Part shown: positions 1-64,000 of the stretch, piece by piece | Layout: the number at the start of each line of letters is the position of its first letter | How positions within the stretch are numbered: position 1 is the stretch's first letter | NCBI GenBank assembly: GCA_963770955.1 | Contig: CAVYRK010000007.1 | Coordinates: 145,769-209,768 of the forward strand | Origin: an uncultured Actinomycetota bacterium | GTDB lineage: Bacteria; Actinomycetota; UBA4738 | Direction: 5' to 3' | Length of the DNA: 64,000 nucleotides | Translations under genes and position numbers: made by a program | Notes under the pieces: model-generated | What the model saw: the letters and a program-made list of their open reading frames with translations, nothing else | Told to the model about the DNA's origin: nothing | Databases searched by the model: none

Positions 1-138
1 CGGGATCAGGCGGATCCGGGCGTGGCTCCCCCGTGTGGATCCTCATGCCGCGGCGGAACGGCGGACGGGGCCGGACAAGCAAGGACCCCGGCGCCGCTCG
101 GCGCCGGGGTCCTGTTCACTTGCTTCTTCGTTGTCTGC

Positions 139-763
139 CTACGCCATCGCCGGAGTGACCGGAGTGGTTGTCGGGTGCTCGAACGCCCTGCCCTTGTGCC
201 AGGGGGTGCCAAGCGCCGGGAGCACGTAGCGGTCGAGGCCGTAGTAGCCGGCGTTGCGCCATGCGAGCACCAGCAGGACCGCGGCCAGGAAGAACACCGG
301 GTTGACGCCGGCGACGCCGGCCATCCCGAAGCTCATGTTCAGCATGCCGCCGAAGAACGCCGCGAGCCCGGTGAACAGCCCGAAGATCAGCGCGAGCCCG
401 ATCACGGTCTCGCCGATGGCGATGATCGGGGCCATCCAGCCGCCGCCCGTGGACAGGTAGTGCAGGAAGTTCGCGTACCAGCCGTAGTTGACGGCAGCGA
501 ACGGGTGTCCCGCGCCCTGCAGCGCGCCGGCCGCGAACCCCTTCAGCGCCGCCGAGCTCTTCAGCCAGGAGTCGCTGGTGTAGCCGAAGTGCCAGGTCCA
601 GAAGCCGCCGGAGGTCCCGGTGATCTTCTCCCACCCGGCGTGGAACCACTGGTAGCCGAGCCAGACCCGGACCACCAGCCAAAGCCATGCCGGCCTGGCG
701 GCTGGTGAAGAGCCACTGTGCGAACTTCGGCTCCTCGATGTTGACGGTCTCGTTCATCATCTC
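139..763 (-). CDS. DoxX-family integral membrane protein; the N-terminal ~25 aa (MMNETVNIEEPKFAQWLF...) lie in another frame at 687-763, so there is an apparent frameshift near 690
   Basis: ORF 139..675 shows hydrophobic DoxX-like segments (WLGYQWFHAGWEKI...). A strong SD GGAAGGGAGG sits 7 nt upstream of ATGATG at ~763, in a frame that joins the DoxX frame only with a 1-nt indel. Confidence 0.6.
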
Positions 764-857
764 TGCCTCCCTTCCTCTCTGGGAAGCAGCATCCGGCGTG
801 GGAAGCAAGCGCCCTACGGTCGGACGGCCCGTTCTGCGGGGGCCGTTCGGTCCGGGA

Positions 858-1517
858 TCAGGCGGATCCGGGCGTCTGGGTGTGGCGCGCGAGGTAGGCG
901 GCCGCCTCCGCGCGGCGTCCCACCTCCAGCTTGGAGAGGATGCTCGAGACGTAGTTCTTGACGGTCTTCTCGGCGAGGTGCAGCTCCTCGCCGATCTGCT
1001 TGTTGGTCTGGCCGTCGGCGACCAGGGCCAGGATGCGCTCTTCCTGCGGAGACAGCCGGGCGAGCTTGTCGTCCTTCATCAGGTGCTTGCCCCTCCGCAG
1101 GCGGTCGAGCACCGCCTTGGTGACCTGAGGATCCAGCAGGCTCTTGCCCTGGCCCACCTCCCTGATCGCCTTCACGATCTCCGTGCCCTGGATCTGCTTG
1201 AGCACGTAGCCGGAGGCGCCGGCCATGATCGAGGCGAACAGAGCCTCGTCGTCGGCGAACGACGTCAGCATCAGGACCTGGGTCTTGGGACGCTTGGCGC
1301 GGATCTCCCGCGTCGCCTCGATCCCGCTGCCGTCCGCCAGGCGGACGTCCATGACGACCACGTCGGGGCGCGTTCGCTCGGCCTCCTCGACCGCCGCGCG
1401 CACCGAGCCCGCTTCCGCGCAGATCACGATGTCGTCCGCCGCCTCGAGCAGGGCCCGGACCCCGTCCCGGACGACCTCGTGGTCGTCCACCAGCATGACG
1501 CGCAGCGGCGTGGTCAT
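858..1517 (-). CDS. dosR: LuxR/NarL-family two-component response regulator, DevR/DosR-like
   Basis: 219 aa with an N-terminal receiver (MLVDDHEVVRDGVRALLE...DVVVMDVRLADGSG) and a C-terminal LuxR HTH (LSPQEERILALVADGQTNKQIGEELHLAEKTVKNYVSSILSKL). Lies immediately downstream of a GAF-GAF kinase. Confidence 0.85.
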   Translation of the reverse strand: MTTPLRVMLVDDHEVVRDGVRALLEAADDIVICAEAGSVRAAVEEAERTRPDVVVMDVRLADGSGIEATREIRAKRPKTQVLMLTSFADDEALFASIMAGASGYVLKQIQGTEIVKAIREVGQGKSLLDPQVTKAVLDRLRRGKHLMKDDKLARLSPQEERILALVADGQTNKQIGEELHLAEKTVKNYVSSILSKLEVGRRAEAAAYLARHTQTPGSA

Positions 1518-1563
1518 GCGCCCATGCTCTCATCCCGGACGGGCTTGGCCCAACCCCGGACCG

Positions 1564-3183
1564 TCACGACCGAAAGGCGATGCGAAGGGTGGTTCCTTCC
1601 CCGGGGATCGAGGTCAGGTCCAGGGACGCCCCCATCCCCTCCGCCCGCTGGAGCATGTTGCGCAGGCCCTGCCCCGCCGGCGGCGGAGACGAGACGTCGA
1701 AGCCGCGTCCGTCGTCGTCGACCAGCAGGACGGGACCATCGTGCTCCATCGCGAGCGACACGCGCACCGTCGCCGCGCCCGCGTGACGGCCCACGTTCGA
1801 AAGTGCCTCGCGGGCGAGCTGGACGACGTCCGTGGCCTTCCCGGCGAGGGCGGCAGCAGCGCGAGGATCCACCTCGGCGACGGTGACGACCCCGGTCCGC
1901 TCGGCGAACTCGGCACCGAGCTGCCGGAGGGCGTCGTCCAGCCGCCCGCCGGCGAGGATGTCGGGGCGCAGTCCGAAGATGTAGCTGCGGAGGTCCTTGA
2001 TCACCCGGTCGAGCTCCTCGACGCCGCCCTCGATCCGCCGGGCGATGTCCTCGTCCCCGGCCAGCATCGCCGTCCCCTGGAGTCCCATGCCGACGGCGAA
2101 CAGGGACTGGATCACGCCGTCGTGCAGCTCCTTGGCGATCCGCTCCCGGTCTTCCATGAGCGTCAGGCGCTGCAGCTGGCGCTGCGCGTCTCCGAACTCG
2201 ACGGCCACGGACGCCTGTGCAGCGAACGCTTCCACCAGATCGACCTGCGCTTCTGTGAAGGGCTCCGCCCCAATGGGATTGGCGACAGACAGCGTGCCGA
2301 AGGCCTGGTTCCGGACGATCAGCGGAATGAACATCGTGGGACCCATGCGCGTCAACTCGATGAGCGCCTCGTACGCGCGCTCGTCCTCCGACGCGTTCTC
2401 GACGACGATCGGCTTCCCCAGGCTGATCACACTTCCCGAGATCGAGCCTTCGAGGGGAACGACGGTTCCCTCCAGTCCGTCGGTGTCCCTTCCGTCCGCC
2501 GCCGCGACGACGAGCGAACCATCCTGCTCCCCGTCGGGAAGCACGACCCAGGCCATCGTGGCGCCGGCGAGCTCGCGGGAGCGCGCCACCACGAGGCCGA
2601 GCGCCTCCTTCACCTCCCCGCCGGCGAGGATGGCGGTCGTCACCTCGCCCAGGGCGGCGAGCCAGCGGCCACGGCTCTCGGATTGCTCGTACAGCCGGGC
2701 ATTCGCCACCGCGATCCCCGCCTGCGCGGCCAGGATCACCAGAGACGTCTGATCCTCCTCCGTGAACGGCGACCCGCCCTGCTTCTCCGTGAGGTAGATG
2801 TTGCCGAAGACCTCGCCGCGGGCCGTCACCGGGGCGCCGAGGAACGTCCGCATCGGTGGATGGTTCGGCGGGAAGCCGACGGACCGTGGGTCGTCCGCGA
2901 TCGAGGCCAGCCGAAACGGCCTCACGTCCTTGATGAGGGCGCCGAGGACGCCCCGTCCCGTGGGAGGGTGCCCGATGGCGCGGCGTTCCTCCGGAGTGAC
3001 CCCCACGGTCACGAACTCGATGATCCGATCCCCGGGGCCGAGCACTCCCAGCGCGCCGTACCGGGCGCCGGTGAGCTCTACCCCGAGCTCGACGATGGCC
3101 TGCAGCACCAAGGGAAGGGACAACTCCGACGAGAGCGCGAGCCCCGCCTCCAGCAGCACATCCCTTTGATCTCGCCCGGCCAT
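1564..3183 (-). CDS. dosS: Sensor histidine kinase with tandem GAF domains, DevS/DosS/DosT-like
   Basis: 539 aa with two GAF-like regions followed by a HisKA_3 region (ERIAKELHDGVIQSLF) and HATPase_c (GRGFDVSS...GLRNMLQRAEGMGASLDL). Adjacent to the LuxR-type regulator. Confidence 0.85.
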   Translation of the reverse strand: MAGRDQRDVLLEAGLALSSELSLPLVLQAIVELGVELTGARYGALGVLGPGDRIIEFVTVGVTPEERRAIGHPPTGRGVLGALIKDVRPFRLASIADDPRSVGFPPNHPPMRTFLGAPVTARGEVFGNIYLTEKQGGSPFTEEDQTSLVILAAQAGIAVANARLYEQSESRGRWLAALGEVTTAILAGGEVKEALGLVVARSRELAGATMAWVVLPDGEQDGSLVVAAADGRDTDGLEGTVVPLEGSISGSVISLGKPIVVENASEDERAYEALIELTRMGPTMFIPLIVRNQAFGTLSVANPIGAEPFTEAQVDLVEAFAAQASVAVEFGDAQRQLQRLTLMEDRERIAKELHDGVIQSLFAVGMGLQGTAMLAGDEDIARRIEGGVEELDRVIKDLRSYIFGLRPDILAGGRLDDALRQLGAEFAERTGVVTVAEVDPRAAAALAGKATDVVQLAREALSNVGRHAGAATVRVSLAMEHDGPVLLVDDDGRGFDVSSPPPAGQGLRNMLQRAEGMGASLDLTSIPGEGTTLRIAFRS

Positions 3184-3222
3184 GGCACCTCGGGCCGGAG
3201 ACTACCATCGGCCGCCCGGTGC

Positions 3223-3651
3223 TCAGGTCGCCGGATGTGCCTTCGACACGGCGCGATCCAGCGCCCGCAGCACCGCGCGGCTCGATGGTGGGCGGCGAAC
3301 GATCATCGCGCCCTCGCCGCGCAGGAGCGAGGCTTCCTCGCCCGGCTCGACGATGGCGACGAGCGCGAGACCCAGGTCCCGGTACAGCAGCGCCAACTGC
3401 CATCCGGTCGCTCCGCCGTAGAGCTCGTCTCCGAGCAGGACGGTGTCCAGCACGACGGCGTCGGCGCCCGAGGCCAATGGACACGTCCCGGTCCGCACGC
3501 CGACGCAGGCGTCGTCCGGGCTCGGCCCCGGGCAGGCGAGCACCTCGTGACCGGCCGTCTCGAGGGATCGTCCGATCTCGTCCCGGACGCGCTCGTCGGC
3601 GGCGACCAGCAGGACGCGAACTGAAGCCTTTCCCCTCACGTGCTGTCTCAT
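3223..3651 (-). CDS. Stand-alone receiver-like (REC) domain protein, possibly atypical, 40 nt upstream of dosS
   Basis: MRQHVRGKASVRVLLVAADERVRDEIGRSLETAGHEVL...AVVLDTVL resembles a CheY-like receiver fold. Same strand and tight spacing to dosS. Confidence 0.4.
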   Translation of the reverse strand: MRQHVRGKASVRVLLVAADERVRDEIGRSLETAGHEVLACPGPSPDDACVGVRTGTCPLASGADAVVLDTVLLGDELYGGATGWQLALLYRDLGLALVAIVEPGEEASLLRGEGAMIVRRPPSSRAVLRALDRAVSKAHPAT

Positions 3652-3696
3652 GTCACCCCAGCGTCGGTCGCGAGGCGTTGCCGGCCAAGGGTCGAG

Positions 3697-3717
3697 GGTC
3701 CCGCCGAAGGAGGGACC
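3697..3717. promoter_or_regulatory. Perfect inverted repeat GGTCCC-N9-GGGACC, 45-65 nt upstream of the REC-dosS-dosR operon start; candidate operator
   Basis: Read directly: GGTCCCgccgaaggaGGGACC. Similar GTCCC-N9-GGGACC and GGACCC-N9-GGGTCC elements occur at 34875-34943. Confidence 0.3.
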
Positions 3718-3735
3718 AAGCACCGTTCGCAAACG

Positions 3736-3757
3736 CGGAGCGGGGGGCGAGCGCCCC
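3736..3757 (-). terminator. Perfect GC hairpin (GCGGGGGGCG-ag-CGCCCCCCGC) just 3' of the COG2403 gene; intrinsic-terminator-like
   Basis: 10-bp perfect inverted repeat with a 2-nt loop read directly from the sequence. On the minus strand it is followed by TCCGCGTTTG, a weak U-tract. Confidence 0.4.
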
Positions 3758-3784
3758 CCGCTCGAGCGTCCGGTCCGGCGTCGG

Positions 3785-5107
3785 TCACGCGACGGCGACC
3801 GAGAGCACCGGCGCCACGATGTCCTTCAGCGTGGGAACCCCCGGCAGCTCCCGCAGCGAGTACGTGACCCGGACCGCGGGACGCGGGATGCGGATCAGGT
3901 GCCGGAGGTCGATCGGGGTCGCCACGACCACCACCTCGCAGTCGGTCGCCGCGATGGCGGCTTCGAGCTCTGCGAGCTGCCCGGGCGAGTAGCCCTCGGC
4001 GGGAAGGACGGGGCCGACGTCGTACCTGTCGAACACGGCCTTCAGCGAGCCGGTGACGAACGGGCGCGGGTCGACGATCTCCTTCGCGCCGGCCCGCTGG
4101 GCCGCCACCACCCCGGCGCCGTACTTCATCCCTCCGTGGGTGAGGGTCGGACCGTCCTCGATGACCAGGACGCGCCGCCCCGCGATCGGCACGTCTCCCT
4201 CGATCCTCAGCGTGCTCTCCGCTCGGATCACCTCGGCGGAGGGATTGAGGTGGCGGATCGTCCGCTCCAGGGTCTCGACGGCCTCGGGCGTGGCGGCGTC
4301 GACCTTGTTGATCACCACGACGTCGGCCATCCGGAGGGCCGCCTCGCCCGGGTGGAACAACGTCTCGTCGCCCGTGCGAAGGGGATCCGCGACCACGATC
4401 AGGAGGTTCGGGCGGTAGAAGGGCAGGTCGTTGTTCCCGCCGTCCCACAGGAGCACGTCGCACTCCGTCTGGGCCCGTTCCAGGATCGCGCCGTAGTCCA
4501 CCCCGGCGTACACGACGGTCCCGCTCCGGATGTGGTGCTCGTACTCCTCCCGTTCCTCCACCGTGACCCGCGCGATGTCGAGGTCCTCGAGCGAGGCGAA
4601 TCGCTGGATGCGCTCGGCCACTAGGTCCCCGTAGGGCATCGGATGTCGCACGACGACCGGGCGGAGTCCCGCGGATCGCACGATCTCGGCGATGGCCCGC
4701 GTCGTCTGGCTCTTGCCGGCGCCCGTGCGGACCGCGCAGACGGCGATCACCGGCACGTTCGCCGGCAGCATCGTCGCATCCGGTCCGAGCAACGTGAAGC
4801 TCGCGCCGGCGGCGAGCGCCTTGCTCGCCCGGTGCATCACGTACTCGTGCGAGACGTCGGAGTAGCTGAACACCACCTCGTCGACCTTGAGCTCCCCGAC
4901 GAGCTCCTCCATCCGCTCCTCCGGATAGATGGGGATCCCGAGCGGATAGCCCTCGCCGGCCAGCTCGGCCGGGTACGTCCGGTCGTCGATGAACGGTATC
5001 TGCGCGGCGGTGAAGGCCACGACCTCCACGTCTCGGTCGTCGCGGAACACGACGTTGAAGTTGTGGAAGTCGCGTCCCGCGGCTCCCATGATGAGCACTC
5101 GCTTCAT
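3785..5107 (-). CDS. COG2403-family P-loop protein (cyclic 2,3-diphosphoglycerate synthetase-like)
   Basis: 440 aa. A Walker A-like motif GAGKSQTT follows an N-terminal Rossmann-like MKRVLIMGAAGRDFHNF; size and architecture fit the cDPG-synthetase/COG2403 family. Identity rests on memory of the family and is not verified. Confidence 0.5.
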   Translation of the reverse strand: MKRVLIMGAAGRDFHNFNVVFRDDRDVEVVAFTAAQIPFIDDRTYPAELAGEGYPLGIPIYPEERMEELVGELKVDEVVFSYSDVSHEYVMHRASKALAAGASFTLLGPDATMLPANVPVIAVCAVRTGAGKSQTTRAIAEIVRSAGLRPVVVRHPMPYGDLVAERIQRFASLEDLDIARVTVEEREEYEHHIRSGTVVYAGVDYGAILERAQTECDVLLWDGGNNDLPFYRPNLLIVVADPLRTGDETLFHPGEAALRMADVVVINKVDAATPEAVETLERTIRHLNPSAEVIRAESTLRIEGDVPIAGRRVLVIEDGPTLTHGGMKYGAGVVAAQRAGAKEIVDPRPFVTGSLKAVFDRYDVGPVLPAEGYSPGQLAELEAAIAATDCEVVVVATPIDLRHLIRIPRPAVRVTYSLRELPGVPTLKDIVAPVLSVAVA

Positions 5108-5140
5108 CGTCCCTCACTCCCTTTCTCTCATTGCATCGCC

Positions 5141-6674
5141 TCAGAGCGCGCCACGCCGTTCCCGATCGACAGGTCGGCGCGGCGCCTCCTCCAGCGTGAC
5201 GACGCCCATGCGCTCGAGCTCCACGGCGTGCCGGCGCTCGATCTCGGCGTGCTGGCGCCAGCGCATCAGCACGTAGACGGGGATGCCTGCCATCAGCAGC
5301 AGGAAGCCCCATGCGATCGTCTTCTCGCCCGAGCCCACCATCGCCCAGAACGCGTACCCGAAGCCCAGCAGCGCGATGATCGCGTCACGCACCAGCGACC
5401 GGCCGGCGAACCGGTCCGGCTCGCGGATCATCAGGACCAGGTGCGAGGCGGCGGCAAACGCGTACGGAACCAGCGTCGTCAGTGTGGCCAGGAGGATGAC
5501 GTTCCAGAACTGGTCCACCAGGCTCTTGCTGGAGTAGACCAGCATCAGCCCGCTGACCAGCACCGAGGAGACCACCAATCCGAACACGGGCGTGCGGCTC
5601 TTCCCGTTCACCACTCCGAACCGCTTGGGGAACAACCCATCCTGCGCGGCGGCCAGCGGAATGCGGCCCTGGATCAAGATCCAGCCGTTCAGGGCTCCGA
5701 ACGTGGAGATCAGCGCCACGAGCGCCACGAGCTTCTCCCATGTCAACCCGAGGAAGCTGCCCGTCCCGAACATCTCACGGGCGGCGTCGGCGAACGGGGC
5801 CGTCGACCCGGCCAGCTGCGCCATGGGGAGCACCCCCATGACGGCGATCGTCGCCAGCACGTAGACAACGGTCGTCGCGAGCGTGCCGAAGATCGTCGCG
5901 CGGGGGATGGTCTTCTTCGGCTCGCGGACCTCCTCGGCCGGCACCGTCGCCGATTCGAGGCCGATGAAGGCCCAGAGCGTCAGCGCGGCAGCGGCCGTGA
6001 TGCCGCCGATCATTCCGTCCCCCGTCCCCAATCCGTGGGGGGCGAAGGGCGTGAAGTGCGCTCCGTGGAGGAAGAAGAGCCCGGCGATGCCGATGCCCAG
6101 CAACGGAACGAACTTTAGGACGGTCGTGACGACCTGCACGACGTCCGGTCTGGCGGACGCCGACCGAGTTGACGAGCGTCAGGAGCCAGATCAGGCCGAT
6201 GCCGACCAGCGACGCCAGCAGATTGTTGTCGAGCACCGCGGGCCAGAACACCCCGAGGTAGGCAACGAACGCGACCGCGATGGCCGCGTTGCCGACCCAG
6301 GCGGCGATCCAGTACCCCCACGCGGTCCAGAAGCCGGCGAAATCACCGAATGCCCGGTGGGCGTAGGCGTACGGCCCGCCGGTCCGCGGATACGTGCGGC
6401 CCAACGTGGCGAACACCAGCGCGAGGAGCATCGCCCCGATGCCCGTGAACGCCCAGGCCAGGATCGAGCTCGAACCCGAGATCAGCACGACCGCGGCGAG
6501 CGACGCGGGCAGCAGGAAGACCCCGGAGCCGATCATGTTCCCGACGACGAGCGCCGTGGACATCCACGTTCCGAGGTCCCGCCTCAGCTCGGGCGACGTG
6601 TGCTCGGTCGGGATCGGGGGATTCTTCGTGCGTTCCATGACGATCCCTCCCTTCGCGGGGCGTGTCCACCCCAC
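5141..6674 (-). CDS. APC-superfamily amino-acid permease/antiporter; apparent frameshift near 6120-6170 splits it into two ORFs
   Basis: ORF 5775..6674 carries APC N-terminal TM helices (GSGVFLLPASLA...). ORF 5141..6139 carries the remaining TM helices and C-terminus. The two frames overlap over ~6120-6170 (exact point not resolved by eye). Confidence 0.75.
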
Positions 6675-6751
6675 GCATTCATGCTGGATCGCCGGTGTCC
6701 GGCCCGGTCCGCCGAAGGTCCCCCGACGGGGGGGACCCGTGTGAGGGCGTG

Positions 6752-9473
6752 TCAGACGCGCCGCGCGCTGATGGGCGGCGGCTTCGGGATGGACTCGAGC
6801 CGGATGCGGGCGTCGACCACCACCGCCCCGTGCTCGAGCACCATCACGGGGTTCAGATCCATCTCGGCGATCTCGGGATGCGCTTCGACCAGGGCCCCGA
6901 CACGCAGGACGAGCTCCTCGAGCGCCGCGACGTCCGCCTTCGGGGCCCCCCGGTACCCGTCGAGCAGCGGGAAGGTGCCGAGGGAGCGCACCATGTCGTG
7001 GACGTTGCGGTCGGTGATCGGGGTGATGCGAACGGCGACGTCCTTCAGCAGCTCCGCCGCCGTCCCGCCGGCGCCGCAGGCAACGACCGGACCGAACACG
7101 GGGTCGTGCACCACCCCGACGAGCATCTCGATCCCGCCCGTGATCATGCGCTGCACGAGGAACCCGGTCGGGTGAAGCCCCTCGTCGACGAGCCGGGCGG
7201 ACATCTCCCGCGCGGCGGCCGTCACCCGCCGCCGTCCCCGGAGGCCGAGGCGGACCAAGCCCGCTTCCGTCTTGTGCGTCATCCCGGGCACGACTGTCTT
7301 GAGCGCGACGGGGCCACGCATGTCCTCGGCCACCCGGCCCGCCTTCGCGGCCGACGACACCGTCGCCTCCTCGACCCGCGTCACGCCGTAGCAGTCGAGC
7401 AGCACGGCGATGTCCTCCGGGGACAGCCAGCCGCCCCCGCGGTCGAGCGCGTCCGCGACCAGGCCTGCCGCCTGGTCGGCGCGAAGGTCGTCGAACACGC
7501 GGACGGTCCCCTCGGGCTGCTCCCGCCAGGTGGCGTAGTCCACCGCCCGGGCGAGTCCGTGCGCGGCGTCCTCCGGGAAGGAGAACGTGGGCAGGTGCAC
7601 CGAGCCGGGCGGATTCAGCGCGGCCGGCGGCCCGGCCGACATCATGAAGACGGTCAGGAGCGGCAGCCGCCCGCCGAGCGACGCGGCTGCCGCGCGAAGC
7701 TCCGTCGCCACGTCCACCGGATCAGTCACGAGCGGAGGGATGAAGATCGCGACGATCGCGTCGGCCACGCCGGCCTCCGCCAGGACCTCGGTGGTCCGGC
7801 GGTAGTGCTCGGCGGTGGCGGAGGCGATCATGTCGACGGGATTCGACAGGCCGGCCTCCGCGGGAAGGAACTCCGCGAGGCGTCCGCGGACCTCTTCCGG
7901 CAGCGTCGGGACTTCCAACCCCAGGCCCTCGCACGCGTCCGCGCAGAGGATGCCGGGACCTCCCGCGTTGGTCAGGATGGCCACCCGGCGGCCGCGCGGG
8001 CAGCGGCTGGTTCGCGAGCAGCGACGCGACGTCGAACAGCTCCTCCAGCGAATCGGTGCGGATGACGCCGGCCTGATGGAAGAGCGCATCCACCGTGAGG
8101 TCGGAGGACGCGAGCATCGCGCCGGTGTGCGAGGACGTCGCGCGCGCGCCCGCCGTCGAACGGCCGCTCTTGACCGCAACGATCGGCTTCGTGCGCCCGA
8201 CCCGGCGGGAGATGCGCGCGAACCGGCGCGGGTTGCCGAAGGACTCCAGGTAGAGCAGGACCAGGGACGTCCCCGGGTCGGCCTCCCAGTACGAGAGCAG
8301 GTCGTTGCTGGAGATGTCGGCCTTGTTGCCCACCGAGATGAACGACGACAGCCCGAGGCCGCGGGCCTGGGCGAGATCCATGACCGCGAGGCCGAGCGCG
8401 CCGCTCTGGGAGAGGAAGCCGATGGTGCCGGGCGGCGGAGAGAGCGGAGAGAACGTGGCGTTCAGGTTCACGTCCGGGTCGGTGTTGACGATCCCCATGC
8501 AGTTCGGCCCGATCAGCCGCATCCCCGACTCGTGGCAGATGCGGACCAGCTCCAGCTGGCGGGCCCTGCCCTCCTCCCCCGCTTCGCCGAAGCCCGCCGA
8601 GATGACCACCAGGCCCCGGACGCCGTTCTCCCCACACGCGCGCGCCACGTCGGCGACGGACGCCGCGGGAACCGCGACGACCGCCACGTCCACGGGCTCG
8701 GGAAGGTCCTCCACGCTCGCGTAGGCGCGCACCGACTGCACGACCTCCGCGCCGGGGTTCACCGGATAGACGGGACCGGTGAAGCCGCTCTCCAGCAGGT
8801 TGTGGAACAGCTCGCCGCCGATCGTGCCGCGTCTCCGTGAGGCGCCGATCACCGCGACCGAGCGCGGGTGCAGGAACAGGCGGAGCGCCGCCACGGCCGC
8901 GGTGTCCTCCCGCGCCTCGAATCGGGTGACCGCCTCGGGCGTCATCGACGTCGGGAACTCCACGAGCACCGCGCCCGGCACGCTTCGCAGCCGGACGGGG
9001 AATCCCGCCTCCCGGAACACCTCGATCATCAGATGGTTGGAGGGCATCACCTGGGCCTCGAACGTGTGAATGCCGCTGTCGGCCGCGTGCTCGGCGAGAT
9101 GCCCCACCATGAGGGTGCCCATGCCCAGCCCCTGCATCGCGTCCGCGACGGTGAACGCGACCTCGGCTCGCTCCGGCGCGGTGCGTGCGTACATGGCGTG
9201 GCCGACCACGCGGGCCTCCGGACCGTGGGTGGCGACGATCGCGTAGCGGTCGCGGTAGTCGACGTCCACGAATCGCTGCGACTCCGCCTCCAGGTTCACG
9301 GACGCGGAGAAGAAGCGCAGGTACCGCGACTCGATGGACAGGTCCTCGAGGAAGCCGGCGATCGACGCACGGTCGTCGGGTCGCACCGGACGCACGCGCA
9401 CGGTCGAGCCGTCGCGAAGCGCGAGGTCGACCTCGCGCCGCGACGGGTAGTCGGTGGGCAGGGTCTCCGTCAT
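6752..9473 (-). CDS. GNAT acetyltransferase fused to an NDP(ADP)-forming acyl-CoA synthetase (CoA-binding + ATP-grasp); PatA-like protein acetyltransferase architecture; apparent frameshift near 7980-8180
   Basis: The N-terminus has a GNAT fold (MQGLGMGTLMVGHLAEHAADSGIHTFEAQV). It is followed by a CoA-binding/succinyl-CoA-synthetase-like domain (PRSVAVIGASRRRGTIGG...GPNCMGIVN...SQSGALG), then an ATP-grasp part in the second ORF (6752..8179). The domains are contiguous only across a frame change. Confidence 0.7.
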
Positions 9474-9483
9474 GTCCGAGCGC

Positions 9484-12099
9484 TCATGCTACGCGGATGC
9501 GCGCCTCGGCCCGGACGGCGCGACGCGGAGCACCCGCGACGCGCGGACCGAACAGGCGCCGGTCGGCGCGGATGGCCAGCCAGCCGAGCGCGCCGATAGC
9601 GACGGCCAGCGCGGCGTCGGCTGCGGGAAGCGCCACGGTGCCCAGCAGGTCTCGGAGAGCCGGGACGTACAGGCCGGCCAGCGCCAGCACCAGCGATCCG
9701 GCGGCGGCCGCCGGCAGGAAGGGATTCTGCGTGGTCCACTGCCGAGCCCGCAAACCGAAGGCCACGCCCAGCTGCAGGCTGACCATCGCGACAAACACCA
9801 TGCTCTGCCATTCCTTCCCGGCGTCCAACCCCCACCGGCCCAGGACGAGCGCCGCGGCCGTCAGCACCACGCTGACGCGGAGCACCCGCTGCCACAGTCC
9901 CTGGCCCAGAACGCTCTCGTCCGGCGGGTGCGGCGGACGGAGCATCGCTCCGTCCTCGGCCGGCTCGGCACCGAGCGCCACGCCCGTCAGGCCGTGGGTG
10001 AGCAGGTTGATCCACAGGATCTGCGCGGCGAGCAGGGGAACCGTCAGCCCCACGAACGGGCCCAGGAGCATCACGAGGATCTCCGCCGCTCCGCCGGCCA
10101 TGCCGAAGACGAGGAAGCGCCGAATGTTGCCGTAGACCCTCCTGCCCTCTTCGACCGCGGCCACGACCGTCGACAGCTCGTCGTCGGCGAGGACGAGGTC
10201 GGCCGCCTGACGCGCCACCTCGGTCCCCCGGTGGCCCATCGCGACGCCGATGTCGGAGCGTCGCAGGGCGGGGCCGTCGTTCACGCCGTCGCCGGTCATC
10301 GCCACCACGTCGCCCCGGTCGCGCCACGCCTGGACGATATCGAGCTTCTGTTCCGGAGCGGTCCGTGCGAACACCCGCGGCATGGTCAGGTCGGGGACGC
10401 GGCCCTCGAGGATCTGCGCGCCGGTCACGACCTCGCCGTCCGGCTCGGACACGATGCCGACGGCCCGGGCCACCGCCCGCGCGGTCGCCGGATGGTCCCC
10501 GGTGATCAGGACCGGCGTGATCCCGGCGGACCGGCACGCGTCGACCGTCGCCCGCGCCGCGGGCTTCGGCGCATCCGCGATGGCCAGGAGGCCAAGGATG
10601 CGGAGGTCCGCGGCGATGTCCCCGGTCTCGCCCGGCGGCTCGTCCGCCGAGCCCTCGGCGATCGCCAGCACGCGATAGCCGCGGTCGGCGAACGCGTGCG
10701 CGCGTCGCACGACGTCCGCCCGGAACGCGTCCTCGCCCACGGAGCCGATGGATGAGGCCACCGACTCGGGCGATCCCTTTCGGACGACCAGGAACCGTGA
10801 TCCGTCGCGGTGCACGGTGGTCATGTGCTGCCGCTCGCTGTCGAAGGGGATCTCGTCGACGCGCGGGTACTCGTCCTCGAGGGACGCCCGAGTGACGCCG
10901 GCCTTTCCCGCAGCGGCCAGCAGGGCGACCTCGGTCGGATCACCGAGTCCCGACCAGCCGTCCCCGACCCCGGCGGGCGGGACCAGCGACGCGTCGTTGC
11001 AGAGGGCCGCGGCCGCGAGCAACCGGACGAGATCGGGAGCGTCGCGCGCGTCCAGGCGGCGACCGTCCTCCCACACGTCGCCGCGCGGCTCGTACCCCTC
11101 CCCGGTGAGCTCGACCGACCGTTGCGGCGTCCAGGCCTCCTGCACCATCATGCGCCCGGTCGTCAGCGTTCCCGTCTTGTCCGTGGCGAGGACCGTCACC
11201 GAGCCGAGCGTCTCGACCGCCGACAACCGCCGCACGATCGCGTTCCGTTCCGCCATGCGGCGCGCCCCCAGGGCCAGGCTCAGGGTCACGACCGCCGGCA
11301 GGGACTCCGGCACCGCGGCCACCGACAGACTGATGGCGGTGACCACCATCAGCTCCACCGGCTGCCCCCGGAACAGGCCGAGCACGAGTACCAGCCCGCT
11401 CAGTCCCACCACGGCCGCGGCGAGCACACGGCCGAGGTCCGCCAGCCGGCGCTGGAGCGGCGTGGCCTGCGGTCGCGTGTCCGTCAGCGCCGCGATCCGC
11501 CCGAGCGTGCTGCGGGGACCGGTTCGCGTCACCTCGGCGAGCCCACGGCCCTTGACCACCACCGTGCCGGCGGCCACTTCCTCCCCTTCGGCCTCGGTGT
11601 GCGGCCCGCGCTTGCCGACCGGCACGGACTCGCCCGTCAGGGCGGACTCGTCCACGAGGAGGGCCGAGGCCTGGAGCAGTCGCGCGTCGGCGGGGACGAC
11701 GTCGCCCTCCGCTAGGAGCACGAGGTCGCCGGGGACGAGATCGCTCGCGGCGATGTGCGATTCAACACCGTTGCGGCGAACCCGTACCGCCGGCGCAGAG
11801 AGCTCCGACAGCGCCGTCACCGCGCGATCGGCGCGGAGCTCCTGGACCACCCCGACCGCGGAGTTCGCGATGACGACCAGCGCGATGACGGCGGCATCGG
11901 TCAGGTCCCCGGTCGCGAGCGTCAGCACGCACGCCCCCAGCAACACCAGGATGAGCGGATCGCGCAACTGCGTACCGATGCTCGACCACACCGACACCCG
12001 CGGCCGGTGGCGCACCTCGTTCGGCCCGAACCGGGCGAGGCGCTCGGTGGCGTCCGCGGTGGAGAGCCCGTCCGGCCCGCGTTCGGTGGTGGCTGTCAT
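9484..12099 (-). CDS. Cation-transporting P-type ATPase (type II, Ca2+/Mg2+ class; CtpF-like)
   Basis: 872 aa from MTATTERG. Contains TGES (LTGESVP), DKTGTLT phosphorylation motif, TGDHPATA and GDGVNDGPAL. The long N-terminal extension of the called ORF is arginine-rich junk. Confidence 0.9.
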   Translation of the reverse strand: MTATTERGPDGLSTADATERLARFGPNEVRHRPRVSVWSSIGTQLRDPLILVLLGACVLTLATGDLTDAAVIALVVIANSAVGVVQELRADRAVTALSELSAPAVRVRRNGVESHIAASDLVPGDLVLLAEGDVVPADARLLQASALLVDESALTGESVPVGKRGPHTEAEGEEVAAGTVVVKGRGLAEVTRTGPRSTLGRIAALTDTRPQATPLQRRLADLGRVLAAAVVGLSGLVLVLGLFRGQPVELMVVTAISLSVAAVPESLPAVVTLSLALGARRMAERNAIVRRLSAVETLGSVTVLATDKTGTLTTGRMMVQEAWTPQRSVELTGEGYEPRGDVWEDGRRLDARDAPDLVRLLAAAALCNDASLVPPAGVGDGWSGLGDPTEVALLAAAGKAGVTRASLEDEYPRVDEIPFDSERQHMTTVHRDGSRFLVVRKGSPESVASSIGSVGEDAFRADVVRRAHAFADRGYRVLAIAEGSADEPPGETGDIAADLRILGLLAIADAPKPAARATVDACRSAGITPVLITGDHPATARAVARAVGIVSEPDGEVVTGAQILEGRVPDLTMPRVFARTAPEQKLDIVQAWRDRGDVVAMTGDGVNDGPALRRSDIGVAMGHRGTEVARQAADLVLADDELSTVVAAVEEGRRVYGNIRRFLVFGMAGGAAEILVMLLGPFVGLTVPLLAAQILWINLLTHGLTGVALGAEPAEDGAMLRPPHPPDESVLGQGLWQRVLRVSVVLTAAALVLGRWGLDAGKEWQSMVFVAMVSLQLGVAFGLRARQWTTQNPFLPAAAAGSLVLALAGLYVPALRDLLGTVALPAADAALAVAIGALGWLAIRADRRLFGPRVAGAPRRAVRAEARIRVA

Positions 12100-12304
12100 C
12101 GTCACAACTCGGCTCCATGGGCGGCCGCTCACCGCCGGTCGCCCGGCTGGGCGAAGGAGCGCGAACGGACCGCAGGTTCGATCCTCCCCGTTTCCGGAGG
12201 CGAGCCGGGGAGCCGAACGGCACCCAGCGCCACGGACCTTCTGCCCTCCCCGGTCCGCCGGACTGCACCTACCGTCGGTAGGAGAAGCACCGAGGAGGTG
12301 GCCC

Positions 12305-13066
12305 ATGAGCAAGACGGTGGAGACGGTGATGACGAGGCAGGTGGCGGTGGTGACCCCGCGCGCTCCGTTCAAGGAGATCGCCGAATTGCTCGCCGAGTAC
12401 CGCGTGAGCGCGGTGCCCGTCGTGGACGAGAACGGGGCGCTGCTCGGAATCGTCACCGAGGAGGACTTGCTGCTCAAGGAGGCCCGGCTGCAAGACGACG
12501 GCCGGCTGCTGGAAGGGCAGAGGAAGCGGCGGGAGCGCCACAAGGCCGAGGGCCTGTTTGCCACCGACCTGATGACGACCCCTGTCATCACGGTCCGCCC
12601 GGCGGCCCCGCTGGCAGAGGCCGCTCGACGGATGCACGAGCACCACGTGAAGCGTCTCCCGGTCGTCGACGCGACCGGCAAGCTGCTCGGGATCGTCAGC
12701 CGCGGGGATCTGCTCCGTGTGTTCGTGCGGCCCGATCCGTTCCTGGAGCGGGAGGTGCGCGAGGACGTGCTGCAGCGCCACTTCGCCGACCAGGCGGACG
12801 GGATCATCGCAACCGTTCACGACGGCGTCGTGCTCCTGACGGGCACGATCGAACGGCGGAGCCAGATGAACGTCCTGCTCGGGCTCATCGGGGGCGTCGA
12901 CGGTCTGGTGGGCATCGACAACCAGCTGCACGCGAGGGTCGACGACCTGGTGCGGCCGGCGTACGTCGCCGGCGCGGTCGGGTCCCTCGGCTACGCCTTC
13001 GTGCCGGGGACGGTTCCCGCCCCGGGGTCGCCCGCCGACCAGAACCGGGAACCGGCCCACCGCTGA
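12305..13066 (+). CDS. CBS-domain pair plus BON-domain protein (Hrp1/Rv2626c-like stress protein)
   Basis: MSKTVETVMTRQVAVVTPRAPFKEIAELLAEYRVSAVPVVDENGALLGIVTEEDLL... forms two CBS motifs. A C-terminal BON-like segment follows (VLLTGTIERRSQMNVLLGLIGGVDGLVGIDNQL). Divergent from the P-type ATPase. Confidence 0.8.
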   Translation: MSKTVETVMTRQVAVVTPRAPFKEIAELLAEYRVSAVPVVDENGALLGIVTEEDLLLKEARLQDDGRLLEGQRKRRERHKAEGLFATDLMTTPVITVRPAAPLAEAARRMHEHHVKRLPVVDATGKLLGIVSRGDLLRVFVRPDPFLEREVREDVLQRHFADQADGIIATVHDGVVLLTGTIERRSQMNVLLGLIGGVDGLVGIDNQLHARVDDLVRPAYVAGAVGSLGYAFVPGTVPAPGSPADQNREPAHR

Positions 13067-13082
13067 TCGAGGGAGGTGGAAG

Positions 13083-14195
13083 ATGAACATCGGACTCCCT
13101 GGAATGCACAAGGAGGCGGGCGAGCGCCGCGACTTCCTGCCCGACTTCGTCCGGCGGCTGTCGGAGGCGGGCGCCGGCGCGATCGTCCTCGAGAAGGGGT
13201 ACGGCTCGGGGATGGGCGTCGCCCCCGAGGCCTACCTCGCGGCCGCGCCGCGGGCGCGCTTCGGGTGCCTCGACGAATGCCTCGAGCAGGAGCTGGTCGC
13301 CGTCGTGCGTTGCCCCGGCGCGGGCGCGCTCAACCGCCTGCCCGCGGGGACGACCCTGCTGTCGATGCTGCACTACGGGACGTGGCCCGCCAGGACACGG
13401 TGGCTTGCCGAGCAGGGCATCCGCGCGATCAGCATGGACGGCATCGTCGACGACGACGGACGCCGGCGGGTGGAGGCCTTCGCGTCCGTCGGGTGGAACG
13501 GCGTCCGCGCCGCCTTCGCCGAGATCGCGAGGCTCCACCCGATGTTCTCCCACCCGGGCCGGGAGCCCCTGCGGGTGACGTGCCTCGGCGCCGGAGCGGT
13601 CGGGGGACACGCCATCCGCGCAGCCACGCGGTACGGAGACCCGAAGCTGCGCGAGGAGCTCGTCTCGCGCCGCGTGCCCGGCGTGGAGGTGACGGTCGCA
13701 GACTTCGACCTCACGTGGCACGAGGACTACATGCGGACGCGGCTGGAGCGTACCGACCTGCTGATCGACGCCACGCAGCGACTGGATCCCTCGCGGCCCG
13801 TGGTGCCGAATGCCTGGATCGCGAGTCTTCCCGACGGCGCCGTCATCCTCGACCTGTCGGCCGACACGTACGACCCGAGCGCGCACCCGCCCAAGACCAA
13901 GGGCATCGAAGGAATCCCGGAGGGCGACCTCGACCAGTGGGTGTTCGCGCCGACCGACCCGGCCTACGAGGACGTCCCGCCATCCGTCCCGACGGCTCAC
14001 CGCAGGGTGGCGCTGTCCTGCTACGCATGGCCGGGGCTCACGCCCCGCGAGTGCATGGCGTTGTACGGCTCACAGCTGGAGCCGTTCCTTCCCCTGATCG
14101 TCGGCGGCACGCCGACGGAGCATGACCGCGAGTCGCACGAGGGGCGCGCCCTTGCCCGAGCGGAGGTGACGACATGGCTGGCACAGGCGGCCTGA
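13083..14195 (+). CDS. Alanine dehydrogenase/PNT-family NAD(P)-binding oxidoreductase (AlaDH / saccharopine-DH / CEOS-like), copy 1
   Basis: The N-terminus MNIGLPGMHKEAGERRDFLPDFV...VLEKGYGSGMG matches the AlaDH/PNT N-terminal domain pattern. A central Rossmann motif LGAGAVGGHAIRAA is present. 370 aa. Confidence 0.65.
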   Translation: MNIGLPGMHKEAGERRDFLPDFVRRLSEAGAGAIVLEKGYGSGMGVAPEAYLAAAPRARFGCLDECLEQELVAVVRCPGAGALNRLPAGTTLLSMLHYGTWPARTRWLAEQGIRAISMDGIVDDDGRRRVEAFASVGWNGVRAAFAEIARLHPMFSHPGREPLRVTCLGAGAVGGHAIRAATRYGDPKLREELVSRRVPGVEVTVADFDLTWHEDYMRTRLERTDLLIDATQRLDPSRPVVPNAWIASLPDGAVILDLSADTYDPSAHPPKTKGIEGIPEGDLDQWVFAPTDPAYEDVPPSVPTAHRRVALSCYAWPGLTPRECMALYGSQLEPFLPLIVGGTPTEHDRESHEGRALARAEVTTWLAQAA

Positions 14196-15433
14196 CGCTG
14201 GGCTTGCCCCGGATGCACAAGGAAGCCGGCGAGCGCCGTGACTTCCTGCCCGAGTTCGTCCGGCACGTGGCTCCGCACGCCGCCGTCGTCGTCGCCGAGG
14301 CCGGCATCGGGTCGGGCATGGACCTGTCGGACGCGGACTACACCGCGATCCCGCGGACGCGGTCGGCGACGCACGACGAGGCGTACCGGCAGGACGTCGT
14401 CCTGGTGCTGCGTGCGCCGGAGGACGCGGAGCTCCGGCTGCTGCATCCGGGCGCGACGCTCGTGTCGATGCTGCACTTCCCCACCCGCCCCGAGCGCGTG
14501 CGGTGCCTCCGGCGGCTCGGCGTGGACGCGGTGAGCCTCGATTCGCTGGCGGACGACGCCGGACGGCGCCTGGTCGAGGATGCGCGCGCCGTTGCCTGGA
14601 ATGGACTGGACATCGCCTTCGGAGTGCTGGAGAAGCAGCGACCTCGATTCTGGGATCCGTATCGAGACCCCATCCGAGTGACGATCCTGGGGGCCGGCGC
14701 CGTGGGTCGCGATGCGGTCGAGGCGGCCACGAAGTACGGCGACCCGGTGCGCTTCGAGCGCGCGGAGGCAGCCGGCGTCCCTGGCGTCGAAGTCGTGACC
14801 GTCGGGCGCAACCTGTCGCGCGATGCCGTCTACCTGCGAAGGCGCCTGCGGGACACCGACATCCTGGTGGACGCGGCGGCCCGCCACGACACCCAGACCC
14901 CGGTGGTCCCGAACACCTGGATCGGCCTGCTGCCGCGGCACGCCGTCATCTGCGACCTCGCCGTCGACTGCTACGAGCTGACGGCGACGCCGCCGGTCGT
15001 CCGGGGCATCGAGGGCATCCCCGCCGGCAACCTCGACCAGCAGGTCTTCCAGCCCGACGATCCGCGATGGGAGACGATGCTTCCCAACGGCGTGCCGTCG
15101 CGACACCGCCGGACGGTCGTGTCGTGCTACTCGTGGCCCGGAGTGCGTCCGCGCGAGTGCATGGAGCTGTACGGCGAGCAGCTCGCGCCGCTGATGATCG
15201 AGCTGCTGGACCGCGGAGGGCTGGACGGGCTCCGGCCCGTGCGCTCGGCGCCGGACCGCGCGCTGCTCCGCGCGAGCCTGCGGGCTCAACCCCCGCGCAT
15301 CGCCACGAGCCGCGTCATCCGGCCCGCTCGACGGGCTCCTGCGCGGCCGGTGACGGCGCGGGCGCGATTCGCGGCTGCCGTGCCGGACGACCGGCGGCCA
15401 GCTGGTGCCGCTCCGGCCGCTGGCCGGCGGTGA
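14174..15433 (+). CDS. Alanine dehydrogenase/PNT-family oxidoreductase, copy 2 (divergent tandem paralogue of 13083..14195)
   Basis: Collinear similarity to copy 1 (LGLPRMHKEAGERRDFLPEFV..., ILGAGAVGRDAVEAATKYGDP, VVSCYSWPGVRPRECMELYGEQL). The C-terminal ~60 aa are low-complexity and the true end is uncertain. Confidence 0.6.
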   Translation: MAGTGGLTLGLPRMHKEAGERRDFLPEFVRHVAPHAAVVVAEAGIGSGMDLSDADYTAIPRTRSATHDEAYRQDVVLVLRAPEDAELRLLHPGATLVSMLHFPTRPERVRCLRRLGVDAVSLDSLADDAGRRLVEDARAVAWNGLDIAFGVLEKQRPRFWDPYRDPIRVTILGAGAVGRDAVEAATKYGDPVRFERAEAAGVPGVEVVTVGRNLSRDAVYLRRRLRDTDILVDAAARHDTQTPVVPNTWIGLLPRHAVICDLAVDCYELTATPPVVRGIEGIPAGNLDQQVFQPDDPRWETMLPNGVPSRHRRTVVSCYSWPGVRPRECMELYGEQLAPLMIELLDRGGLDGLRPVRSAPDRALLRASLRAQPPRIATSRVIRPARRAPARPVTARARFAAAVPDDRRPAGAAPAAGRR

Positions 15434-15936
15434 GCCCGCGCACGATCACCAGGAACAGGATCGAGAGGCCCGGTCACGACGTAGAGCCACCACATCCACG
15501 GCCGTGCGGAGTCCGTCCCCGCGAAGACGCCGTGCACCATCGCCAGGACGAACGCGGGCGCGGCCAGCAGGTGGAGGCGCCGCCACCAGGTGGGGCCGAC
15601 GCGCCGCCGCGACCACGACGACGCGAGGACGGTCACCATCGAATACATCGCGAGCACGCCGAACGCGGTCGCCGCGGGGTGAAACGAGGCGTGCAGCGGA
15701 ACCAGGACGTCCAGCAGCCGGAACGGCATGAACGAATCCACCAGCAGCAGGCCCACGTGCGCGCCCAGCAGCAGCAGCGCCGCCGTGGACAGGAACTGGT
15801 GGATCGTCACGGCGGTCGCCTTCGGCACGCGGGGGCCGAACACCGACGTCGTCCCGATCAGGCCCCACGCCACCGACAGGAAGAGCAGCACGTAGGCGCC
15901 GATCCCCGCGGCCCGCAACAGGATCCAGGTGGTCAT
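15286..15936 (-). CDS. Ferric-reductase-like transmembrane (heme b) domain protein; the C-terminal Ala/Arg-rich tail is probably over-called
   Basis: From MTTWILLRAAGIGAYVLLFLSVAWGLI... the protein has 4-5 TM helices with conserved His residues (HQFLSTAALLLLGAHVGL, MVHGVF). The start overlaps the apbE stop (ATGA). Confidence 0.5.
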   Translation of the reverse strand: MTTWILLRAAGIGAYVLLFLSVAWGLIGTTSVFGPRVPKATAVTIHQFLSTAALLLLGAHVGLLLVDSFMPFRLLDVLVPLHASFHPAATAFGVLAMYSMVTVLASSWSRRRVGPTWWRRLHLLAAPAFVLAMVHGVFAGTDSARPWMWWLYVVTGPLDPVPGDRARAHRRPAAGAAPAGRRSSGTAAANRARAVTGRAGARRAGRMTRLVAMRGG

Positions 15937-16841
15937 CCCGCCTCGCTCATTCCGACGTCGACGCGGAGGTCGTCTCGCACGAGGATCGCAGGGAGCCGGC
16001 CGGCGACATCGTCGCCCGCCAGGAGCGCCCACTTCGCACCCACCTCGGCCTCCGCGCACGTGGGCGCCCAGACGGTGGCCTGCAGGATCCCGGTGTGCGC
16101 CGGGAGGCCGGTCCGGGGGTCGATCAGGTGATGTCTCCCGGGGCCCCACGCGCGCGCGGTGACGCTCGATGTCGCGAGGCCCCCGGCCGCGATCCGCAGA
16201 CGGAGCAACTCGGCCGCCGCGTCGTACGGATCCTCGACGGCGATCTCGACCCCGTCGGGTGGAATGTCATCGCCGGCCAGGCGGAGGTCGCCCCCCGCGT
16301 CCACCAGCGCCCACGGGAGACGGGCGGCGGCTTCCTCCGCCGCCAGATCTGCGGCGCGCCCCTTCGCGATCCCGCCGAAGTCGAACGCCACCCCAGCCGG
16401 CAACAGGAGGTGGTGCTCGCGGACCTGCACCTCTCGCCAGCGTCCGCAGGGGACCGGCGGGTGCAGCGCAAGCCGGGCGCCGGCGATGATCTCGTCGAAG
16501 TCGCGGTCGTATCCCGCGGCGAGCAGGGCCGGCAGGACGGTCGGGTCGAACAGCCCGTCCGTGCGCGACGCTGCGTCGAGCCCGAGCAGTGTCATGTCGA
16601 GGAACTCGGCGGTGACCGCCGTCCACGCGCCCGCCCGGTCGTTCACGCGCGACAGCTCGCTGTCGCGCGTGAACCGCGTGAAGCGGTCGTTGAGCCTGGA
16701 GAAGGTCGCCTCGACCGCGTCGGCCGCGTCCCGGAACCCGGTGGCGTCCGGCGCGATCAGCCGCACCGTCGTTCCCATGGAGCGGAAGACGTGCCGTCGC
16801 GTCGGCATCGGCTCGCGCGCATCGTGCACCTCGAGGGTCAT
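15933..16841 (-). CDS. apbE: FAD:protein FMN transferase (ApbE family)
   Basis: 302 aa from MTLEVHDA. ApbE-like motifs FDFGGIAKGRAAD, ATSSVTARAW...HHLIDPRTG. Confidence 0.8.
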   Translation of the reverse strand: MTLEVHDAREPMPTRRHVFRSMGTTVRLIAPDATGFRDAADAVEATFSRLNDRFTRFTRDSELSRVNDRAGAWTAVTAEFLDMTLLGLDAASRTDGLFDPTVLPALLAAGYDRDFDEIIAGARLALHPPVPCGRWREVQVREHHLLLPAGVAFDFGGIAKGRAADLAAEEAAARLPWALVDAGGDLRLAGDDIPPDGVEIAVEDPYDAAAELLRLRIAAGGLATSSVTARAWGPGRHHLIDPRTGLPAHTGILQATVWAPTCAEAEVGAKWALLAGDDVAGRLPAILVRDDLRVDVGMSEAG

Positions 16842-17156
16842 GGGTGCGACCCTCCCGTGCTCGCCGCCGGCGGGGGCGCCGCGAATCCCGCCGTCACCAC
16901 CGCCGGCGCGCCGACCGTCACCACGCGCGGCGCGGACGAGACCACCACCCGCCGAACGACGTGGTGGATGAGCACAACCGGCCTTTGCGCCGTCGTTGCG
17001 GGCGGGGCCGCCGACGCCGGGGGCCTCGGCGCCATGGACAGGATGCCTGTGGGCAACAGGAAGCTCGCGCCGCCGGCCACCCACGTCCAGGCGCGAAGCA
17101 CCCCGCGCGACGCGCGCTTCGTACGGCGGGGAGGAGAGGGGACGACCCGCAGGTGC

Positions 17157-17468
17157 TCAGTCATCGCCGCCCTCGTGGCCGTCATCGCCAGAGCCATGGG
17201 ACCCGCCGGTGGATGTGGTCGCGGGCGCGGAGGACGTGCTCACCACCGACACGTGGGCCGGAGCGGCCGCGACGCGGCGCACCTTCGGCTTCTTCTTCAC
17301 GTGGACGGTGGTCGTGATGGTCTTGACGACCGGCGCCTGCGATGCCTGCGGCGCCTGCGACGCCGTCGCGGCCTGGCCGCCGGTGAGTCGCATCGTGTAG
17401 CCGACGATGCCGGAGAGCAGAGCCCCGACGACGCCTGCCGCCACCGTGAGCGCGGAACGCTTCTTCAC
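17157..17468 (-). CDS. Small membrane-anchored or secreted Ser/Thr/Ala-rich protein with an acidic Gly/His C-terminus (hypothetical)
   Basis: MKKRSALTVAAGVVGALLSGIVGY is a signal/TM segment. Low-complexity tail ...GGSHGSGDDGHEGGDD. Lies upstream of apbE on the same strand. Confidence 0.35.
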   Translation of the reverse strand: MKKRSALTVAAGVVGALLSGIVGYTMRLTGGQAATASQAPQASQAPVVKTITTTVHVKKKPKVRRVAAAPAHVSVVSTSSAPATTSTGGSHGSGDDGHEGGDD

Positions 17469-17569
17469 ACCCCTCGACCTCCCTTCGATCGGCCGCCCGG
17501 GAGTGCGGCCGAGGAGAAGAGGCTACGAACGAGGGGGTTATGGAATGGTCGCTCTCGGCAAGGACCGGC

Positions 17570-18268
17570 TTAAGGTTTGCCAAGACCGCTGAGCTCGCCA
17601 CCGCTCGGCCCCCTCGCGCTCCCGCCGACGTCCGTGGCGGCCGCGCGAGTGAGCAGCGCGATCACCTCATCGTCGGAGACCTCGGCGAAGTCCTCGTACC
17701 ACTCGTCCAGAGCGAGAATGAGCGGCGGGGTCTCGAGGCAGACCACGGCATCCACCTCTTCCCCCACGGCCTCCGCCGCCTCGCGCGACGAGGCCGGAAC
17801 GGCGACGATGACCCGCGCCGCGCTCCTCTTGACGGCCACGCGCGCTGCCGCCACCGCCGTGGAGCCGGTCGTGAGGCCGTCGTCCACGAGCACGACCGCG
17901 CGCCCCTCGAGGGGCACCTGCGACCGGACGGCTCGGTACCGGGCGACTTCCTGCTCGAGCGCGTGTTCTTCCGAGGCGAGGATTCCGGCGAGCCCTTCCT
18001 CGTTCACGCCCGACTCCTCGAGAAGCTGCATATTGATCACGCGCACGCCGTCCTCGGCGATGGCTCCCAGGGCAAGCTCTGATTCGCCGGGGGTGGGGAG
18101 CTTGCGAACGATCAGGACATCGAGCGGGGCACCCAGGCCACCGGCGACCTCCGCCCCGACGACGACCCCGCCCCGCGGCAACGCGAGCACGACCGACGGG
18201 CGACTCTGCAGATCCCTCAGCCGCTCGGCGAGGGCGCGGCCGGCGTCTCTCCGATCCCGAAACGGCAT
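17570..18268 (-). CDS. Phosphoribosyltransferase-domain protein (Rv0571c-like)
   Basis: PRT-type motif VVLVDDGLTTGSTAVAAARV. N-terminal MPFRDRRDAGRALAERL... is typical of the predicted PRTase family found next to DosR-regulon genes. Confidence 0.7.
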   Translation of the reverse strand: MPFRDRRDAGRALAERLRDLQSRPSVVLALPRGGVVVGAEVAGGLGAPLDVLIVRKLPTPGESELALGAIAEDGVRVINMQLLEESGVNEEGLAGILASEEHALEQEVARYRAVRSQVPLEGRAVVLVDDGLTTGSTAVAAARVAVKRSAARVIVAVPASSREAAEAVGEEVDAVVCLETPPLILALDEWYEDFAEVSDDEVIALLTRAAATDVGGSARGPSGGELSGLGKP

Positions 18269-18271
18269 CCG

Positions 18272-21091
18272 CTACGGGGCGTCGCGACGCGGCCGGCGCC
18301 GGATGACCGCTTTCCGCGCCTCTTCAGCCAGGAAGATCACGGGGATGAATGCTACGAGATAGAGCCACCATCCCGCGCCGATCGCCGCGGTCCCGAACAG
18401 GGGTTGCAGCAGGGGCAGGTAGATCAGTACCGCCGCGAAGACGACCTCGAACGCGATGCCCCACAGCAGGAAGCGGTTGCCGAACAACCCGATCCGGAAC
18501 ACGGACACGCGCTCGGTCCGGCAGGCAAACGCGTTGCCGACCTGCATCAACACGATCCCGAGAAACACGATCGTTGTGGCCTGGAGTCCGATTTCCTTCG
18601 TTGGGGCGGCGGGCTGCCCCCAGGACCACCCGTGCGACGACAAGAACAGGAAGAACGCAGAGAGGACCACCGCCGCAGCCATCCCCCCGAGGAATCCGTA
18701 TCCGCGAACGAGCGCACCGCCGGAGAGGAGCCGCTCGCCGCGCTTGCGAGGGGGCCGGGACATGACGTCGGGCTCGGCGCGCTCGACGCCGAGGGCCAGT
18801 GCGGGGAGGGTCTCGGTTCCGAGGTCGATGGCGAGGATCTGCATCACCGTGATGGGAAGCGGGATCCGAAACAGCGCGTAGAAGATGAACGGAATCGCCT
18901 CGGGCGACAGGTGGGCGAAGATGTAGACGATGAACTTGCGCATGTTGTCAAAGATGGCTCGACCTTCCTCGACGGCTCCGACGATCGTGGCGAAGTTGTC
19001 GTCGACGAGGACCATGTCGGCCGCTTCACGGGCCACGTCGGTTCCGGCGAGGCCCATCGCGACCCCGATGTCGGCTCGCTTGAGGGCCGGGGCGTCGTTC
19101 ACCCCGTCGCCGGTCACCGCGACCACCTCTCCCAGGTCCCGCAGCGCGGTCACGATCCGAAGCTTGTGCTCGGGGGTGGCGCGCGAGAAGAGCACCTGCT
19201 CGGATGCGAGGACCGCCCGCAGGTCCTCGTCCCCCATGCTCTCGAGGTCGCCGGCGTCCACCACCGTGACCGGTCCCGCGCGCACGATGCCGACCTGCCG
19301 GGCGATCGATTCCGCGGTCAGGCCGTAGTCGCCGGTGATCATGATGATCCGGATGCCGGCGATCCGGCACTTCTCCACCGCGGCCGGAACCTCGTCACGC
19401 GGCGGGTCCTGCATCCCGATCAGGCCCGCGAAGATCAACTCCTCCTCGACCGCTCCCGGAGGGATCGAGGTGATGATCGGCTCGTCCTCCGCCGGAAGGT
19501 ATCGATACGCCGTCGCGAGCACCCGCAGACCCAAGAGGGCCATCCGGTCGTTCTCCCGGACGACCCGTTCGCGCAGCTCGTCGGTGAGCGGCAGCTCCCG
19601 GCCGTCCTGCAGGGCCTCCGTGCAGTGCTCCAGAAGCTCCCGGGGCGATCCCTTCACGTACGCGACCAGCTGGCCCTCCTGCGGGAGGGCGCGGTGAATG
19701 GTGGACATGCGTTTGCGCTTGGGCTCGAAGGCCAGCTTCCGCACGACGGGCCGAAGCCGAACGTCGAACTCGCGGTCCAGCCCCGCCTTGGCGGCGGCAA
19801 CCAGAAGGGCCCCTTCCGTCGGATCCCCTGTCGTTCGCCAGCCTTCGTCCTCGTTCAGCGGACCGATCAGCTTGGCCGAGTTGCACAGGTGGCCGATCCG
19901 GAGCGCCGGATGGAAGGCGACCAGCTCGGCCTTCGTCGCAATGCGCCCGTCGATCAGGAAGTCCCCTTCCGGCGCGTACCCCACTCCCGTCACGGTGGCG
20001 AGGCGTCCCACCGCCCACACCTCCTTGACGGTCATCTGGTTCTTGGTGATGGTGCCGGTCTTGTCCGTGCAGATCACCGTGCACGAGCCGAGGGTCTCCA
20101 CCGAGGACAGCCGCTTGACGATGGCCTTCCGGGCCGCCATCCGCTGCACGCCCATCGCGAGCGCGAGGGTCATCGTGGGCAGAAGGCCCTCCGGAACGTT
20201 CGCGAGGACGATGCCGATCGCGAAGATCGCTCCGTTCCGCAGGGTCAGGCCGGCCACCAGATACCCGATGAGGAAGAACCCCACGCCCATGGCGACGGAG
20301 AGGAGCGCGACCCGCTGCGCGACGCGCCCAACCTCGACCTGGAGCGGACTCGGTTCCTGACGGACGGCCTGGGTGAGCTGGGCGATCCGACCGAACTCGG
20401 TGTGCATGCCCGTGGCCACGACGACGGCCGTCGCGTCGCCGGAGATGATCGTGCTGCCGGCGAAGACCATGTTGTGCGCCTGGATGGCCGTCTTCGGAGG
20501 CACGGGCTCGGGATCGGCGACCTTGTGCACCGGCACGGCTTCGCCGGTCAGGCTCGACTCATCGGACCGAAGATCCGCGGCATCGACGAGCCGGGCATCG
20601 GCGGAGACCTTGTCTCCTTCCTCGAGGACGAGGACGTCTCCCGGCACCAGCTCATCGGCGGGGATGCGGAGCTGTTGACCCTCTCGCCGCACGGCGGCGG
20701 CGGCGGGGAGCAGGCGCTTCAGCGCCGCCACGGCACGCTCCGCCCGATTCTCCTGGAGGAAGCCGAAGACGCCGTTCAGCACGATGACCGCGACGATGGC
20801 GACGGCGATGCCGGGCTGTCCCGAGACCAACGCGAGGACGCTTCCCGCCCACAGCAGCAACGCGAACAGATGTGTGAACTGGCCCCCCAGTCGCCGCACC
20901 CAGCTCGGGCCCGGCACCTCCTCGATGCGGTTGGGCCCCATTCTGGTCAGGCGCTCGGCCGCATCGGTCCCGGAGAGACCCGACGGGCCGGTGTCGAGCG
21001 CGTCGAACACCTCGTCCCGGCCCAGAACCGGGATGCGCCCGGGCTCACTGGGAAGGCGTGTGGCTACCGCGGCCTCGGGTCGACCCTGCAT
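18272..21091 (-). CDS. Cation-transporting P-type ATPase (type II; CtpF-like), second copy
   Basis: 939 aa with TGE (LTGEAVPV), ICTDKTGTIT, MITGDYGLTAESIAR and VTGDGVNDAPALKRADIGVAMG. Confidence 0.9.
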   Translation of the reverse strand: MQGRPEAAVATRLPSEPGRIPVLGRDEVFDALDTGPSGLSGTDAAERLTRMGPNRIEEVPGPSWVRRLGGQFTHLFALLLWAGSVLALVSGQPGIAVAIVAVIVLNGVFGFLQENRAERAVAALKRLLPAAAAVRREGQQLRIPADELVPGDVLVLEEGDKVSADARLVDAADLRSDESSLTGEAVPVHKVADPEPVPPKTAIQAHNMVFAGSTIISGDATAVVVATGMHTEFGRIAQLTQAVRQEPSPLQVEVGRVAQRVALLSVAMGVGFFLIGYLVAGLTLRNGAIFAIGIVLANVPEGLLPTMTLALAMGVQRMAARKAIVKRLSSVETLGSCTVICTDKTGTITKNQMTVKEVWAVGRLATVTGVGYAPEGDFLIDGRIATKAELVAFHPALRIGHLCNSAKLIGPLNEDEGWRTTGDPTEGALLVAAAKAGLDREFDVRLRPVVRKLAFEPKRKRMSTIHRALPQEGQLVAYVKGSPRELLEHCTEALQDGRELPLTDELRERVVRENDRMALLGLRVLATAYRYLPAEDEPIITSIPPGAVEEELIFAGLIGMQDPPRDEVPAAVEKCRIAGIRIIMITGDYGLTAESIARQVGIVRAGPVTVVDAGDLESMGDEDLRAVLASEQVLFSRATPEHKLRIVTALRDLGEVVAVTGDGVNDAPALKRADIGVAMGLAGTDVAREAADMVLVDDNFATIVGAVEEGRAIFDNMRKFIVYIFAHLSPEAIPFIFYALFRIPLPITVMQILAIDLGTETLPALALGVERAEPDVMSRPPRKRGERLLSGGALVRGYGFLGGMAAAVVLSAFFLFLSSHGWSWGQPAAPTKEIGLQATTIVFLGIVLMQVGNAFACRTERVSVFRIGLFGNRFLLWGIAFEVVFAAVLIYLPLLQPLFGTAAIGAGWWLYLVAFIPVIFLAEEARKAVIRRRPRRDAP

Positions 21092-21126
21092 TCGACCACT
21101 CTAGGGCGGGAGCCCGGACGCCTTGA

Positions 21127-22197
21127 TCAACAGATGCGAGGGAGCTGATCGCCGGACAGCAGCAGCAGCGGCCGGCTCCCGCCCAGACCGGTGCGGACGC
21201 GCACCGCGGGCTCCCCCGCTTCGACGCGGCCGACGATCGCGGCGTGCTCTCCGAGCGGATGTGCCCGGGCGGCCGCGAGCACGGCATCGGCGTCCGGGCC
21301 GTGCACCACGGCGACGCACACGCCTTCGTTGGCGACGTACAGCGGGTCGAGCCCGAGCATCTCGCACGCGCCCCGGACCGGATCGGGGATCGGGTACGCC
21401 TCCTCCTCCGTGGTGATGGCGGCGGACGAGGCCTGGGCGATCTCGTTCAGCACGCTCGCCACGCCGCCGCGCGTCGCGTCCCGGAGCGCGTGGACGTCCC
21501 CCGCCGCGAGCATCGCCCGCACGACGCCGGTCAGCGGAGCGCTGTCGCTCGCCGGCGCCCCATCGAACTCGATGCCCGCGCGGCGCGACATGACCGCCAC
21601 GCCGTGCGCCCCGATCGGCCCCGAGACCAGCACCGCGTCGCCGGGCCGCGCGCGCTCGGGCCCGAGCTCGACGCCGGCCGGAACCACCCCGACGCCTGCG
21701 GTCGTCACGTAGAGGCCGTCGGCGCTCCCCCGCTCCACCACCTTGGTGTCGCCCGTCACGAGCTCGACGCCGGCACCCTCGCAGGCCGCCGCCATCGACG
21801 CCACCACGCGGCGAAGGTCGTCCATCGGCAGGCCCTCCTCCAGGATCAGGGCCGCCGACAGGAACAGGGGCGTCGCGCCCATCATCGCCAGGTCGTTCAC
21901 CGTGCCGTTCACCGACAGGGCACCGATGTCGGACCCGGGAAAGAACCTGGGCTGCACCACGAACGCATCCGTAGTGAACGCGAGCCGCACGCCCTCGGCC
22001 TCCACGACCGCGGCGTCGCCGAGGCGCGACAGCTCGCGTCCCCCGAACGCGGGGAGGAACACCGACCGGATCAGGTCCGCGGTCAGACGGCCGCCGCTGC
22101 CGTGCCCCAGCAGCACCGACTCGCCGGCCGGGAGCGGCACGGGGCACTCCAGCGCAACCTCCGTGCCGCGCGCGTCGGCGGGCTCCCCGCGCTCCAC
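21127..22197 (-). CDS. hypE: Hydrogenase expression/formation protein HypE
   Basis: AIR-synthase-like fold and HypE motifs ([17 protein letters not shown]). The diagnostic C-terminal ...GDQLPRIC is present. GTG start overlaps the hypD stop. Confidence 0.9.
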
Positions 22198-23302
22198 TCA
22201 CGACGGTACCGTCTCGCGGCGGCGGCCGGCCAGGTAGTACGCGGCGCAGGCGCCCTCCGACGACACCATCGGGGCTCCGAGCGGGTGCTCGGGCGTGCAC
22301 TCCGTTCCGAACACCGAGCAGTGGTGCGGGCTTCGCCCTGCCCTGCAGCACCATGCCGGCGATGCACTTCTCGGACTCGGGAACCTCCTCGATCACCTCC
22401 GGGAAGCGGGCCTCGGCGTCGAACGCGCGGTAGGGCTCGGTGAGCCGGAACCCGCTGTTCGGAATCGGCCCCAGGCCCCGCCACGCGCGGTCGCACGGCT
22501 CGAACACCTCGGCGACCACCCGCATGGCGGCGGCGTTCCCCTCGCGGACCACCGAGCGGACGTACTGGTTCTCCACCTCCGCGCGCCCTTCCTCCAGTTG
22601 CAGGACGGCCATGCGGATGCCCTCCAGGAGGTCGAGCGGCTCGAACCCCGTCACGACGATCGGCACGCGGAACCGCTCGGCGATCGGCTCGTACTCCGTC
22701 CACCCCATGACCGTGCAGACGTGCCCGGGCGCCAGGAACGCCTGGACCCGGTTGCCGGGCGAGGCCAGGATCGCCAGCATCGCCGGTGGCACCAACACGT
22801 GCGCGACCAGCAGCGTGAAGTTGTCGATGCCCCGGAGCTTCGCCTGCCGAACGGCCATGGCGTTCGCCGGCGCGGTCGTCTCGAAGCCGACGGCGAAGAA
22901 CACGACCGTCCGGTCGGGGTTCGCGCGAGCGACCTCCACCGCGTCCAGCGGGGAGTACACGACGCGGACGTCGCCGCCGGCGGCCCGCGCCATGAACAGG
23001 TCCTCGCTCGAGCCGGGCACGCGCAGCATGTCGCCGAACGAGGTCAGTATCACGTCGGGCCGCTTCGCCAGCGACACGGCGCGGTCGATGACGGCGAGCG
23101 GCGTGACGCACACGGGACACCCGGGGCCGTGCACCATCTCGACCTCGTCGGGCAGGAGCTCGTCGATCCCCTGCCGCACCAGCGTATGCGTCTGCCCGCC
23201 GCAGACCTCCATGATCGTCCACGGCCGGGTGACCGTGTGCCGGATGTCGGCGAGCATGCCGCGCGCGATGCGCGAGTCGCGGTACTCGTCCACGTACCTC
23301 AC
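22198..23302 (-). CDS. hypD: Hydrogenase formation protein HypD; apparent +1 frameshift at ~22316 separates the C-terminal CPxFG...[22 protein letters not shown] segment
   Basis: N-terminus (V)RYVDEYRD... and motifs [15 protein letters not shown]. After ...LQGRAKPA the conserved [30 protein letters not shown] is found in another frame. Deleting one C restores KPAHCSVFG. Confidence 0.85.
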
Positions 23303-23580
23303 GGCGCTGCCCCCTCTCTGGCCACCGGCGGCTCCTGGGGCAGGTCGATGCCCTCGAGATTCCCCATCTCCTCCAGCAGCGCGTACGAGCGCGCTGCCTC
23401 TTCCTCGTCGACCACCGAGATCGCGAATCCGACGTGGACGATGACGAACGAGCCGACGTCCACCTCCGGCGCGTACTCCAGGCACGCCCGCCTGGTGATC
23501 CCGCCGAAGTCGACCACCCCCATGCGAAGGCCGTCCTCCGCGTAGACCTCCGTCACCTTCCCCGGCACGCCAAGGCACAT
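23299..23580 (-). CDS. hypC: Hydrogenase maturation factor HypC
   Basis: [12 protein letters not shown]... (the essential Cys2) and ~93 aa total. Overlaps the hypD start (GTGA). Confidence 0.85.
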
Positions 23581-23587
23581 GACGTCA

Positions 23588-25912
23588 TCACCTCCACTCG
23601 CTCGCCCGACCCTCACCCCGGCGGCCATGCGCCACCAGCACCTGTCCGAGGCTGATCCCTCCGTCGCCCGCGGGCGCCTGTCGCGGCACGAAGACCTGGA
23701 AATCGTTGCGCTCCAGCCGTTCCACTGTAGCGGTCAGGAGCAGATCGTTCTGGAACACTCCGCCCGCCAGGCACACGCGATCCGGGCCGCCGTCGTTCCT
23801 GATGGCGCGGCACACACCCTCGACGGCGGCGGCGACCGCGCGGTGGAACCGCATCGACACGGTGCCGGCATGCTCACCCGCGCCCAGGTCGGACACCACG
23901 GCGGCGATCACGGGCCTCGTGTCCACCAGGAACCGGCCGCCGTCACGCTCCACCGCGGCCGGATACGCTCCCGTCGCGCTCGGGTCCGCGGCCTGCTCCA
24001 GGAGGATGGCCGGCTGTCCCTCGTACGTCGCCCGGCCGCACACGCCGGCGAGCGCGGCCACGGCGTCGAACAACCGGCCCGCCGAGCTGGTGAGCGGCGA
24101 GGCCAGGCCGGTGTCGAGCTGCGCCAGCACGACGCCGCGTTCCTCGTGGGACAGTCGATCGGCGCCGCCTCCGTCCACGAGCGCGAGCGCTTCCTCCAGC
24201 ACACCGGCATCAAGGGCATGCGCCAGCGCCATGCGCTCGGGCCGCCGCACGGCGGCGTCGCCGCCCGGCTGACGCACCTGGCGCAGGTGCCCCGCGCGCT
24301 CGGCGCGCCGCTCGTCGCACACCAGGAATTCCCCGCCCCAGGCGGTTCCATCCTCGCCCAGGCCGAACCCGTCGAACGCCACGCCGAGCACCGTGCCGGT
24401 GAGGCCGTGCTCGGCCATGACGGCGGCGACGTGCGCGTGATGGTGCTGCACGGCGACCGACGGGAGGCCGAGCGACTCGGCCAGCCGTGTGGACGCGAAG
24501 TCGGGATGCAGGTCGTGGGCGACCACCTCCGGCTCGATGCCGAACAGGGCGCGGTACCGCTCCAGCGCCGCCCGGAACGCCGCGACGGTCGGTTCCGAGT
24601 CCAGGTCACCGACGTGCTGGGAGAGGAAGGCCCGGTCCCCGCTCGCCAGGCAGAAGGCCGCATGCAGCTCGGCCCCGACCCCCAGGGCCGGGATCACCTC
24701 GTGGGCGAGCCGAAGGGGCGCCGGAGCGAGCCCCCGGGCCCGGCGCATCACGGCCGGCGCGCCGCGCCAGACCCTGACGACCGAGTCGTCGTAGCGCGCG
24801 ACGATGTCCCGGTCGTGCACCAGGAAGGCGTCGGCGATGGCTCCGAGGGTCGTCGCCGCCTCGGCGTTCCCCGTGCAGATCGGCTCATCGGATCGGTTCC
24901 CGCTCGTCATCACCAGCGGGCGCCCGGCCTCGCGCAGCAGCAGATGGTGCAGCGGCGTGGAGGGCAGCATCGCCCCCTGGCGCCGGTGTCCGGGGGCCAC
25001 GGACTCCGCCAGCAGGCCGCGGTCGCGGACCAGCACGATCGGAGCGACGGCGCCGGCGAGCGCCCGCTCGTCGTCGGGGGAGAGATCGAACCGGCGGCGC
25101 GCCTCGTCGAGCGTCGCCACCATCACCGCGAACGGCTTGTCCGGGCGCGCCTTCCGAAGGCGCAGCTCGCGGACCGCCCGGTCGTTCGTGGCGTCGCACG
25201 CCAGCTGGAAGCCACCCAGGCCCTTCACGGCGACGATCGCGCCGGCACGCAGCAGCCGCGCCGCGGCCTCGATGGGATCGTCGTCCCCCGTCCCGAGCGC
25301 GCGTCCGTCGGCCGCGACCAGCGAGATTCGCGGGCCGCAGGCCGGACACGCCACCGGCTCGGCGTGGAAGCGCCGGTCCGCCGGGTCCCCGTACTCGCGC
25401 GCACAGGCCGCGCAGAGCGGAAAGGCCCGCATGCTGGTGCGCTCGCGGTCGTACGGGAGCCCTTCGATGATCGTGAACCGCGGGCCGCAGTCGGTGCAGT
25501 TCACGAACGGGTACCGGTGGCGGCGGTCGCCGGGGTCGAACAGCTCCGCGAGACAGGCGGCGCACGTGGCGACGTCCGGCGGAACCATCCGGCCCGCCTC
25601 GCCCGCCTCGCCCGCCTCGCTCGCCGCGACCACGAACGACGAGCGGCCCGTCGCGAGGGCCGGTGTGGTGCGGACCGAGTCGACGCGCGCGAGCGGCGGC
25701 GCCTCCCGGGCGATCGCGTCCGTGAAGGCCTCCAGCGCCTCCGGACGGCCTTCGGCCCGGATCTCGACCACGCCGTCCCGGTTGCGCACCCATCCCCCCA
25801 CCCCGTGGCGTTGCGCCAGCCGCCACACGTGCGGCCGGAACCCGACGCCCTGGACGACGCCGCGCACCTCGACCTCGAGCGCCCGCACGTCCGTCCGCAG
25901 CGCCTCCGTCAT
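23588..25912 (-). CDS. hypF: Carbamoyltransferase HypF
   Basis: 775 aa from MTEALRTD. N-terminal acylphosphatase (VRGVVQGVGFRPHVWRLAQRHGVGGWVRN), two CxxC Zn-finger pairs, then YrdC and Kae1-like regions. Confidence 0.9.
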   Translation of the reverse strand: MTEALRTDVRALEVEVRGVVQGVGFRPHVWRLAQRHGVGGWVRNRDGVVEIRAEGRPEALEAFTDAIAREAPPLARVDSVRTTPALATGRSSFVVAASEAGEAGEAGRMVPPDVATCAACLAELFDPGDRRHRYPFVNCTDCGPRFTIIEGLPYDRERTSMRAFPLCAACAREYGDPADRRFHAEPVACPACGPRISLVAADGRALGTGDDDPIEAAARLLRAGAIVAVKGLGGFQLACDATNDRAVRELRLRKARPDKPFAVMVATLDEARRRFDLSPDDERALAGAVAPIVLVRDRGLLAESVAPGHRRQGAMLPSTPLHHLLLREAGRPLVMTSGNRSDEPICTGNAEAATTLGAIADAFLVHDRDIVARYDDSVVRVWRGAPAVMRRARGLAPAPLRLAHEVIPALGVGAELHAAFCLASGDRAFLSQHVGDLDSEPTVAAFRAALERYRALFGIEPEVVAHDLHPDFASTRLAESLGLPSVAVQHHHAHVAAVMAEHGLTGTVLGVAFDGFGLGEDGTAWGGEFLVCDERRAERAGHLRQVRQPGGDAAVRRPERMALAHALDAGVLEEALALVDGGGADRLSHEERGVVLAQLDTGLASPLTSSAGRLFDAVAALAGVCGRATYEGQPAILLEQAADPSATGAYPAAVERDGGRFLVDTRPVIAAVVSDLGAGEHAGTVSMRFHRAVAAAVEGVCRAIRNDGGPDRVCLAGGVFQNDLLLTATVERLERNDFQVFVPRQAPAGDGGISLGQVLVAHGRRGEGRASEWR

Positions 25913-26397
25913 CGGCGCGCGACCCCGGCGAGCTCTCTGGCGACGCCGGCCGCCGCGGCGGCGACGTCCGGAATCGCCGCCAGAACCGGGGGCGAGAGCG
26001 GGCTCCCGGCCGCGACGTCGCGCACCTCGACCCCGACGAACGCCACCCGGGAGGGCACGCCCACCGCCGCGGCGACCCCCACGGTCTCGGCGACCCCGAG
26101 GCCGTGCGAGGACAGCGCGGAGCGCAACCCGTCGGGAATGCCGTCGCGGAGGTCGTCCACCCGCACGACCTCTCCCGGCCGGTACGCCCCGCGCGACCGC
26201 ACCGCGTCGACGACGACGGCCGGGATTCCGTCCTGCAGCAGGTCCAGCAGCCGCAGAGGCGAGCCGGCCTCGACGACCTCGGCGCCCGGCACGTCTCGGA
26301 GCAGCCGCCGGATCTCGGCCGCGGCCGCGAGGCCGGCGCCGTCGTCGCCCGCATCGGGATTGCCGCAAGCGATCACGCGGACCGCGGCCTCGCTCAT
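25909..26397 (-). CDS. Hydrogenase maturation (C-terminal processing) endopeptidase
   Basis: [26 protein letters not shown]... is typical of HycI/HoxW-type proteases. ~162 aa. Sits between the large subunit and hypF (ATGA overlap). Confidence 0.8.
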   Translation of the reverse strand: MSEAAVRVIACGNPDAGDDGAGLAAAAEIRRLLRDVPGAEVVEAGSPLRLLDLLQDGIPAVVVDAVRSRGAYRPGEVVRVDDLRDGIPDGLRSALSSHGLGVAETVGVAAAVGVPSRVAFVGVEVRDVAAGSPLSPPVLAAIPDVAAAAAGVARELAGVARR

Positions 26398-27710
26398 TCC
26401 CGGCGCACGTCCAATCGAAGGAAGTGTGTCGCGCAGGAGATGCACGGGTCGTACGTCCGAACGAGCATCTCGCACGACAGCGCGAGCTCCGGGTCGGGTT
26501 GGTGGACGACGCCGGGAATGAACGCCCGGAGGTCCTCCTCGATGTGCCGGAGGTTCTGTGAGGTGGGCGGGACGATCTTCGCCTCGAGGATCGTGCCGTC
26601 GCCGCCCACGTCGTAGCGGTGGAAGAGGATGCCGCGAGGAGCCTCGGTCACCCAGGCGCCCCGCCCCGCCTTCGGCCGGACGTCGGCCATGGGCGGCTCG
26701 GGAGGCTCGTACGCCTCGATCAGGCGCAGCGACTCCTCCAGGGCGACCGCCGTCTCGACGACCCGGGCCGGCATCGACGCGAAGCGATCGCGCACCGCAC
26801 CCCCGTCGACGCCGAGCCGGACCGCCAGCTCGGCCGCCACCGGCGTCAGCCGGCCCCGGTTCAGGTTCAGCCGGGCGAGCGGCCCCACCATGTAGGAGCC
26901 GCCGCCGGTGAACCGGGCGTGCAGCGCGTTGGAGTGCTCGACGTGCAGCTCCTCGACGGTCGTCCTCGAACGTCGCCGCGTCGAACGCGCGGCCCTCCGT
27001 CGACGCCAGCGTCCCCTCGTTCATCGGGTACTCGTCCGGATGCACCATCGCCACCATCTCGGTCGCGAGGTCGAAGGACGGCGCCGGCAACCCCGACGCC
27101 CACTCGGCGACGTCCCGGATCGCCGCGATCGCGTCCTGCGAGTCGGCCGGACAGCGCGCGCAGGTCCCGCGGTCGCGGCGCGCGCGAGAAGCCACCCACG
27201 CGCGGAGACACCGGATGGATCTCGCGGCCGCCGATCGTGGCCAGCAGGTCGTTGCCCAGTCGCTTGATCCGCAGGCCGCGCTCGACGGCGGCCCGTTCGC
27301 GCTGCGCCATCTCGATCGCGCTGTCGTATCCGAGGAGGTCCGGCGCGGCCAGCAGGTGGACGTGGAGCATGTGGCTCTCGATCCACTCCGCGCAGTACAG
27401 CATCCTGCGCAGCTCGCGCGTCCCCGGCGGCACCTCGCACCTCGAACAGCTCTTCCAGCGCGTGCACCGCGCTCATCTGGTACGCGACCGGACAGATGCC
27501 GCAGATCCGGGGAACGATGTCGGGCACCTCCGAGAAGTGGCGCCCGGCCAGGAAGGCCTCGAAGAACCGGGGCGGCTCGTAGATGTCCAGCCGGAGGTCG
27601 ACGATCTCGTCGCCGCGAAGCCCGAGGTGCAGCGCGCCCTCGCCCTCCACGCGGGCGATGGCCGGCACCTCGATGAGGCGGTTCGGCGACGCGGGGTTCG
27701 CGTGGGTCAC
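26394..27710 (-). CDS. hyhL: NiFe hydrogenase large (alpha) subunit, group 3b type; currently broken into three frames (at least 3 indels, including a 7-bp tandem duplication at 27431-27444)
   Basis: N-terminal [12 protein letters not shown]...[14 protein letters not shown] (RxCGxC). The mid-region [23 protein letters not shown] and [16 protein letters not shown] are in different frames. The C-terminus carries the DPCxxCxxH nickel motif ([10 protein letters not shown]) followed by a cleavable tail. Confidence 0.85.
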
Positions 27711-28511
27711 GTCGCGCACCTCCCGTTCCTGCGTCCCCTCGGTCTCCGGTTCGTCGAAGGCGTCCCGGAACGCGGGCGCCCATCCGGTGATGAACCGGAA
27801 GCTGGACGCGGCCAGCGACGGGGACATCCCGAGCTGGACGAACTGGCGGCGAAGCGCCTCCACGTTGGGCGGCTGCGAGGGACCGAAGCAGCCGTAGCAC
27901 CCGCGGCCGAAGGCGGGGCACAGCGCGCCGCAGCCGGTCCGCGTGACCGGTCCGAGACACGGCTCGCCCTTGGCCACGACCACGCAGACGTACCCGCGCC
28001 GCTTGCATTCGACGCAGACCGGCACGGTCGACACGCGAGGCATGGCGCCCTGCAGCAGTGACGCGATCGCGCCGAGCAGCTGGCCGCGGTCCACCGGGCA
28101 GCCCGTCAGCTCGAGGTCCACCCGCACGTGGTCGGCGATCGGCGTGGACGTGGCGAGCGAGCTGATGTACTCGGGCGTCGGGTAGACGGCCCGCACCGTC
28201 TCGCCCGCGTCCATCCAGTTGCGGAGCGCCTGCACGCCGCCCGACGTCGCACACGCGCCGATCGTCATCAGGAACGTCGAGACCTCGCGGATATGCGCGA
28301 TCTCCTCCAGCTGCGCCGGCGTCGACACCGACCCCTCCACGATCGTCACGTCGTAGGGGCCGGGGTCCGTGTGCGAGGTCGCCTCGGTGAACTGCACGAT
28401 GTCCACGGCCGTCGCCAGGTCGAGCAGCGCCTCCTCGGCGTCCAGCAGCTGCAGCTGGCACCCGTCGCACGAGGCCATCTTGAACACCGCGATGCGCGGC
28501 CGGGCGCTCAC
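27708..28511 (-). CDS. hyhS: NiFe hydrogenase small (delta) subunit, group 3b type; reads through into the large subunit with no in-frame stop (probable indel near its 3' end)
   Basis: (V)[23 protein letters not shown]..., [14 protein letters not shown] and the distal-cluster Cys motifs [12 protein letters not shown]...[30 protein letters not shown] start overlaps the gamma stop (GTGA). Confidence 0.8.
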
Positions 28512-29383
28512 AGCTCCGCCACTCCCAACCACTCCTCGGCCGTGCTCCAGGGAAAGACCGGCCCGTCGTGACACACGAACACGGGACCGAACTGGCAGTG
28601 CCCGCACAGGCGCACGGCGCACTGCATGTTCCGTTCCATGGACACCCACACGTGGTCCGGCGAAACGCCTCGGTCGACGAGACCCTTCGCCGCGAACCGC
28701 ATCATGATCTCCGGACCGCAGACGAACGCGGTCGTCCGGTGCGGGGCGAGCCCGGCCTGCTCGTACAGCGTGGTCACCACGCCGTGGGTGAACGGCCACG
28801 CGTCGTCCGGCACGTCGACGGTCTGATGGACCTCGATGGCGCGGTCGCGGATCCAGTGGCTCCACGCGTCGAGCTGGTGCCGGTACAGCATGTGCTCGGG
28901 CCCGCGGGCGCCGACCAGGATCATCACGCGGCGGAACCGCCTCCGACGGTGGATGGCCCGGTAGATGATGGGGCGCACCGGAGCGAGCCCCAGGCCGCCG
29001 GCCACGATGAGCAGGTCGCCGCCCTCGGCCTCGTCGACCGGCCAGGGCCGCCCGTACGGACCGCGCAGCCCCAGGCGGTCACCCGGACCGATCGACCGGA
29101 ACAGGTCGGTCACCCGTCCCGTGGCCCGGATGGTGTGGGCCAGGCGCTCGGGCGCGCCGGGTCCGACGAGATCGAGATCGGCACCTCTCCGGATCCGAAG
29201 ACGTACAGCATGTTGAACTGCCCGGGCAGGAACCGGTAGGCGGCCCGCCGTTCCGGGTCCGCGATGGACAGCCAGTACGTCGCGGTGTCGGGCGTCTCCT
29301 GCACGACCCGCCGCACCACGCGCGACCGAGTCCGGCATCAGCGAAACCGCCGGAACGGCCGCCGGGGCGACGACGGTGGTCAT
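28508..29383 (-). CDS. hyhG: Hydrogenase gamma subunit (FAD/NAD(P)-binding oxidoreductase with a C-terminal 2Fe-2S site); 1-2 apparent frameshifts (~29150 and ~29330)
   Basis: The N-terminal part [45 protein letters not shown] is in ORF 29110..29319. It continues in another frame as [15 protein letters not shown]...[13 protein letters not shown]...[23 protein letters not shown]. Confidence 0.75.
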
Positions 29384-30501
29384 TCGGACGGTACGGCGGC
29401 CACGACGACCCCGTCCTCGATGCGGATGGCGGCGATCTCCTCGGTCACGTCGATCCCCACGGGACACCAGGTGATGCACCGGCCGCACCCGACGCACCCG
29501 GAGGTGCCGAACTGGTCGATCCACGACGCGAACTTGTGCGTCAGCCACTGCCGGTAGCGCGACGAGCGCGCCGTTCGGACGTCCCCACCCACGGTGTGGC
29601 TGAACTCGTCGCTGAAGCACGAGGCCCACTCGCGGGTCCGCGTCGCGGTGGTTCCCAGGATGTCGGTCGCGTCCACCACGTCGTGGCAGAAGCACGTCGG
29701 GCACGCGGACGTGCAGTTCCCGCACGCCAGGCAGCGGTCGCCCACCTCGAGCCAGCGCGGATGCTCCCGGTTGCGGTAGAGCAACCCCGGCAGGTCGCCG
29801 GTCTCCAGAGCCCGTCCCATCGCGCCGGTGGCCCGCTCGGTGACCTCCCGGTCGGCCCGTTCCTCGTCGGGGGTGGCCTCCCGGGCACCGGCCGCCAGCA
29901 GCAGCTCGGCCCCGAGCTCGGTGCCGGCGTCCGCGACGAAGCCCCCGTCCAGCTCGGTCAGGGAGACGTCGAACCCGCTCGAGCACCGGGGTCCCGTTCC
30001 CATGGACGCGCAGAAGCACGTCCCCCCGGGGAACTCGCAGTTCATCGCGACGAACACGGCGTCGCGCCGCCGTTGGGCGTACGCCGGGTCCGGGGCCGGA
30101 CCCTCCAGGAACACGCGATCCTGGACGGCCACGGCGTGCAGGTCGCAGGAACGGATGCCCACGAATGCGATCGGCCGCTCGTCCTCGGGCGTGGCGGGCT
30201 CGAATCGCAGATCGCCGTCATCGCGCGCAGCGGTGCCCAGGACCTCGCGGGCGGGAAAGAGGAAGCGCTTGGCCGAGTCCGGCCCGTGGGCGAACCCGAA
30301 CCACCGGTCGTCCGCCCGTGGGACGACCCGGTACCGGCCGGCCTCCTGCTCCTCGCCCATCCCGCGCGGAAGCTCGTCGGAGGACGAAATCTCGTCGAGC
30401 ACGATCGCCCCGTCGCGGACGGTGGGTCCGATCAGCCGGTATCCGCGGCCGACCAGATCCTCGAGCAGCCGTTCGAGTCCACTCCTGTCGACAAACCGCA
30501 T
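29380..30501 (-). CDS. hyhB: Hydrogenase beta subunit (4Fe-4S ferredoxin-type, sulfhydrogenase HydB-like)
   Basis: 373 aa with Cys-rich motifs CEFPGGTCFCASMGTGP, CLACGNCTSACPTCFCHD and CVGCGRCITWCPVGID. Confidence 0.8.
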   Translation of the reverse strand: MRFVDRSGLERLLEDLVGRGYRLIGPTVRDGAIVLDEISSSDELPRGMGEEQEAGRYRVVPRADDRWFGFAHGPDSAKRFLFPAREVLGTAARDDGDLRFEPATPEDERPIAFVGIRSCDLHAVAVQDRVFLEGPAPDPAYAQRRRDAVFVAMNCEFPGGTCFCASMGTGPRCSSGFDVSLTELDGGFVADAGTELGAELLLAAGAREATPDEERADREVTERATGAMGRALETGDLPGLLYRNREHPRWLEVGDRCLACGNCTSACPTCFCHDVVDATDILGTTATRTREWASCFSDEFSHTVGGDVRTARSSRYRQWLTHKFASWIDQFGTSGCVGCGRCITWCPVGIDVTEEIAAIRIEDGVVVAAVPSE

Positions 30502-30504
30502 CCG

Positions 30505-31126
30505 CTATCCCCGGGCACCGACCTCAGCGTCGAATTCGAAGCGTACACCCAGCACCCCCGGCACACTCCGGGCGAGCAGCTCGGCGAGCCGGCGCTCCGA
30601 CGGGCCGCCGCCTCCGGCGAGGACCACCTCGCCGCCGCGCACGATCACGTCGAAACGTCCGACCATGAAGGCCTGGTCACCGATCAGGGCCTCCACGTCC
30701 GCCTTGATCTCGGAGTCCTCGCGGACCATCGTCCGGAGCAGGTCGCGACGGCTCAGGATGCCCACCACGCGAGCCCCCGACACGATCGGGATGCGCTTCA
30801 CGCGGCGTTCGACCATCAGGCGCGCGGCCTCAGCCGCGTCCGCGTCCTCCGGGAGCGCGATCACGTCCCGCGTCATCACTTCGTCCGCCTGCATCTGGAC
30901 CCTCGACGGAGGCTCCCCGGTGGGGAGGATGTGCCGCCTCGGGTCCTCGGAGGTCTCCAGCCGAACGAGGTCGGCCTCGGACACGATCCCCACCAGCCAG
31001 CCGTCGTCCCCGACGACCGGCACCGCGCTGATCCCGCGCTCGACGAGGATCGACGCAACCTGCTTCAAGGAAGTCGTGGGCGAGACGCACACGACCGGGT
31101 GTCGACATCAGCTCCTTCACACGCAT
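30505..31126 (-). CDS. CBS-pair plus BON-domain protein, first gene of the hydrogenase transcription unit; apparent 1-nt insertion near 31098 displaces the first ~10 codons
   Basis: MRVKELMSTP is in one frame and (V)CVSPTTSLKQVASILVERGISAVPVVGDDGWLVGIVSEADL... is in the next. Removing one G from CCCGGTC joins them as ...MSTPVVCVSP.... The C-terminal BON-like segment is GGEVVLAGGGGPSERRLAELLARSVPGVLGV. Confidence 0.75.
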
Positions 31127-31266
31127 CGAACTCACCTCCGATACCATGCTCCGGCAGGCGGCTGCTCCCATCCCGGGTCCTCCGACCCGCATGCCGGAGG
31201 TCCATTGGCGGTTGGTTCCGGAGCTCGCCCGGTCCAGGCTCGAGGCGGCGCACACTGGAGGCGACC

Positions 31267-31734
31267 ATGGACACGACGCGTGACGACCGAATCACCCTCG
31301 GGACGGTGGGCGACGCGATGACGGCGACCGTCGTCACGATCGGCCCGGACGAGCCGCTGGGCGAGGCCGCGAGAACGCTGGAGCGCGCGGGCGTCTCGGG
31401 CGCTCCGGTCCTCGACGGCGATCGCGTCGTCGGGGTCCTGTCACTCCGCGACATCCTTCGCTCGACCGGCGACGGCGGCGGCCCCGTGGCGACGACCGGC
31501 CCCTGGCTCCGACACGAGCGCGACCTCGATCGCTCCGGCCGGCTGGTGGCGGACATCATGAGCCGCCGGACCGTGACGGTGCGCGCCTCGGACTCAGTGG
31601 TCGACGCGGCTGCGCGGATGCAGGCGGCCGGCGTGAACCGGGTTCCCGTGATCGACGACGACCACCATCTGGTCGGCATCCTCACCCGCGACGACATCGT
31701 CGCGGCCGTGGCGGGGTCGCGCCGTCCGGGCTGA
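31267..31734 (+). CDS. CBS-domain pair protein
   Basis: 155 aa with two CBS motifs (VGDAMTATVVTIGPDEPLGEAARTLERAGVSGAPVLDGDRVVGVLSLRDIL; VADIMSRRTVTVRASDSVVDAAARMQAAGVNRVPVIDDDHHLVGILTRDDI). Confidence 0.8.
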   Translation: MDTTRDDRITLGTVGDAMTATVVTIGPDEPLGEAARTLERAGVSGAPVLDGDRVVGVLSLRDILRSTGDGGGPVATTGPWLRHERDLDRSGRLVADIMSRRTVTVRASDSVVDAAARMQAAGVNRVPVIDDDHHLVGILTRDDIVAAVAGSRRPG

Positions 31735-31744
31735 CCGACACCGA

Positions 31745-32176
31745 TCAGGCGACGGGCACGGGCTGCACCAGCTCGACGCGAACCTCGGGCGGCTGGCGCA
31801 TCGAGTTGTGGACGGTGCACCGGTCCACGACGGCCCGGAGCCCGTCCAGGCGCTCCGGCGGGAACCCCGCGGGAAGCGCCAGATTGACGTCGATGCGCGA
31901 CACGCGTGCCGGATGCTCCGCCATCTGGAACCGGCACTGCACGCGCAGCCCGTCGGCGTCGATCTCGTGGCGCCGCATGTATCGCTCGGCGAAGTACCCG
32001 ATGCAGGCGCCGAGCGAGACGACGAACAGCTCCACCGGGGTGGGGCCGAGGTCCTGGCCACCCGCGTCGTACGGTTGGTCGGTGGTCAGGAAGTGCGCCC
32101 GCACGTCGACCACGAACGAGTCGCCGGAGGTCCAGTAGACCGAGATGCCGGAGCGGGAGGCCGTCATCGCACCCAC
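31745..32176 (-). CDS. OsmC/Ohr-family peroxiredoxin-like protein
   Basis: 143 aa. Motif GPTPVELFVVSLGACIGYFAE matches the OsmC fold and first Cys region. Confidence 0.8.
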   Translation of the reverse strand: MGAMTASRSGISVYWTSGDSFVVDVRAHFLTTDQPYDAGGQDLGPTPVELFVVSLGACIGYFAERYMRRHEIDADGLRVQCRFQMAEHPARVSRIDVNLALPAGFPPERLDGLRAVVDRCTVHNSMRQPPEVRVELVQPVPVA

Positions 32177-32177
32177 C

Positions 32178-32726
32178 TCAGATGAAGAGCGTGATGGCGT
32201 CCTGGGCTTCCATCAGCATGGTCGTCGCGCCGGCGGGCTCCGACAGCCCGTCGATCATGTCCTCACGACGGAGCCCCAGGAGGTCCATCGTCATCTGGCA
32301 GGGGACCAGCTTCACCCCGAGCGCCACGGCAGTCTGCAGCAGCTCGCCCGGGCTCGCGACCTCGTGCTCGCGGGCGAGGTGCTTCATCATCGCGGGCCCG
32401 GCCCCGGCGAAGTTCATCTTGCCGAGCTTCAGGTGCTCGATGCCCGGGCGATCCATCATCGCCATCATCTTCTGCATCCAGTCGTCGCCGGTGATCCGCA
32501 CGTCGTCCTTCACCAGGGCGAACAGCCCCCAGAAGGTGAAGAACACCGTGGTGTCCATCCCCATGGCCGCGCCCGTGGTCGCCAGGATCATCTGCGGCCA
32601 CACCTTGTCCAGGTCGCCGCTCCACGCGATGATCACCAGCTTCTGGTGGGGAACGTGCTCGTGCGTATGCGCCGGGACCGGCGTCTCCTGCTCTCGGACC
32701 GCTTCATCGATCGCCACGTGACTCAC
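32178..32726 (-). CDS. DsrE/DsrF-like sulfur-relay family protein (copy A)
   Basis: KLVIIAWSGDLDKVWPQMILATTGAAMGMDTTVFFTFWGL...GVKLVPCQMTMDLLGL matches the DsrE/YchN fold. The probable GTG start overlaps the tusA stop (GTGA); the upstream 26 codons of the called ORF are likely not translated. Confidence 0.65.
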   Translation of the reverse strand: MSHVAIDEAVREQETPVPAHTHEHVPHQKLVIIAWSGDLDKVWPQMILATTGAAMGMDTTVFFTFWGLFALVKDDVRITGDDWMQKMMAMMDRPGIEHLKLGKMNFAGAGPAMMKHLAREHEVASPGELLQTAVALGVKLVPCQMTMDLLGLRREDMIDGLSEPAGATTMLMEAQDAITLFI

Positions 32727-32956
32727 CCCTTCCTCAACAGGAAGCGGAACACGCCCGCCTCCTCGGTCTGCTCGACGAGCTCGTTGCGCGTGGCCCGGCA
32801 CCAAGCCGAGAAGTCCGGCACCGACCCGGGGTCGGTCGCCAGCACCTCGACGACGTCACCGGTCGCACACTCCTTCATTGCCAGCGCCGTCTTGACGATC
32901 GGCATCGGACAGGCAAGGCCCTTCAGATCCAACTGCTTGGCGATCGTCACGCTCAT
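32723..32956 (-). CDS. tusA: TusA-like sulfurtransferase (SirA/YedF family), copy A
   Basis: 77 aa with the CPxP motif (LDLKGLACPMPIVK). Confidence 0.8.
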   Translation of the reverse strand: MSVTIAKQLDLKGLACPMPIVKTALAMKECATGDVVEVLATDPGSVPDFSAWCRATRNELVEQTEEAGVFRFLLRKG

Positions 32957-32969
32957 TTGCGCCCTCCTC

Positions 32970-34118
32970 TCACATGGCCCGTTCCGGGATCCGGCCTTGC
33001 GGCACGGTCACCCAGTACAGGCGGTTGAACATCCACTTGGCCGAGTGCCACAGCGCCGAGGGCGCCGGCGGCACCGGCGGGTGCTCGTAGTCGAATCGAA
33101 GCGCGGTGGCCTTGCGGCCGCCCGTCTCCAGGAAGCACATGACGCGCCCGCCGTAGTTGGTCCGCGGGGCCGTCCCCCGGACCAGGGACGCGATGCGGCT
33201 CGCGACGACCGGCGCCTCGAAGTGCGCCGTCGACCCGCTCTTGCTGATCGGGAGGTTCGTCGCGTCGCCCAGGGCGAAGATGCGCTCCCGCCCCTCGACC
33301 TGCAGCGTGTGCCGGTCGGTCGGGACCCATCCGCCCGCGTCGCCGAGTCCAGCGTCCTCGATGACCTGTTGCCCCCGGTGGGGCGGCACCAGGACGAGAA
33401 GGTCGTATTCGGCCTTCTCGCCCTCGAGCGACTCGACGGTCCCCGCGTCCGGATCCACCGACTCGACGTTGAAGAACGTCTGGAGCCCGATGCCCCGGCG
33501 CTCCATGATCGGCTGGACCAGCTTCGAGGCCGGCTCCACCGTGAACGCGCGGCTGAGCGGCGACAGCAGCGTCACCTCGCTCCGGTCGCGAATCCCCCTG
33601 CGGCGCAGTTGCTCCTCGATCAGCAACACGTACTCGACCGGCGCGGGCGGGCACTTGTAGGGAATGCCGGCCACGCCGACCAGGAGGCGGCCGCCGCGAA
33701 ACGCGCGCGCGGCCTCGCGGAGGCGCAGCGCGCCGTCCAGTGAATAGAAGTGGTGCGCGCCCTCGACCATCCCCGGCACGTTCTCGGGAAGCAGGCGAGC
33801 TCCGGTGGCCAGGACCAGGTAGTCGTACGGCACGGTCGACCCGTGCTCGAGCCGGACCACGCCCTCCCCGGTGTCGATCGCCGCTGCGGCCTCCACCGCC
33901 AGCTCGACGCCCGGTCGCAGCAGGCCTCGCTCGTCGCGGGACAGCCACCGGCCGTTCGCCTGGCCGAGCGCGACGTACAGGAAACCCGGCTGGTACTCGT
34001 GCATCCCCGTGGGGTCGACCACGGTGACGCGGGCGTCACGGCCGAGTTGGCGGTCCAGCAGGTTGGCGACCAGGGTCCCTCCGACCCCGCCGCCCAGCAC
34101 CACGATGCGCGCCGGCAT
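32970..34118 (-). CDS. sqr: Sulfide:quinone oxidoreductase (FAD-dependent pyridine nucleotide-disulfide oxidoreductase)
   Basis: N-terminal FAD site IVVLGGGVGGTLVANLL. Conserved KCPPAP cysteine motif and a second Rossmann region (ALGDATNLP). 382 aa. Confidence 0.8.
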   Translation of the reverse strand: MPARIVVLGGGVGGTLVANLLDRQLGRDARVTVVDPTGMHEYQPGFLYVALGQANGRWLSRDERGLLRPGVELAVEAAAAIDTGEGVVRLEHGSTVPYDYLVLATGARLLPENVPGMVEGAHHFYSLDGALRLREAARAFRGGRLLVGVAGIPYKCPPAPVEYVLLIEEQLRRRGIRDRSEVTLLSPLSRAFTVEPASKLVQPIMERRGIGLQTFFNVESVDPDAGTVESLEGEKAEYDLLVLVPPHRGQQVIEDAGLGDAGGWVPTDRHTLQVEGRERIFALGDATNLPISKSGSTAHFEAPVVASRIASLVRGTAPRTNYGGRVMCFLETGGRKATALRFDYEHPPVPPAPSALWHSAKWMFNRLYWVTVPQGRIPERAM

Positions 34119-34124
34119 GGCGCG

Positions 34125-34364
34125 TCACCGGCTCTTCCGGATGACGAACCGCGCGAATCCATCCTCGTCGGCGACCTCGACCAGCTCGTGGCCGGCCTTG
34201 GCCGTCCAGGCGGGAATGTCGGTCCGCGACCCGGCATCGCTCGACAGGACGGCGATCACGCGTCCCACCGGCTCCTCGCGGATCGCTCCGATCAGCGACA
34301 GCAGCGGGCCCGGGCACGCCAGGCCTCGCGCGTCGATCTCCCGATCCACCTGTACGACGGTCAT
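34125..34364 (-). CDS. tusA: TusA-like sulfurtransferase, copy B
   Basis: 79 aa from MTVVQVDREIDARGLACPGPLLSL (CPxP motif). The upstream ~290 codons of the called ORF are junk. Confidence 0.8.
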   Translation of the reverse strand: MTVVQVDREIDARGLACPGPLLSLIGAIREEPVGRVIAVLSSDAGSRTDIPAWTAKAGHELVEVADEDGFARFVIRKSR

Positions 34365-34378
34365 CGATCTCACTCCTC

Positions 34379-34807
34379 TCAGATGAAGACGACCTGCCCG
34401 TCGGCGTTCACCAGGAACAACGCGACGCCGGCCACGTCGTCCACGATCGGATCCATGTCCTCCATGCCGAGCCCGAAGATCTCCATCGAGTTGGCGCACG
34501 CGTGCACGTGGACCTCGCCGACATCCTTCGCCTGCCGGAGCGTGTCGCTCCAGTGCTGGTGGCCGCGCCGTTCGCTGGCCCTCCAGAGCGCCGTGGATCC
34601 TTCGCTCCCGGCCTCGGGCGCCAGCCCGTGGTCCTTGGTGATCCGGTCGGCCTGAAACGCGTCGAGCGCCCAGTACTGCAGCAGCACGTCCACGCGCTTC
34701 CCGAGGGCGGCGGCCCCCGCGATCAGGATGGATGCGGCCGTCAACTTGTCGTCGGTTCCGGAGAACAGCACGACGGAGAACCCTTCTGGTTCCTGCTGTT
34801 CGCTCAT
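34379..34807 (-). CDS. DsrE/DsrF-like sulfur-relay family protein (copy B)
   Basis: 142 aa from MSEQQEPEGFSVVLFSGTDDKLTAASILIAGAAALGKRVDVLL...HACANSMEIFGL, a DsrE/YchN-like fold with the conserved Cys in HACANS. Confidence 0.65.
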   Translation of the reverse strand: MSEQQEPEGFSVVLFSGTDDKLTAASILIAGAAALGKRVDVLLQYWALDAFQADRITKDHGLAPEAGSEGSTALWRASERRGHQHWSDTLRQAKDVGEVHVHACANSMEIFGLGMEDMDPIVDDVAGVALFLVNADGQVVFI

Positions 34808-34874
34808 GTCCCGTTCCTTTCCGCCTTGCACGCACCCACAGTCGTTCACCGCGCACCCGGAGCGTGGGGCCGCC

Positions 34875-34943
34875 GGACCCGCATTGGAGGGGTCCAACGG
34901 CAGGACACCCGGGGGGGCCGGTCGTCCCGGACGGCGCGGGACC
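34875..34943. promoter_or_regulatory. Pair of inverted repeats in the divergent DsrE / flavodoxin-CBS promoter region: GGACCC-N9-GGGTCC (34875-34895) and GTCCC-N9-GGGACC (34924-34943)
   Basis: Read directly from the sequence. Arm sequence and 9-bp spacer are the same as the element at 3697-3717. Confidence 0.3.
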
Positions 34944-35012
34944 GACGACCCGAGGAGGGACGCGGGCCGCGGTGGATGCTCGGCGTGACCGACGACGAGG
35001 GAGGGATCGACG

Positions 35013-35537
35013 ATGCGTGCGCTCGTGGTGTTCGAGTCGGCGTTCGGGAACACGGAGAAGATCGCTCGGGCGATCCAGGAGGGCTTGACGTCGCTGGTGC
35101 CGACCCGTGCCATCGAGGTCGGCGGCGCGGCGCGCGAGCTCGGTGGCGACATCGACCTGCTCGTGGTGGGTGGGCCGACACAGGCGTTCGGCATGAGCCG
35201 GTCCGGAACGCGTCAACAGGCGGCCAAGCAGGCCGAGCACGGGGTGGTGTCGGACGGGATCGGAATCCGCGAGTGGCTCGCGGGCCTCGACGGCCCGGCC
35301 CCGCGGCTCGCCGCCGCCTTCGACACGCGCTTCAAGAAGCCCCGCTTGATCACCGGCTCGGCCGCGCGCTCCGCCGAGAAGCGGCTCCGGGAGCTCGGGT
35401 GCGGGATCGCCGCCCCGGCGGAGAGCTTCTTCGTGTCGGGGACGACCGGACCGCTCCTGGACGGCGAGGTGGAACGGGCCCGCCGGTGGGGAGAGCGACT
35501 GGGGTCGCTTGTGGAAGAGGCCGTGTCGCGATCATGA
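35013..35537 (+). CDS. Flavodoxin-like fold protein (hypothetical)
   Basis: The N-terminus MRALVVFESAFGNTEKIARAIQEGL is typical of flavodoxin-domain proteins. 174 aa. Confidence 0.55.
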   Translation: MRALVVFESAFGNTEKIARAIQEGLTSLVPTRAIEVGGAARELGGDIDLLVVGGPTQAFGMSRSGTRQQAAKQAEHGVVSDGIGIREWLAGLDGPAPRLAAAFDTRFKKPRLITGSAARSAEKRLRELGCGIAAPAESFFVSGTTGPLLDGEVERARRWGERLGSLVEEAVSRS

Positions 35538-35578
35538 TTGGGGCCCAGCCGACCGCCCATTCCCGGGGAGGAGTGACC

Positions 35579-35974
35579 ATGCCCAAGGCCGAGGACTACG
35601 TGAAGGAGCTCATGACGTCGCCGGTGGTGAACGTGGCCCCGCACGCAACGGTGGCGCAGGCCCTGCGGGCCATGATCGATCACGACATCGGTGCCGTGGT
35701 CGTGACCGAGACCGACAAGCCGCTCGGCGTGTTCACCGAGCGCGACCTGTCCCGCGGCATCCTCGACGACCCCGATCTCCTCGGCCGGCAGGTGGCAGAG
35801 GTGATGTCCTCGCCCGTCGTGACGGCGGGACCGGACGAGGAGGTCGTCTTCATCTTCCGGCGTATGGCCGAGAAGCAGATCAGGAGACTCCCGGTCGTCG
35901 ACGACGGCCACCTGATCGGCATCGTGACCGAGCGTGACCTGCTGCGGTGGGTGGACGCCGTCGCCTCGTCCTGA
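35579..35974 (+). CDS. CBS-domain pair protein (Hrp1/Rv2626c-like)
   Basis: 131 aa with two CBS motifs (ELMTSPVVNVAPHATVAQALRAMIDHDIGAVVVTETDKPLGVFTERDL; VAEVMSSPVVTAGPDEEVVFIFRRMAEKQIRRLPVVDDGHLIGIVTERDLL). A good SD GGGGAGGAG sits upstream. Confidence 0.85.
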   Translation: MPKAEDYVKELMTSPVVNVAPHATVAQALRAMIDHDIGAVVVTETDKPLGVFTERDLSRGILDDPDLLGRQVAEVMSSPVVTAGPDEEVVFIFRRMAEKQIRRLPVVDDGHLIGIVTERDLLRWVDAVASS

Positions 35975-36224
35975 TCGCTCAGCCTCCCGCAGGCTGGAGG
36001 GCCGCATCCAGCAAGCGCGTCACGTTCGCCTTCCACTGATCCGGCTCGGCGATGAGGAGGAAGGCCGCGCCCTGCGCGCCCGCGAGGGCGCGCAGGGCGC
36101 GGCGAGAGGAAGGGTCTTCATCCGACGTTCCGTCGAGCACCATCCTCGTGCTCACCTCCGGATTCACCCTGCACGAATCGGAGCGGAGTCCCTAGGGGAG
36201 AAGGTCCCGCGGTTCGGGAGTCGT

Positions 36225-36728
36225 TCAGTGCGCGGCGGCGATGCCGCCGATCGGCGATCCGTTCCCGGGGGCGGCCAGGCGTTGCTGGATGCGGCCGGCG
36301 ACACGATCCATGAAGTCCTTGATCGTCGCCTCGGCGACACGGTGCAGAAGCGCCCGATCGGCCACCCGTCCGACCATCCCGAACGGCGGCGTGTACCGGG
36401 CCGTCATCGCGAGCTGGGTGTACGCGGCTCCCATGGGCGCCACCTCGATCTCGGCATCCATCGCGGGCAGGAGGCCCTCGGCGTGCGCGGGGTGCCACGA
36501 GATGGGCTGGAGCGTCTTGAACTCCAGCCGCGCGGGCTCGCCCACCGTCACCACGACGCTGCGGCCCACCCGGACGGCTTTCCCGAAGCCCACCTCGGCC
36601 ATGCGCCGCTCGCCGCCCTCCTCGGCCGACGTGGCCAGGGCGGGCAGCCAGTCCTTCCCATCAGAGGTGAGGGCGGCGTCGACCGCCGCGAAGGGGGCCG
36701 CGATCTCGACGAAGGTGCGGACGAACAT
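36225..36728 (-). CDS. SRPBCC (Bet v1/START-like, polyketide cyclase/CoxG-type) family protein
   Basis: MFVRTFVEIAAPFAAVDAALTS... is a typical N-terminus for this fold. ~167 aa. Confidence 0.5.
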   Translation of the reverse strand: MFVRTFVEIAAPFAAVDAALTSDGKDWLPALATSAEEGGERRMAEVGFGKAVRVGRSVVVTVGEPARLEFKTLQPISWHPAHAEGLLPAMDAEIEVAPMGAAYTQLAMTARYTPPFGMVGRVADRALLHRVAEATIKDFMDRVAGRIQQRLAAPGNGSPIGGIAAAH

Positions 36729-36818
36729 GCAGGGAGCCTGGCAGGACAACCGAGCGATGCGAGGGGCCGACCGTCCCGACTTCACCGGGACCTCCTGCCC
36801 GAGCGGCGGAGAGCGGAC

Positions 36819-38114
36819 TCAGGGAGTGGGGGTCGACTGGACCGCCGGATCGCGGACCCGCTGGCCCGCGAAGAGCCCGCTCACGATCTGGATGCGCTTG
36901 CCGTCGCTGATGCCGAGGGTGACGTTCGTCTTCTGCGGCTCCTTGCCCTTCTCGAGCAGGTAGACGACGCCCGACGTCCCGTTGTCCTTGCGCTGCACCG
37001 CCGACACCGGCAGCGTGAGCGCGTCGTCGACTTCCGCGGTCACCGCCACGACGTTGGCGGGGACGCCGGGGAAGACCGACGTTCCGACGGGGAGCGTGCA
37101 GCGCAGATCGACCTCCTCCTGCAGGACGTTGGTGGCGCCCGACGTCGGAAGGTTGGCGCCGATCGACGCGAATGCGCAGTCGATCGGCTGGTCCTGGTGC
37201 GCGATCACCGCTTGAATCGAGAGCGGCGGCGTGTAGAACCGGTAGAGCTGGTCCTGGGGAACGGACGCGATCACGTCGTACTGCGCGGGAATGACCGTCA
37301 GCAGCCGCTGGCCGTTGACCACGACCTGGCCTTTGGTGACCGACAGCTGGCCCACCGTGCCCCCGATGGGCGCGGTCACGGTCTCGGTGATCGGGCTCGG
37401 GGTGGGCGTCGGCGACGGCGACGTCCCCGTGGCAGTGGGCGACGGCGTGGGCAGCGGCAGCACCGTGACGGTCGCGACCTGCTCGCCCTCCGTCACGGCG
37501 TCTCCCGGCCGGACGGCGATGTCCGAGACCGTGCCGGTCACGGGCGCGTTCACGTTCTGAGTGTTTTGGCGGACCACCACCCCGTCGAGGTTGACGGTGC
37601 TTCTGATCGAGCCCGAGGTCACCTCCGCGGAACCGCTGGACGGCGGCGGCGTGGTGCTCTGCGTGCCGACGATGATCGCCGTGATCGCGGCCAGCACCAC
37701 CAAGACCACGAGGATGAGGGCCCCCCGACGGCGGTTGGTGAGGCTCTGGCGGCCGGGAACACGGTTGGCCATGCGGGTCCAGAACGATTCCCCGGCGCCG
37801 GATTCCTCCTCTGCCGGCTCGTCGGCGAAGAGCGGCTCGGCCGGAAGCGCGCCGTCGGCCGCGAATTCGCTGAGGGCGTCGGGCCGGTCGTTGGGCTGCA
37901 CGTCGACCGGGGCGGTGTCGAGGTCTCCGGGACCGGGAGCGGGCTCGGGCTCGGGCACCGAGTCGGCGCCCATCTCGCCCAGCCCCAGGTCGGAATCCGC
38001 CTCCTCGGCCTCCGCGTCGCCGACCGGTGCGTCGATGTCAGCATCGCCCGAGTTATCCTCCTCGGCGGGAGGACCGAACAACTCGTCGTCTTCGCGTCGT
38101 CGTCGTGTGGCCAT
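36819..38114 (-). CDS. HlyD/membrane-fusion-like periplasmic adaptor protein with an acidic disordered N-terminus and one TM helix
   Basis: TM segment ALILVVLVVLAAITAIIVG. Biotinyl/lipoyl-like beta-hybrid segments follow (VTGTVSDIAVRPGDAVTEGEQVATV...; IGGTVGQLSVTKGQVVVNGQRLLTV). C-terminal beta-barrel-like region. Confidence 0.5.
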   Translation of the reverse strand: MATRRRREDDELFGPPAEEDNSGDADIDAPVGDAEAEEADSDLGLGEMGADSVPEPEPAPGPGDLDTAPVDVQPNDRPDALSEFAADGALPAEPLFADEPAEEESGAGESFWTRMANRVPGRQSLTNRRRGALILVVLVVLAAITAIIVGTQSTTPPPSSGSAEVTSGSIRSTVNLDGVVVRQNTQNVNAPVTGTVSDIAVRPGDAVTEGEQVATVTVLPLPTPSPTATGTSPSPTPTPSPITETVTAPIGGTVGQLSVTKGQVVVNGQRLLTVIPAQYDVIASVPQDQLYRFYTPPLSIQAVIAHQDQPIDCAFASIGANLPTSGATNVLQEEVDLRCTLPVGTSVFPGVPANVVAVTAEVDDALTLPVSAVQRKDNGTSGVVYLLEKGKEPQKTNVTLGISDGKRIQIVSGLFAGQRVRDPAVQSTPTP

Positions 38115-38207
38115 GGGCCATCCAGTGCCGCGCTGCCGCAGGTGACGTGCCCGGACCATCAATCCTCAACCCGGGGGAGGCGGCTCGCAACCCTCCTGGG
38201 CCGATCC

Positions 38208-39575
38208 TTACTCGCCCTCAACCCCGGCGGAACGGTCCGTGATCGCCCGCGAGCCGCGGGCTGCCACGGCGGATTCCGCCACCACGTCGAGGCCCTCCTC
38301 AAGGTCATCGTCCGAGATGACCAGCGGGATGAGGTGGCGCAGCACATTGTGGTACATGCCGCAGCCGACGGTGACCAGACCCCGGGAGATCGACTCGTGG
38401 AGCAGGGCGTCCAGGTACTCGGGGGCCGGCTCCTTGGTCTCCCGATCCCGGACGAACTCGACCCCGACCATGGCCCCGACGCCCCGGATCTCGCCCACCT
38501 CGGGCACCTCGGCGGCGATCTGCTCCCAGCGCGCGCGAAGCACCTTCCCGATCTCCTCCGAACGCTCGAGCAGGCCCTCGTCGTCGATCACCTGGAGCAC
38601 CGCGTTGGCCGCGGCGCAGGCGACCGGATTGCCCACATACGTCCCGCCGATCGCGGAAGGGCCCGGGGCGTCCATGATCTCCGGCCGGCCGACGACGGCA
38701 GACAGCGGATAGCCGGACGCAAGGGCCTTGGCAAGGACGACCACGTCCGGCCGGAAGCCGAACTGCTCGGAGGCCAGGAACGTGCCGGTGCGGCCGGTCC
38801 CGCTCTGCACCTCGTCGGCGATGACCACGATCCCGTGCCTGGTGCACTCCTCGCGGATGCCCTGCAGGAACTCCGCCGGCGGGACCACGAACCCGCCCTC
38901 GCCCTGGATCGGCTCGACGATGACGGCGGCGACCGACGTCGGGTCGACGACCGTGACGAACGCGCGCTCGAGGGCGTCGAGCGCGTCTCGCGCGGCCCGG
39001 TCCGGGTCGGGGCTGCGGTACGGGTACGCGAAGGGCAGGCGGTACGTCTCGGGAGCGAACGGGCCGAACCGCGTCTTGTAGGGCTTGTGCCGGCTGGTCA
39101 GCGACATCGTGAGGAGCGTGCGACCGTGGAACGCGCCCTCGAAGGAGATGATCGCCGGGCGGCCGGTGGCGGAACGCGCGAATTTCACCGCGTTCTCGAT
39201 GGCCTCGGCGCCGGAGTTGAACATCGCGACCTTCGCGCCCGGGATGCCGACGCGCTCGACCAGGCTCTCCGCGAGCTGCACGTACGGCTCGTACGGGATC
39301 ACGGAGAAGTCGGTGTGCGAGACGCGCGCGGCCTGCTGCTGCACGGCCTCGACGACCTTCGGATGCGAGTAGCCGACGAGCTGGCAGCCCAGGCCGGAGG
39401 AGAAGTCCAGCAGATGGTTGCCGTCGACGTCGGTGAAGCGGGCGCCCAGCGCGGAGTCGATCACGGCGGGCACGTGGATGTCCAGCGGGTCGGCGACGAC
39501 CTTCTGCTTTCGCTCGAGCACCGCTGCCGAGCGCGGGCCCGGGATGCCGGTGGTCAGGTTGATGGCATCGCCCAT
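38208..39575 (-). CDS. gabT: Class-III PLP aminotransferase, 4-aminobutyrate aminotransferase-like
   Basis: 455 aa with motifs FNSGAEAIENAVKFAR, IADEVQSGTGRTG and LAKALASGYPLSA (lysine-containing region). Confidence 0.8.
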   Translation of the reverse strand: MGDAINLTTGIPGPRSAAVLERKQKVVADPLDIHVPAVIDSALGARFTDVDGNHLLDFSSGLGCQLVGYSHPKVVEAVQQQAARVSHTDFSVIPYEPYVQLAESLVERVGIPGAKVAMFNSGAEAIENAVKFARSATGRPAIISFEGAFHGRTLLTMSLTSRHKPYKTRFGPFAPETYRLPFAYPYRSPDPDRAARDALDALERAFVTVVDPTSVAAVIVEPIQGEGGFVVPPAEFLQGIREECTRHGIVVIADEVQSGTGRTGTFLASEQFGFRPDVVVLAKALASGYPLSAVVGRPEIMDAPGPSAIGGTYVGNPVACAAANAVLQVIDDEGLLERSEEIGKVLRARWEQIAAEVPEVGEIRGVGAMVGVEFVRDRETKEPAPEYLDALLHESISRGLVTVGCGMYHNVLRHLIPLVISDDDLEEGLDVVAESAVAARGSRAITDRSAGVEGE

Positions 39576-39689
39576 CCGAACCTCCGTCGGGTGCGGCCGC
39601 GCGGCTCCGCCACGGGCGCGGATTCTTCGCTGAACGGCCGGCGCCGAGCGTACACGACGGCCTCCGGAGCCGACACCGGTTGGGACGGA

Positions 39690-39765
39690 GGGAAACCCGG
39701 GTGGCCCGAGTCGAACGGACCTACGACCTCGAAAGGTCGGCCCACCGGGAAGCCCGGGCCGGCAG
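39690..39765 (-). terminator. Extended GC-rich stem-loop 3' of glcF (between glcF and gabT)
   Basis: On the minus strand CCCGGTGGGCC...(inner hairpin CGACC-TTTCGAG-GGTCG)...GGGCCACCCGGG is followed by TTTCCC. A tRNA was considered and rejected. Confidence 0.3.
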
Positions 39766-39788
39766 ACGATAGCAGGAGCCTCGAGGGG

Positions 39789-41102
39789 TCAGAGCGACTC
39801 GCCGCGGATCGACGCCCAGAGCAACTCCATCGGGTGATAGACGGGCAGCGGCCGGCCCATCGCCTCCAGGTGTGTGGTGATCTGCAGCGCGCAGCCGGGA
39901 TTGCCCGCGACGATCGCCTCAGCTCCCGTGGCCAGCAGGTTCTCGGCCTTGCGACGCCCGAGCGCGTCGGCCGCTTCCGGCTGCAGCACGTTGTACAGGC
40001 CGGCGGAGCCGCAGCAGAGCTCCCACTCCTTCGGCTCCACGATCTCCAGCCCGGGAATCGAGCGCAGCGCCTCACGCGGTTGTGCGCGGACGCCCTGCGC
40101 GTGCGCGAGGTGGCACGCGTCGTGGTAGGCGACCCGCATCCGCACCGGGCGCCGGGGGGCCGCGACCGGCGCGCCGGCAAGGATCTCCGACACGTCCCGC
40201 ACGTGGCCCGAGAAAGCGCGAGCGCGGTCGCGCCAGCGCGGGTCGTCCTCCAGCAAGGCCCCGTACTCCTTCATCGCCGACCCGCAGCCGGCGGCGTTCA
40301 CCGCGACCAGGTCGCAGCCCTCCAGCGCCGCGATCGCGCGGCGTGCGAGCGAGCGCGCTTCCTTCTCCTCCCCCGCGTGGGAGTGCAGCGCGCCGCAGCA
40401 CCGCGGGTCGCGCGGCGCGATCACCTCGTAGCCCTCGGCGGCCAGCACCCCGGCCGTCGCCCGGTTGACGTCGGAGAAGAAGACCCGCTGCACGCACCCC
40501 TGCAGGAGCGCGACGCGGCCGCGGCGCTCGCCGGCCGCGGGCGTGCGCTCCGGCAACGGGGCACCACCCCGTGCCGGGGTCCGGGGCGCCAGCCGCGCGA
40601 GCGCGGAGAGCCGTGGGATCCGGCCGCGCGCAGTCCGTCCGCTCACGGCGCGATCCAGCCGGAGGAAACGGGCCGCCGTCAGCAGGGGGAGCGCCGCCCG
40701 CAGCCGCTTCGGATGCGGGAACAGCGCGAACACCATCCTCCGAAGGCCGCGCTCGGACCGCGAGCGCGTGTGGTTCCGCTCGACCTGCGGGCGCGCCGCC
40801 TCGATCAGCCGTCCGTACTGCACGCCCGACGGACAGGCGGTGACGCACGCCATGCATCCGAGACACCGGTCCAGGTGCGTGACCATCGCGTCGCTCATCA
40901 CGCTGCCCGGCGTGAGGCCGTCGTTCATCAGGACGATGCGGCCGCGAGGCGAGTCCATCTCCTCGCCCCACAGCACGTACGTGGGGCACGTCGGCAGGCA
41001 GAACCCGCAGTGCACGCACGCGTCGATCAGGTCCTGCCGTGGGGGGTGGAGCGCGTCGAACGCGCCCGGCCCATGCGGAACGCGCGGCTCGCCGTCGGCC
41101 AC
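39789..41102 (-). CDS. glcF: Glycolate oxidase iron-sulfur subunit GlcF
   Basis: Two 4Fe-4S motifs (CVHCGFCLPTCPT; CLGCMACVTACPS) and C-terminal CCG domains (CCGALHSH...; CCGSAGLYN). GTG start overlaps the glcE stop. Confidence 0.8.
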   Translation of the reverse strand: MADGEPRVPHGPGAFDALHPPRQDLIDACVHCGFCLPTCPTYVLWGEEMDSPRGRIVLMNDGLTPGSVMSDAMVTHLDRCLGCMACVTACPSGVQYGRLIEAARPQVERNHTRSRSERGLRRMVFALFPHPKRLRAALPLLTAARFLRLDRAVSGRTARGRIPRLSALARLAPRTPARGGAPLPERTPAAGERRGRVALLQGCVQRVFFSDVNRATAGVLAAEGYEVIAPRDPRCCGALHSHAGEEKEARSLARRAIAALEGCDLVAVNAAGCGSAMKEYGALLEDDPRWRDRARAFSGHVRDVSEILAGAPVAAPRRPVRMRVAYHDACHLAHAQGVRAQPREALRSIPGLEIVEPKEWELCCGSAGLYNVLQPEAADALGRRKAENLLATGAEAIVAGNPGCALQITTHLEAMGRPLPVYHPMELLWASIRGESL

Positions 41103-42262
41103 TACAGGCCCCCGACGAAGACACCCGGGTTGCACGCCACGGACGGGTCGAAGCGCTCCTTCACGCGGCGCATCAGCTCCACGGGTCCCGCCTCCGGACC
41201 CCACACGTCGAGCGCCGCCCGGACGTCGTCCGGCGCGTCCAGCACGACGCACGGCCGGGGCGAGAGCGCCGACCGCAGCTCTTCGATGGCCGCGGCGACA
41301 TCGGCAGGCGGACCTGCGGGCAGGGTCACCCAGCTCAGCCCGAGCCCGGCGCGCCCGACGACCCAGGCGCGGGCGCGCGCGGCTGCCCGCAGGACGGCGG
41401 GCAGGTCGGATCGCACGCCGGAGACGCGGACCACCGTGGCCTCGGCGCTCCGCTGCGCGGCGCGCTGCCCGACCCACTGGGCGTCGTCATCCTCGGCGAC
41501 GGCGACGTCCAGCCCGAGCCCGCGCATGCTCGAGGCGGCGCTCGCGACGCGCGGCGCCGTCGCCGCGCCGGCGACACGGGCAAGCACGGCCCCGCCGCCG
41601 TCCCCCCAGCGCACGTCCAGCGACTCGAGCTCGAGCGGCGACGCGGCCAGCGCGGAGACGGCCCGTCCCAGCGCGCCGGGATCCGTGCCGACGCCCGCGA
41701 CGGTGGCGCGGCCCGCCGGGAGCGGGTGCAGCCGCACCACCACCTCGACGATCATCCCCAGCGTCCCGAACGACCCGGTGAACAGCTTGGCCAGGTCGTA
41801 GCCGGCGACGTTCTTGATGACGCGGCCGCCCGACCGCGCGAGCGTGCCGTCCGCCAGCGCGACCCGTACGCCGAGCAGCAGGTCGCGGGCGGCGCCGTAC
41901 CGGTGCCGCAGCGGTCCGGAGTCGGCGCAGGCAACGACGCCGCCGACGGTCGCGGAGCCGCCCGGGTTCGGCGGATCGAGCGCCAGCATCTGGCCCGCCT
42001 CCGCGAACGCCTCCTGCGCCCGAGCCAGCGGGATGCCGGCCTGCAGGACCGCGGTCATGTCACCGGCGTTGTGCTCCAGCACCCGGTCGAGCGACTGCGT
42101 CGAGATGCCCACCACGTCCCGGTTCGGGGGCACGCCCCACGTTCGCTTCGTCTCGCCGCCCACGAACCGCACGGCCTCGCCGCCGGCGACCAGCTTCCCG
42201 AGCGTCTCCGCCGCCTCCTCCGGAGAATCGGGCGCGTACCGGACCGCGACGCCGACGGCCAC
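41102..42262 (-). CDS. glcE: Glycolate oxidase FAD-binding subunit GlcE
   Basis: 386 aa with an FAD-binding PCMH-type domain (VRFVGGETK...). Lies between glcD and glcF. Confidence 0.8.
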   Translation of the reverse strand: MAVGVAVRYAPDSPEEAAETLGKLVAGGEAVRFVGGETKRTWGVPPNRDVVGISTQSLDRVLEHNAGDMTAVLQAGIPLARAQEAFAEAGQMLALDPPNPGGSATVGGVVACADSGPLRHRYGAARDLLLGVRVALADGTLARSGGRVIKNVAGYDLAKLFTGSFGTLGMIVEVVVRLHPLPAGRATVAGVGTDPGALGRAVSALAASPLELESLDVRWGDGGGAVLARVAGAATAPRVASAASSMRGLGLDVAVAEDDDAQWVGQRAAQRSAEATVVRVSGVRSDLPAVLRAAARARAWVVGRAGLGLSWVTLPAGPPADVAAAIEELRSALSPRPCVVLDAPDDVRAALDVWGPEAGPVELMRRVKERFDPSVACNPGVFVGGL

Positions 42263-42263
42263 G

Positions 42264-43745
42264 TCAGAATCGCTCCGCGACGCCGGCGTCCTCCAGCGGG
42301 TGGCGGCGGTACGGCCCCGGCACCTCGCCGCACATCCGCGGCGTCGGCATCACCTTCCCGGGGTTGGCCAGCTGGGCGGGATCGAACGCGCACCGCAGGC
42401 GCTGGAACGCGTCGAGGTCCGCGTCCGCGAACATCAGCGGCATGGCGCCCTTCTTGTCCAGGCCGACGCCGTGTTCGCCGGTGATCGATCCACCGGCGTC
42501 GACGCACACCTGCAAGATGCTGCGGGCCAGCTCGGCCGCGCGCTCGGTCTCGCCGGGCTGCGTGCCGTCGTAGCACACCAGCGGATGCAGGTTCCCGTCG
42601 CCGGCGTGGAACACGTTCGCGACGCGCAGGCCGTGCTCGCCGGCCAGCTCCTCGATGCTCGCGAGCACCTCCGACAGCCGGGTGCGCGGGATCACCCCGT
42701 CCTGCACGTAGTAGTTGCGCGCCACGCGGCCCATCGCCGCGAAGGCGGCCTTCCTCGCCTTCCAGATCAGCTCCCGCTCGGCCGGCGACGCCGCGATGCG
42801 GATGCCGCTCGAGCCGCTCGTGCGGCAGATCGACTCGATCTCCGGCATCATCCGGTCGCATTCGGACGCCGGGCCGTCGAGCTCGACGATGAGCGCGGCG
42901 CCGACGTCCAGCGGGTAGCCGGCGTGCGTCGCCTCCTCGCACGCCTGGATGGCCAGGCGGTCCATCATCTCGATCGCGCCGGGCACGACGCCGGCGGCCA
43001 CGATCGCGGACACGGCCCCGCCTGCCTGTTCCGGCGAGTCGAAGTACGCCACGAGCGTGCGCACCGCTTCCGGAACGGGCACGACGCGCAGCGTGATCCG
43101 CGTCGCCACGCCGAGCGTGCCCTCGGACCCGACGAACGCGCCCAGCAGGTCGTAGCCGGGGCGATCCAACTCGTCGCCGCCGAGGTCGACGACCTCGCCG
43201 TCGGACAGCACGACCCGCAGTCCCGTGACGTAGTTGGTCGTGAACCCGTACTTGAAGCAGTGCGCGCCGCCCGAGTTCTCCGCGACGTTGCCACCGATCG
43301 AGCACACGACCTGGCTGGAGGGGTCCGGCGGATAGAAGTGCGTGGGCAGGGCGGCGTGCGACACCTCGACGTTCGTGACACCAGGTTCCACCTGGATGCG
43401 GCCGTCCGCGAGGTCGACGGACAGGATCCGCCGCATGCGCGACAGCGCGATCAGGACGCCCCCGGCGACGGGAACGGCGCCGCCCGACAGCCCGGTGCCG
43501 GCGCCGCGCGCGACCCAGGGGACGCCGGCGTCGTGGCATGCGCGGACGATCTCCACGACCTCCTGCTCGGACTCGGGCAGCACCACACAGCCGGGCATGA
43601 CGCGGTAGTGGAGCAGCCCGTCGGAGCGGTACGTGGCGAGCGCGGTCGGGTCGCTCAGGACGCGGCCGGGCGGCAGGGCCCCCTGCAGGGTCGCGATCAG
43701 CCTCTCGACGTCACGAGCGGTGGCCTCCACCCCCGTATCCTCCAC
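42264..43745 (-). CDS. glcD: Glycolate oxidase subunit GlcD (FAD-linked oxidase)
   Basis: 493 aa with an FAD_binding_4 region (VVLPESEQEVVEIVRACHDAGVPWVARGAGTGLSGGA) and an FAD-oxidase C-terminal domain. Confidence 0.85.
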   Translation of the reverse strand: MEDTGVEATARDVERLIATLQGALPPGRVLSDPTALATYRSDGLLHYRVMPGCVVLPESEQEVVEIVRACHDAGVPWVARGAGTGLSGGAVPVAGGVLIALSRMRRILSVDLADGRIQVEPGVTNVEVSHAALPTHFYPPDPSSQVVCSIGGNVAENSGGAHCFKYGFTTNYVTGLRVVLSDGEVVDLGGDELDRPGYDLLGAFVGSEGTLGVATRITLRVVPVPEAVRTLVAYFDSPEQAGGAVSAIVAAGVVPGAIEMMDRLAIQACEEATHAGYPLDVGAALIVELDGPASECDRMMPEIESICRTSGSSGIRIAASPAERELIWKARKAAFAAMGRVARNYYVQDGVIPRTRLSEVLASIEELAGEHGLRVANVFHAGDGNLHPLVCYDGTQPGETERAAELARSILQVCVDAGGSITGEHGVGLDKKGAMPLMFADADLDAFQRLRCAFDPAQLANPGKVMPTPRMCGEVPGPYRRHPLEDAGVAERF

Positions 43746-43767
43746 CCGCCCGGTTCCCGCCGCCCGA

Positions 43768-44706
43768 CTAGAGGATCGCGATCGGGTTGATGGGCGAGCC
43801 GGTCCCGGCGGCCAGCCGCAGCGGCGCGATCACCGTGAAGAACTCGAAGCGCCCCTCCTCGTCGCAGACGCGCGCGAGATCCTCGAGGGACAGGTTGTCC
43901 AGGAAGTGCAGGCCCATCGCGCTGATCCCGATCGCGTGGATCGGGTACGCGACCTCCCCGCACGGAGACGGGATGGTGTCGCCGTCGCCGTCGAACGCCA
44001 TCGCCGCGACCTTCGCCTCGTGGAAGAGCGGCATGGCCGTGACGTGGATGCCCGCCTTCAGGTGTGCCGCGTCCCATGGTCCTTCCTCGAGGCGCCGGCG
44101 CGCGTGGCCGGTCCGGAAGAAGACGATGTCGCCCTGCCGCAGCTCGACGCCCTGTCCGGTGAGCGCCGCCTCGATCTCGTCGCGCTCCACGGCCTCTCCC
44201 GGCTCGACCCACCTGGTGCCGCGATGCCTCGGGATGTCGATGAGGACGCCGCGGCCGACGATGCCGTCCTTCGCGGTGTCGATGGTCAGGTCGAGCGCAC
44301 CGGCCGAGCTCACGGCATCGTCGGCCGCGACACCGTTGTAGGCCGACCCCCGGTAGACCACGTGGCACAGGGCATCGATGTGCGAGATCGACTCGCCGTG
44401 GAACTCGACGCCGACGAAGTCGCCGCTGAACCGCATGTCGCCCGAGTCGCCCAGGTGGACGTCCGGCAGCAACGTCATGTGGTGCACGGCCGGCTTCGGG
44501 TTGTCGGGCCCCGCCTCGGTGTCGAGCGCCCACGAACACGACACGGAGCGCCCCGACCGGATGAGACCGGCCGCCCCCGTCACGATCTCCGGCGTGATGT
44601 GGTTGAGCGCGCCGCGCCGGTCGGCGGGGCCCCACACGCCCCAGGTGCCGCAGGCGGCGTAGACGGCGTCGAACTCCGCGCGGGTGACGGGCGCCGCGGC
44701 GGCCAT
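43768..44706 (-). CDS. Cyclase-family protein (kynurenine formamidase-like, COG1878)
   Basis: 312 aa. HxGTHxDAxxH-like region (ISHIDALCHV) and a metal-binding His cluster. Confidence 0.65.
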   Translation of the reverse strand: MAAAAPVTRAEFDAVYAACGTWGVWGPADRRGALNHITPEIVTGAAGLIRSGRSVSCSWALDTEAGPDNPKPAVHHMTLLPDVHLGDSGDMRFSGDFVGVEFHGESISHIDALCHVVYRGSAYNGVAADDAVSSAGALDLTIDTAKDGIVGRGVLIDIPRHRGTRWVEPGEAVERDEIEAALTGQGVELRQGDIVFFRTGHARRRLEEGPWDAAHLKAGIHVTAMPLFHEAKVAAMAFDGDGDTIPSPCGEVAYPIHAIGISAMGLHFLDNLSLEDLARVCDEEGRFEFFTVIAPLRLAAGTGSPINPIAIL

Positions 44707-44719
44707 CCCTCGCCCTCGC

Positions 44720-45103
44720 TCAGGCGCCGACGTAGGCGACGCAGTCGATCTCGACGAGCATCCCTTCCATGGGCAGGGTGCTGCCGACGGTGGTCCGCAC
44801 CGGGTACGGCTCCGTGAAGCGCGTCTTGTACGCCTCGTTGTATCGGGGGAACATGCCCACGTCCGAGAGGTGCACCGTGACCTTGATCACGTCCCCGAGC
44901 GACGCGCCGTCCGCCCGGAGGATCGTCTCGATGTTGTCGATCGTGCGCTGCGTCTGTTCCTCGATCGTGTCGCCGACGACCTTCCCGTCCGGCCCGAGCG
45001 GGCCCGTTCCGGTCACGTAGATGAAGTCTCCGGCGCGCCATCCCTGCGAATAGGCGCCCGCGGGGGGCGCGCCCTCCGAGGACTGGATCACGTACTTGGG
45101 CAT
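44720..45103 (-). CDS. ridA: RidA/YjgF/TdcF-family reactive-intermediate deaminase
   Basis: 127 aa with the conserved YjgF signature (GDFIYVTGTGP...; ...RTTVGSTLPMEGMLVEIDCVA). Confidence 0.85.
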   Translation of the reverse strand: MPKYVIQSSEGAPPAGAYSQGWRAGDFIYVTGTGPLGPDGKVVGDTIEEQTQRTIDNIETILRADGASLGDVIKVTVHLSDVGMFPRYNEAYKTRFTEPYPVRTTVGSTLPMEGMLVEIDCVAYVGA

Positions 45104-45152
45104 CGATGCTCCCTCCCCACGTCGGATTCCGTCGGCGTCGTTCTGCCGGGCC

Positions 45153-46304
45153 TCATTGACGGAGGCCGCGCGCGGCGACCTGCCAGACCGTTTCGACCCT
45201 GCCGTCGCGGTACCCGACCATCTCGTCCGTCAGATTGCAGCACGTGCACGCGTGGGACGGATAGAAGCGCAGCTTCTCGCCCAGGGCGACCGGCTCCTCG
45301 CTCCGTCCCATGCCGTGCTCCTCGGTCATGCGCTCGATGAACACCGGACGCCCGGCGGCCTGCGCCATCGGCGGCAGGGTGCCGTCGGCCGCGGCGGGAG
45401 CCCGGTCGCTCGAGAACGTCTTCGTCCCGCCGTCGATCGTGAGCTGGCCCTCACCCCACAGGCTGTTCACGCGGCAGAGCGCCGACAGCGCGAGCTGATC
45501 CTCCGTCGCGCTCCCCTCGTACAGGTGGGTCAGGTCGAAGAAGACGTACGTGCCGGCCCGCGACTCGGTCACGCCGGGCACCTCCGCGACGTACTTGCCC
45601 GTGAACGACGAGCCGGCCGTCACCTCCCGGACCTCCACCCCGGCGGCGCGCAGGCGCTCCGCGATGCCGACGACCACCTCGCCCTCGTGGTGGCCCTCCT
45701 CCCGCAAGCCCCGCCTCCCCGCGAAGCCGTACGAGCGGTGCGTGGTGAGCCCGTCGAACTCGACGCCGGGCAGCCCCCCGATCGCGCGCGCCAGCGACTC
45801 GACGCGCTCGACTTCCCCTTCGGGGATGCCGCCGCGGTGCAGGCCGGTGTCCACGTCGACCTGGAGGTACAGGGTGACGCCCGCCGCCTCGGCGGCGCCG
45901 GATGCCTGCCGGGCGCCCTCGCCGCCGTCCACGTTCGCCGTCACGCGGACGCCGCCCGCGGCCAGGGCGGCCACGCGGCGCCACTTCTCCTCGCCGAAGA
46001 TCGGGTACGCGAGCGCGATGTCGGCGATGCCGGCCGCGGCGAACGGCTCCGCCTCGCTGACCTTCGCGCAACAGATGCCCCGTGCCCCCGCCCGCATCTG
46101 CTGCAGCGCGATCTCGGGGACCTTGTGGGTCTTTGCGTGAACGCGAAAGGCGACACCACGGTCGTCCATCCACGACTGCCACTCGCGGATGTTGCGCTCC
46201 ATGCGGTCGAGGTCGACGAGGATGGTGGGGGTATCCAGCTCCGCGATGGGCTGCCCGATCGTGACGCGTGAGGCCTCGAGGAGCTTCGCGGGGTTCTCGG
46301 CCAC
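45153..46304 (-). CDS. PLP-dependent D-serine/D-threonine dehydratase-aldolase-like enzyme (alanine racemase N-domain fold, DSD1 family)
   Basis: From (V)AENPAKLLEASRVTIGQPIAELDTPTILVDLDRMERNI.... The PLP-lysine context is RVHAKTHK. ~384 aa. Confidence 0.65.
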   Translation of the reverse strand: MAENPAKLLEASRVTIGQPIAELDTPTILVDLDRMERNIREWQSWMDDRGVAFRVHAKTHKVPEIALQQMRAGARGICCAKVSEAEPFAAAGIADIALAYPIFGEEKWRRVAALAAGGVRVTANVDGGEGARQASGAAEAAGVTLYLQVDVDTGLHRGGIPEGEVERVESLARAIGGLPGVEFDGLTTHRSYGFAGRRGLREEGHHEGEVVVGIAERLRAAGVEVREVTAGSSFTGKYVAEVPGVTESRAGTYVFFDLTHLYEGSATEDQLALSALCRVNSLWGEGQLTIDGGTKTFSSDRAPAAADGTLPPMAQAAGRPVFIERMTEEHGMGRSEEPVALGEKLRFYPSHACTCCNLTDEMVGYRDGRVETVWQVAARGLRQ

Positions 46305-46491
46305 GGCCGCCTCCTTCCCGTCCAAGCCCGTGCGGCCGGACGGCCACGGACGCGGCGCGGCGGCGCGGGCCGGCGAACTGTAGGCACCTCCCGGAAGGAC
46401 TGTCAATCGGCGGCCCGGGAGGGAGAGAGGGAGCCGCCTCGAACGGCCGTGAACCCGGGTCAGCAAGGGCTTCCGCCCGGAACGCGCCGGG

Positions 46492-47201
46492 ATGCACACG
46501 TCATCAGTCGCCGATCAGGTCCTTGAACGCGGGCTCATGGCGGATCGGGTCGAAGTCGGAGTCGTTGGCAGCAAGCCGGCGGAGCCGCTCGCGGTACTGC
46601 TCCGTCCGGTCGAGCGCCAGTCGGAGATGCTCGATCGCGTCGGCGGTGCGCCCCGTGAGGCTCTCGCAACACGCGAGGTTGTAGAGCGGCTCGGGATACT
46701 GCGGTTTCCACGATCCGGTCGCGTCCGCGAGCGATCACCTCCGCGTACTCGCCCGACTCGTACAGGGGGTGAAGCGGCTTCCAGATCTCCCAGCCGACCG
46801 GTTCGTACGCCTTCCCAGGAACACCGCCGACCGCGACGATCGTCGTCCCCCGCTCTTCGGCGAACGCCGTCCGCCTGACGCCGGGCGGGACGAAGACGAA
46901 CGTTCCCGCGGGCGCGTTCACATGCTCACCGTCGAGCTCGAACCGTGCACGACCACGGTGGACGAGGTAGAGGTCCTCGTTCGCGTCCTCCTCCAGATCG
47001 CTCCGATCGCAGATGACCCGGCTCGCGCTCCAACTCATCGTGTTCATCGATGATCCGGTCGCCCGGGTCACGCCCCGTCCATGTGGTCACGCCGAAGGAG
47101 GTGATGCCGAAGTGGTGACGGACCGGCCGCCATTGGGAGCGACCGTCGCCGACCTCGTCGATGTCGTCGAGGTTCGCTACCGCATAGGCGCTCACGAGCA
47201 T
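46492..47201 (-). CDS. Cupin-domain protein with a C-terminal helical tail; two apparent frameshifts (~47010 and ~46720)
   Basis: The N-terminus MLVSAYAVANLDDIDEV...IIDEHDE is in ORF 46926..47201. The cupin core DLEEDANEDLYLVHRGRARFELDGEHVNAPAGTFVFVPPG is in ORF 46535..47071. The C-terminus ...KPQYPEPLYNLACCESLTGRTADAIEHLRLALDRTEQYRERLRRLAANDSDFDPIRHEPAFKDLIGD is in a third frame. Confidence 0.45.
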
Positions 47202-47287
47202 CTCCCTTCAGATTGCGAGCCGTGGCCGAAAGAAAGCGAGTGTAGCGAATGACCTATTCTCGACAGGCAACGGCGACGTGACCCGGG

Positions 47288-47746
47288 TCAGGCCCGACCC
47301 AGCGCGCGGATGGAGGCGGATGCGTCCGCGAACACATCGAGCGGGGCGAGCAGCGCGCTGAGCTCGTCCACGAGTTCCTCGTACCGCTCAGGGGACCGAT
47401 CGAGTCGAAGACGGCGTGCGCGCGCGAGTGCCTCTGTCAGCGCGTGCGCGCAACGCGTCCACTCGTCCTCCGTCTCGGGGCGGCGCCACCCGGGCATCGA
47501 CTCCCCCGCTCTGCCCAGTCGTTCCTCGAACGTCGACAGACCCACCGCGAGGGGCACGCCCGGCGTGCGACCCGAGCGGACGGACAGGACCAACGACCGC
47601 TTCGCGTCCTCGACGTGAGCGAGCGTCGCGTCGAAGGCGTGGATGGTCTCCGCGAACGCGGGATCGACGCGGGCGCGGGAGAACAGACGGAACCGTGGCA
47701 CGGCCGGATTGTACGGACGGCGGCCGTGTTCGCCACCGGCATACAA
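47288..47746 (-). CDS. Hypothetical protein
   Basis: 152-aa ORF with protein-like composition, divergent from the lipid-kinase gene. No recognisable motif. Confidence 0.3.
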   Translation of the reverse strand: MYAGGEHGRRPYNPAVPRFRLFSRARVDPAFAETIHAFDATLAHVEDAKRSLVLSVRSGRTPGVPLAVGLSTFEERLGRAGESMPGWRRPETEDEWTRCAHALTEALARARRLRLDRSPERYEELVDELSALLAPLDVFADASASIRALGRA

Positions 47747-47754
47747 TCCGCCGG

Positions 47755-48657
47755 GTGAGCCAGCTCCTGCTGATCGTGAACACGGTAGCGCAGACCGTGA
47801 CGCGCTACGCCCGGGACGTCATCACCGGCGCGCTCTCCTCCGGGTTCCGCGTCGAGGTGGGCGAGACGAAGGGGCCCGGGCACGCGGGCGAGCTCGCGAC
47901 GGGAGCGGCGGAGCGTGGCATCGACCTGGTCGTCGTGCTCGGTGGCGACGGCACGGTGAACGAGGTGGCGAACGGGCTGGCCGGGACGGGCGTGCCGATG
48001 GCCGTGCTTCCCGGCGGTGGCGCGAACGTGTTCGCGCGATCCCTGGGCCTGCCTCGCGACGCCGTCGAGGCTGCCGGCGTCCTGCTCGAACGGCTGCACG
48101 AGCCGCCCCGGCGCATCCCGCTCGGCCGTGCCGGGGATCGTTGGTTCCTGGCCAACGCGGGCGTCGGCATCGACGCCGCCATCGTCCGGCGGGTCGAGGA
48201 GCGGCAGGTCGCGAAGCGGCTCGGCGGCGACCTGTCCTTCGCGTGGTCGGGCCTTCGCGTCCTGTTCTCCGAGTACGACCGGCGCACCCCGCATCTGCGC
48301 GTGCGGATGGGAGAGTCGGACGTCGACGGCGTGTTCACGGTGATGGTGCAGAACGTCGATCCGTACACCTACCTCGGCGACCGCGCCGTTCGGTTCTGCG
48401 CGGGGGCGTCGCTGGACGGCGGCCTCGACGCCGTCGCCTTCCGGACGCTTCGGACCACGCTGGTCGCGCGCGTCGTCCGCCGGGCGCTCCGGACGGGGAA
48501 GCAGGTGCGCCGGGCCGCCGCGTACGGCCACGACCTCCCTTCGGTGCGGATCGAGGCCGACATGCCCATGCCGCTCCAGGTGGACGGCGAGTTCGTGGGC
48601 GAGATCGAGGCCGTCACGATCGAGTCGGTGCCCGGCGCGCTGCTGCTCTACGGCTGA
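47755..48657 (+). CDS. Diacylglycerol/lipid kinase catalytic-domain protein (DAGK_cat; YegS/BmrU-like)
   Basis: (V)SQLLLIVNT...GIDLVVVLGGDGTVNEVANGL is the DAGK_cat GGDGT motif. ~300 aa. Confidence 0.7.
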   Translation: MSQLLLIVNTVAQTVTRYARDVITGALSSGFRVEVGETKGPGHAGELATGAAERGIDLVVVLGGDGTVNEVANGLAGTGVPMAVLPGGGANVFARSLGLPRDAVEAAGVLLERLHEPPRRIPLGRAGDRWFLANAGVGIDAAIVRRVEERQVAKRLGGDLSFAWSGLRVLFSEYDRRTPHLRVRMGESDVDGVFTVMVQNVDPYTYLGDRAVRFCAGASLDGGLDAVAFRTLRTTLVARVVRRALRTGKQVRRAAAYGHDLPSVRIEADMPMPLQVDGEFVGEIEAVTIESVPGALLLYG

Positions 48658-49442
48658 CGGCCCGCCCGGACCTCGTCCCGGACGGGGACCGCAGCGGCCG
48701 GGTCGTTCGTGGCCACGGCATCCACGCCCATTGCGTACAGCCGGGCGATCCGGCGGGGGTCGTCCACCGTCCACGTGCCGACCAGGACGCCGGCGTCGTG
48801 GCACTCGCGGACGAAGCCCTCCCCGCCGGCTTCCACGGCATCGGCCTGCGGAAGGACGAATCGATGGCCATGCCCCTGCGCCACCCGCAGTGCCGACCCC
48901 AGGTCCGCGTCCTTCGGCGACAGCAACCCCGTGGCCAGCGCCGGCTCGAGGTCGCGCACCCGGGCGACGGCGACCGGATTGAAGGACGTGATCAGCACCG
49001 GTCCTTCGAAACCCAATTGGTCAAGCAGCTTGACCACCTGCTCGGCGGCCTGTTCGCGGCCGCCGTCGTAGCCGGGATCGCCGGGGATGTTCTTGATCTC
49101 GACGTCCAGAGCGATGCGTCCGTGCAACAGATGGAGGACCTCGTCGAACGTGGGGGTGCGCGTGCGCTCGTCGTGCCCCTCGTCGGAATCGTTGCGGCGA
49201 ATGTCGTCGAGCGTCAGCTCGTGGACGTTCGCGGAGCCGCCACGGGCGAGCGGGACATGCGAATCGTGTCGCACGACCAGGGCGTTGTCCATGGTGCAAC
49301 GCACATCGAGCTCGATCATGTCCGCGCCGGCATCGACCGCGCCGTCGAACGCGGCGAATGTGTTCTCGGGGAACGTCGAGGATGCGCCGCGGTGGGCGAC
49401 GATCACCGGCCAAACCAGTTCGCCAATTCCCGTCATACCCAT
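48648..49442 (-). CDS. Glycerophosphodiester phosphodiesterase
   Basis: 264 aa from MGMTGIGELVWPVIVAHRGAS. HRGxxxxxPENT and ELDV motifs (IVAHRGASSTFPENTFAAF; MIELDVRCT). Confidence 0.85.
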   Translation of the reverse strand: MGMTGIGELVWPVIVAHRGASSTFPENTFAAFDGAVDAGADMIELDVRCTMDNALVVRHDSHVPLARGGSANVHELTLDDIRRNDSDEGHDERTRTPTFDEVLHLLHGRIALDVEIKNIPGDPGYDGGREQAAEQVVKLLDQLGFEGPVLITSFNPVAVARVRDLEPALATGLLSPKDADLGSALRVAQGHGHRFVLPQADAVEAGGEGFVRECHDAGVLVGTWTVDDPRRIARLYAMGVDAVATNDPAAAVPVRDEVRAGRQP

Positions 49443-49472
49443 TGTGTCCGCGAGAGGGGCGTCAGTATAATC
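49443..49472 (+). promoter_or_regulatory. Candidate sigma-A-type promoter for whiB: TTGTGT-N18-TATAAT
   Basis: TTGTGT at 49443-49448 and TATAAT at 49467-49472, about 113 nt upstream of the whiB ATG. It is a rare AT-rich hexamer pair in 72% GC DNA. Confidence 0.3.
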
Positions 49473-49584
49473 CGGCGCTCCGGCGGACCGAGGAACGAGG
49501 TGGGCGGCCTCGACGGCGAGCCGAAATGGGCGGCAATCGGGAGCGGCACACTTCGGTAACGGGGCGTGCCGGAGGGGGTGGGCC

Positions 49585-49848
49585 GTGGACTGGGTGCACC
49601 GAGCGCGCTGCAAGGACGAGGACCCTGAGCTCTTCTTCCCCATCGGCACGAGCGGCCCGGCCGCGGTACAGATCGAGATGGCGAAGGCCGTCTGCGTCCA
49701 GTGCTCTGTCAAAGGTGAGTGTCTCGAGTGGGCGCTCGGGACCAACCAGGACGCGGGCGTCTGGGGCGGACTCTCCGAGGACGAGCGCCGCGCCGTGCGG
49801 CGCGCGCGACGCCGCGGCGAGATCAGTCGCTTCGCGCTGACCGGCTGA
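49585..49848 (+). CDS. whiB: WhiB-family 4Fe-4S transcriptional regulator
   Basis: 87 aa with four Cys in the C-X(n)-C-X2-C-X5-C arrangement (RARCKDEDPELFF...CVQCSVKGECLEWAL), a G(V/I)WGG turn and a basic C-terminus. Confidence 0.9.
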   Translation: MDWVHRARCKDEDPELFFPIGTSGPAAVQIEMAKAVCVQCSVKGECLEWALGTNQDAGVWGGLSEDERRAVRRARRRGEISRFALTG

Positions 49849-49849
49849 G

Positions 49850-50584
49850 TCAGACCAGGCTCGACGGGCAGAGGTCGTTCACCGGGCAGTCCTCGCACCG
49901 AGGGACCGGCGCCTTGCAGATGGCGCGCCCGTGGTCGATCAGCACGTACGTGAACCCGAACCAGTCCTCGCGCGGGATGACCTTCATCAGGTCGCGCTCG
50001 ATCTTGTCGGGGTCCGTCTGCGTGGTGAATCCCAGACGCTGCGCCAGGCGGCGGACGTGCGTGTCGACGGCGATCCCGGCGTCGGGGTCCTTTGCGTGCT
50101 CCTCCGGATACGAGTTGCCCTGGACGATGTTGGCGGTCTTTCGGGCAACGCCCGGCAGCGTGATCAGCTCGGCGATCGTCCGGGGGACCTCTCCCCCGAA
50201 GTCCTCGACGATCTTCCGGCACGCGCCCCGCACGGCTTTCGTCTTCTGGTTGAAGAACCCGGTCGGGTGCAGCTCCTCCAGCAGCTGCGCCTCGGGGACC
50301 GCCAGCCAGTCCTCCGCGGTCCGGTACTTGGGAAAGAGCGTCGCCGTCACCCGGTTCACGTTCTCGTCGGTGCTCTGCGCCGAGAGGATCGTCGCGATCA
50401 GGCACTCCAGCGGCGTGGTGAAGTGCAGCGCGACGGTCGCGGCCGGATAGGCCTCCTTCAGGCGGGCGATCACCACGGGCGCCCGCTCCTTGAGCGGCGG
50501 CACCTTCTTGCGCGGCCGCGCCTTCGGCTTGGGCCGGGGCTTCGGCTTCGCGCCGTGGGTCGCTTCCGTCTTCCGCGTCGGCAT
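49850..50584 (-). CDS. nth: Endonuclease III (DNA glycosylase/AP lyase)
   Basis: HhH-GPD motif (LPGVARKTANIV) and the C-terminal 4Fe-4S cluster C-X6-C-X2-C-X5-C (CKAPVPRCEDCPVNDLC). The Lys/Pro-rich N-terminal extension is unusual. Confidence 0.9.
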   Translation of the reverse strand: MPTRKTEATHGAKPKPRPKPKARPRKKVPPLKERAPVVIARLKEAYPAATVALHFTTPLECLIATILSAQSTDENVNRVTATLFPKYRTAEDWLAVPEAQLLEELHPTGFFNQKTKAVRGACRKIVEDFGGEVPRTIAELITLPGVARKTANIVQGNSYPEEHAKDPDAGIAVDTHVRRLAQRLGFTTQTDPDKIERDLMKVIPREDWFGFTYVLIDHGRAICKAPVPRCEDCPVNDLCPSSLV

Positions 50585-50588
50585 CCGT

Positions 50589-51386
50589 CTACCGTCCCTT
50601 GAAGTCGGGCCGGCGACGCTCCCGAAGCGCCGCGAGTCCTTCCTCGACGTCGTCGCTTCCCATGGCCTCCGCGGCCATCATGTCGAAGTCGGCGACGCGG
50701 TGCCCCTCGGTGAACGGGTCGAGGCCCCGGTGCTCGGCCACGACCCGGATTCCCCGCTTGGATGCGCGCACGGCCAGCGGCGCGCGGGAGGCCACCCGGC
50801 GGGCAAGCGCGTCCACGGCGTCGCGCACGTCGGCAGAGGGCACAGCGCGGTTGACCAGGCCCCACTCGGCGGCGGTCTCCCCGGAGAGCTCGTGACCCGA
50901 CTCGAGCAGGTCGGAGGCGCGCTTCGGGCCGGCCGCGGAGACCAGGCGCTCGATCATCTCGAAGCTGACGACGACGCCCAGGCGCGTGGCGGGGATGCCG
51001 AGGCGCGCATCGGTCGCGGCGATCGCGAGGTCGCAGGCCAGCACCAGCAGGCACCCCGCGCCGAGCGCCTCACCCGCGACGCCGGCGATGACCGGCTGCG
51101 GCTGGTTCTCCACCGCCTCGAGCAGCGCGTCGAACGAGCGGACGTAGTCGATGCCGCCGTCGCGCTCGACCGCGGCCGCCAGGTCGTCCAGGTCGGCGCC
51201 GGCGGAGAAGTCCGCCCCGGCGCCCACGAGCGTCACGACGCGGCACGCCGGGTCGGCGGCCGCCTCGCCCAGCGCCCGCAGCAGCGCGTGCCGCATGCCG
51301 GGCGAGATGGCGTTGCGGGCGTCCGGGCGGTTCAGCGTCAGCCGCCAGACGACGCCGGGCTCCGACAGAACGGGGTCCTCCGCCAT
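50589..51386 (-). CDS. Enoyl-CoA hydratase/isomerase (crotonase-fold) protein
   Basis: 265 aa from MAEDPVLSE. Crotonase motifs VVTLVGAGADFSAGADL and VIAGVAGEALGAGCLL. Confidence 0.8.
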   Translation of the reverse strand: MAEDPVLSEPGVVWRLTLNRPDARNAISPGMRHALLRALGEAAADPACRVVTLVGAGADFSAGADLDDLAAAVERDGGIDYVRSFDALLEAVENQPQPVIAGVAGEALGAGCLLVLACDLAIAATDARLGIPATRLGVVVSFEMIERLVSAAGPKRASDLLESGHELSGETAAEWGLVNRAVPSADVRDAVDALARRVASRAPLAVRASKRGIRVVAEHRGLDPFTEGHRVADFDMMAAEAMGSDDVEEGLAALRERRRPDFKGR

Positions 51387-51397
51387 GTGGCCCGAAC

Positions 51398-51970
51398 CTA
51401 GCCGGTCCCCGCCGGTCCGGCCACCGGGCCCGCGGGGTCGGCGGGCTCGACGGCCGGACCGAGCGAGTAGAGCAGCAGGCGCTGGTCGAAGAACTCGGCG
51501 TCGCGCTCGTAGGACATGCCCACCTTCTCCGCGACCCGGACCGACGCCCGGTTGTCGGGATAGATGAGCGACACGAGCCGCCGCCGCCCCCGCGGGCCGA
51601 GCCCCAAGTCGCGGATGGCGGTGGCGGCCTCCGTGGCGTAGCCCTTTCCCCAGTACGGCCGGCCGAGCAGGTAGGCCACCTCGACCTCCTCGACGCCGTC
51701 CAGGTTCCACCGGATCAGGCCGCACCAGCCGATCGGCCGGCCGGCGTTCTCCTTCGGCGTGGTCGCCGCCAGCAGGCCGTGGCCCCACCGTTCGTACTCG
51801 TCCAGGATCGTGCGAAGCGTCCGTTCGCTCTCGGCGAACGTCCGGCCGCGCGCCTCGCCCTTGCCGACGTACCGCATGACCTCGGGATCGGAAAGCACCT
51901 CGGCCAGAGCATCGAGATCCTCCATGACGAACGGCCGCAGGACGAGCCGCTCCGTCCGGACGCCCTCCAA
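51398..51970 (-). CDS. GNAT-family N-acetyltransferase (RimJ/RimL-like)
   Basis: 190 aa. RLVLRPFVMEDLDALAEVLSDPEVMRY... and WGKGYATEAATAI match the acetyl-CoA-binding motif. Confidence 0.8.
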   Translation of the reverse strand: MEGVRTERLVLRPFVMEDLDALAEVLSDPEVMRYVGKGEARGRTFAESERTLRTILDEYERWGHGLLAATTPKENAGRPIGWCGLIRWNLDGVEEVEVAYLLGRPYWGKGYATEAATAIRDLGLGPRGRRRLVSLIYPDNRASVRVAEKVGMSYERDAEFFDQRLLLYSLGPAVEPADPAGPVAGPAGTG

Positions 51971-51973
51971 GGG

Positions 51974-52975
51974 TCAGCCGCGTGGCAGGAAGCCGACGCG
52001 CTCGTAGACGGTCGCGAGGGTCTTGGACGCGATCTCCTGCGCCCGGTCCGCGCCGAGGTGCAGGACGCGCGCGATCTCGCCGGGGTCGGCGCTCAGCTCC
52101 CGGTAGCGCTCCTGGAGCGGACGGAGGAACTCGATCACGGCGTCGGCCAGGCCGTCCTTGAAGTCGCCGTATCCCTTGCCGGCGTACTCGAGCTCCACGT
52201 CGGCGACCGGACGGCCCGTCGCCACGGAGTAGACCGTCAGCAGGTTCGAGATCGCCGGCTTGTCCTCGCGGAACTCCACCTCGCGGCCCGAGTCGGTGAC
52301 CGCCGTCTTCACCTTCCTGCGCAGCACGTCCGGCGGGTCGGTCACCTTGATCGTCCCCTGAGGCGAATCGGCGGACTTCGACATCTTCGCCGTCGGTTCC
52401 TGGAAGTCCATGATCCGCGCCCCGCCTTCGGCCGGCGGGATGTCGGCCTCCGGGACGACGAACGTGTCCGGGAACGTCGCGTTGAAGCGCACGGCGACGT
52501 CGCGCGTCAGCTCGAGGTGCTGGCGCTGGTCGTCGCCGACCGGCACCCGGTCGGTCCGGTAGAGCAGGATGTCGGCCGCCATCAGCACGGGGTAGTCGAA
52601 CAGCCCGGCCGACACCAGGGCGTCGCCCCGCTTCGCCGACTTGTCCTTGAACTGGGTCATGCGGCGCAGCTCGCCGTACGCGGTGAACGCGTTCAGGATC
52701 CAGGCCAGCTCGGCGTGCTCGTGCACCTGCGACTGCGCGAACAGGATCGAGCGCTCGGGGTCGATGCCCGCCGCCAGGTAGATGGCGGCGAGGTCGAGCG
52801 TCTTCGCGCGCAGCTCCTCGGGGTCGGGGAGGCTCTCGGTGATCGCGTGCAGGTCGACGATGCAGAACACGCACTCGTCCACGTCCTGGGCCAGCACGAA
52901 GCGCCTGAGCGCCCCGATGTAGTTGCCCAGATGGATCTCGCCCGTGGGCTGGATTCCCGAGAACACCCGTGCCAT
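51974..52975 (-). CDS. trpS: Tryptophan--tRNA ligase
   Basis: From MARVFSGIQPTGEIHLGNYIGAL (HIGH-type motif). KMSKS is present as AKMSKSAD. 333 aa. Confidence 0.9.
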   Translation of the reverse strand: MARVFSGIQPTGEIHLGNYIGALRRFVLAQDVDECVFCIVDLHAITESLPDPEELRAKTLDLAAIYLAAGIDPERSILFAQSQVHEHAELAWILNAFTAYGELRRMTQFKDKSAKRGDALVSAGLFDYPVLMAADILLYRTDRVPVGDDQRQHLELTRDVAVRFNATFPDTFVVPEADIPPAEGGARIMDFQEPTAKMSKSADSPQGTIKVTDPPDVLRRKVKTAVTDSGREVEFREDKPAISNLLTVYSVATGRPVADVELEYAGKGYGDFKDGLADAVIEFLRPLQERYRELSADPGEIARVLHLGADRAQEIASKTLATVYERVGFLPRG

Positions 52976-53057
52976 CAGCCGGCTCCTTCGACAGACGCCG
53001 AGGATAGCAAGGCGGGTCTGGCGTTCCGACGATGTCCTCGAATAGTCTTCCCCCGCC

Positions 53058-53551
53058 ATGTCGGACGCGAGGGGACTCCAAGGCGTCGAGGTCTACGACG
53101 CCCGTGAGAGCCATGTGCTCGGGGTGACCGACGGCGGCTACGCCATCTGGGACCTCCGTGCCCCAGCCGCCCCCGTCGCGGGATTCCCGGGGACCGACGA
53201 CGGGCTCGAGGCCGCCGAGCTCGAGTTCGATCGGTTGGTCCGCGAGGAACGGCGCGGGCGTGATCGCTGGTCGCCGGTCCTCCGCTGGACGTTGTTCGTC
53301 ACGCTTGGCATCTGGGTCGCGGCCAGCCTCGCGCGCGGCGTCATCGAAGCTCCTCACTGAACCTCAATCGCCTCGGCTCGAGCGCCGTTCGGTGGTTCGA
53401 TTACATCGCCGTCGTCCAGACCGCTTCTTTCGCAGTCTGGATCGCCGCCCTGGTCGTCCTCGTCGCGCTGTGGCTTCGACGCAACGGCCGGGTCGTCGAG
53501 CAACGCCTCACGGGAGAGAGTCCCACGGGGCAGCGCGAAGAAGCCGACTGA
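53058..53551 (+). CDS. Hypothetical small membrane protein; two TM segments lie in different frames (possible indel near 53340-53395)
   Basis: ORF 53058..53360 ends with TM-like WTLFVTLGIWVAASLA. The next frame (53396-53551) encodes FDYIAVVQTASFAVWIAALVVLVALWLRRNG...EEAD with no start codon of its own. Confidence 0.3.
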
Positions 53552-53555
53552 GGGG

Positions 53556-54495
53556 CTACGGTCCGGACGTCTGGGGCTTCGGCGACTCGTCGACCACCAG
53601 CCGGAAGACGTCCGGGCGCGAGTAGTGGCCCACCGGGTCGAACTGGTGACGCGACGCGCGCGCCTTCGCGGGGTCGATCTCGGCGTAGAGGATGCCCTCC
53701 TCCTCCAGCAGCGGGCCGGCCAGGATCTCGCCGCCCGGCGCGACGATCGTCGAGAAGCCGCGCGACATCCAGTCGTCCTCGCCGGCCCACACCTCGCCCT
53801 TGCCCGGGATGTCGTCGGGCACGTCCGAGCCGCGCAGCAGCGGCGCCACGCCGATCACGTACAGCCGACCCTCCTTGGCGATGTGGCGGAGCGTCGCCAC
53901 CCACATGTCGCTGTTGTCCCACGTCGGCGCGACGTAGACGTCCACGCCCTTCGCGTACATGGAGTATCGCGCGAGCGGCATGTAGTTCTCCCAGCAGATC
54001 AGCCCGCCCAGCCGGCCGAACGGCGTGTCGTACACCTGCAGCGTCGAGCCGTCGCCCATGCCCCACACCAGCCGCTCGCCACCGGTCGGCATCAGCTTCC
54101 GGTGCTTCCCCAGCACGCTCCCGTCGGGGCCGAACGTGACCTGGGTGTTGTAGATCGTGCCGCCCGCCGGTTCGCTTCTCGTTGACGCCCATCGACACGT
54201 ACGCCTTCGCCTGCTTCGCCGCCTTGCCGAGCACCTCCGTCACCGGTCCCGGGATCTCGACGGCGTTCTCCAACAGCAAGGCGTACAGGTCGGTGGACGG
54301 CGGGTCCCAGGCGGGAACGCGCCAGATCCAGTCGGGGTAGGTTGGAATGAAGGTCTCGGGGAACACGATCAGCCCCGCGCCCTCGCCGCCTGCCTCCTTG
54401 ATCAACCGCACCGCCTTCTCCACCGTCGCCTCGCGGTCCAGGAACTCCGGCGTCGCCTGCACCGCCGCGGCTACCACCTTCTCGAGCGTGGCCAT
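53556..54495 (-). CDS. Carbon-nitrogen hydrolase (nitrilase/cyanide hydratase family); apparent 1-nt insertion near 54165
   Basis: The N-terminus [36 protein letters not shown]...[11 protein letters not shown] contains the catalytic-Glu region. It continues in the other frame as [34 protein letters not shown]...[13 protein letters not shown] (the catalytic Cys is in CWEN). Removing one G from a GGG run joins the two parts. Confidence 0.75.
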
Positions 54496-54506
54496 CGCTT
54501 CCTCCC

Positions 54507-55124
54507 CTATCCCTCCCGGTTCGCGGGATCGTTCTCCGGCAGCACGTCGCGCGCCCAGTCCGAGCGCTTCCAGTCCGGCACCGGCGTCTCGCATCCTTCG
54601 CGCGGCACGAACTCCGAGCGTTCCACCCGCCGCATGCGGTGCACGTAGCGCGGGCAGTTGGGGAAGACCTCCCGCGCGCGGACGCGCACGACGAACTGCG
54701 CCTCGGGCCACTCCGAGCGGAGCGGATCGTCCATGTCGATGGAGGCCTCGCCGTTCAGCCGCATCCGGTGGCCGCGTTCGAAGTCGATGAACAGCAGGCC
54801 CACGTGCGGGTTGCGCGACAGGTTGCCCATGCTCAGGTACATCCCATTGCCGTCGTAGTTGGGAAACGCGATCGTGCGCTCGTCGAGGACGCGCACGAAC
54901 CCGGGATCGCCGCCCTTGTACGAGCAGTTCGGCCGGCCTTGCTCGTCCGCCGTCGCCAGGAAGAACATGTCGGCCGATTCGATGAACGCGCGATCCCCGT
55001 CGTCGATTGTGTCGGTCCACAGCCGGTCCGCCAGACGGTCGGCGAGCCGCCGCGTGTCGAACCGGTCCTGCAGCGCGCGGCTGCCGTCGTGGTACGGGGA
55101 GTCCCCGTCGGCAGTGGCCTTCAT
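54507..55124 (-). CDS. Pyridoxamine 5'-phosphate oxidase-like FMN/F420-binding split-barrel protein
   Basis: 205 aa from MKATADGDSP. The region FIESADMFFLATADEQGRPNCSYKGG...VRVLDERTIAFPNYDGNGMYLSMGNL matches the PNPOx-like fold. Confidence 0.6.
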   Translation of the reverse strand: MKATADGDSPYHDGSRALQDRFDTRRLADRLADRLWTDTIDDGDRAFIESADMFFLATADEQGRPNCSYKGGDPGFVRVLDERTIAFPNYDGNGMYLSMGNLSRNPHVGLLFIDFERGHRMRLNGEASIDMDDPLRSEWPEAQFVVRVRAREVFPNCPRYVHRMRRVERSEFVPREGCETPVPDWKRSDWARDVLPENDPANREG

Positions 55125-55891
55125 GGAGCGCCCTCCGTCGCGGCCCCCACTCCGCGGACGCCGGAGCCGGTCAACGGTTCCTCGAACGTCTCTCCGGCCG
55201 CGAAGCTGCGCTCGTCGTCGCCGAGGATCACGCCCACGCGGCCCGACCCCTCGACCGTCCACCGGCCGTCGTCGCCGAGCATCGCCGTGTGCTCGTCGAT
55301 CGTGACGAGCCGACGGTCCGCGGGCACCGAGCGCCTGATGAGGCCCTGCAGGCCGGGGACGTATCCATTCAACGCGTCCCAGTGCGGCATGAGGAACGTG
55401 CTCGGAAACACGCCGAGCCCCGGCTGCAGCAGCGAGCCGTCGGCGTTCAGCGGGTCCCGGACCGAGCTATCGGGAGCGGATACGCCCAGGCACGCCACTC
55501 CGGCGCTGCATCCCGCGTAGGCCATGCCGCGCCGCATCTCGTCGACGATGCACGCCCACGCTGCGGTGCCGGTCAGCGTCGCCGCGAGGTACGCGGGGTT
55601 CCCGCCCGAGAAGAACACCGCGGACGCGCCTTGGAACCGTTCCAGCAGCTCCGGCCGCTCGGCGTCGGCCCGCGTCCGCAGGGGGACGACCTCGGCGGGA
55701 ATGCCGGCTTCCTCGTAGTGGCGCAGCCCCATCGAGGCCCAGCCCTCGAAGACGTCCTCGCCCTCGGGGGCGCTGGCGGTGGGAAGCACGACGATCCTCC
55801 CGTCGCCCGATCCGTGCTCCAGCAACCACCGGTCGACGGGCTCGGTCCACGGCTCGAACTCACCGGATCCGAGCAGTGCAAACGAGGGCAT
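55121..55891 (-). CDS. Peptidase S51 / type-1 glutamine-amidotransferase-like protein (dipeptidase E / cyanophycinase family)
   Basis: 256 aa. RIVVLPTASAPEG...VFFSGGNPAYL and the nucleophile context AGCSAG. Confidence 0.55.
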   Translation of the reverse strand: MPSFALLGSGEFEPWTEPVDRWLLEHGSGDGRIVVLPTASAPEGEDVFEGWASMGLRHYEEAGIPAEVVPLRTRADAERPELLERFQGASAVFFSGGNPAYLAATLTGTAAWACIVDEMRRGMAYAGCSAGVACLGVSAPDSSVRDPLNADGSLLQPGLGVFPSTFLMPHWDALNGYVPGLQGLIRRSVPADRRLVTIDEHTAMLGDDGRWTVEGSGRVGVILGDDERSFAAGETFEEPLTGSGVRGVGAATEGAP

Positions 55892-55941
55892 GACGTGCAG
55901 AGTATGGCAGCAGGGCGGCGGGACGGGAGCCGCGCGACGGT

Positions 55942-56133
55942 TCAGGTGGTCGGCTGGACCAGGTCCTCGGCGAGCTTCTCGATGGCCTCCGCCGGAAACC
56001 GCCGGTGCCCGCCCAGCGTGCGGGAGTGCGGCAGCTTCCCGTCCTTCGCCCAGCGGGTCACGGTCTTGGGCGACACATGCAGCAAGACCGCTACATCGGA
56101 CGTCTTCAGATAGCGCTCGACCTTCTCGGGCAC
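55942..56133 (-). CDS. bldC: BldC-like small MerR/excisionase-family DNA-binding protein
   Basis: 63 aa. LKTSDVAVLLHVSPKTVTRWAKDGKLPHSRTLGGHRRFPAEAI closely matches the Streptomyces BldC core (PKTVTRWAK.GKL...RTLGGHRR). Confidence 0.8.
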   Translation of the reverse strand: MPEKVERYLKTSDVAVLLHVSPKTVTRWAKDGKLPHSRTLGGHRRFPAEAIEKLAEDLVQPTT

Positions 56134-56263
56134 GTGCGACCCCTCCTCAATTTGATGCTGCGGGCATCAGTTCACCGGACGTTTACCACAGACTCGCGTC
56201 CTGAGCGAACTTCTTTCAGTATGCGAGACTCGGGCAGCTTGTCCAGAGGATCGTGCCCCCGGG

Positions 56264-56449
56264 TCAGGCTTCCCCTTGGGCGAGCCTCTTCCCCCGGTAG
56301 GTGGGGAACTTGAGATCCGCGTGCTGCCAGCACATGGAGCTCAGGTTGTAGATCGAGAGAGTGGTGGCGCAGTCCGGCGCCGAGCACGTCCGAGCGGGTT
56401 CCTCGGTCTGCGACGGCTGCGGCAACTTCCCCGGTCGGCTTCCCTTCAT
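56264..56449 (-). CDS. Small Cys-containing hypothetical protein (possible zinc-ribbon), upstream of bldC
   Basis: 61-aa ORF with the segment CSAPDCATT...CWQH. Called only because it fills an otherwise empty gap between bldC and rshA. Confidence 0.2.
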   Translation of the reverse strand: MKGSRPGKLPQPSQTEEPARTCSAPDCATTLSIYNLSSMCWQHADLKFPTYRGKRLAQGEA

Positions 56450-56577
56450 GACTCGATGCGGGCTCGGAGCCCTCCTCCATCAGAGCTATTCGTCCGGTGC
56501 GGGCCGATCGGTTTCGCCCGATCGTCCGGAGGATGTGGAGAATCCCTGACGGAACGGCGAGGACGCCCGGTCCGGCG

Positions 56578-56841
56578 TCAGACGACCGTGCCGCCGGGGT
56601 TGGTCTGCTCGAGCTCGATCGCTCGCCGGACCTTCCCGAGCAGGTGCTCGGGCGGCGTGTGCGCGTACTCGCACTTGGTCCGGACGATCTCCTTCAGCCG
56701 GCGCTGGAAGTCGGCCCGGTCCAGGCACGACCCGCACCCCGAGATGTGCTGGGCGAGGTGCGCCGAACGGGACGGATCGAGCTCCCCGTCGATGAAGTGC
56801 TCGATCTCGTGCAGCACGTCTTCGCAGCTAATCTCTGACAA
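56578..56841 (-). CDS. rshA: Zinc-associated anti-sigma factor (ZAS family, RshA/RsrA-like)
   Basis: 87 aa with the HxxxCxxC ZAS motif (HISGCGSC) plus upstream Cys and His residues. Overlaps the sigma-factor gene by 14 nt. Confidence 0.8.
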
Positions 56842-57433
56842 GACCCCGCTCCCTGACCTTGTCCCACAACGCCTTCTCGAGCGCCTTTCTTCCTCGATGC
56901 AGGCGCGACATCACCGTTCCGATCGGAACGCCCATGATCTCGGCGATCTCCTTGTAGGAGAAGCCCTCCACGTCGGCCAGCATGACCGCCTCGCGGAACT
57001 GCTCGGGGAGGTTCCCGAGCGCGTCCTGGACGTCCTCGTCGGGCAGCGATTCGATCACGGTCGCTTCGGCCGAGGGCTCGGTGCCGCCGCGGGCCATGCG
57101 CGAGTACAGGTACCAGTCCTCGATCTCGTCTTCCGAGATCGTCTGCGGCTCGCGTTGCTTCTTGCGGTAGGTGTTGATGAAGGTGTTCATGAGGATCCGG
57201 TAGAGCCACGCCTTGAGGTTCGTGCCGGGCTGGAACTGATGGAATCCCCGGTAGGCGCGCAGGTACGTCTCCTGGACCAGATCCTCGGCATCGGCCGCGT
57301 TGCGGGTGAGCCGGTACGCCGACGAGTACATCCCCTGCAGCAGGGGCATGACCTCCTGCTCGAACCGGGCGTCCAGCTCGGCCTGATCGGGTCGCGCCAT
57401 CTCCTCCGAGGCGGCCTCCGCGTTCGTGCTCAT
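56828..57433 (-). CDS. sigH: ECF (group 4) RNA polymerase sigma factor, SigH/SigR-like
   Basis: 201 aa with region 2 ([16 protein letters not shown]) and region 4 ([40 protein letters not shown]). Paired with a ZAS anti-sigma factor. Confidence 0.85.
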
Positions 57434-57719
57434 CGACTCAGCAACCGGCTTCCATGTGTTCGTGCATGGTACCTCGCCCGTCGCTCACCGAAGACGGCGC
57501 CCGGCTGGGGTGGAACCGCGTTCGTGCCGATAGGAACCGGACCGGCCCGCGCATGGGCTCCGGGCACGAACCATGCGCCGTCGCCGCAGGTCAAGGGCAA
57601 CATCGAACCGAACGCCTTATGGAACCGAATCAGCACACAACGATTCGGTCGCAGGGTGGGAAGATGTAGCGTGCAGTTGCGAAACAATGAGCGAGCACAA
57701 GCGGGGGACGTGAACAGAC

Positions 57720-59807
57720 ATGGCGAATGAAGGCAAGGATCGCCGCGGACGCTGGGAAGGCTTCAACCTCGGCAACAGCGGCGGCGGCAACGGCGGGCAG
57801 CCTCCGGCGCGCAGCCCGTGGCGCTTCTCGCTCGTCTACGTCCTGATCGCGCTCGCCATCCTCCTGCTGGTGGCCAATCCATTCGGCCGCCAGACGCGCA
57901 AGGTCTCCATCAACGAGTTCTACGGCCAGATCCGCCAGGGGACCGTCAAGGAAGTCAACATGTCGCCCACGTCCATCGGATGGACGACGACCAACGGCGA
58001 CCACTTCTCCACCGCGCTGCCGCCGCAGTTCCAGACCAACGACCTGCTCGACCAGCTCCGCCAGGAGGGCGTGCCGGTCTTCACGGAGGGCCAGAGCATC
58101 TGGCCGACCGTGGTGTCCTACGTCATCTGGTTCGGCCTGCTCATCGGCGTGTACCTGTTCATCATCCGGCGGATGGCGGGCGGTGGCGCCGTCAACGCCC
58201 TCAACCTCGGCAAGAACCGGGTGAAGATCTACGACCGCAAGGAGATGAAGACCACGTTCAGCGACGTGGCCGGCGTCGAGGAAGCGGTCGAGGAGCTCCG
58301 CGAGGTCGTCGACTTCCTGAAGAACCCGAAGAAGTACCAACGCCTGGGCGGCCGCATTCCGAAGGGCGTGCTGCTGCTCGGTCCACCGGGATGCGGCAAG
58401 ACGCTCCTGGCGCGCGCGGTGGCCGGCGAGGCCGCCGTGCCGTTCTTCTTCATGTCGGGCTCGGAGTTCGTGGAGATGTTCGTCGGCCTGGGCGCGGCGC
58501 GCGTGCGCGAGCTGTTCAGCCAGGCGAAGGAGAAGGCGCCCTGCCTGGTGTTCCTGGACGAGCTCGACACCATCGGCAAGTCGCGCGCGGGCGCGCTCGG
58601 CGGCTCGCTCGGCTCGCACGACGAGCGCGAGCAGACGCTGAACCAATTGCTGGTGGAGATGGACGGGTTCGACTCGTCCAAGGGCGTGATCATCATGGCG
58701 GCCACCAACCGGTCGGACGTGCTCGACCCGGCGCTGACGCGGCCGGGCCGGTTCGACCGCCAGGTGGTCGTCGACCCGCCCGACCTCAACGGCCGCCAGG
58801 AGATCCTCAAGGTGCACACGCGCGGCGTGGCGATGGACCCGACCGTGAACCTCCGCACGCTGGCCGCGCGGACGCCGGGGTTCACCGGCGCCGACCTCGC
58901 CAACGTGGTCAACGAGGCCGCCCTGCTGGCGGCCCGGCGGGAGAAGAACTCCGTCGAGATGGCCGAGCTCGAGGAGGCCATCGACCGGACCGTGGCCGGG
59001 CTCGAGCGCAAGAGCCGCGTCCTGTCGCCGAAGGAGAAGCGCCGTGTTGCCGTCCACGAGATGGGGCACGCGCTGGCCGCACTGCGCTGCAAGAACATCG
59101 ACCCCGTGCACCGCGTGTCCATCGTTCCCCGCGGCGCCGCCGCGCTGGGCATGACCATGGTCCGCCCGCTCGAGGACCGCCACATCATGACCAAGGACGA
59201 GCTGGAGGATCGCATGACGTTCGCGCTCGGCGGCAGGTCTGCCGAGGAGATCGTCTTCGGGGACCTGTCCACCGGCGCGGCCGACGACCTGCACCGCGCC
59301 ACCGACATCGCCCGCGCGATGATCGTCGACTACGGGATGAGCGCGAAGCTCGGCCCGGTCGCGTTCGGCGAGAACGGGCGGGCCGAGCGCATGATGTTGT
59401 TCCCGGGCCAGGGCCCGCAACTGGCCGCCGGGACCGCGCAGACCATCGACGAGGAGATCCGCGAGCTGGTCGACAAGGCGCGCGACAGATCGATGGCGAC
59501 GCTGGAGGACGACCGCGACCTGCTCGACCGCCTCTCCGAGGTGCTGATCGCCCGCGAGGTCATCGACGGCGACGAGCTCCGCCGCTGGGTGGACGGCGAG
59601 CAGCTGATCCCGACCATCGATGAGCTCGAACAGGAGCTCGAGGAGCGCCGCACCGCCAACGGCCAAGAGGCAACCCCCCCGCGGCCCGAGATCGTGGCGG
59701 CCGAGCAGGCGCCGACCGAGCCGCTGCCCGCCAACGGCGACGATCCGTCGGCGGAGCGCGAGCGGGTCACGCCGGCGGGCGACTCGACCCCGCCGAGGCC
59801 CGACTAG
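57720..59807 (+). CDS. ftsH: ATP-dependent zinc metalloprotease FtsH
   Basis: 695 aa with two N-terminal TM helices, an AAA+ module ([18 protein letters not shown]; [10 protein letters not shown]) and the zinc motif HEMGHAL. Confidence 0.95.
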
Positions 59808-60721
59808 CTCGTCTCGCGTTCGCCGCCGGCCACCGTCAGGTCGTGGCGGCCGCGCCAGCGGTCGAGGAACCGGTAGAAGTTCCGCTTCGACAGCCGTTCC
59901 CGGTCGGCCTCGGACGTGGAGGACCACATGCGGTGCACGTGCCGCGTCACCGGGACGTCCGTGACGACCGCGCGGAGCCCCCGCTCTTTGATCTGGAACG
60001 ACAGCTCGATGTCGGCGGTCCGGTAGAACTTGAACCCGCGGTCGAAGCGCAGGCCGTCCGCGACCTCGCTTCGGCGAACCGCCAGGAGGTACGCCTCGAT
60101 CGCGTCGACGTCCGGTCCGGCCGACTCCCGGAACTCGCGCAGGTCGTCGGTGACGATGCCGAACGGACCGGTGACGCCGACGGTGGCATCGCGGAGCGAC
60201 TCGGCGAGCGGACCGATCGCGTCGCCGGTCGCCTCCACCGAGCCGTCCACGATCAGCACGACCTCGCCGAGCGAGCGCACCAGACCGGCGTTGCGCGCGT
60301 CTCCCCAGCCGGTCCCGGGAACCAGCGGCACGACGTCGCACCCCCCCGGCCACGCACGGTCCACGCCGGTCACGTCGACGACCACGTGCTGCACCGACCG
60401 CGCGCCCCGATGCCTCTCGAACGATTCGATCCCGCGCTCCACGTCCTCGGACCAGCCTTGGACCAGCCAGTGCGCGGTCGCATCGAACTCCGCCGGGCGC
60501 TCCAGCAGGGACGTGACGTCGGCCGGACGCAGCCGCGCCGCGGGCCCCGGCGCGGGCGCCTCCGCCGGACCGAGCTGTGGCCCCTCCGGCGTGTCGGTGA
60601 CGGCGTACCCGGCGTCGAGGATCCGGTCGCGCAGCGCGTCGGCGGCGGCGAAGTCCCGGCGCGTTCGCGCCTCCTCCCGCTCGGCCGCGAGGCGGCGCAC
60701 CTCGTCCGGGATGCCGCTCAC
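59804..60721 (-). CDS. Family-2 glycosyltransferase with an N-terminal CysRS-C-terminal-like (RDFAAADALRDRL) helical domain
   Basis: From (V)SGIPDEVRRLAAEREEARTRRDFAAADALRDRILDAGYAVTDTPEGPQ. Followed by a GT-A-like region (VVVDVTG...LIVDGS...). The GTG start overlaps the upstream stop (GTGA). Confidence 0.6.
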   Translation of the reverse strand: MSGIPDEVRRLAAEREEARTRRDFAAADALRDRILDAGYAVTDTPEGPQLGPAEAPAPGPAARLRPADVTSLLERPAEFDATAHWLVQGWSEDVERGIESFERHRGARSVQHVVVDVTGVDRAWPGGCDVVPLVPGTGWGDARNAGLVRSLGEVVLIVDGSVEATGDAIGPLAESLRDATVGVTGPFGIVTDDLREFRESAGPDVDAIEAYLLAVRRSEVADGLRFDRGFKFYRTADIELSFQIKERGLRAVVTDVPVTRHVHRMWSSTSEADRERLSKRNFYRFLDRWRGRHDLTVAGGERETS

Positions 60722-61488
60722 ACGCGGGCCTCGACGTCTTCGAGGAACGTGAGCACGGCGCCGTCCGCCGCCTCGGCTTGCTCCGAGTGGTAGAGATGCC
60801 CCGCGCTCTCCAGCAGGGCGAGCCGCGCCCCCGGGACGAGCGCAGCCATCCGGCGCGCGTTCTCCACCGGAACCAGCCGGTCCTCCGTCCCGTGCAGAAT
60901 CAGTGTGGGACAGGCGATGTCGCCGATGCGGTCCCAGGCGTCCCATTCCTGCATCGCCTCCCACTGCCGGCGACGGGCGAGCGGTTGCTGCGGCGTCGCG
61001 GACCCGACGCGCAGGTCCTCGGCGACGTGCTCCGGATGCTCCCGGGCGAAGCGCTCGGAGTACAGGAGCTCGTACGGCCGGCTCTTCGCGGCGCGCGCCG
61101 CCGAATGGGCCGCGCGCCGCGGCCCCGCGTTCGTGCAGGCGAGCACGAGCGACCGGACGCGGCCGGGGTGCGTCAGCGCCGCCTCCATGGCCACCATGCC
61201 ACCGAACGACTGGCCGTAGAGGTGCCCCCGGTCGGCGCCGATCTCGTCGAGCATCGCCACCGCGTCCTCCACGAAGGCCCCCATCGTCACGGCCTCGTCC
61301 GGCATCGACGAGCGCCCGTTGCCGCGGTGGTCGTACGCGACGACCCGGTGTCGCGCGGCCAGCGTGGGGACGTTGCGGCGCCATCCCGGGATGTCGCCGC
61401 CCATCCCCTCCAGCAGCAGCAGGAGCGGGCCGTCTCCGTGCGACTCGTAATACAGGCGCACGCCGTCGGGTAGGTCGACGAAGGGCAC
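60718..61488 (-). CDS. Alpha/beta-fold hydrolase
   Basis: 256 aa with the nucleophile elbow GQSFGG and an HGxxD motif (ILHGTEDRLVP). Confidence 0.75.
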   Translation of the reverse strand: MPFVDLPDGVRLYYESHGDGPLLLLLEGMGGDIPGWRRNVPTLAARHRVVAYDHRGNGRSSMPDEAVTMGAFVEDAVAMLDEIGADRGHLYGQSFGGMVAMEAALTHPGRVRSLVLACTNAGPRRAAHSAARAAKSRPYELLYSERFAREHPEHVAEDLRVGSATPQQPLARRRQWEAMQEWDAWDRIGDIACPTLILHGTEDRLVPVENARRMAALVPGARLALLESAGHLYHSEQAEAADGAVLTFLEDVEARV

Positions 61489-61498
61489 GCGCCCGAGC

Positions 61499-62500
61499 CT
61501 ACGACGGCGCGAGCGATTCGATGATCGAGCGCTGATTCGCCTCGATCCGATCGGGAGACGGCCCGATCCAGGCTCCCCCGAGGATCACGCGGTCGGCCGC
61601 GCCGCCGTAGGCGGCGAGCTTCTCCCGGCACTCCTCCGCGGTGCCGGCAACGGCGAGCACCTTGGCCATCGGACGGGCCAGCCGGGCCATCTCGGCGTGA
61701 TCGCCCTGCACGAACGCCCGGCGAATGGGCTCCTGCAGGTCCGCGAAGCCGTGCGCCTCCAGGACGGGCAGGTACGTCCGCGTCGTCGCGTAGAAGGCCA
61801 CCTGCGCCGCCGCCTCCCGCAACGCCTCGTCCCGATCCGGAGACAGCTGCACGATGAGGCTCGTGGTGACCTCGACGTCGGCGGGGTTGCGGCCTGCATC
61901 GCGCGCGCCGCGCTCGGCGGCCGGGCGCAGCACGTCGCGGACCCAACCGGGACTGGTCATCGGATGTCCGATGACGCCGTCCGCCGCGCGGGCGGCCGAC
62001 TCGACCATCCGCTCGTTCACGGCGGCCACGTGGATCGGGATCGGACCCGGGGCTGGCCCCGCTCCCGGGAACGGCGCCATGGAGAGCGAGTAGAAGCGGC
62101 CACGGTGATCGACCGCGCCGGTGGCGAATCCATCGAGAACAGCGCGGACGGCGCGCACGTATTCCTCCATCTTCGGGGCGGGGTGCTCGAACGGCACCGA
62201 GAAACGCTGCTCGTTGACGCGCTTCACCTGCGAGCCGAGCCCCAGGATGAACCGGCCGCCGGAGAGCTCCGCCAGGTCCCGAGCCGCCATGGCCGTGACG
62301 GCCGGCGACCGGGGAAACGCGAGGGCGATACCCGTTCCGATGGTGACGCGTTGCGTCGCCGTGGCGGCCACCGCCGCCTGGACGAATCCCGTGCGGGCCG
62401 TCTCGGCGCACCAGACGCTCTCGAACCCGGCGTCCTCGGCGCGACGGGCAAGCGCCCCCAGCTCCCGCAGGTCTCCGCCGAGAGCGACGCCGAGCCGCAC
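61499..62500 (-). CDS. Luciferase-like monooxygenase (LLM) class, F420-dependent oxidoreductase family
   Basis: 333 aa with a TIM-barrel LLM signature (MRLGVALGGDLRELGALARRAEDAGFESVWCAE...). Confidence 0.75.
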   Translation of the reverse strand: MRLGVALGGDLRELGALARRAEDAGFESVWCAETARTGFVQAAVAATATQRVTIGTGIALAFPRSPAVTAMAARDLAELSGGRFILGLGSQVKRVNEQRFSVPFEHPAPKMEEYVRAVRAVLDGFATGAVDHRGRFYSLSMAPFPGAGPAPGPIPIHVAAVNERMVESAARAADGVIGHPMTSPGWVRDVLRPAAERGARDAGRNPADVEVTTSLIVQLSPDRDEALREAAAQVAFYATTRTYLPVLEAHGFADLQEPIRRAFVQGDHAEMARLARPMAKVLAVAGTAEECREKLAAYGGAADRVILGGAWIGPSPDRIEANQRSIIESLAPS

Positions 62501-62515
62501 GCCAGCCGTGCGCCT

Positions 62516-62941
62516 CTAGTCGGTCGGCTCGGGCTTCGTCGCGTTGCGCAGCCGGGTCGCCAGGGCGACGAGCATCTTCTGCGAGATCGACGGGTACTGC
62601 TCGAGCACCCCGCGGAAGACCCAGGCGGTCAGGCCGAGCATCGAGACGTCGGTGTTGGCCACCACGTCCGCCGACCGCGGGCCGCCGTCCAGCAGCGATA
62701 TCTCGCCGAAGAAGTCGCCCGGCCCAAGCGTGCCACGCTTACGGCCGTTCACCAGGACGTCGGCCGTCCCGTCCACCAGGAGGAAGAACCCGACCCCGGG
62801 CTCGCCAGTGCGGGCGAGCACGGATCCCTCGCGACGCTGGACCTCCTTCGCCGCCCGCGCGATCGCGGCGATCTCCCGCTGGGAGCATCCCGAGAACAGC
62901 GGGACGCGGGAGAGCAGCTCCGTGATTTCGGCCTTCGTCAC
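62516..62941 (-). CDS. Cyclic-nucleotide-binding domain protein
   Basis: The cNMP-binding signature GDFFGEISLL and the preceding beta-roll are present. Starts at GTG/TTG (…VTKAEITELLSRVPLFSG). Confidence 0.6.
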   Translation of the reverse strand: MTKAEITELLSRVPLFSGCSQREIAAIARAAKEVQRREGSVLARTGEPGVGFFLLVDGTADVLVNGRKRGTLGPGDFFGEISLLDGGPRSADVVANTDVSMLGLTAWVFRGVLEQYPSISQKMLVALATRLRNATKPEPTD

Positions 62942-63250
62942 CAGACCCCTCCTTGGACTCCCCTCGGCCTCCGGTCGCCGGATTCTATGCGATCCGGCCT
63001 CGGATGCAGAATGCGCCCCCGCGCGGTGCCCGTCGCCGCCAGACGAAGGACCCTGGGGACCAGGGGCGATGGGCACCAGGGTAACCTCGACACCGCTCGC
63101 ACACTGGCTTCATCGATCAAAGGACCTGTGCTTGCCGAAACCGCGGAACTGGACGTTCGGGGCGGAGGGCGTCACGATATTCTTCGGCATGCGCGAACGG
63201 GCGAACGACGGAATCACCCCGTCCTCGAGCCCCGGGGACGTCCCACGGCC

Positions 63251-64000
63251 GTGACCGCGCGCCCGCCGGCGCCGCTGGAATCCGCCCCTCCCGCACTCGA
63301 CCACGTCGGTGCGCTCGACGGTATGCGAGGGCTCGCCGTGGTGCTGGTCTTCCTCTTCCACCTCGGGGTTCCCGGCTTCGCGGCCGGGTTCCTGGGCGTG
63401 GACGTCTTCTTCGTCCTGTCCGGGTTCCTCATCACCAGCCTGTTGCTGGCCGAGATGCGTGCGACCGGACGGGTCTCCGTGACTCGCTTCTGGGCCCGCA
63501 GGGTCCGGCGCCTGATGCCGGCCCTGGCCGTGCTGTTGCTGGTGGTCGCCGCGGTCACGGCGCGAACGGCGACGTTCAGCGAACGATCCTCCATGCGTGG
63601 CGACATGCTGGCCACCACCACCTACGTGGCCAACTGGCATCTCATCCAGACCAGCAGCTACTTCGCGAACAACGGTGATCCCAATCCGCTCCAGCACACC
63701 TGGTCCCTGGCCATCGAAGAGCAGTTCTACCTGCTGTGGCCGCTGCTGCTGTTGCTGGCCGTCTGGCTCCTCAAGCGGCCGCGCGCCGTCGTGGGAACGC
63801 TCGCGGTTGCCGGCGCAGTGGCGTCGGCCGTGGCGCTCGGGTGGCTCTTCTCCCGGGCCGGGGTGGACCGGGCCTACATGGGAACGGACGCCCGGATCTT
63901 CGAACCCCTGATCGGGGCGCTCGGCGCCGTCCTCCTGGCCGGGCCGAGAGGCCGGCGGCTCGCGGGACGGTTCGGCTCCCTCCCGATGCTGGTGGGTGCC
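63251..64000 (+). CDS. Acyltransferase family 3 (OafA/YrhL-like membrane O-acyltransferase), 5' portion; runs off the window end
   Basis: My own translation from GTG at 63251 gives LDGMRGLAVVLVFLFHLG...VDVFFVLSGFLITSLL...WSLAIEEQFYLLWPLL with no stop up to 64000. These are the canonical AT3 motifs. Confidence 0.7.
   Translation, partial: MTARPPAPLESAPPALDHVGALDGMRGLAVVLVFLFHLGVPGFAAGFLGVDVFFVLSGFLITSLLLAEMRATGRVSVTRFWARRVRRLMPALAVLLLVVAAVTARTATFSERSSMRGDMLATTTYVANWHLIQTSSYFANNGDPNPLQHTWSLAIEEQFYLLWPLLLLLAVWLLKRPRAVVGTLAVAGAVASAVALGWLFSRAGVDRAYMGTDARIFEPLIGALGAVLLAGPRGRRLAGRFGSLPMLVGA

Follow-up and report, generated by a model that had tools for sequence, protein, structure and literature searches.

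DosT of Mycobacterium tuberculosis is an O2-dissociation sensor. In the same organism, H2S binds the ferric heme of DosS and the regulon is induced (PMC9062744), and Dev boxes characteristically occur in tandem, at -42.5 and -63.5, with G5/C7 being essential (PMC3177182). OsdR of Streptomyces coelicolor has the consensus AGGGCCGATCGGCCCT and sites that lie at -81 and -100 (PMC5069765). The hypoxia cluster of Mycobacterium smegmatis, msmeg_3926-3955, adjoins devR/devS and holds Hyd3 and a P-type ATPase, and hydrogenase of the Hyd3 class is induced when O2 becomes limiting (PMC2799521). DosS/T-DosR acts as the activator of Hyh (bioRxiv 10.1101/2023.09.11.557286). The link between DosR and Hyh is already known in M. 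smegmatis, and the locus described here is a further example of this known kind of system.

We analyzed a window of 64 kb, for which a DosR-regulon-like island containing a group 3b hydrogenase had been predicted at 858-31734 in a different, very GC-rich actinobacterial lineage. The lineage is indeed an uncultured Actinomycetota group of ~70% GC. The identity of the regulator, the kinase and the hydrogenase, together with conserved boxes, supports the island as such, and we consider it likely that the locus is a DosS/T-DosR-type (DevSR/OsdKR-type) gas/redox stress regulon island. Its features are collected in Table 1.

Table 1. Genes, operons and predicted boxes of the island and its surroundings.
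Feature	Position	Strand	Basis or remark
DoxX-family membrane protein, candidate regulon member	139-760	-	Pfam DoxX
Predicted box GGGCCGTTCGGTCC, one core mismatch	840-853		centre 86.5 nt upstream of DoxX ATG; 4th best PWM match
DosR/DevR-like response regulator, REC + LuxR/GerE HTH	858-1517	-	Pfam (REC+GerE), PDB
DosT/DosS-like histidine kinase, putative heme sensor; domains GAF-A + GAF-B + HisKA_3 + HATPase_c	1564-3183	-	Pfam, PDB
142-aa conserved protein, first gene of kinase-regulator operon	3223-3651	-	homologues in relatives
Predicted autoregulatory box GGGTCGAGGGTCCC	3689-3702		centre 44.5 nt upstream of ATG at 3651
440-aa protein, weak CobW-like match	3785-5107	-	Pfam
Amino-acid permease, one frame break	5141-6674	-	Pfam
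GNAT + CoA-binding + ATP-grasp protein (acyl-CoA-synthetase-like), one frame break	6752-9473	-	Pfam
P-type ATPase 1, type IIA-like	9484-12099	-	Pfam; DKTGT + GDGVND motifs
CBS pair + BON (CBS-BON1)	12305-13066	+	Pfam
Two AlaDh/PNT-like genes	13083-14195, 14174-15433	+	Pfam
Ferric-reductase-like membrane protein, ApbE flavin transferase, small membrane protein	15286-17468	-	Pfam
Predicted 13-gene operon (named members follow, to CBS-BON2)	17570-31126	-	gaps between genes <=35 nt; Pfam
Phosphoribosyltransferase (PRTase)	17570-18268	-	Pfam
P-type ATPase 2, type IIA-like	18272-21091	-	Pfam; DKTGT + GDGVND motifs
hypE	21127-22197	-	Pfam
hypD	22200-23302	-	Pfam
hypC	23299-23580	-	Pfam
hypF	23588-25912	-	Pfam
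hycI-like maturation protease	25909-26376	-	Pfam
hyhL	26394-27710	-	Pfam/NCBIfam/PDB
hyhS	~27711-28511	-	Pfam/NCBIfam/PDB
hyhG	28508-29338	-	Pfam/NCBIfam/PDB
hyhB	29380-30501	-	Pfam/NCBIfam/PDB
CBS pair + BON (CBS-BON2), operon leader	30505-31126	-	Pfam
Predicted box GGGTCCTCCGACCC, divergent promoter region	31175-31188		centre 55.5 nt from CBS-BON ATG (31126), 85.5 nt from CBS gene start (31267)
CBS pair	31267-31734	+	Pfam
Predicted sulfide/persulfide operon (members follow, to DsrE-like)	31745-34807	-	Pfam
OsmC-like	31745-32176	-	Pfam
DsrE2	32178-32717	-	Pfam
TusA (second)	32723-32956	-	Pfam
SQR-like flavoprotein	32970-34118	-	Pfam, PDB, NCBIfam
TusA	34125-34364	-	Pfam
DsrE-like	34379-34807	-	Pfam
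Three predicted boxes	34867-34880, 34915-34928, 34938-34951		between sulfur operon and flavodoxin-like gene
Flavodoxin-like protein	35013-35537	+	Pfam
Fourth CBS pair (CBS4)	35579-35974	+	Pfam
62-codon ORF	35979-36167	-	downstream of one-mismatch box
Predicted box, one mismatch	36195-36208		upstream of 62-codon ORF; 6th best PWM match
SRPBCC-fold protein	36225-36728	-	Pfam Polyketide_cyc2, weak match
Predicted box GGGCCGACCGTCCC	36764-36777		centre 42.5 nt upstream of SRPBCC ATG
Nitrilase-family gene, frame-broken, outside island	53556-54506

The two-component system resembles DevR and DosT

The DosR-like regulator of the original prediction was confirmed by a PDB search, in which its top match among solved structures is M. 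tuberculosis DevR over the full length (3c3w, E 6e-55, residues 5-211), with VraR ranked second (8e-45). Its segment LAEKTVKNYVS has the same residues as the DNA-contacting K179, K182 and N183 of DevR, and the equivalent of Asp54 is kept. The predicted DosS-like two-GAF kinase likewise held up, since its domain architecture is that of DosS/T. The top PDB matches of its GAF-A are DosT 2vzw (1.3e-47) and DevS 2w3d. Within this domain, NHPPMRTFLG retains the proximal heme His and GNIYLTEK the distal Tyr, and the YGALGVLG segment is DosT-like, with Gly at the DosS Glu87 position of the distal pocket. Orthologues of the regulator with 70-84% identity adjoin related kinases. For the 142-aa protein, searches of Pfam and NCBIfam gave no match, and its AF2 model (pLDDT 45) is too poor for use.

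Hydrogenase, sulfur and other genes of the island

The hydrogenase is assigned to the group 3b NAD(P)-linked [NiFe] type: The top match of the reconstructed HyhL is the alpha subunit of P. furiosus sulfhydrogenase I (9nez_D, 6e-61) and that of HyhB is SHI beta (1.5e-40), and the Ni-Fe ligand motifs RICGIC and DPCISCATH of HyhL are intact. The gene order hyhBGSL-hycI-hypFCDE is kept in ~40 Actinomycetota MAG loci. The flanks of hyh vary among relatives.

Most of the predicted gene content was recovered, including the phosphoribosyltransferase and the two P-type ATPases. The Hyd3-type hydrogenase with hyp genes had been called complete; hyhBGSL, hycI and hypFCDE are present, and the completeness fails on frame breaks and on hypA/hypB, which were not found among the called window genes scanned with Pfam. 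Four CBS-pair proteins, two with BON domains, had been placed in the interval; three lie inside it, both BON proteins included, and the fourth lies outside. The OsmC-like gene exists and starts just past the interval end. The statement that these are the gene classes making up the DosR regulon was too strong. Among the called window genes that were scanned with Pfam, none was recognized as USP, HspX, Acg nitroreductase or Tgs1, which are the regulon's hallmark classes, and we know of no mycobacterial DosR regulon with OsmC or an SQR/TusA/DsrE2 module. The core of the original reading stands and has more support than could be given at first. The SQR-like protein has human SQOR (8dhk, 5.6e-40) as its top PDB match and scores 349 bits against the NCBIfam type III SQR model, under that model's cutoff. 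A Pfam search of the 62-codon ORF gave no match.

The GNAT/acyl-CoA-synthetase-like, permease, two AlaDh/PNT-like, ApbE and ferric-reductase-like genes of the interval had been left out of the prediction. The GNAT gene is found again beside related kinases (55-69% identity), the loci L002 and L016 each have an orthologous AlaDh-like pair next to hyh, preceded in L016 by a box at 52 nt, and orthologues of the ferric-reductase-like/ApbE stretch adjoin hyp genes in L019.

DosR-type boxes concentrate in the intergenic DNA of the island

The palindrome GGGNC-N4-GNCCC, which is the DevR/OsdR box type, has 10 sites in the 64 kb, all within the first 37 kb, and 7/10 are intergenic compared with 6.6% expected (P=5e-7). 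In a comparison of 304 palindrome types made without a prior, it ranked first for intergenic enrichment. Overall, the clustering of the predicted genes is beyond chance, with most DosR-type palindromes falling between the genes of this part of the window. With a PWM trained on other genomes only, the top seven window matches lie in promoter-type positions of the island region; the two best are among the three boxes that separate the sulfur operon from the flavodoxin-like gene, and of these three the last two are 23 nt apart. The intergenic site at 3744, one of the seven, is a probable terminator hairpin.

As marked by these predicted boxes, the regulon reaches ~36.8 kb, past the end of the original interval, and the DoxX gene ahead of the interval start probably belongs to it as well. 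Within ~3785-17468, no box stands in front of the ATPase 1, GNAT, CBS-BON1, AlaDh-like, ApbE and ferric-reductase-like genes, and 12100-12304 contains no exact or one-mismatch box. We count the genes at 3785-17468 as neighbours and not among the predicted targets.

Proposed regulation and the nature of the signal

The conserved residues suggest a model in which the cytoplasmic kinase carries heme in its first GAF and, upon a fall in O2 or the binding of NO, CO or H2S, would phosphorylate the DosR-like regulator. The regulator would then bind GGGNC-N4-GNCCC sites, many of them paired in tandem at 21-24 nt, and activate transcription; we expect this binding because the regulator has the same DNA-contact residues as DevR and because the boxes are conserved and suitably placed. 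The putative targets are (a) its own operon of 142-aa protein, kinase and regulator; (b) the CBS-BON-led 13-gene operon of hydrogenase, protease, HypFCDE, P-type cation ATPase and PRTase; (c) stand-alone CBS-pair proteins and the flavodoxin-like protein; (d) the SQR-TusA-DsrE2-OsmC operon; and (e) the SRPBCC protein and probably DoxX. By analogy with Hyh of M. smegmatis, the hydrogenase may vent surplus reductant as H2 under O2 limitation, while the accessory genes would tune ion, nucleotide and sulfur homeostasis for survival without growth. We infer from the sequence that the predicted targets would be induced by hypoxia.

The same machinery might serve another signal, which we regard as unlikely: The kinase would mainly report sulfide, NO, CO or reductive stress instead of O2 lack, and the island would chiefly be for sulfide/reductant detoxification (SQR-TusA-DsrE2-OsmC plus an H2-evolving valve) and not a dormancy programme. 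Three boxes, including the two best of the window, precede the SQR-TusA-DsrE2 operon, this cluster again adjoins related kinase/regulator pairs (L092, L100 and L101), and the dormancy effectors USP, HspX and Tgs are those not found among the called genes; the H2S response of M. tuberculosis DosS also fits. Nevertheless, the distal pocket is like that of the O2-dissociation sensor DosT, the same hydrogenase class responds to O2 limitation in M. smegmatis, and O2 and sulfide/NO/CO signals are not mutually exclusive.

Conservation of the boxes in related genomes

We then have to consider that the clustering is coincidental, with a two-component system controlling only itself or a few genes, palindromes that are generic GC-rich inverted repeats, either terminators or repeat elements, and unrelated redox genes as neighbours. 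Several observations would agree with this. By PWM score alone, the boxes do not stand out from simulated sequence (the best match scores 13.6, and the null maximum averages 13.2); the strict GGGAC-N4-GTCCC with <=2 mismatches shows no overall enrichment (71 found, 108 expected); the 3744 site resembles a terminator stem; ~40% of the original interval has no box; and the genes flanking hyh are variable. What makes the boxes significant is therefore where they lie and that they are conserved, and not how well they match.

Conservation was quantified for orthologues beside related kinases, using metagenome contigs with kinases >=47% identical and boxes <=250 nt upstream, for which chance is 5% per gene. 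A box precedes 7/15 SRPBCC orthologues (P=3.5e-6), at 43 nt in five cases and at 65-68 nt in the other two, as well as 3/4 homologues of the 142-aa gene, 2/3 DoxX and 3/13 regulator orthologues; for the CBS genes, the counts are 3/7 (CBS4), 2/2 (the gene at 31267-31734) and 2/7 (another CBS gene). Tandem boxes at 21-24 nt spacing were seen 11 times where ~0.15 were expected (~70-fold). Upstream of hyhB, an exact box lies at 83-104 nt in 15 of ~42 related Actinomycetota loci, and 28 have one with <=1 mismatch; in related MAGs the distance is about 85 nt, and the box is absent from non-actinobacterial hyhB loci. Boxes at fixed distances ahead of orthologues with otherwise only 40-80% protein identity, the tandem spacing, the first rank of the palindrome in the unbiased test and the DevR-like contact residues all argue against coincidence, which we judge very improbable. 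In none of 80 hyhB-centred loci does this kinase or this regulator occur at a distance of up to 10 kb, and their close grouping with hyh in this window is therefore no general rule.

Frame breaks in the island genes

The reading frame of hyhL is broken at three places, hypD, CBS-BON2, the GNAT gene and the permease have a single break each, and hyhS runs on into hyhL with the stop missing between them; four anomalies within ~1.4 kb make the surroundings of hyhSL locally dense. Since the eight checked breaks, including the one in the nitrilase-family gene, are all +1 nt (or -2), they are probably assembly errors (systematic consensus error). A decaying relic, in which hyhL, hypD, CBS-BON and others are pseudogenes and the system no longer works, would explain the number and local density of the breaks, but it is the least credible reading, given their uniform direction, a GC3 still ~0.9 through the broken segments, the intact Ni-Fe ligand motifs, and a hyhL that is also broken in several long-read MAG loci (L004, L021, L036, L039, L075 and L078) and whole in most other assemblies. 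The DoxX frame is broken near 675, in the same +1 nt direction by hand arithmetic, and its likely ATG is at 760.

Gene content of the island

Genes were called by third-position GC, and the calls were checked against Pfam, NCBIfam and PDB sequences (Table). GC content was even at about 70% all along the window (71% in the box statistics). Rfam and tRNA scans of the window gave no match, and the window bore no sign of a mobile element. The original prediction had placed a dormancy- or hypoxia-type island, resembling the mycobacterial DosR regulon, at 858-31734. The two P-type ATPases and the phosphoribosyltransferase that it listed were confirmed inside this interval. Both ATPases are type IIA-like, scoring 526 and 621 bits against the NCBIfam model TIGR01522, under its cutoff of 798. 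The four CBS-pair proteins, two of them with BON domains, and the OsmC-like gene do exist, but the fourth CBS gene (CBS4) and the OsmC-like gene lie beyond the end of the interval. The resemblance of CBS4 to Rv2626c of M. tuberculosis (Mtb) is one of class: the match reached 3e-12, yet 16 other CBS chains scored higher. As for the gene classes of the mycobacterial DosR regulon, CBS proteins, P-type ATPases, a phosphoribosyltransferase and a hydrogenase are there, but the Pfam families of universal stress proteins (USPs), HspX, Acg-type nitroreductases and Tgs1 were absent from all called genes of the window.

Table. Genes and predicted DosR/DevR-type boxes of the island and its surroundings (window positions)
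Feature	Position	Strand	Remark
DoxX gene	139-760	-	
REC + GerE response regulator	858-1517	-	Pfam, PDB
GAF-GAF-HisKA_3-HATPase_c kinase	1564-3183	-	Pfam, PDB
142-aa protein	3223-3651	-	
440-aa protein	3785-5107	-	only a weak CobW/HypB-like P-loop match (residues 235-294); N-terminus presumably like cyclic 2,3-diphosphoglycerate synthetase-like proteins
Amino-acid permease	5141-6674		
GNAT + CoA-binding + ATP-grasp protein	6752-9473	-	
P-type ATPase, type IIA-like	9484-12099	-	
CBS-pair + BON protein	12305-13066	+	
AlaDh/PNT-like genes (two)	13083-15433		
Ferric-reductase-like protein, ApbE, small membrane protein	15286-17468		
Phosphoribosyltransferase	17570-18268	-	
P-type ATPase, type IIA-like	18272-21091	-	
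hypE	21127-22197	-	contiguous hyh-hyp run
hypD	22200-23302	-	contiguous hyh-hyp run
hypC	23299-23580	-	contiguous hyh-hyp run
hypF	23588-25912	-	contiguous hyh-hyp run
HycI-type protease	25909-26376	-	contiguous hyh-hyp run
hyhL	26394-27710	-	contiguous hyh-hyp run
hyhS	~27711-28511	-	contiguous hyh-hyp run
hyhG	28508-29338	-	contiguous hyh-hyp run
hyhB	29380-30501	-	contiguous hyh-hyp run
CBS-pair + BON protein (CBS-BON2)	30505-31126	-	
CBS-pair protein	31267-31734	+	
OsmC-like gene	31745-32176		outside 858-31734
CBS4	35579-35974	+	outside 858-31734
SRPBCC gene	36225-36728	-	
One-mismatch box	840		upstream of DoxX
Box	3689		centre 44.5 nt upstream of ATG of 142-aa gene
Box-type site	3744		probably terminator stem
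Box	31175		between CBS-BON/hydrogenase operon and divergent CBS gene
Boxes (three)	34867, 34915, 34938		between sulfur operon and flavodoxin-like/CBS4 unit
One-mismatch box	36195		upstream of 62-codon ORF
Box	36764		centre 42.5 nt upstream of SRPBCC ATG

The kinase and the regulator

The regulator is composed of the Pfam domains REC (92 bits) and GerE (65 bits). Its top match among all PDB chains was Mtb DevR/DosR (3c3w), over the full length (E 6e-55, 189 bits), followed by VraR (8e-45, 156 bits) and NarL (4e-31, 112 bits); the Mtb NarL receiver scored 62 bits. The motif 'VVMDVRL' aligned to DevR 'AVLDVRL', and the equivalent of the phospho-acceptor Asp54 is kept. When the two are aligned over 3c3w, the segment 'LAEKTVKNYVS' agrees with residues 176-186 of DevR at every position, including Lys179, Lys182 and Asn183, which we take from the DosR-DNA structure to be DNA-contact residues of the recognition helix.

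The kinase carries GAF-A, GAF-B, HisKA_3 and HATPase_c domains (Pfam) at residues 23-159, 193-328, 346-409 and 449-537, respectively, and no membrane anchor was detected in it. GAF-A matched DosT (2vzw) at 1.3e-47 and DevS (2w3d and others) at about 1e-43. Aligned to 2vzw and 2w3d, the kinase keeps a proximal heme His ('NHPPMRTFLG') and a distal Tyr ('FGNIYLTEK'), presumably the counterparts of H149 and Y171 in DosS and of H147 and Y169 in DosT. The pocket position of DosS Glu87 is occupied by Gly, as in DosT. A search of NCBIfam, which has no DosR or DosS model, gave no match to cutoff for either protein. Domains, best PDB relatives and defining residues all agree with the predicted DosS-like two-GAF kinase and DosR-like regulator, and the pair can be classed, on its architecture and defining residues, as a putative DosS/T-DosR system.

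The 142-aa protein that heads the kinase-regulator operon matched no family, and in relatives its gene is conserved and box-preceded. Its strand/helix alternation is receiver-like; a single-sequence AlphaFold model (pLDDT 45) was too poor for a fold search.

Predicted regulator-binding sites in the window

The identity of the regulator's DNA-contact residues with those of DevR motivated a search for its binding sites. The strict Mtb core GGGAC-N4-GTCCC with up to two mismatches was uninformative in 71% GC DNA (71 found against 108 expected). We replaced it with GGGNC-N4-GNCCC, in which the G and C essential in Mtb are kept (PMC3177182), and with location-based tests. The 64 kb contain 10 copies of this box, none beyond the first 37 kb, and 7 copies fall in intergenic DNA, which makes up 6.6% of the sequence. 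Among 304 palindrome types enumerated without bias, it ranked first for intergenic enrichment (P=5e-7). The score of a position weight matrix was by itself not significant against simulated sequence, so score thresholds were not used as evidence. A matrix built independently of the window from 28 sites of relatives had its seven best window matches all at promoter-type positions.

Overall, predicted Dev-box palindromes precede the regulator's own operon and its putative targets, in tandem. The boxes at 3689 and 36764, with centres 42.5-44.5 nt from the ATG, match the proximal Dev box of Mtb in position (-42.5; PMC3177182), which would fit leaderless transcripts. The stretch 3785-17468 contains no box, and its membership in the regulon is unsupported. 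Hints of membership are that the GNAT gene is recurrently linked to related kinases and that a box precedes the AlaDh-like pair of L016, a HyhB-centred locus of a related metagenome-assembled genome (MAG).

Two GGTCCC-N9-GGGACC inverted repeats, at 3699-3719 and 6718-6738, share the flank CCGCCGAAGG. The repeat at 3699-3719 overlaps the 3689 box, and that at 6718-6738 lies after the GNAT gene; both may act in termination or attenuation.

The hydrogenase genes and their frame breaks

The genes hyhBGSL follow the order beta-gamma-delta-alpha, with the Pfam domains Fer4_22, NAD_binding_1 + DHODB_Fe-S_bind, Oxidored_q6 and NiFeSe_Hases, respectively. Reconstructed HyhL matched the alpha subunit of P. 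furiosus sulfhydrogenase I (SHI; 9nez_D, 6e-61) and then the cytosolic enzyme of T. kodakarensis (5yxy, 1e-57), and its matches to group 3b enzymes of the PDB rank above those to groups 3d, 3a and 3c. The top match of HyhB was SHI beta (9nez_B, 1.5e-40). Because of this gene layout and the top matches of HyhL and HyhB, we assign the enzyme to group 3b. Both Ni-Fe-ligating Cys pairs, N- and C-terminal, are present in reconstructed HyhL ('RICGIC' and 'DPCISCATH'). The original prediction of a complete Hyd3-type hydrogenase with hyp genes stood for hyhBGSL, the protease and hypC, hypD, hypE and hypF, but neither hypA nor hypB was found among the scanned called genes of the 64 kb window; these two may lie elsewhere in the genome.

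As assembled, hyhL has three frame changes, the last ~40 residues of hypD lie in another frame, and the true start of CBS-BON2 (ATG 31126, MRVKELMSTP...) lies in a frame that the remainder of the gene does not share. The same kind of break affects the GNAT gene, the permease and a nitrilase-family gene (53556-54506), and, by hand arithmetic, DoxX. In total at least 10 anomalies were located (675-760, 6140, ~7900, ~22340, ~26960, ~27138, ~27480, ~27711, ~31093 and ~54117). They fall in otherwise well-conserved genes and, within the island as well as beyond it, every one checked has the same sign (+1 nt or -2). Since the direction is the same in all those checked, and since hyhL is intact in most related assemblies but broken also in several long-read MAG loci, we read the breaks as consensus errors, probably systematic insertion errors of assembly or polishing rather than decay. 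True pseudogenisation of the hydrogenase would be in keeping with the locally dense anomalies around hyhSL (four within 1.4 kb); it was rejected as the main reading on the single direction of all checked anomalies, one of them outside the island. The consensus-error reading probably extends to hyhS and hyhL, which share one frame and lack an intervening stop. In 11 of 12 relatives checked, the hyhS stop lies in a different frame just before the hyhL start (the twelfth, L013, was uninformative), suggesting another +1 error and not a natural fusion. Automated annotation of the contig would fragment all these genes.

Conservation in related genomes

Scanning species-representative genomes for HyhB yielded 80 loci. 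The closest all belong to uncultured Actinomycetota MAGs of ~70% GC, mostly at 60-70% identity (best 77%), and the closest Actinomycetota loci keep the order hyhBGSL-hycI-hypFCDE. Of ~42 actinobacterial loci, 15 carry an exact box 83-104 nt upstream of hyhB, and the number rises to 28 with one mismatch allowed; the non-actinobacterial loci have no such box. None of the 80 related loci has the kinase or regulator within 10 kb of hyhB; therefore their tight co-location is specific to the window genome or its near kin.

In relatives, the genes that adjoin hyhB and follow a box fit a fermentative, NAD-salvaging low-oxygen programme. Pyruvate:ferredoxin oxidoreductase (PFOR), a DHODH-like gene and hyhBGSL form an apparent single box-preceded operon in L016 (5263-9920) and L042 (5225-9879), and PFOR and the DHODH-like gene directly precede hyhB also in L003 (452-4965), apparently in the same box-preceded operon. 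The window lacks this fermentative PFOR-Hyh module. Elsewhere a nicotinate phosphoribosyltransferase gene diverges from hyhB across common box-bearing intergenic DNA (L011:8538-9869, L013:8547-9884, L050:8535-9866 and others), presumably a parallel to pncB2 of the Mtb DosR regulon. Other box-preceded neighbours encode a CBS-pair protein and alanine dehydrogenase.

When metagenomes were scanned with the kinase, 29 contigs proved to encode a kinase of at least 47% identity to it. Recurrently adjoining these kinases are genes for the regulator (70-84% identical), SRPBCC, 142-aa, CBS, CBS-BON and DoxX proteins, a GNAT/acyl-CoA-synthetase-like gene and a cluster of sulfide:quinone reductase (SQR), TusA and DsrE2 genes. 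We counted orthologues with an exact box within 250 nt on the 5' side, for which 5% is expected by chance. For the SRPBCC gene the count was 7 of 15 (P=3.5e-6), with the box at 43 nt in five cases. The fractions were 3/4 for the 142-aa gene, 3/7, 2/2 and 2/7 for the CBS genes, 2/3 for DoxX and 3/13 for the regulator. Tandem boxes 21-24 nt apart numbered 11 in 2.1 Mb against 0.15 expected, and reproduce the arrangement of DevR promoters, of which tandem, helically phased sites are a hallmark (PMC3177182).

The GNAT protein has an N-terminal GNAT domain fused to a body of CoA-binding, Succ_CoA_lig and ATP-grasp_5 domains, like an ADP-forming acyl-CoA synthetase. It keeps the 'SHTGA' His motif, and orthologues 55-69% identical adjoin DosT-like kinases in four contigs (L087, L089, L094 and L101). 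It may act as a protein acetyltransferase of PatA type, or else as an active fermentation enzyme that forms acetate and yields ATP.

Comparison with known systems

The island is not a new kind of system. DosR regulons are known to differ in content from species to species, M. abscessus being one example (PMC10034137), and we therefore rate the window system as a further case of a known one. The closest known case is M. smegmatis msmeg_3926-3955, where devS/devR, the group 3b hydrogenase Hyd3 (beta, gamma, delta, alpha and protease) and a cation P-type ATPase are induced at low O2 (PMC2799521); its Hyh is activated by DosS/T-DosR (bioRxiv 10.1101/2023.09.11.557286). Both clusters join kinase/regulator, group 3b hydrogenase and P-type ATPase. 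Unlike M. smegmatis, the window, from an uncultured non-mycobacterial actinobacterial group, is without USP, HspX, PfkB, PEP synthase and Tgs-type genes. Its hypFCDE, ATPase and phosphoribosyltransferase genes apparently sit in the hydrogenase operon behind a CBS-BON gene, its sensor operon runs small protein, kinase, regulator, and it adds an SQR-TusA-DsrE2-OsmC operon (31745-34807, minus strand), SRPBCC, DoxX and a flavodoxin-like protein.

The Mtb DosR regulon includes a CBS-pair protein (Rv2626c), the P-type ATPase CtpF and the phosphoribosyltransferase-domain genes Rv0571c and pncB2. Mtb shares with the window the sensor architecture, heme ligands, and the regulator's phospho-acceptor and DNA-contact residues. 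The boxes of both are palindromic with the same half-site G and C, tandem and in helical phase (PMC3177182), but the variable half-site position prefers C/G in the window, as in OsdR, and A/T in Mtb. Mtb has no group 3b hydrogenase, whereas its USPs, HspX, Acg, Tgs1, NarK2 and FdxA were not found in the window, and CBS4 is not specifically closest to Rv2626c.

In S. coelicolor, the OsdK/OsdR island (SCO0167-SCO0219) likewise sets a DevSR-type pair amid box-preceded stress genes, with essentially the window's box (OsdR consensus AGGGCCGATCGGCCCT, sites at about -80 to -100; PMC5069765). It differs in being rich in USPs and nitrate reductase and linked to development, and neither a group 3b hydrogenase nor an SQR module is reported there. 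P. furiosus sulfhydrogenase I has the same four subunits and is the best solved relative of HyhL and HyhB, but it is archaeal, ~35-40% identical and otherwise regulated, without DosR context. Set against these systems, the window stands out in its abundant CBS and CBS-BON proteins and its box-marked sulfide-oxidation module. The latter is of interest because Mtb DosS binds H2S (PMC9062744).

Proposed mechanism and significance

We propose that low O2, or NO, CO or H2S bound at the GAF-A heme, would switch the kinase on. The phosphorylated regulator would then bind single or tandem boxes and probably activate, rather than repress, its own operon, the 13-gene CBS-BON, Hyh, Hyp, ATPase and phosphoribosyltransferase operon, the CBS and flavodoxin-like units, the SQR-TusA-DsrE2-OsmC operon, SRPBCC and probably DoxX, within operon boundaries that are themselves predicted. 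By analogy with M. smegmatis, Hyh may vent excess NAD(P)H as H2 under oxygen limitation (PMC2799521; bioRxiv 10.1101/2023.09.11.557286). Gene identities, conserved residues and the location and conservation of the boxes are observed; heme binding, the signal and physiology are inferred.

Experimental evidence for a link from DosR to group 3b hydrogenase has so far come from M. smegmatis only, and the island extends that link to soil Actinomycetota that are uncultured and deep-branching. The extension suggests an old survival strategy, common in the phylum, in which a heme-based O2/gas switch governs fermentative H2 release. The boxes and their targets offer a concrete testable regulon for organisms not yet grown. 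Sulfide oxidation may also be tied by regulation to DosS-type sensing, which echoes the recent finding on H2S binding by Mtb DosS. More tentatively, and rather doubtful as a whole, a DosS/T-DosR heme switch in this widespread soil clade might directly control an SQR-TusA-DsrE2 persulfide operon together with fermentative H2 evolution, with CBS, CBS-BON, SRPBCC and GNAT/acyl-CoA-synthetase-like proteins replacing the mycobacterial USP/HspX/Tgs effectors. If true, the ancestral role of DosR would be the management of reductant and sulfide at oxic-anoxic interfaces, not the 'dormancy' defined in pathogens.

Further along the window, an ECF sigma factor and a zf-HC2 anti-sigma factor divergent from ftsH (56578-59807) have no relation to the island. 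A GlcF/GlcE/GlcD-like set (CCG + Fer4, FAD_binding_4, FAD-oxidase_C; 39789-43745, minus strand), followed by cyclase, RidA and D-serine-dehydratase-like genes, is ordinary metabolism without boxes and marks the island's end.

What the first reader, a model, noticed from the sequence alone, without database searches (positions are those of the whole stretch)
3697..3717. Perfect 6-bp-arm palindrome GGTCCC-N9-GGGACC in the promoter of the REC-dosS-dosR operon
It sits 45-65 nt upstream of the operon's first start codon and just downstream of a strong terminator hairpin. The same arms with the same 9-bp spacer recur at 34875-34943. The half-sites resemble the GGGAC/GTCCC core of the mycobacterial DosR box but are arranged differently (N9 spacer), so this may be the local regulator's autoregulatory site or a distinct regulon motif
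Basis: seen in the sequence. Interest (0 to 1): 0.55.

Follow-up and report, generated by a model that had tools for sequence, protein, structure and literature searches.

The report
Tandem DosR-type activator sites, autoregulated operon
The palindrome is real, but it is the junction of two side-by-side binding sites of the well-known DosR/DevR/OsdR hypoxia regulator, placed where an activator sits in front of the regulator's own operon, so it is an ordinary regulatory element with a slightly unusual spacing.

Summary
The palindrome GGTCCC-N9-GGGACC is at 3697-3717 and is not chance: there are 2 exact copies against 0.04 expected, and 4 copies of the 5-bp-arm form against 0.42 expected, all intergenic.

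It is not a new N9-spaced operator. Its arms are the inner half-sites of two tandem DosR/OsdR boxes (GGGNC-N4-GNCCC) 23 bp apart. The promoter-proximal box is 3689-3702 and the degenerate distal box is 3712-3725.

- In seven orthologous promoters the conserved unit is GNCCC-N9-GGGNC-N4-GNCCC. The one variable arm position changes without compensation, which argues against a hairpin.
- The box-N9-box model gives 5 window hits against 0.67 expected, and 23 hits in 15 related loci, where other spacers give 0-6.
- A -10-like hexamer (nAnnnT) lies exactly 23 nt after the proximal box at 5 of 5 window sites and 17 of 23 sites in relatives. This puts the boxes near -42.5 and -65.5, as at M. tuberculosis DevR promoters (-42.5 and -63.5).
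- The operon's regulator is 47% identical to DevR with an identical recognition helix, and its kinase keeps the DevS/DosT haem residues.

Verdict: this is a probable autoregulatory, near-leaderless DosR-type activator promoter. It is a new member of a known kind, with 23-bp rather than 21-22-bp box spacing. Binding has not been tested.

The parts
3697..3717 (.). The reported palindrome GGTCCC-N9-GGGACC. It consists of the inner half-sites of two adjacent DosR-type boxes plus the 9-bp gap between them.
3689..3702 (-). Promoter-proximal (primary) DosR/OsdR-type box. It reads GGGACCCTCGACCC on the minus strand, and its centre lies about -42.5 from the inferred transcription start.
   Evidence: It matches GGGNC-N4-GNCCC exactly. 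Both half-sites are conserved in 7 of 7 orthologous promoters.
3712..3725 (-). Distal (secondary) box, CGGTGCTTGGTCCC on the minus strand. The inner half GTCCC is conserved and the outer half is degenerate. Its centre lies about -65.5.
   Evidence: L003, L004 and L007 carry a full box here (GGGTCGATCGGCCC).
3660..3665 (-). -10-like hexamer GACGCT (nAnnnT), exactly 23 nt after the proximal box and 8 nt before the ATG. This implies a 5' UTR of about 0-3 nt.
   Evidence: It is conserved as GACGCT, GACCCT or GACTGT in the orthologues.
3683..3688 (-). Possible -35 hexamer TTGGCC abutting the proximal box, 17 nt from the -10-like hexamer.
   Evidence: Read from the sequence; inference only. The consensus promoter scan found nothing here.
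3223..3651 (-). First gene of the operon: a 142-aa divergent receiver-fold protein with three invariant cysteines.
1564..3183 (-). DosS/DosT-type sensor kinase (GAF-GAF-HisKA_3-HATPase). The haem-binding His and the Tyr of DevS/DosT are conserved.
858..1517 (-). DosR/DevR-type response regulator (REC + GerE/LuxR helix-turn-helix). Its recognition helix LAEKTVKNYVS is identical to that of DevR.
3738..3764 (-). GC-rich hairpin that ends the upstream gene (3785-5107). It is a probable terminator without a U-tail.
   Evidence: It is conserved in L001 and L006.
817..853 (-). Second tandem site (box-N9-box, 2 mismatches of 16) between the regulator's stop codon and the DoxX-like gene (ATG at 760). 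The -10-like GATGCT is at 788-793.
   Evidence: It is conserved in L001.
6709..6737 (-). The other exact GGTCCC-N9-GGGACC copy. On the minus strand it reads GTCCC-N9-GGGACCTTCGGCGG, with a degenerate outer half. A -10-like CAGCAT lies 22 nt further on (6681-6686). It sits upstream of the amino-acid permease gene (ATG at 6638).
   Evidence: It is weaker than the other sites and could also act as a hairpin after the upstream gene.
31175..31188 (-). Exact box GGGTCGGAGGACCC (minus strand) with GAGCAT 23 nt downstream, upstream of a CBS-BON gene. The distal box is poor.
34867..34951 (.). Array of four boxes starting at 34867, 34890, 34915 and 34938 (start-to-start spacing 23, 25, 23 bp) in a divergent promoter region. 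The -10-like hexamers are GACTGT (34838-34843, minus strand, DsrE/SQR-like genes) and GATGCT (34975-34980, plus strand, flavodoxin-like and CBS genes).
36764..36800 (-). Tandem site with 1 mismatch of 16. The core of the proximal box, GGGCCGACCGTCCC on the plus strand, is identical to the core of the SCO0200 OsdR site as printed in PMC5069765. CAGGCT lies 23 nt downstream, followed by 6 nt and the ATG at 36728. This is a leaderless SRPBCC gene.

Best explanation
The palindrome is the inner part of a pair of tandem binding sites for a phosphorylated DosR/DevR/OsdR-type response regulator, most probably the one encoded by this operon (858-1517). That would make it a positive autoregulatory site.

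Proposed mechanism:
- One regulator dimer binds the well-conserved promoter-proximal box (3689-3702, GGGAC-N4-GACCC on the coding strand), centred about -42.5. The box abuts or overlaps the -35 region.
- A second dimer binds cooperatively to the adjacent distal box (3712-3725, centred about -65.5). Only the half-site of this box that faces the first dimer is well conserved.
- Together they recruit RNA polymerase to a weak promoter (-10-like GACGCT at 3660-3665). This promoter gives a leaderless or nearly leaderless mRNA for the REC-like protein, the haem-GAF kinase and the regulator.

The same box-N9-box-N23-(-10) module drives at least five other promoters in the window: the DoxX-like gene, the CBS-BON gene, the DsrE/SQR-like genes, the flavodoxin-like and CBS genes, and the SRPBCC gene. 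A sixth, weaker case lies before the permease gene.

Shown by computation: the sequence architecture, its conservation, its fixed position relative to a -10-like element, and the identity of the regulator's recognition helix.
Inferred: binding, cooperativity, activation, the transcription start and the inducing signal (hypoxia, NO or CO).
For: 1. Canonical box. 3689-3702 matches GGGNC-N4-GNCCC exactly. This is the core of the OsdR consensus AGGGCCGATCGGCCCT and of the DevR box (PMC5069765).

2. Phylogenetic footprint. In seven promoters upstream of homologues of the first gene, the invariant columns spell G.CCC-N9-GGG.C-N4-G.CCC while the flanks and spacers diverge. Three of the seven have two complete boxes.

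3. Tandem model box-N9-box with at most 2 mismatches of 16:
- The window has 5 hits, all intergenic, against 0.67 expected; 0 of 300 simulations reach 5. N9 has the most hits of spacers 0-30: 5, against 3 at N10 and 0-2 elsewhere.
- In 15 loci from the closest relatives N9 has 23 hits and other spacers 0-6.
- The dyad scans peak independently at GGGNC-N4-GNCCC (32) and GNCCC-N9-GGGNC (31), against a background that is mostly 3-16.

4. Promoter geometry. nAnnnT lies exactly 23 nt after the proximal box at 5 of 10 oriented window sites, that is, at one orientation of each of the 5 sites. The binomial P is 5e-7 for that offset and no other offset scores above 1. In relatives it is 17 of 46 oriented sites, P = 3e-16. 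This places the proximal box at about -42.5, the same as the tgs1 primary Dev box in M. tuberculosis, where tandem boxes are reported at all DevR promoters (PMC3177182).

5. The proteins. The regulator's best solved-structure match is DevR (3c3w, E = 6e-55), with 47% identity and an identical LAEKTVKNYVS helix. The kinase's GAF-A domain matches DosT and DevS (E = 1e-47) and keeps the motifs GFPPNHPPMRTFLG and FGNIYLTEK.

6. Downstream genes fit a hypoxia or dormancy regulon. They include CBS-domain proteins and the regulator's own operon.
Against: - No binding, transcription-start or expression data exist for this organism, which is known only as an uncultured Actinomycetota MAG lineage.
- A single box has low information content at 71% GC: 10 exact matches in the window against 7.8 expected.
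- The outer half of the distal box at this promoter is poor (CGGTG).
- The 23-bp spacing is 2 bp longer than the 21-bp in-phase spacing that was shown to matter in M. tuberculosis. Cooperative binding with this geometry is therefore assumed, not shown.
- The consensus sigma-70 scan finds no promoter here, so the -10 call rests on the weak nAnnnT rule.
- The closest relatives carry the regulator behind an SRPBCC gene rather than in a REC-HK-RR operon. The genome may therefore hold a paralogue that is the true binder.
Confidence: 0.8

Rival explanations
1. The sites are DosR-type, but they are bound by a paralogous DosR-like regulator encoded elsewhere in the genome. The site would then be cross-regulatory rather than autoregulatory.
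For: In the closest relatives the 77-82% identical regulator sits directly behind a leaderless SRPBCC gene. In the window the SRPBCC gene (36225-36728) has no regulator behind it, so a second regulator may exist. A recognition helix identical to DevR would be shared by paralogues.
Against: Autoregulation is the rule for DevR and OsdR (PMC5069765, PMC3177182). The site is conserved together with this operon in L001-L007. No second NarL-type regulator turned up among the window proteins I scanned with Pfam, but that scan did not cover every ORF.
Confidence: 0.12
2. The inner palindrome GTCCC-N9-GGGAC is itself the recognition unit. It would be bound by a dimer with widely spaced DNA-reading heads, or by the two inner subunits of a tetramer, or by a different regulator.
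For: The two inner half-sites are the best conserved part apart from the proximal outer half. When sites are anchored only on the proximal box, the inner distal half scores G 51, C 49, C 52, C 39 of 60. The outer distal half scores only 29-36 of 60. The site at 6717 has only the inner halves intact. The exact GGTCCC-N9-GGGACC also recurs in L009, L011, L016 and L019.
Against: The third half-site (GNCCC, 4 bp after GGGNC) is invariant in 7 of 7 orthologous promoters, in an alignment anchored on the gene rather than the motif. The N4 arrangement peaks as strongly as N9 (32 against 31). Several sites have four good half-sites: 34915-34951 has 0 mismatches of 16. A degenerate secondary site beside a primary site is exactly what is described for DevR (PMC3177182).
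Confidence: 0.05
3. The palindrome acts as a nucleic-acid hairpin. It would be part of the terminator of the upstream gene, or an attenuator.
For: As RNA it folds to -13.2 kcal/mol, z = -2.4. It lies about 20 nt after a strong hairpin. The copy at 6717 forms a 9-bp stem just after the stop of the upstream gene (-18.7 kcal/mol).
Against: In the seven-sequence alignment four of the six arm pairs never vary. The one variable internal pair (T-A) is broken without compensation in 4 of 7 sequences. Sliding the 3' partner by +1 or +2 gives covariation scores that are just as high. The other instances fold no better than shuffled sequence (z from -0.7 to -1.8). The conserved third half-site and the fixed distance to a -10-like hexamer have no meaning for a hairpin. 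By the promoter geometry the element is upstream of the transcription start.
Confidence: 0.02
4. It is a chance palindrome in GC-rich DNA.
For: With one mismatch allowed, both GTCCC-N9-GGGAC and GGGAC-N4-GTCCC occur at background frequency.
Against: Exact copies are about 10- to 50-fold over expectation. The element is conserved across orthologues and positioned relative to -10-like hexamers.
Confidence: 0.01

Closest known systems
Mycobacterium tuberculosis DevR (DosR) regulon promoters with tandem Dev boxes (Chauhan et al. 2011, PMC3177182), including the autoregulated Rv3134c-devR-devS operon
   Same: - Inverted half-sites GGGAC/GTCCC with a 4-bp centre.
- At least two adjacent boxes per promoter: a conserved primary box plus degenerate secondary boxes.
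- The proximal box is centred at about -42.5.
- Arrays of up to four boxes occur in divergent promoter regions (the narK2-Rv1738 class), like 34867-34951 here.
- The regulator is a NarL-family protein with the same recognition helix, and the kinase is a haem-GAF kinase.
- The regulator's own operon is a target.
   Different: - Centre-to-centre spacing is 23 bp (-42.5 and -65.5) instead of 21 bp (-42.5 and -63.5).
- The box centres are GC-rich, like OsdR, not the A/T-rich TWWA.
- The first gene of the operon is a cysteine-bearing receiver-fold protein, not a universal stress protein.
- The gene order is kinase then regulator.
- Several target mRNAs appear to be leaderless.
- Nothing has been tested experimentally.
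Streptomyces coelicolor OsdR (SCO0204) binding sites (Urem et al. 2016, PMC5069765)
   Same: The GC-rich form of the box is shared (consensus AGGGCCGATCGGCCCT). The core of the window's box at 36764-36777, GGGCCGACCGTCCC, is identical to the core of the EMSA-verified SCO0200 site. The GGGACCTTCGGC at 6711-6722 (minus strand) resembles the SCO0216, SCO0167 and SCO5979 sites. Sites are clustered in a stress and anaerobiosis island around the regulator gene, and the regulator gene has its own site.
   Different: The OsdR paper describes single 16-nt sites and does not report a tandem rule. In my scan of Streptomyces and Kitasatospora loci the commonest tandem spacing is N8 (22 bp), with 9 hits against 4 at N9. 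The window lineage uses N9.
Class II activator promoters of NarL/FixJ-family response regulators in general
   Same: An activator dimer is centred near -41.5 to -42.5, replacing or overlapping a poor -35 element, with upstream helper sites.
   Different: The resemblance is generic only. The half-site sequence and regulon content point specifically to the DosR branch.

Membership tests
DevR/DosR/OsdR operator (Dev box) | Inverted repeat GGGNC-N4-GNCCC (M. tuberculosis GGGACTWWAGTCCC; Streptomyces GGGCCGATCGGCCC) | tested here: met
   3689-3702 reads GGGTCGAGGGTCCC, an exact match to the degenerate core. Both halves are invariant in 7 of 7 orthologous promoters. The N4 dyad peak in relatives is 32, against a background that is mostly 3-14.
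DevR/DosR/OsdR operator (Dev box) | At least two boxes in tandem, one conserved and one that may be degenerate | tested here: met
   Box-N9-box gives 5 window hits against 0.67 expected and 23 hits in 15 related loci. The distal outer half is weakly conserved. The spacing is 23 bp, against the 21 bp reported for M. tuberculosis.
DevR/DosR/OsdR operator (Dev box) | Promoter-proximal box centred about -42.5, next to or overlapping the -35 region | tested here: inconclusive
   The fixed 23-nt distance to an nAnnnT hexamer (5 of 5 window sites, 17 of 23 sites in relatives) implies -42.5. No transcription start is mapped, and the consensus promoter scan is negative.
DevR/DosR/OsdR operator (Dev box) | Bound by the phosphorylated regulator; required for induction by hypoxia, NO or CO | not testable with these tools
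   This needs EMSA or footprinting and expression data.
DosR/DevR-type response regulator (window 858-1517) | REC + LuxR/GerE helix-turn-helix, with the DNA-contacting Lys179, Lys182 and Asn183 of DevR (residue roles from my recollection of the 1ZLK DevR-DNA structure paper) | tested here: met
   Pfam finds Response_reg + GerE. The best PDB match is DevR 3c3w (E = 6e-55, 47% identity). The stretch LAEKTVKNYVS is identical.
DosS/DosT-type haem sensor kinase (window 1564-3183) | GAF-GAF-HisKA_3-HATPase architecture, with the proximal haem His and distal Tyr in GAF-A | tested here: met
   Pfam architecture. GAF-A matches DosT 2vzw (E = 1e-47) and DevS. The motifs GFPPNHPPMRTFLG and FGNIYLTEK align with those of DevS and DosT. 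Haem binding itself is not testable here.
Intrinsic terminator or regulatory hairpin | Stem maintained by compensatory changes; located at an RNA 3' end | tested here: not met
   The variable arm position is broken without compensation in 4 of 7 sequences, and covariation is no better than in the slid controls. The real terminator-like hairpin is the separate element at about 3738-3764.

The most novel reading that the evidence does not exclude
In this uncultured actinobacterial lineage the DosR-type regulator may have shifted to a 23-bp register in which three half-sites (GNCCC-N9-GGGNC-N4-GNCCC) are the selected unit. That would imply a dimer-dimer or tetramer geometry on DNA different from the in-phase 21-bp arrangement of M. 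tuberculosis DevR. The two subunits that face each other across the 9-bp gap would carry much of the specificity. The spacing seems to drift between lineages (N7 in M. tuberculosis, N8 in Streptomyces and Acidimicrobiia, N9 here). That drift would make a natural series for studying how cooperative activator arrays re-space during evolution.
Probability: 0.12. Interest if true: 0.5.

Novelty: new member of a known kind. Interest (0 to 1): 0.27.

Why it matters
The result gives a concrete, testable promoter grammar for the DosR-type regulon of an uncultured Actinomycetota lineage: distal box, 9 bp, proximal box, 23 nt, -10 hexamer. With it, direct targets can be called from sequence alone. In this window they include DoxX-like, CBS-BON, CBS, DsrE/SQR-like, flavodoxin-like and SRPBCC genes and the regulator's own operon.

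It also shows that the tandem-box rule established for M. tuberculosis extends across distant Actinomycetota, with a lineage-specific spacing.

It does not change how this system is understood. It is the expected autoregulatory site of a well-known regulator family.

Tried and rejected
- One search failed because of my own coordinate error. I gave 3223-3652 instead of 3223-3651, so the wrong frame was translated (peptides such as HETAREGK) and one genome-contig scan was wasted. For the same reason protein 3 was the wrong frame. I repeated that search with the correct sequence, and it still had no Pfam hit at E <= 0.1.
- The motif with one mismatch allowed is at background, both as GTCCC-N9-GGGAC (9 against 9.3) and as GGGAC-N4-GTCCC (10 against 9.4). 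A single exact GGGNC-N4-GNCCC is also near background in the window (10 against 7.8). Only the exact palindrome, the tandem model, conservation and position carry signal.
- I tested the hairpin or terminator reading and rejected it.
- The consensus sigma-70 and terminator scan of 3500-3900 found nothing, as expected for a high-GC actinobacterium.
- The source genome is not among the GTDB species representatives; the best regulator match is 82% identical. No genome-wide scan of the source organism was therefore possible.
- Three box-plus-hexamer hits are probably chance: 14033-14046, about 41351-41364 and 63054-63067. The first two lie inside long high-GC3 ORFs. The third overlaps the 5' end of the ORF 62516-63076 and has 1 mismatch. 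I did not examine them further and did not count them.
- I tried aligning the 6717 region with the L002 promoter to test for a duplicated promoter. Apart from the shared 3' end of the ATP-grasp gene, the similarity is limited to short stretches, so the result is inconclusive.

Full report
**Observation**

The sequence GGTCCCGCCGAAGGAGGGACC is at 3697-3717. The exact pattern GGTCCC-N9-GGGACC occurs twice in the 64-kb window, at 3697 and 6717. Dinucleotide-preserving shuffles give 0.04 on average, and 0 of 100 reach 2. With 5-bp arms there are four exact copies, at 3698, 6718, 34924 and 36773, against 0.42 expected; 0 of 100 shuffles reach 4. All four lie in intergenic gaps. With one mismatch allowed the pattern is at background (9 against 9.3).

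34875-34895 reads GGACCC-N9-GGGTCC, and 34923-34943 reads cGTCCC-N9-GGGACC. The exact copy at 6717-6737 was missed.

**Context**

The genes are on the minus strand:
- 3223-3651: a 142-aa protein. Its start codon has its A at 3651, so 45 nt separate it from the palindrome.
- 1564-3183: a GAF-GAF-HisKA_3-HATPase kinase.
- 858-1517: a REC-GerE response regulator.

Upstream, the gene 3785-5107 ends in an 11-bp GC hairpin at about 3738-3764 (-27.5 kcal/mol, z = -3.9).

I made one error. I first used 3652 as the start coordinate, which put (protein 3) and 15 in the wrong frame. The correct sequence was used from then on.

**What the palindrome is**

The left arm (plus strand) is the right half of GGGTCGAGGGTCCC (3689-3702). 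This is an exact match to GGGNC-N4-GNCCC, the core shared by two known consensus sites. One is the M. tuberculosis Dev box. The other is the S. coelicolor OsdR consensus AGGGCCGATCGGCCCT (PMC5069765). The right arm begins a second, poorer box, GGGACCAAGCACCG (3712-3725).

The other copies behave in the same way:
- 34915-34951 reads GGGCCGGTCGTCCC-N9-GGGACCGACGACCC, with 0 mismatches of 16.
- 36764-36800 has 1 mismatch. The core of its first box is identical to the core of the EMSA-verified SCO0200 site.
- 34867-34903 and 817-853 have 2 mismatches each.

The N9 palindrome is thus the junction of two tandem boxes whose centres are 23 bp apart.

**Conservation**

The first gene's protein has only eight relatives at 57-100% identity among 5.8 billion clusters. 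I retrieved contigs for seven of them, and six carry upstream sequence. In the alignment of seven promoters, anchored on the gene, the invariant columns spell G.CCC-N9-GGG.C-N4-G.CCC. The flanks and spacers diverge. L003, L004 and L007 have two complete boxes, GGGTCGATCGGCCC-N9-GGGACGGGCGACCC.

The only variable arm position is the fourth base of the half-site, the degenerate N of the motif. It changes without compensation in 4 of 7 sequences, and covariation is no better than in slid controls. This argues against a selected hairpin.

**Regulon-wide test**

The model box-N9-box with at most 2 mismatches of 16 gives 5 hits in the window, all intergenic. First-order Markov simulations give 0.67, and 0 of 300 reach 5. 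N9 has the most hits of spacers 0-30: 5, against 3 at N10 and 0-2 elsewhere.

A search of one genome per species for relatives of the regulator returned 80 loci. The source genome is not among them. The closest are uncultured Actinomycetota MAGs with 77-82% identity.
- In the 15 closest loci N9 gives 23 hits and other spacers give 0-6.
- In the 65 more distant loci (Streptomyces, Kitasatospora, Streptosporangiales, Acidimicrobiia and others) the peak is at N8 (29 hits), with N7 at 15 and N9 at 13.
- Simple dyad counts in the relatives peak independently at GGGNC-N4-GNCCC (32) and GNCCC-N9-GGGNC (31), against a background that is mostly 3-16.

**Position relative to the promoter**

A hexamer of the form nAnnnT, the minimal actinobacterial -10 signature, lies exactly 23 nt downstream of the proximal box. 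It is there at one orientation of each of the 5 window sites, and no other offset from 0 to 59 scores above 1. The background frequency is 0.0185, so the binomial P is 5e-7 for that offset. In the relatives it is present at 17 of 46 oriented sites, P = 3e-16.

With the hexamer at -12 to -7, the proximal box is centred at -42.5 and the distal one at -65.5.

At 3689-3702 the hexamer is GACGCT (3660-3665), 8 nt before the ATG. At the SRPBCC gene it is CAGGCT, 6 nt before the ATG. These mRNAs are therefore predicted to be leaderless or nearly so. The other targets have Shine-Dalgarno leaders.

The same geometry holds for the box at 31175-31188 before a CBS-BON gene. It also holds, with a 22-nt offset and a degenerate outer half, for the copy at 6717 before an amino-acid permease gene.

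**The proteins**

- The regulator's best solved-structure match is M. tuberculosis DevR (3c3w, E = 6e-55, 47% identity). The recognition-helix stretch LAEKTVKNYVS is identical.
- The kinase's first GAF domain matches DosT and DevS (E = 1e-47). It keeps the haem-ligand histidine context GFPPNHPPMRTFLG and the FGNIYLTEK tyrosine.

**Comparison with what is known**

Chauhan et al. 2011 (PMC3177182) report the following for M. tuberculosis DevR promoters:
- Every promoter has two to four tandem boxes.
- A conserved primary site recruits DevR cooperatively to degenerate secondary sites.
- The tgs1 boxes sit at -42.5 and -63.5.
- Changing the helical phase abolishes secondary binding.

The window shows the same grammar. 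It has a degenerate secondary site, a four-box array in a divergent region (34867-34951, box starts 23, 25 and 23 bp apart), and a site before the regulator's own operon.

The differences are modest:
- Spacing is 23 bp rather than 21 bp.
- The box centres are GC-rich, as for OsdR.
- The first gene of the operon is different.
- Some targets appear to be leaderless.

The OsdR paper does not describe a tandem rule. My scans suggest that Streptomyces mostly uses 22 bp.

**Conclusion**

It is wrong about a distinct arrangement. This is a new member of a known kind. No binding or expression evidence exists, and a paralogous regulator cannot be excluded as the actual binder.

Noticed in passing
window 3223-3651 (minus strand); homologues P0001-P0008; loci L001-L007: The first gene of the operon encodes a very rare 142-aa protein. 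It has only 8 clusters among 5.8 billion and no Pfam hit at E <= 0.1. The predicted fold is a receiver domain (AlphaFold2 pLDDT 78; Foldseek TM-score, normalised by target length, about 0.62-0.78 among the top receiver-domain matches). It carries an insertion of about 25 residues between strands 2 and 3 with three invariant cysteines (C40, C49, C57; CPGPxPDDxCVGxRxGxCPLA). The aspartate in VVLDT is invariant, and the usual Lys-Pro near strand 5 is Arg-Pro. It could be a redox- or metal-sensitive pseudo-receiver or a phosphate sink for the DosS/DosR-type pair.
   Followed up: partly
window 5141-6638 and 6752-9473 (minus strand): Two genes are each split into overlapping ORFs in different frames. 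The amino-acid permease is split into 5775-6638 (N-terminal part) and 5141-6139 (C-terminal part). The GNAT / ADP-forming acyl-CoA synthetase is split into 7722-9473 and 6752-8179. These are frameshifts, so either pseudogenes or assembly errors.
   Followed up: no
L008-L016, L032 at about 3390-3470; window 36728-36800: In the closest relatives the DosR-type regulator lies directly behind a leaderless SRPBCC (Polyketide_cyc2-like) gene that starts ATGTTCG. This gene has the tandem N9 site in front, often with the exact GGTCCC-N9-GGGACC. In the window the SRPBCC gene has the same promoter but no regulator behind it.
   Followed up: partly
loci L022-L087: The preferred spacing between tandem DosR-type boxes differs by lineage. 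It is N9 (23 bp) in the window's lineage and N8 (22 bp) in the Streptomyces/Kitasatospora, Streptosporangiales and Acidimicrobiia loci. M. tuberculosis is reported at 21 bp. The distance to the -10-like hexamer stays at 23-24 nt (PMC3177182).
   Followed up: partly
L012, L017-L020 (MAGs labelled Chloroflexota or Dormibacterota): Regulators 71-81% identical to the window's, with the same N9 tandem sites, sit in MAGs assigned to other phyla. This points to horizontal transfer of the module or to mis-binned contigs.
   Followed up: no
window 36195-36208 (minus strand) and the small ORF with ATG at about 36142: A further single box, GGGACCTTCTCCCC, has CAGGGT 23 nt downstream and a Shine-Dalgarno sequence. 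It precedes an ORF of about 54 codons with no family match, just after the SRPBCC gene.
   Followed up: no
window 6709-6760 compared with L002 896-983: In L002 the ATP-grasp (acyl-CoA synthetase) gene is followed directly by the REC-like operon and its promoter. In the window the same gene end is followed by the 6717 copy of the palindrome and then by a permease gene and a 440-aa gene before the operon. The 6717 site may be a remnant or a duplicate of the operon promoter. The alignment was inconclusive.
   Followed up: partly
window 9484-32200: The island also holds the following genes: two P-type cation ATPases, a NiFe-hydrogenase large-subunit fragment, a HypE-like gene, ApbE, two AlaDH/PNT-like genes, a phosphoribosyltransferase, a 4Fe-4S protein, and OsmC and DsrE-like genes. 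No tandem box site was found directly upstream of the ATPase genes.
   Followed up: no

Follow-up and report, generated by a model that had tools for sequence, protein, structure and literature searches.

The window, a 64-kb stretch of DNA from an uncultured high-GC actinobacterium, carries an 8.3-kb string of four genes encoding, in order, a P-type ATPase, a fusion of a GNAT domain with an ADP-forming acyl-CoA synthetase, an amino acid permease and a COG2403-family protein (Table 1). All four were confirmed on the minus strand, in agreement with the third-codon GC, and a Pfam domain search bore out the domain calls made for them in a previous sequence-only reading. That reading had described four co-directional genes 10–80 bp apart. 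The shared direction holds but the spacing does not, the intergenic gaps being 10 nt (ATPase/fusion), 113 nt (fusion/permease) and 33 nt (permease/COG2403), of which the second shrinks to 77 nt only if an upstream GTG start, unused by the relatives, is taken. Since the string belongs to a run of nine consecutive genes on the same strand (139 to 12099), its co-directionality is nothing special here. The GC-rich hairpin behind the COG2403 gene, with a counterpart in the relative L082 (z = −3.0), likely marks a transcript end.

Table 1 Features of the four-gene string and its surroundings, in window coordinates
Feature	Position	Strand	Basis or remark
DevR/DosR-type response regulator	858..1517	-	best solved match 3C3W DevR, E 6e-55
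DevS/DosT-type sensor kinase, GAF-GAF-HisKA_3-HATPase	1564..3183	-	Pfam
Small conserved ORF, ~142 aa, no Pfam family	3223..3651	-	first gene of next unit; tblastn
DevR-like box upstream of ORF 3223..3651	3689-3702
GC-rich hairpin, 11-bp stem, 22 nt past COG2403 stop codon	3738..3763	-	z = −3.07
COG2403-family P-loop protein, 440 aa	3785..5107	-	family names, fold and motif comparison
AdiC-like basic amino acid/polyamine antiporter, APC superfamily, about 498 aa after removing one base	5141..6638	-	Pfam, NCBIfam
Single degenerate DevR/OsdR-like box, GGGACCTTCGGCGG, in fusion-permease gap	6709..6722	-	2 mismatches
GNAT / ADP-forming acyl-CoA synthetase fusion, 906 aa after removing one base	6752..9473	-	Pfam, structure alignments
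One-base insertion splitting the fusion gene into two frames	7998..8000	-	CCC; CC in intact relatives
Phosphohistidine codon of the fusion, H449 of SSHTGAM	8127-8129	-
GNAT domain of the fusion	about 9000-9398	-
P2-type cation-transporting P-type ATPase, 871 aa	9484..12099	-	Pfam, NCBIfam, motif alignment
Two DevR/OsdR-like boxes, 23 nt apart, in the divergent CBS-BON/ATPase promoter region	12210..12246	.	2 + 2 mismatches
CBS-CBS-BON protein, divergent from ATPase	12305..13066	+	Pfam, tblastn

The ATPase, whose exact protein is contained in the deposited assembly, comprises the Pfam domains Cation_ATPase_N, E1-E2_ATPase, Cation_ATPase, Hydrolase and Cation_ATPase_C and shows the motifs DKTGT and GDGVND. 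Its M4 segment reads PESLP and its M6 segment NLLTHG, with a histidine in place of the Ca-ATPase aspartate, and its best NCBIfam match was a PMR1-type Ca-ATPase (526 bits, below cut-off). For the fusion we obtained the Pfam order Acetyltransf_1/3, CoA_binding, Succ_CoA_lig, Ligase_CoA_2 and ATP-grasp_5, confirming that the GNAT domain is N-terminal, as had been claimed. The permease matched AA_permease_2, with AdiC as its best solved relative over the full length (E 1e-78), and conserves the residues aligned to AdiC N22, S26, G27, Y93, N101, W202, I205, E208 and W293. Its gene contains one extra base at about 6142–6144, the second in the string and absent from the sequence-only description. 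In the COG2403 protein a Rossmann-like domain at the N-terminus is combined with an LpxK/G3E-like NTPase domain, and the motifs present are GAGKS (Walker A), WDGGNND and NKVD.

Judged by its alignments, the two-component system adjoining the string is clearly a DevS/DosT–DevR homologue: the first GAF domain of the kinase matched DosT (2VZW) with E 1e-47 and DevS with E 1e-43 to 1e-44, and the regulator shares its recognition-helix segment, LAEKTVKNYVS, residue for residue with M. tuberculosis DevR. Using the published DevR/OsdR consensus, the palindrome GGGMC-N4-GKCCC (PMC5069765), we located tandem boxes 23 nt apart at 817, 12210, 34915 and 36764 of the window and also in the corresponding promoters of relatives. 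These four stand against 1.3 expected, a marginal excess reached in 11 of 200 simulations, and single boxes show no enrichment, 30 occurring in the window where 43 were expected. The boxes before both the ATPase and the permease are degenerate, the latter overlapping a weak, non-significant hairpin (z = −1.3). Among the relatives, L081 conserves the two-box arrangement before the ATPase (1 + 2 mismatches) and L082 has a tandem box at the position matching 3689–3702, while L088 exhibits a tandem box with 0 + 1 mismatch between its ATPase and CBS genes together with a mismatch-free box lying 81 nt ahead of the permease, and L086 a perfect box between CBS gene and fusion. DevR would be expected to control the four genes of the window, and their co-transcription is likewise a prediction. 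The metabolic-shutdown theme guessed at in the sequence-only reading proved right, because the region sits in a DevS/DevR-type hypoxia island.

Comparison of neighbourhoods revealed two recurring pairs. The ATPase and the fusion, found among CBS, USP and DevS/DevR genes, sit side by side in the same direction with 10–29 nt between them, the ATPase coming first in the window, L081 and L087 and the fusion in L084 and L171; in L086 they lie on opposite strands with one CBS-BON gene between them. Most of these loci also encode CBS or CBS-BON and/or USP proteins close to the fusion, and, as in the window, six of the eight fusion-carrying loci of relatives have a GAF-GAF-HisKA_3 kinase no more than 10 kb away. 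As the fusion-adjacent ATPases of different lineages are non-orthologous, with 34–42% identity and differing ion-site motifs, their pairing may reflect common regulon membership rather than a direct functional link. The P2 ATPase ctpF is a member of the M. tuberculosis DosR regulon (PMC9180918). The second pair, permease followed by COG2403, recurs in L081–L083, L088 (75% identity) and L089 (72%), again adjoining ATPase and CBS genes in L088 and standing in an unrelated context in L089. The pairing is confined to the nearest clade, and elsewhere COG2403 is found beside carbamate kinase: across 166 COG2403 loci the neighbour is a carbamate kinase in 60 and an OTC-like gene in 26, and P0372 is a natural carbamate kinase–COG2403 fusion. 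Neither a carbamate kinase nor an OTC gene was found within the 64-kb window or beside the pairs of L088 and L089.

The four genes had been taken for one coupled module, that is, a single operon for acylation or metabolic shutdown acting on one pathway, and the common direction, the short gaps and the order ATPase, fusion, permease, COG2403 kept in L081–L083 (COG2403 82–85% identical) are in line with it. However, in L081 an Nramp gene on the opposite strand separates fusion and permease, and in L087 (~87% DNA identity), where ATPase, fusion and flanking genes are still syntenic with the window, the fusion is directly followed by the next gene, permease and COG2403 being absent. Furthermore, an ATPase is nearby in two of the 166 COG2403 loci and the fusion in three, all close relatives; beyond the nearest clade COG2403 is never near the fusion and almost never near the ATPase, and neither it nor the permease accompanies the fusion in L084–L086, L171 and L172. 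Together with the 113-nt gap, these observations speak against the coupled module, which we consider quite unlikely. The fusion and permease genes, both frame-broken in the deposited assembly, where the fusion is called as fragments of 583 and 338 aa, could also be genuine pseudogenes of a module decaying in this lineage, and the close relative L087 shows a different, independent lesion of ~75 nt in its fusion besides having lost permease and COG2403. Against such decay, the 64 kb contain at least six one-base frame breaks, three of them in the gene of a [NiFe]-hydrogenase large subunit and another in a nitrilase gene, with coherent protein sequence across every junction, and the repaired fusion is 92% identical to the intact homologue P0242, free of gaps, further stops and indels. 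Given the number of breaks, sequencing or assembly error appears to be the likeliest cause in both genes and true pseudogenes are unlikely, so that the frameshift described earlier is real in the assembly and probably not in biology.

For the two less familiar proteins, alternative identities were weighed in the same way. The fusion shares its domain order with SlPatA, its GNAT domain aligns with that of SlPatA (4NXY, E 1.4e-30), PatZ aligns over its full length (350 bits), and reviews regard the GNAT-ACS architecture as regulatory; it could thus be an ordinary type II (SlPatA-like) lysine acetyltransferase with the ACS-like domain serving only as a non-catalytic acetyl-CoA sensor. In type I and II acetyltransferases, however, the ACS domain is described as inactive because the catalytic histidine is missing (PMC8556138), whereas H449 and the second histidine, H733 of the HK motif, are invariant in 40 fusion-family members. 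SSHTGAM aligns with SHTG of the real ADP-forming ligases 8WZU and 2CSU, at a position where PatZ has no histidine; true ADP-forming ligases outscore PatZ over the synthetase domain (421 and 362 bits), and the fusion sequence shows no collagen-like G-P-S repeat. The proposed likeness to PatA therefore extends to domain order and GNAT homology but not to a histidine-free ACS domain, and a purely SlPatA-like function is possible, if rather doubtful. Because the phosphohistidine motif missing in Pat-type acetyltransferases is retained, the fusion may be a working ATP-forming enzyme; it scored 494 bits against the NCBIfam acetate–CoA ligase alpha model (cut-off 567). Pat enzymes are known to act on AMP-forming acyl-CoA synthetases, and mycobacterial Rv0998 acetylates DosR (PMC5861037). 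Relatives of the COG2403 protein carry the name 'predicted GTPase' in some sources and 'cyclic 2,3-diphosphoglycerate synthase' in others, and the latter name at NCBI, the best Foldseek match (cDPGS 8ORU, E 1.6e-16) and a weak sequence similarity (E 4e-4) would fit a real cDPG synthetase making a protective solute for dormancy. Yet the fold match has 15% identity and a TM-score of 0.47, an invariant NKxD occupies the position of ITMCEE or ITLAD in cDPGS enzymes, and the family maintains >55% identity throughout mesophilic bacteria and archaea and lies beside carbamate kinase or OTC, while cDPG is known only from hyperthermophilic methanogens (PMC10690619). We rejected this assignment, which is highly improbable, because the GTPase motif NKxD is present; the earlier label 'cDPG-synthetase-like' applies at the fold level and not to the enzyme identity, the protein being GTPase-like by its motifs with a shared cDPG-synthetase fold.

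We therefore favour, with a probability of roughly 0.6, two adjacent two-gene units within a DevS/DevR (DosR/OsdR-type) oxygen-limitation island over a dedicated four-gene system. In the first unit, the synthetase half of the fusion, equipped with both catalytic histidines, would convert acetyl-CoA + ADP + Pi to acetate + ATP + CoA upon failure of respiration, the GNAT half might acetylate regulatory targets, and the P2-type pump encoded 10 nt upstream would spend ATP on ion homeostasis. The second unit, ending at the strong hairpin, would combine an arginine/agmatine-type antiporter exchanging a guanidino or basic amino compound with the GTPase-like COG2403 protein, and this exchange may be tied to ATP formation through carbamoyl phosphate and a carbamate kinase encoded elsewhere in the genome. 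Two of the four proteins are members of widespread, poorly understood families.

The island has in common with the DosR/DevR regulon of M. tuberculosis and the OsdR regulon of Streptomyces coelicolor the DevS/DosT-type heme-GAF kinase and DevR-type regulator, CBS proteins, USP proteins (in relatives), a ctpF-like P2-type ATPase, a phosphoribosyltransferase and the palindromic promoter boxes. It adds the GNAT-ACD fusion, the AdiC-like permease, COG2403 and, together with hyp genes, a group-3-like [NiFe]-hydrogenase, and its boxes before the two gene pairs are degenerate. Compared with SlPatA of Streptomyces lividans, a type II, class I-alpha lysine acetyltransferase with a homologous GNAT domain, the fusion differs in its invariant catalytic histidine motif, whose absence from SlPatA is taken from the description of its type, in showing no G-P-S motif, and in its location in a hypoxia island alongside a P-type ATPase. 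With the ADP-forming acyl-CoA synthetases (archaeal ACD; 4-hydroxybutyrate-CoA ligase 8WZU, its alpha and beta domains fused in the same order; P. horikoshii 2CSU; ckcACD 4XYL) it shares the SHTG phosphohistidine loop as well as the ATP-grasp HK motif, but it has an extra N-terminal GNAT domain of ~190 residues and scores under the NCBIfam equivalog cut-offs. Relative to the arginine:agmatine antiporter AdiC, the permease reaches 336 bits (equivalog cut-off 574) and is partnered by COG2403 instead of an arginine decarboxylase. Finally, the COG2403 protein resembles cDPGS (8ORK/8ORU) and LpxK in its two-domain architecture with an LpxK-like P-loop domain, whereas it differs from cDPGS in its NKxD guanine-specificity motif, its low identity and its genomic partners, which are carbamate kinase, OTC or the permease.

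Domain searches with Pfam and NCBIfam confirmed the four genes named by the sequence-only reading together with their domain assignments, including the amino-terminal position of the GNAT domain in its fusion with an ADP-forming acyl-CoA synthetase (GNAT-ACS, or GNAT-ACD). The genes lie within a minus-strand run (139-12099) marked out by third-codon GC in a window of ~72% GC content. The intergenic gaps along the string, in the order ATPase, fusion, permease and COG2403, amount to 10, 113 and 33 nt.

Genes and candidate regulatory sites of the window
Feature	Position	Strand	Evidence or remark
P2-type cation ATPase	9484-12099	-	Pfam + NCBIfam
GNAT / CoA_binding / Succ_CoA_lig / Ligase_CoA_2 / ATP-grasp_5 fusion, GNAT N-terminal	6752-9473	-	Pfam + NCBIfam
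APC permease, best family basic amino acid/polyamine antiporter	5141-6638	-	Pfam + NCBIfam
P-loop protein (COG2403), 440 aa	3785-5107	-	Pfam + NCBIfam
Conserved small ORF	3223-3651	-	between COG2403 and the DevS-type kinase
Tandem box pair, 23 nt apart	817-853		2 + 1 mismatches; between genes, upstream of DoxX
Tandem box pair	12210-12246		2 + 2 mismatches; intergenic, CBS-BON / ATPase
Tandem box pair, 23 nt apart	34915-34951		0 + 1 mismatches; probable promoter region between divergent genes, gene starts approximate
Tandem box pair, 23 nt apart	36764-36800		0 + 1 mismatches; between genes
Tandem paralogues, AlaDh_PNT N-/C-terminal domains	13083-14195 and 14174-15433	+	weak matches; downstream of CBS-BON gene
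ApbE with adjoining ferric-reductase-like membrane protein gene	15286-16850	-	
Phosphoribosyltransferase, then second P-type ATPase	17570-21100	-	
Hydrogenase cluster	21127-30501		HypE, probable HypD, HypC, HypF, [NiFe] large + small, NAD_binding/Fe-S and Fer4_22 subunits
[NiFe]-hydrogenase large subunit	26400-28470		three one-base breaks
Nitrilase/CN_hydrolase gene	53569-54514		one one-base break

The proposal that the four genes form a single operon was not supported by close relatives, which we located via the COG2403 protein and the fusion. In locus L081 (COG2403 85% identical) the order is a CBS gene (opposite strand), the ATPase, an intact fusion of 906 aa, an Nramp gene (opposite strand), a permease of 502 aa and COG2403. 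Loci L082 and L083 (82%) show the fusion, a permease of 505 aa and COG2403, followed by the small ORF, a GAF-GAF kinase, a LuxR-type regulator, DoxX and Usp, and locus L087 (L087:1-6523; ~87% DNA identity) contains the ATPase, fusion, small ORF and kinase without permease and COG2403. These orders indicate that the string breaks at the fusion-permease gap, as in L081 and L087, and that permease and COG2403 are present or absent as a block. An 11-bp GC-rich hairpin follows the COG2403 stop codon (z = -3.07) and is kept in L082 (z = -3.0); the hairpin in the fusion-permease gap was not significant (z = -1.3). We give a probability of roughly 0.6 to the reading that the pump with the GNAT-ACD fusion and the AdiC-like permease with COG2403 are two bicistronic units inside a DevS/DevR-type hypoxia island. 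The four-gene string itself is ordinary island organisation; the novelty sits in two side results, the histidine-retaining GNAT-ACD family and the link between COG2403 and carbamate kinase.

We assembled 166 COG2403 loci by scanning species-representative genomes and metagenomes and by looking up single proteins. A carbamate kinase was nearby in 60 of them, mostly on the same strand and 4-90 nt downstream, and an OTC-like carbamoyltransferase in 26. The permease was found in six, all of them nearest relatives (L081-83, L088, L089, L105), the GNAT-ACS fusion in three, with two additional distant, non-fused synthetases, and a P-type ATPase in two. The genome and metagenome scans yielded no COG2403 relative above 70% identity, and the contexts of the closer ones were obtained through single-protein lookups. 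Many Actinomycetota MAGs encode members of the fusion family (62-67% identity), whose neighbourhood differs from that of COG2403 and is consistent. At L084, a CBS gene (opposite strand) and the fusion are followed after 15 nt by an ATPase, near Usp, CBS-BON, ApbE + Ferric_reduct and GAF kinase genes, and at L171 CBS and fusion are followed after 28 nt by an ATPase, an MgtE-like gene, Usp, several CBS-BON genes and a GAF kinase. At L086 the fusion is divergent from a same-strand group of Usp, ATPase and CBS-BON, and two regulators and a GAF kinase lie close by. At L085 the fusion stands beside Usp, hemerythrin and VIT1, and at L172 it stands by itself, 5 kb from a GAF kinase and regulator. As in the window, ApbE adjoins the ferric-reductase-like gene at L081:1-648 and at L084:2016-3577 and 4539-5492.

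The ATPases linked to the fusion elsewhere are 34-42% identical to the window ATPase and exhibit other ion-site motifs, with a Ca-type look in L171 and L086 and a Mg-type look in L084. The M6 segment of the window and L081 ATPases reads NLLTHG, compared with NLxTDG in Ca-type P2 ATPases, and since His thereby replaces the conserved ion-binding Asp, the ion carried by the window ATPase may not be calcium. A P-type pump of one sort or another recurs next to the fusion; a single orthologous pair does not. The second P-type ATPase of the window is 38% identical to the L081 ATPase, which is the orthologue of the first. L088 encodes a phosphoribosyltransferase-DLH fusion, which resembles mycobacterial Rv0571c.

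The four-gene string is followed directly downstream by genes for a GAF-GAF-HisKA_3 kinase and for a LuxR-type regulator. The first GAF domain of the kinase matched those that bind heme in DosT and DevS (E 1e-47 to 1e-43), and the best solved match of the regulator was full-length M. tuberculosis DevR (3C3W, E 6e-55), with an identical recognition-helix segment, LAEKTVKNYVS. The rest of the window follows the same theme with three more CBS/CBS-BON genes, a phosphoribosyltransferase, a second P-type ATPase, a [NiFe]-hydrogenase accompanied by HypC, HypE and HypF, and OsmC, DsrE and SQR-like genes. The hydrogenase cluster looks like that of a group 3 cytosolic enzyme; a CBS-BON gene comes next.

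Putative binding sites were scanned with the OsdR/DevR consensus AGGGCCGATCGGCCCT (PMC5069765). Single boxes were not enriched in the window, neither the strict mycobacterial DosR box GGGACNNNNGTCCC with at most one mismatch (10 versus 9.4 expected) nor broader OsdR-type boxes. Tandem boxes 23 nt apart alone stood out, their count of 4 versus 1.3 expected being marginal, as it was reached in 11 of 200 simulations. Of the tandem sites, the three with the best scores (817, 34915, 36764) are located at or beside gene starts; near them are DoxX and genes of CBS and SRPBCC-like type. The pairs at 12210 and 817 recur at matching places in relatives, the former being kept in L081 with 1 + 2 mismatches. 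Within this CBS/ATPase intergenic region, the 18-nt near-palindrome GGGTGCCGWTCGGCTCCC is conserved between window (12210-12227) and L081 (L081:1531-1548) and is similar to an OsdR box whose two halves have been changed symmetrically. Better boxes occupy corresponding positions in L088, with a near-perfect pair between the ATPase and CBS genes and a perfect one 81 nt in front of the permease, and in L086, where a perfect box lies between the CBS gene and the fusion; L082 has a box pair upstream of the small ORF preceding the kinase. Sigma-70 promoter and T-tract terminator scans were uninformative in the 72% GC window.

The designation of the fusion as PatA-like holds for its domain order, which is the GNAT-first order of type II lysine acetyltransferases (PMC6456759), and for its GNAT domain, a homologue of the one solved for SlPatA (4NXY, E 1.4e-30) with the acetyl-CoA P-loop QGLGMG and the acidic E104 conserved in the family; it does not extend to the histidine-less synthetase half described for that type. 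In type I and type II enzymes the ACS-like domain is described as inactive, with the catalytic histidine missing (PMC8556138). In the fusion, however, the SSHTGAM segment aligns with the SHTG found in two ligases, 4-hydroxybutyrate-CoA ligase (8WZU) at 421 bits and P. horikoshii ACD (2CSU) at 362 bits, whereas in E. coli PatZ (350 bits) the corresponding position lacks a histidine. Residues S448-H449-T450-G451, H733-K734 and GNAT E104, G115 and G117 were invariant in 40 of 40 family members. The simplest reading of these sequences is that both halves of the fusion would be functional. Its scores fall below the curated equivalog cut-offs (494.5 versus 567 bits for TIGR02717, 481 versus 1300 for NF045493), and a search for SlPatA with the 4NXY GNAT sequence returned partial proteins only, of at most 307 aa. 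From the hypoxia setting, the known Pat substrates, AMP-forming acyl-CoA synthetases (PMC4053389), and the acetylation of M. tuberculosis DosR by a Pat-type enzyme (PMC5861037) we infer, by analogy, the putative GNAT targets and a synthetase that would run towards ATP from acyl-CoA. A large actinobacterial GNAT-ACD family keeps both catalytic histidines in an architecture for which the review sees an inactive sensor domain; an enzyme that, with its gene next to ion pumps of a DevR-type island, both forms ATP from acyl-CoA and acetylates proteins would tie energy conservation to protein acetylation in dormancy.

COG2403 is uncharacterised; its relatives are named 'predicted GTPase' (JGI, usual for COG2403) or 'cyclic 2,3-diphosphoglycerate synthase' (NCBI), and our literature search on COG2403 and Sll0572 yielded no functional work, just 'potential GTPase'. 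Conservation is very strong, with members from Actinomycetota and archaea (to Bathyarchaeia) sharing 55-70% identity, and a search of 1.84 billion representatives at the 50%-identity level gave only 609 matches at E 1e-30. In line with the earlier label of a cDPG-synthetase-like protein, the top Foldseek match of its AlphaFold model (pLDDT 88) was cDPG synthetase (cDPGS; 8ORU, E 1.6e-16, 15% identity, TM-score 0.47), followed by LpxK, DUF1611 proteins and HypB. Walker A, WDGGNND and NKxD (N267, K268, D270) are invariant COG2403 motifs. In the sequence alignments, which span the C-terminal half of the P-loop domain only, NKxD occupies the position where cDPGS enzymes have ITMCEE or ITLAD (ATP-type pocket, E305 region). 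Since cDPGS works with ATP (PMC10690619), this exchange, together with the 15% identity, led us to reject a cDPG synthetase and points to COG2403 as a predicted GTPase-type relative of cDPGS. A HypB-like role in hydrogenase maturation was likewise rejected, as none of the 172 fetched loci (166 with COG2403) has a hyp or hydrogenase gene nearby.

In the protein P0372 (766 aa, a 50%-identity representative), a carbamate kinase of full length (337 bits with the arcC model) is joined to a COG2403 domain that shares 52% identity with its window counterpart; as a single instance, the fusion may be a gene-calling artefact. The adjacency in 60 of 166 loci and this one natural fusion offer a starting hypothesis, a tie to carbamate kinase, for a widespread orphan that some database records label cDPG synthase. 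Another homologue, P0516 (806 aa), contains an apparent intein (Intein_splicing, LAGLIDADG_3) upstream of residue 504. In the clade of the window the adjacent partner is the AdiC-like permease, not carbamate kinase, and no carbamate kinase or OTC gene was found in the 64-kb window. AdiC is the nearest solved relative of the permease by a wide margin (E 1e-78; next 1e-40), and residues aligned to AdiC N22, S26, G27, Y93, N101, W202, I205, E208 and W293 are kept; the equivalog-level score was missed (PRK10644, 336 bits versus a cut-off of 574). Pfam scans of most called genes of the window gave no decarboxylase, an arginine decarboxylase partner included. By analogy, the permease-COG2403 pairing would keep an arginine-/agmatine-type, carbamoyl-phosphate-linked theme.

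The frameshift noted in the fusion is present in the deposited assembly, which annotates two pieces of 583 aa and 338 aa. Compared with intact relatives, the fusion (near 7998-8000) and the permease (near 6142-6144) each have one base more, and removing one base from the fusion yields 906 aa with 92% gap-free identity to the intact relative P0242. A Viterbi scan that tracked the reading frame across the full window detected stop-free minus-strand frame switches, without an opposite-strand gene to explain them, only at 7999, 6148, 27439, 27151, 26959 and 54157. Three of these (26959, 27151, 27439) split the hydrogenase large subunit into four reading frames; the rejoined protein is coherent from RICGICP through DPCISCATH, and a Pfam match crosses the first junction. 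The rejoined nitrilase (break at 54157) covers its Pfam model end to end. Breaks at a density of ~1 per 10 kb, in genes that otherwise read well, are better explained by indel errors of the assembly than by targeted decay; they are probably assembly artefacts, with the caveat that the L087 fusion shows a different lesion, a ~75-nt gap and frame change near residues 762-782. Programmed frameshifting of fusion and permease was rejected, because the insertions are absent from intact relatives and four further breaks occur in unrelated genes.

It is conceivable, though we consider it improbable, that the island forms a self-contained anaerobic maintenance circuit uniting ATP sources, pumps, DevR control, acetylation and a role for COG2403. 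Two substrate-level ATP sources would then drive the ATP-powered cation pumps under DevR control. One would be a catalytically active GNAT-ACD fusion converting acetyl-CoA to acetate and ATP, which might meanwhile acetylate and thereby silence AMP-forming synthetases and perhaps DevR; the other would be an arginine/agmatine-type route in which the COG2403 GTPase could be the missing partner of carbamate kinase. If true, the 'type II Pat' enzymes of this family would be bifunctional, and COG2403 would be a conserved part of carbamoyl-phosphate catabolism in bacteria and archaea.

Compared with known systems, the fusion shares with SlPatA-like type II enzymes the GNAT homology and the order of an N-terminal GNAT and a C-terminal NDP-forming synthetase-like region, but it has H449, whereas type II enzymes lack the catalytic histidine by the review's description, and no repeat like their collagen-like G-P-S motif was seen by eye in its translation. 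With ACD, in which both histidines have catalytic roles, it shares the alpha part (CoA_binding, Succ_CoA_lig) with the phosphohistidine loop and the beta ATP-grasp with the second histidine. The permease shares with AdiC the APC fold and the residues that act at the AdiC substrate site. As judged from the model, COG2403 would share with cDPGS the N-terminal domain and the LpxK-like P-loop domain. In cDPGS, 2,3-DPG is bound by K145, R146 and E45/K46 of the partner subunit. That enzyme, which occurs with 2-phosphoglycerate kinase, belongs to hyperthermophilic methanogens, unlike COG2403, which is spread over Actinomycetota, Chloroflexota, Aminicenantes, Bathyarchaeia and others and has carbamate kinase or OTC as neighbours. 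As in DevR/DosR-type regulons, which respond to hypoxia, NO or CO through DevR, a cognate DevS/DosT-type kinase and a DevR-type regulator are encoded in the island itself.
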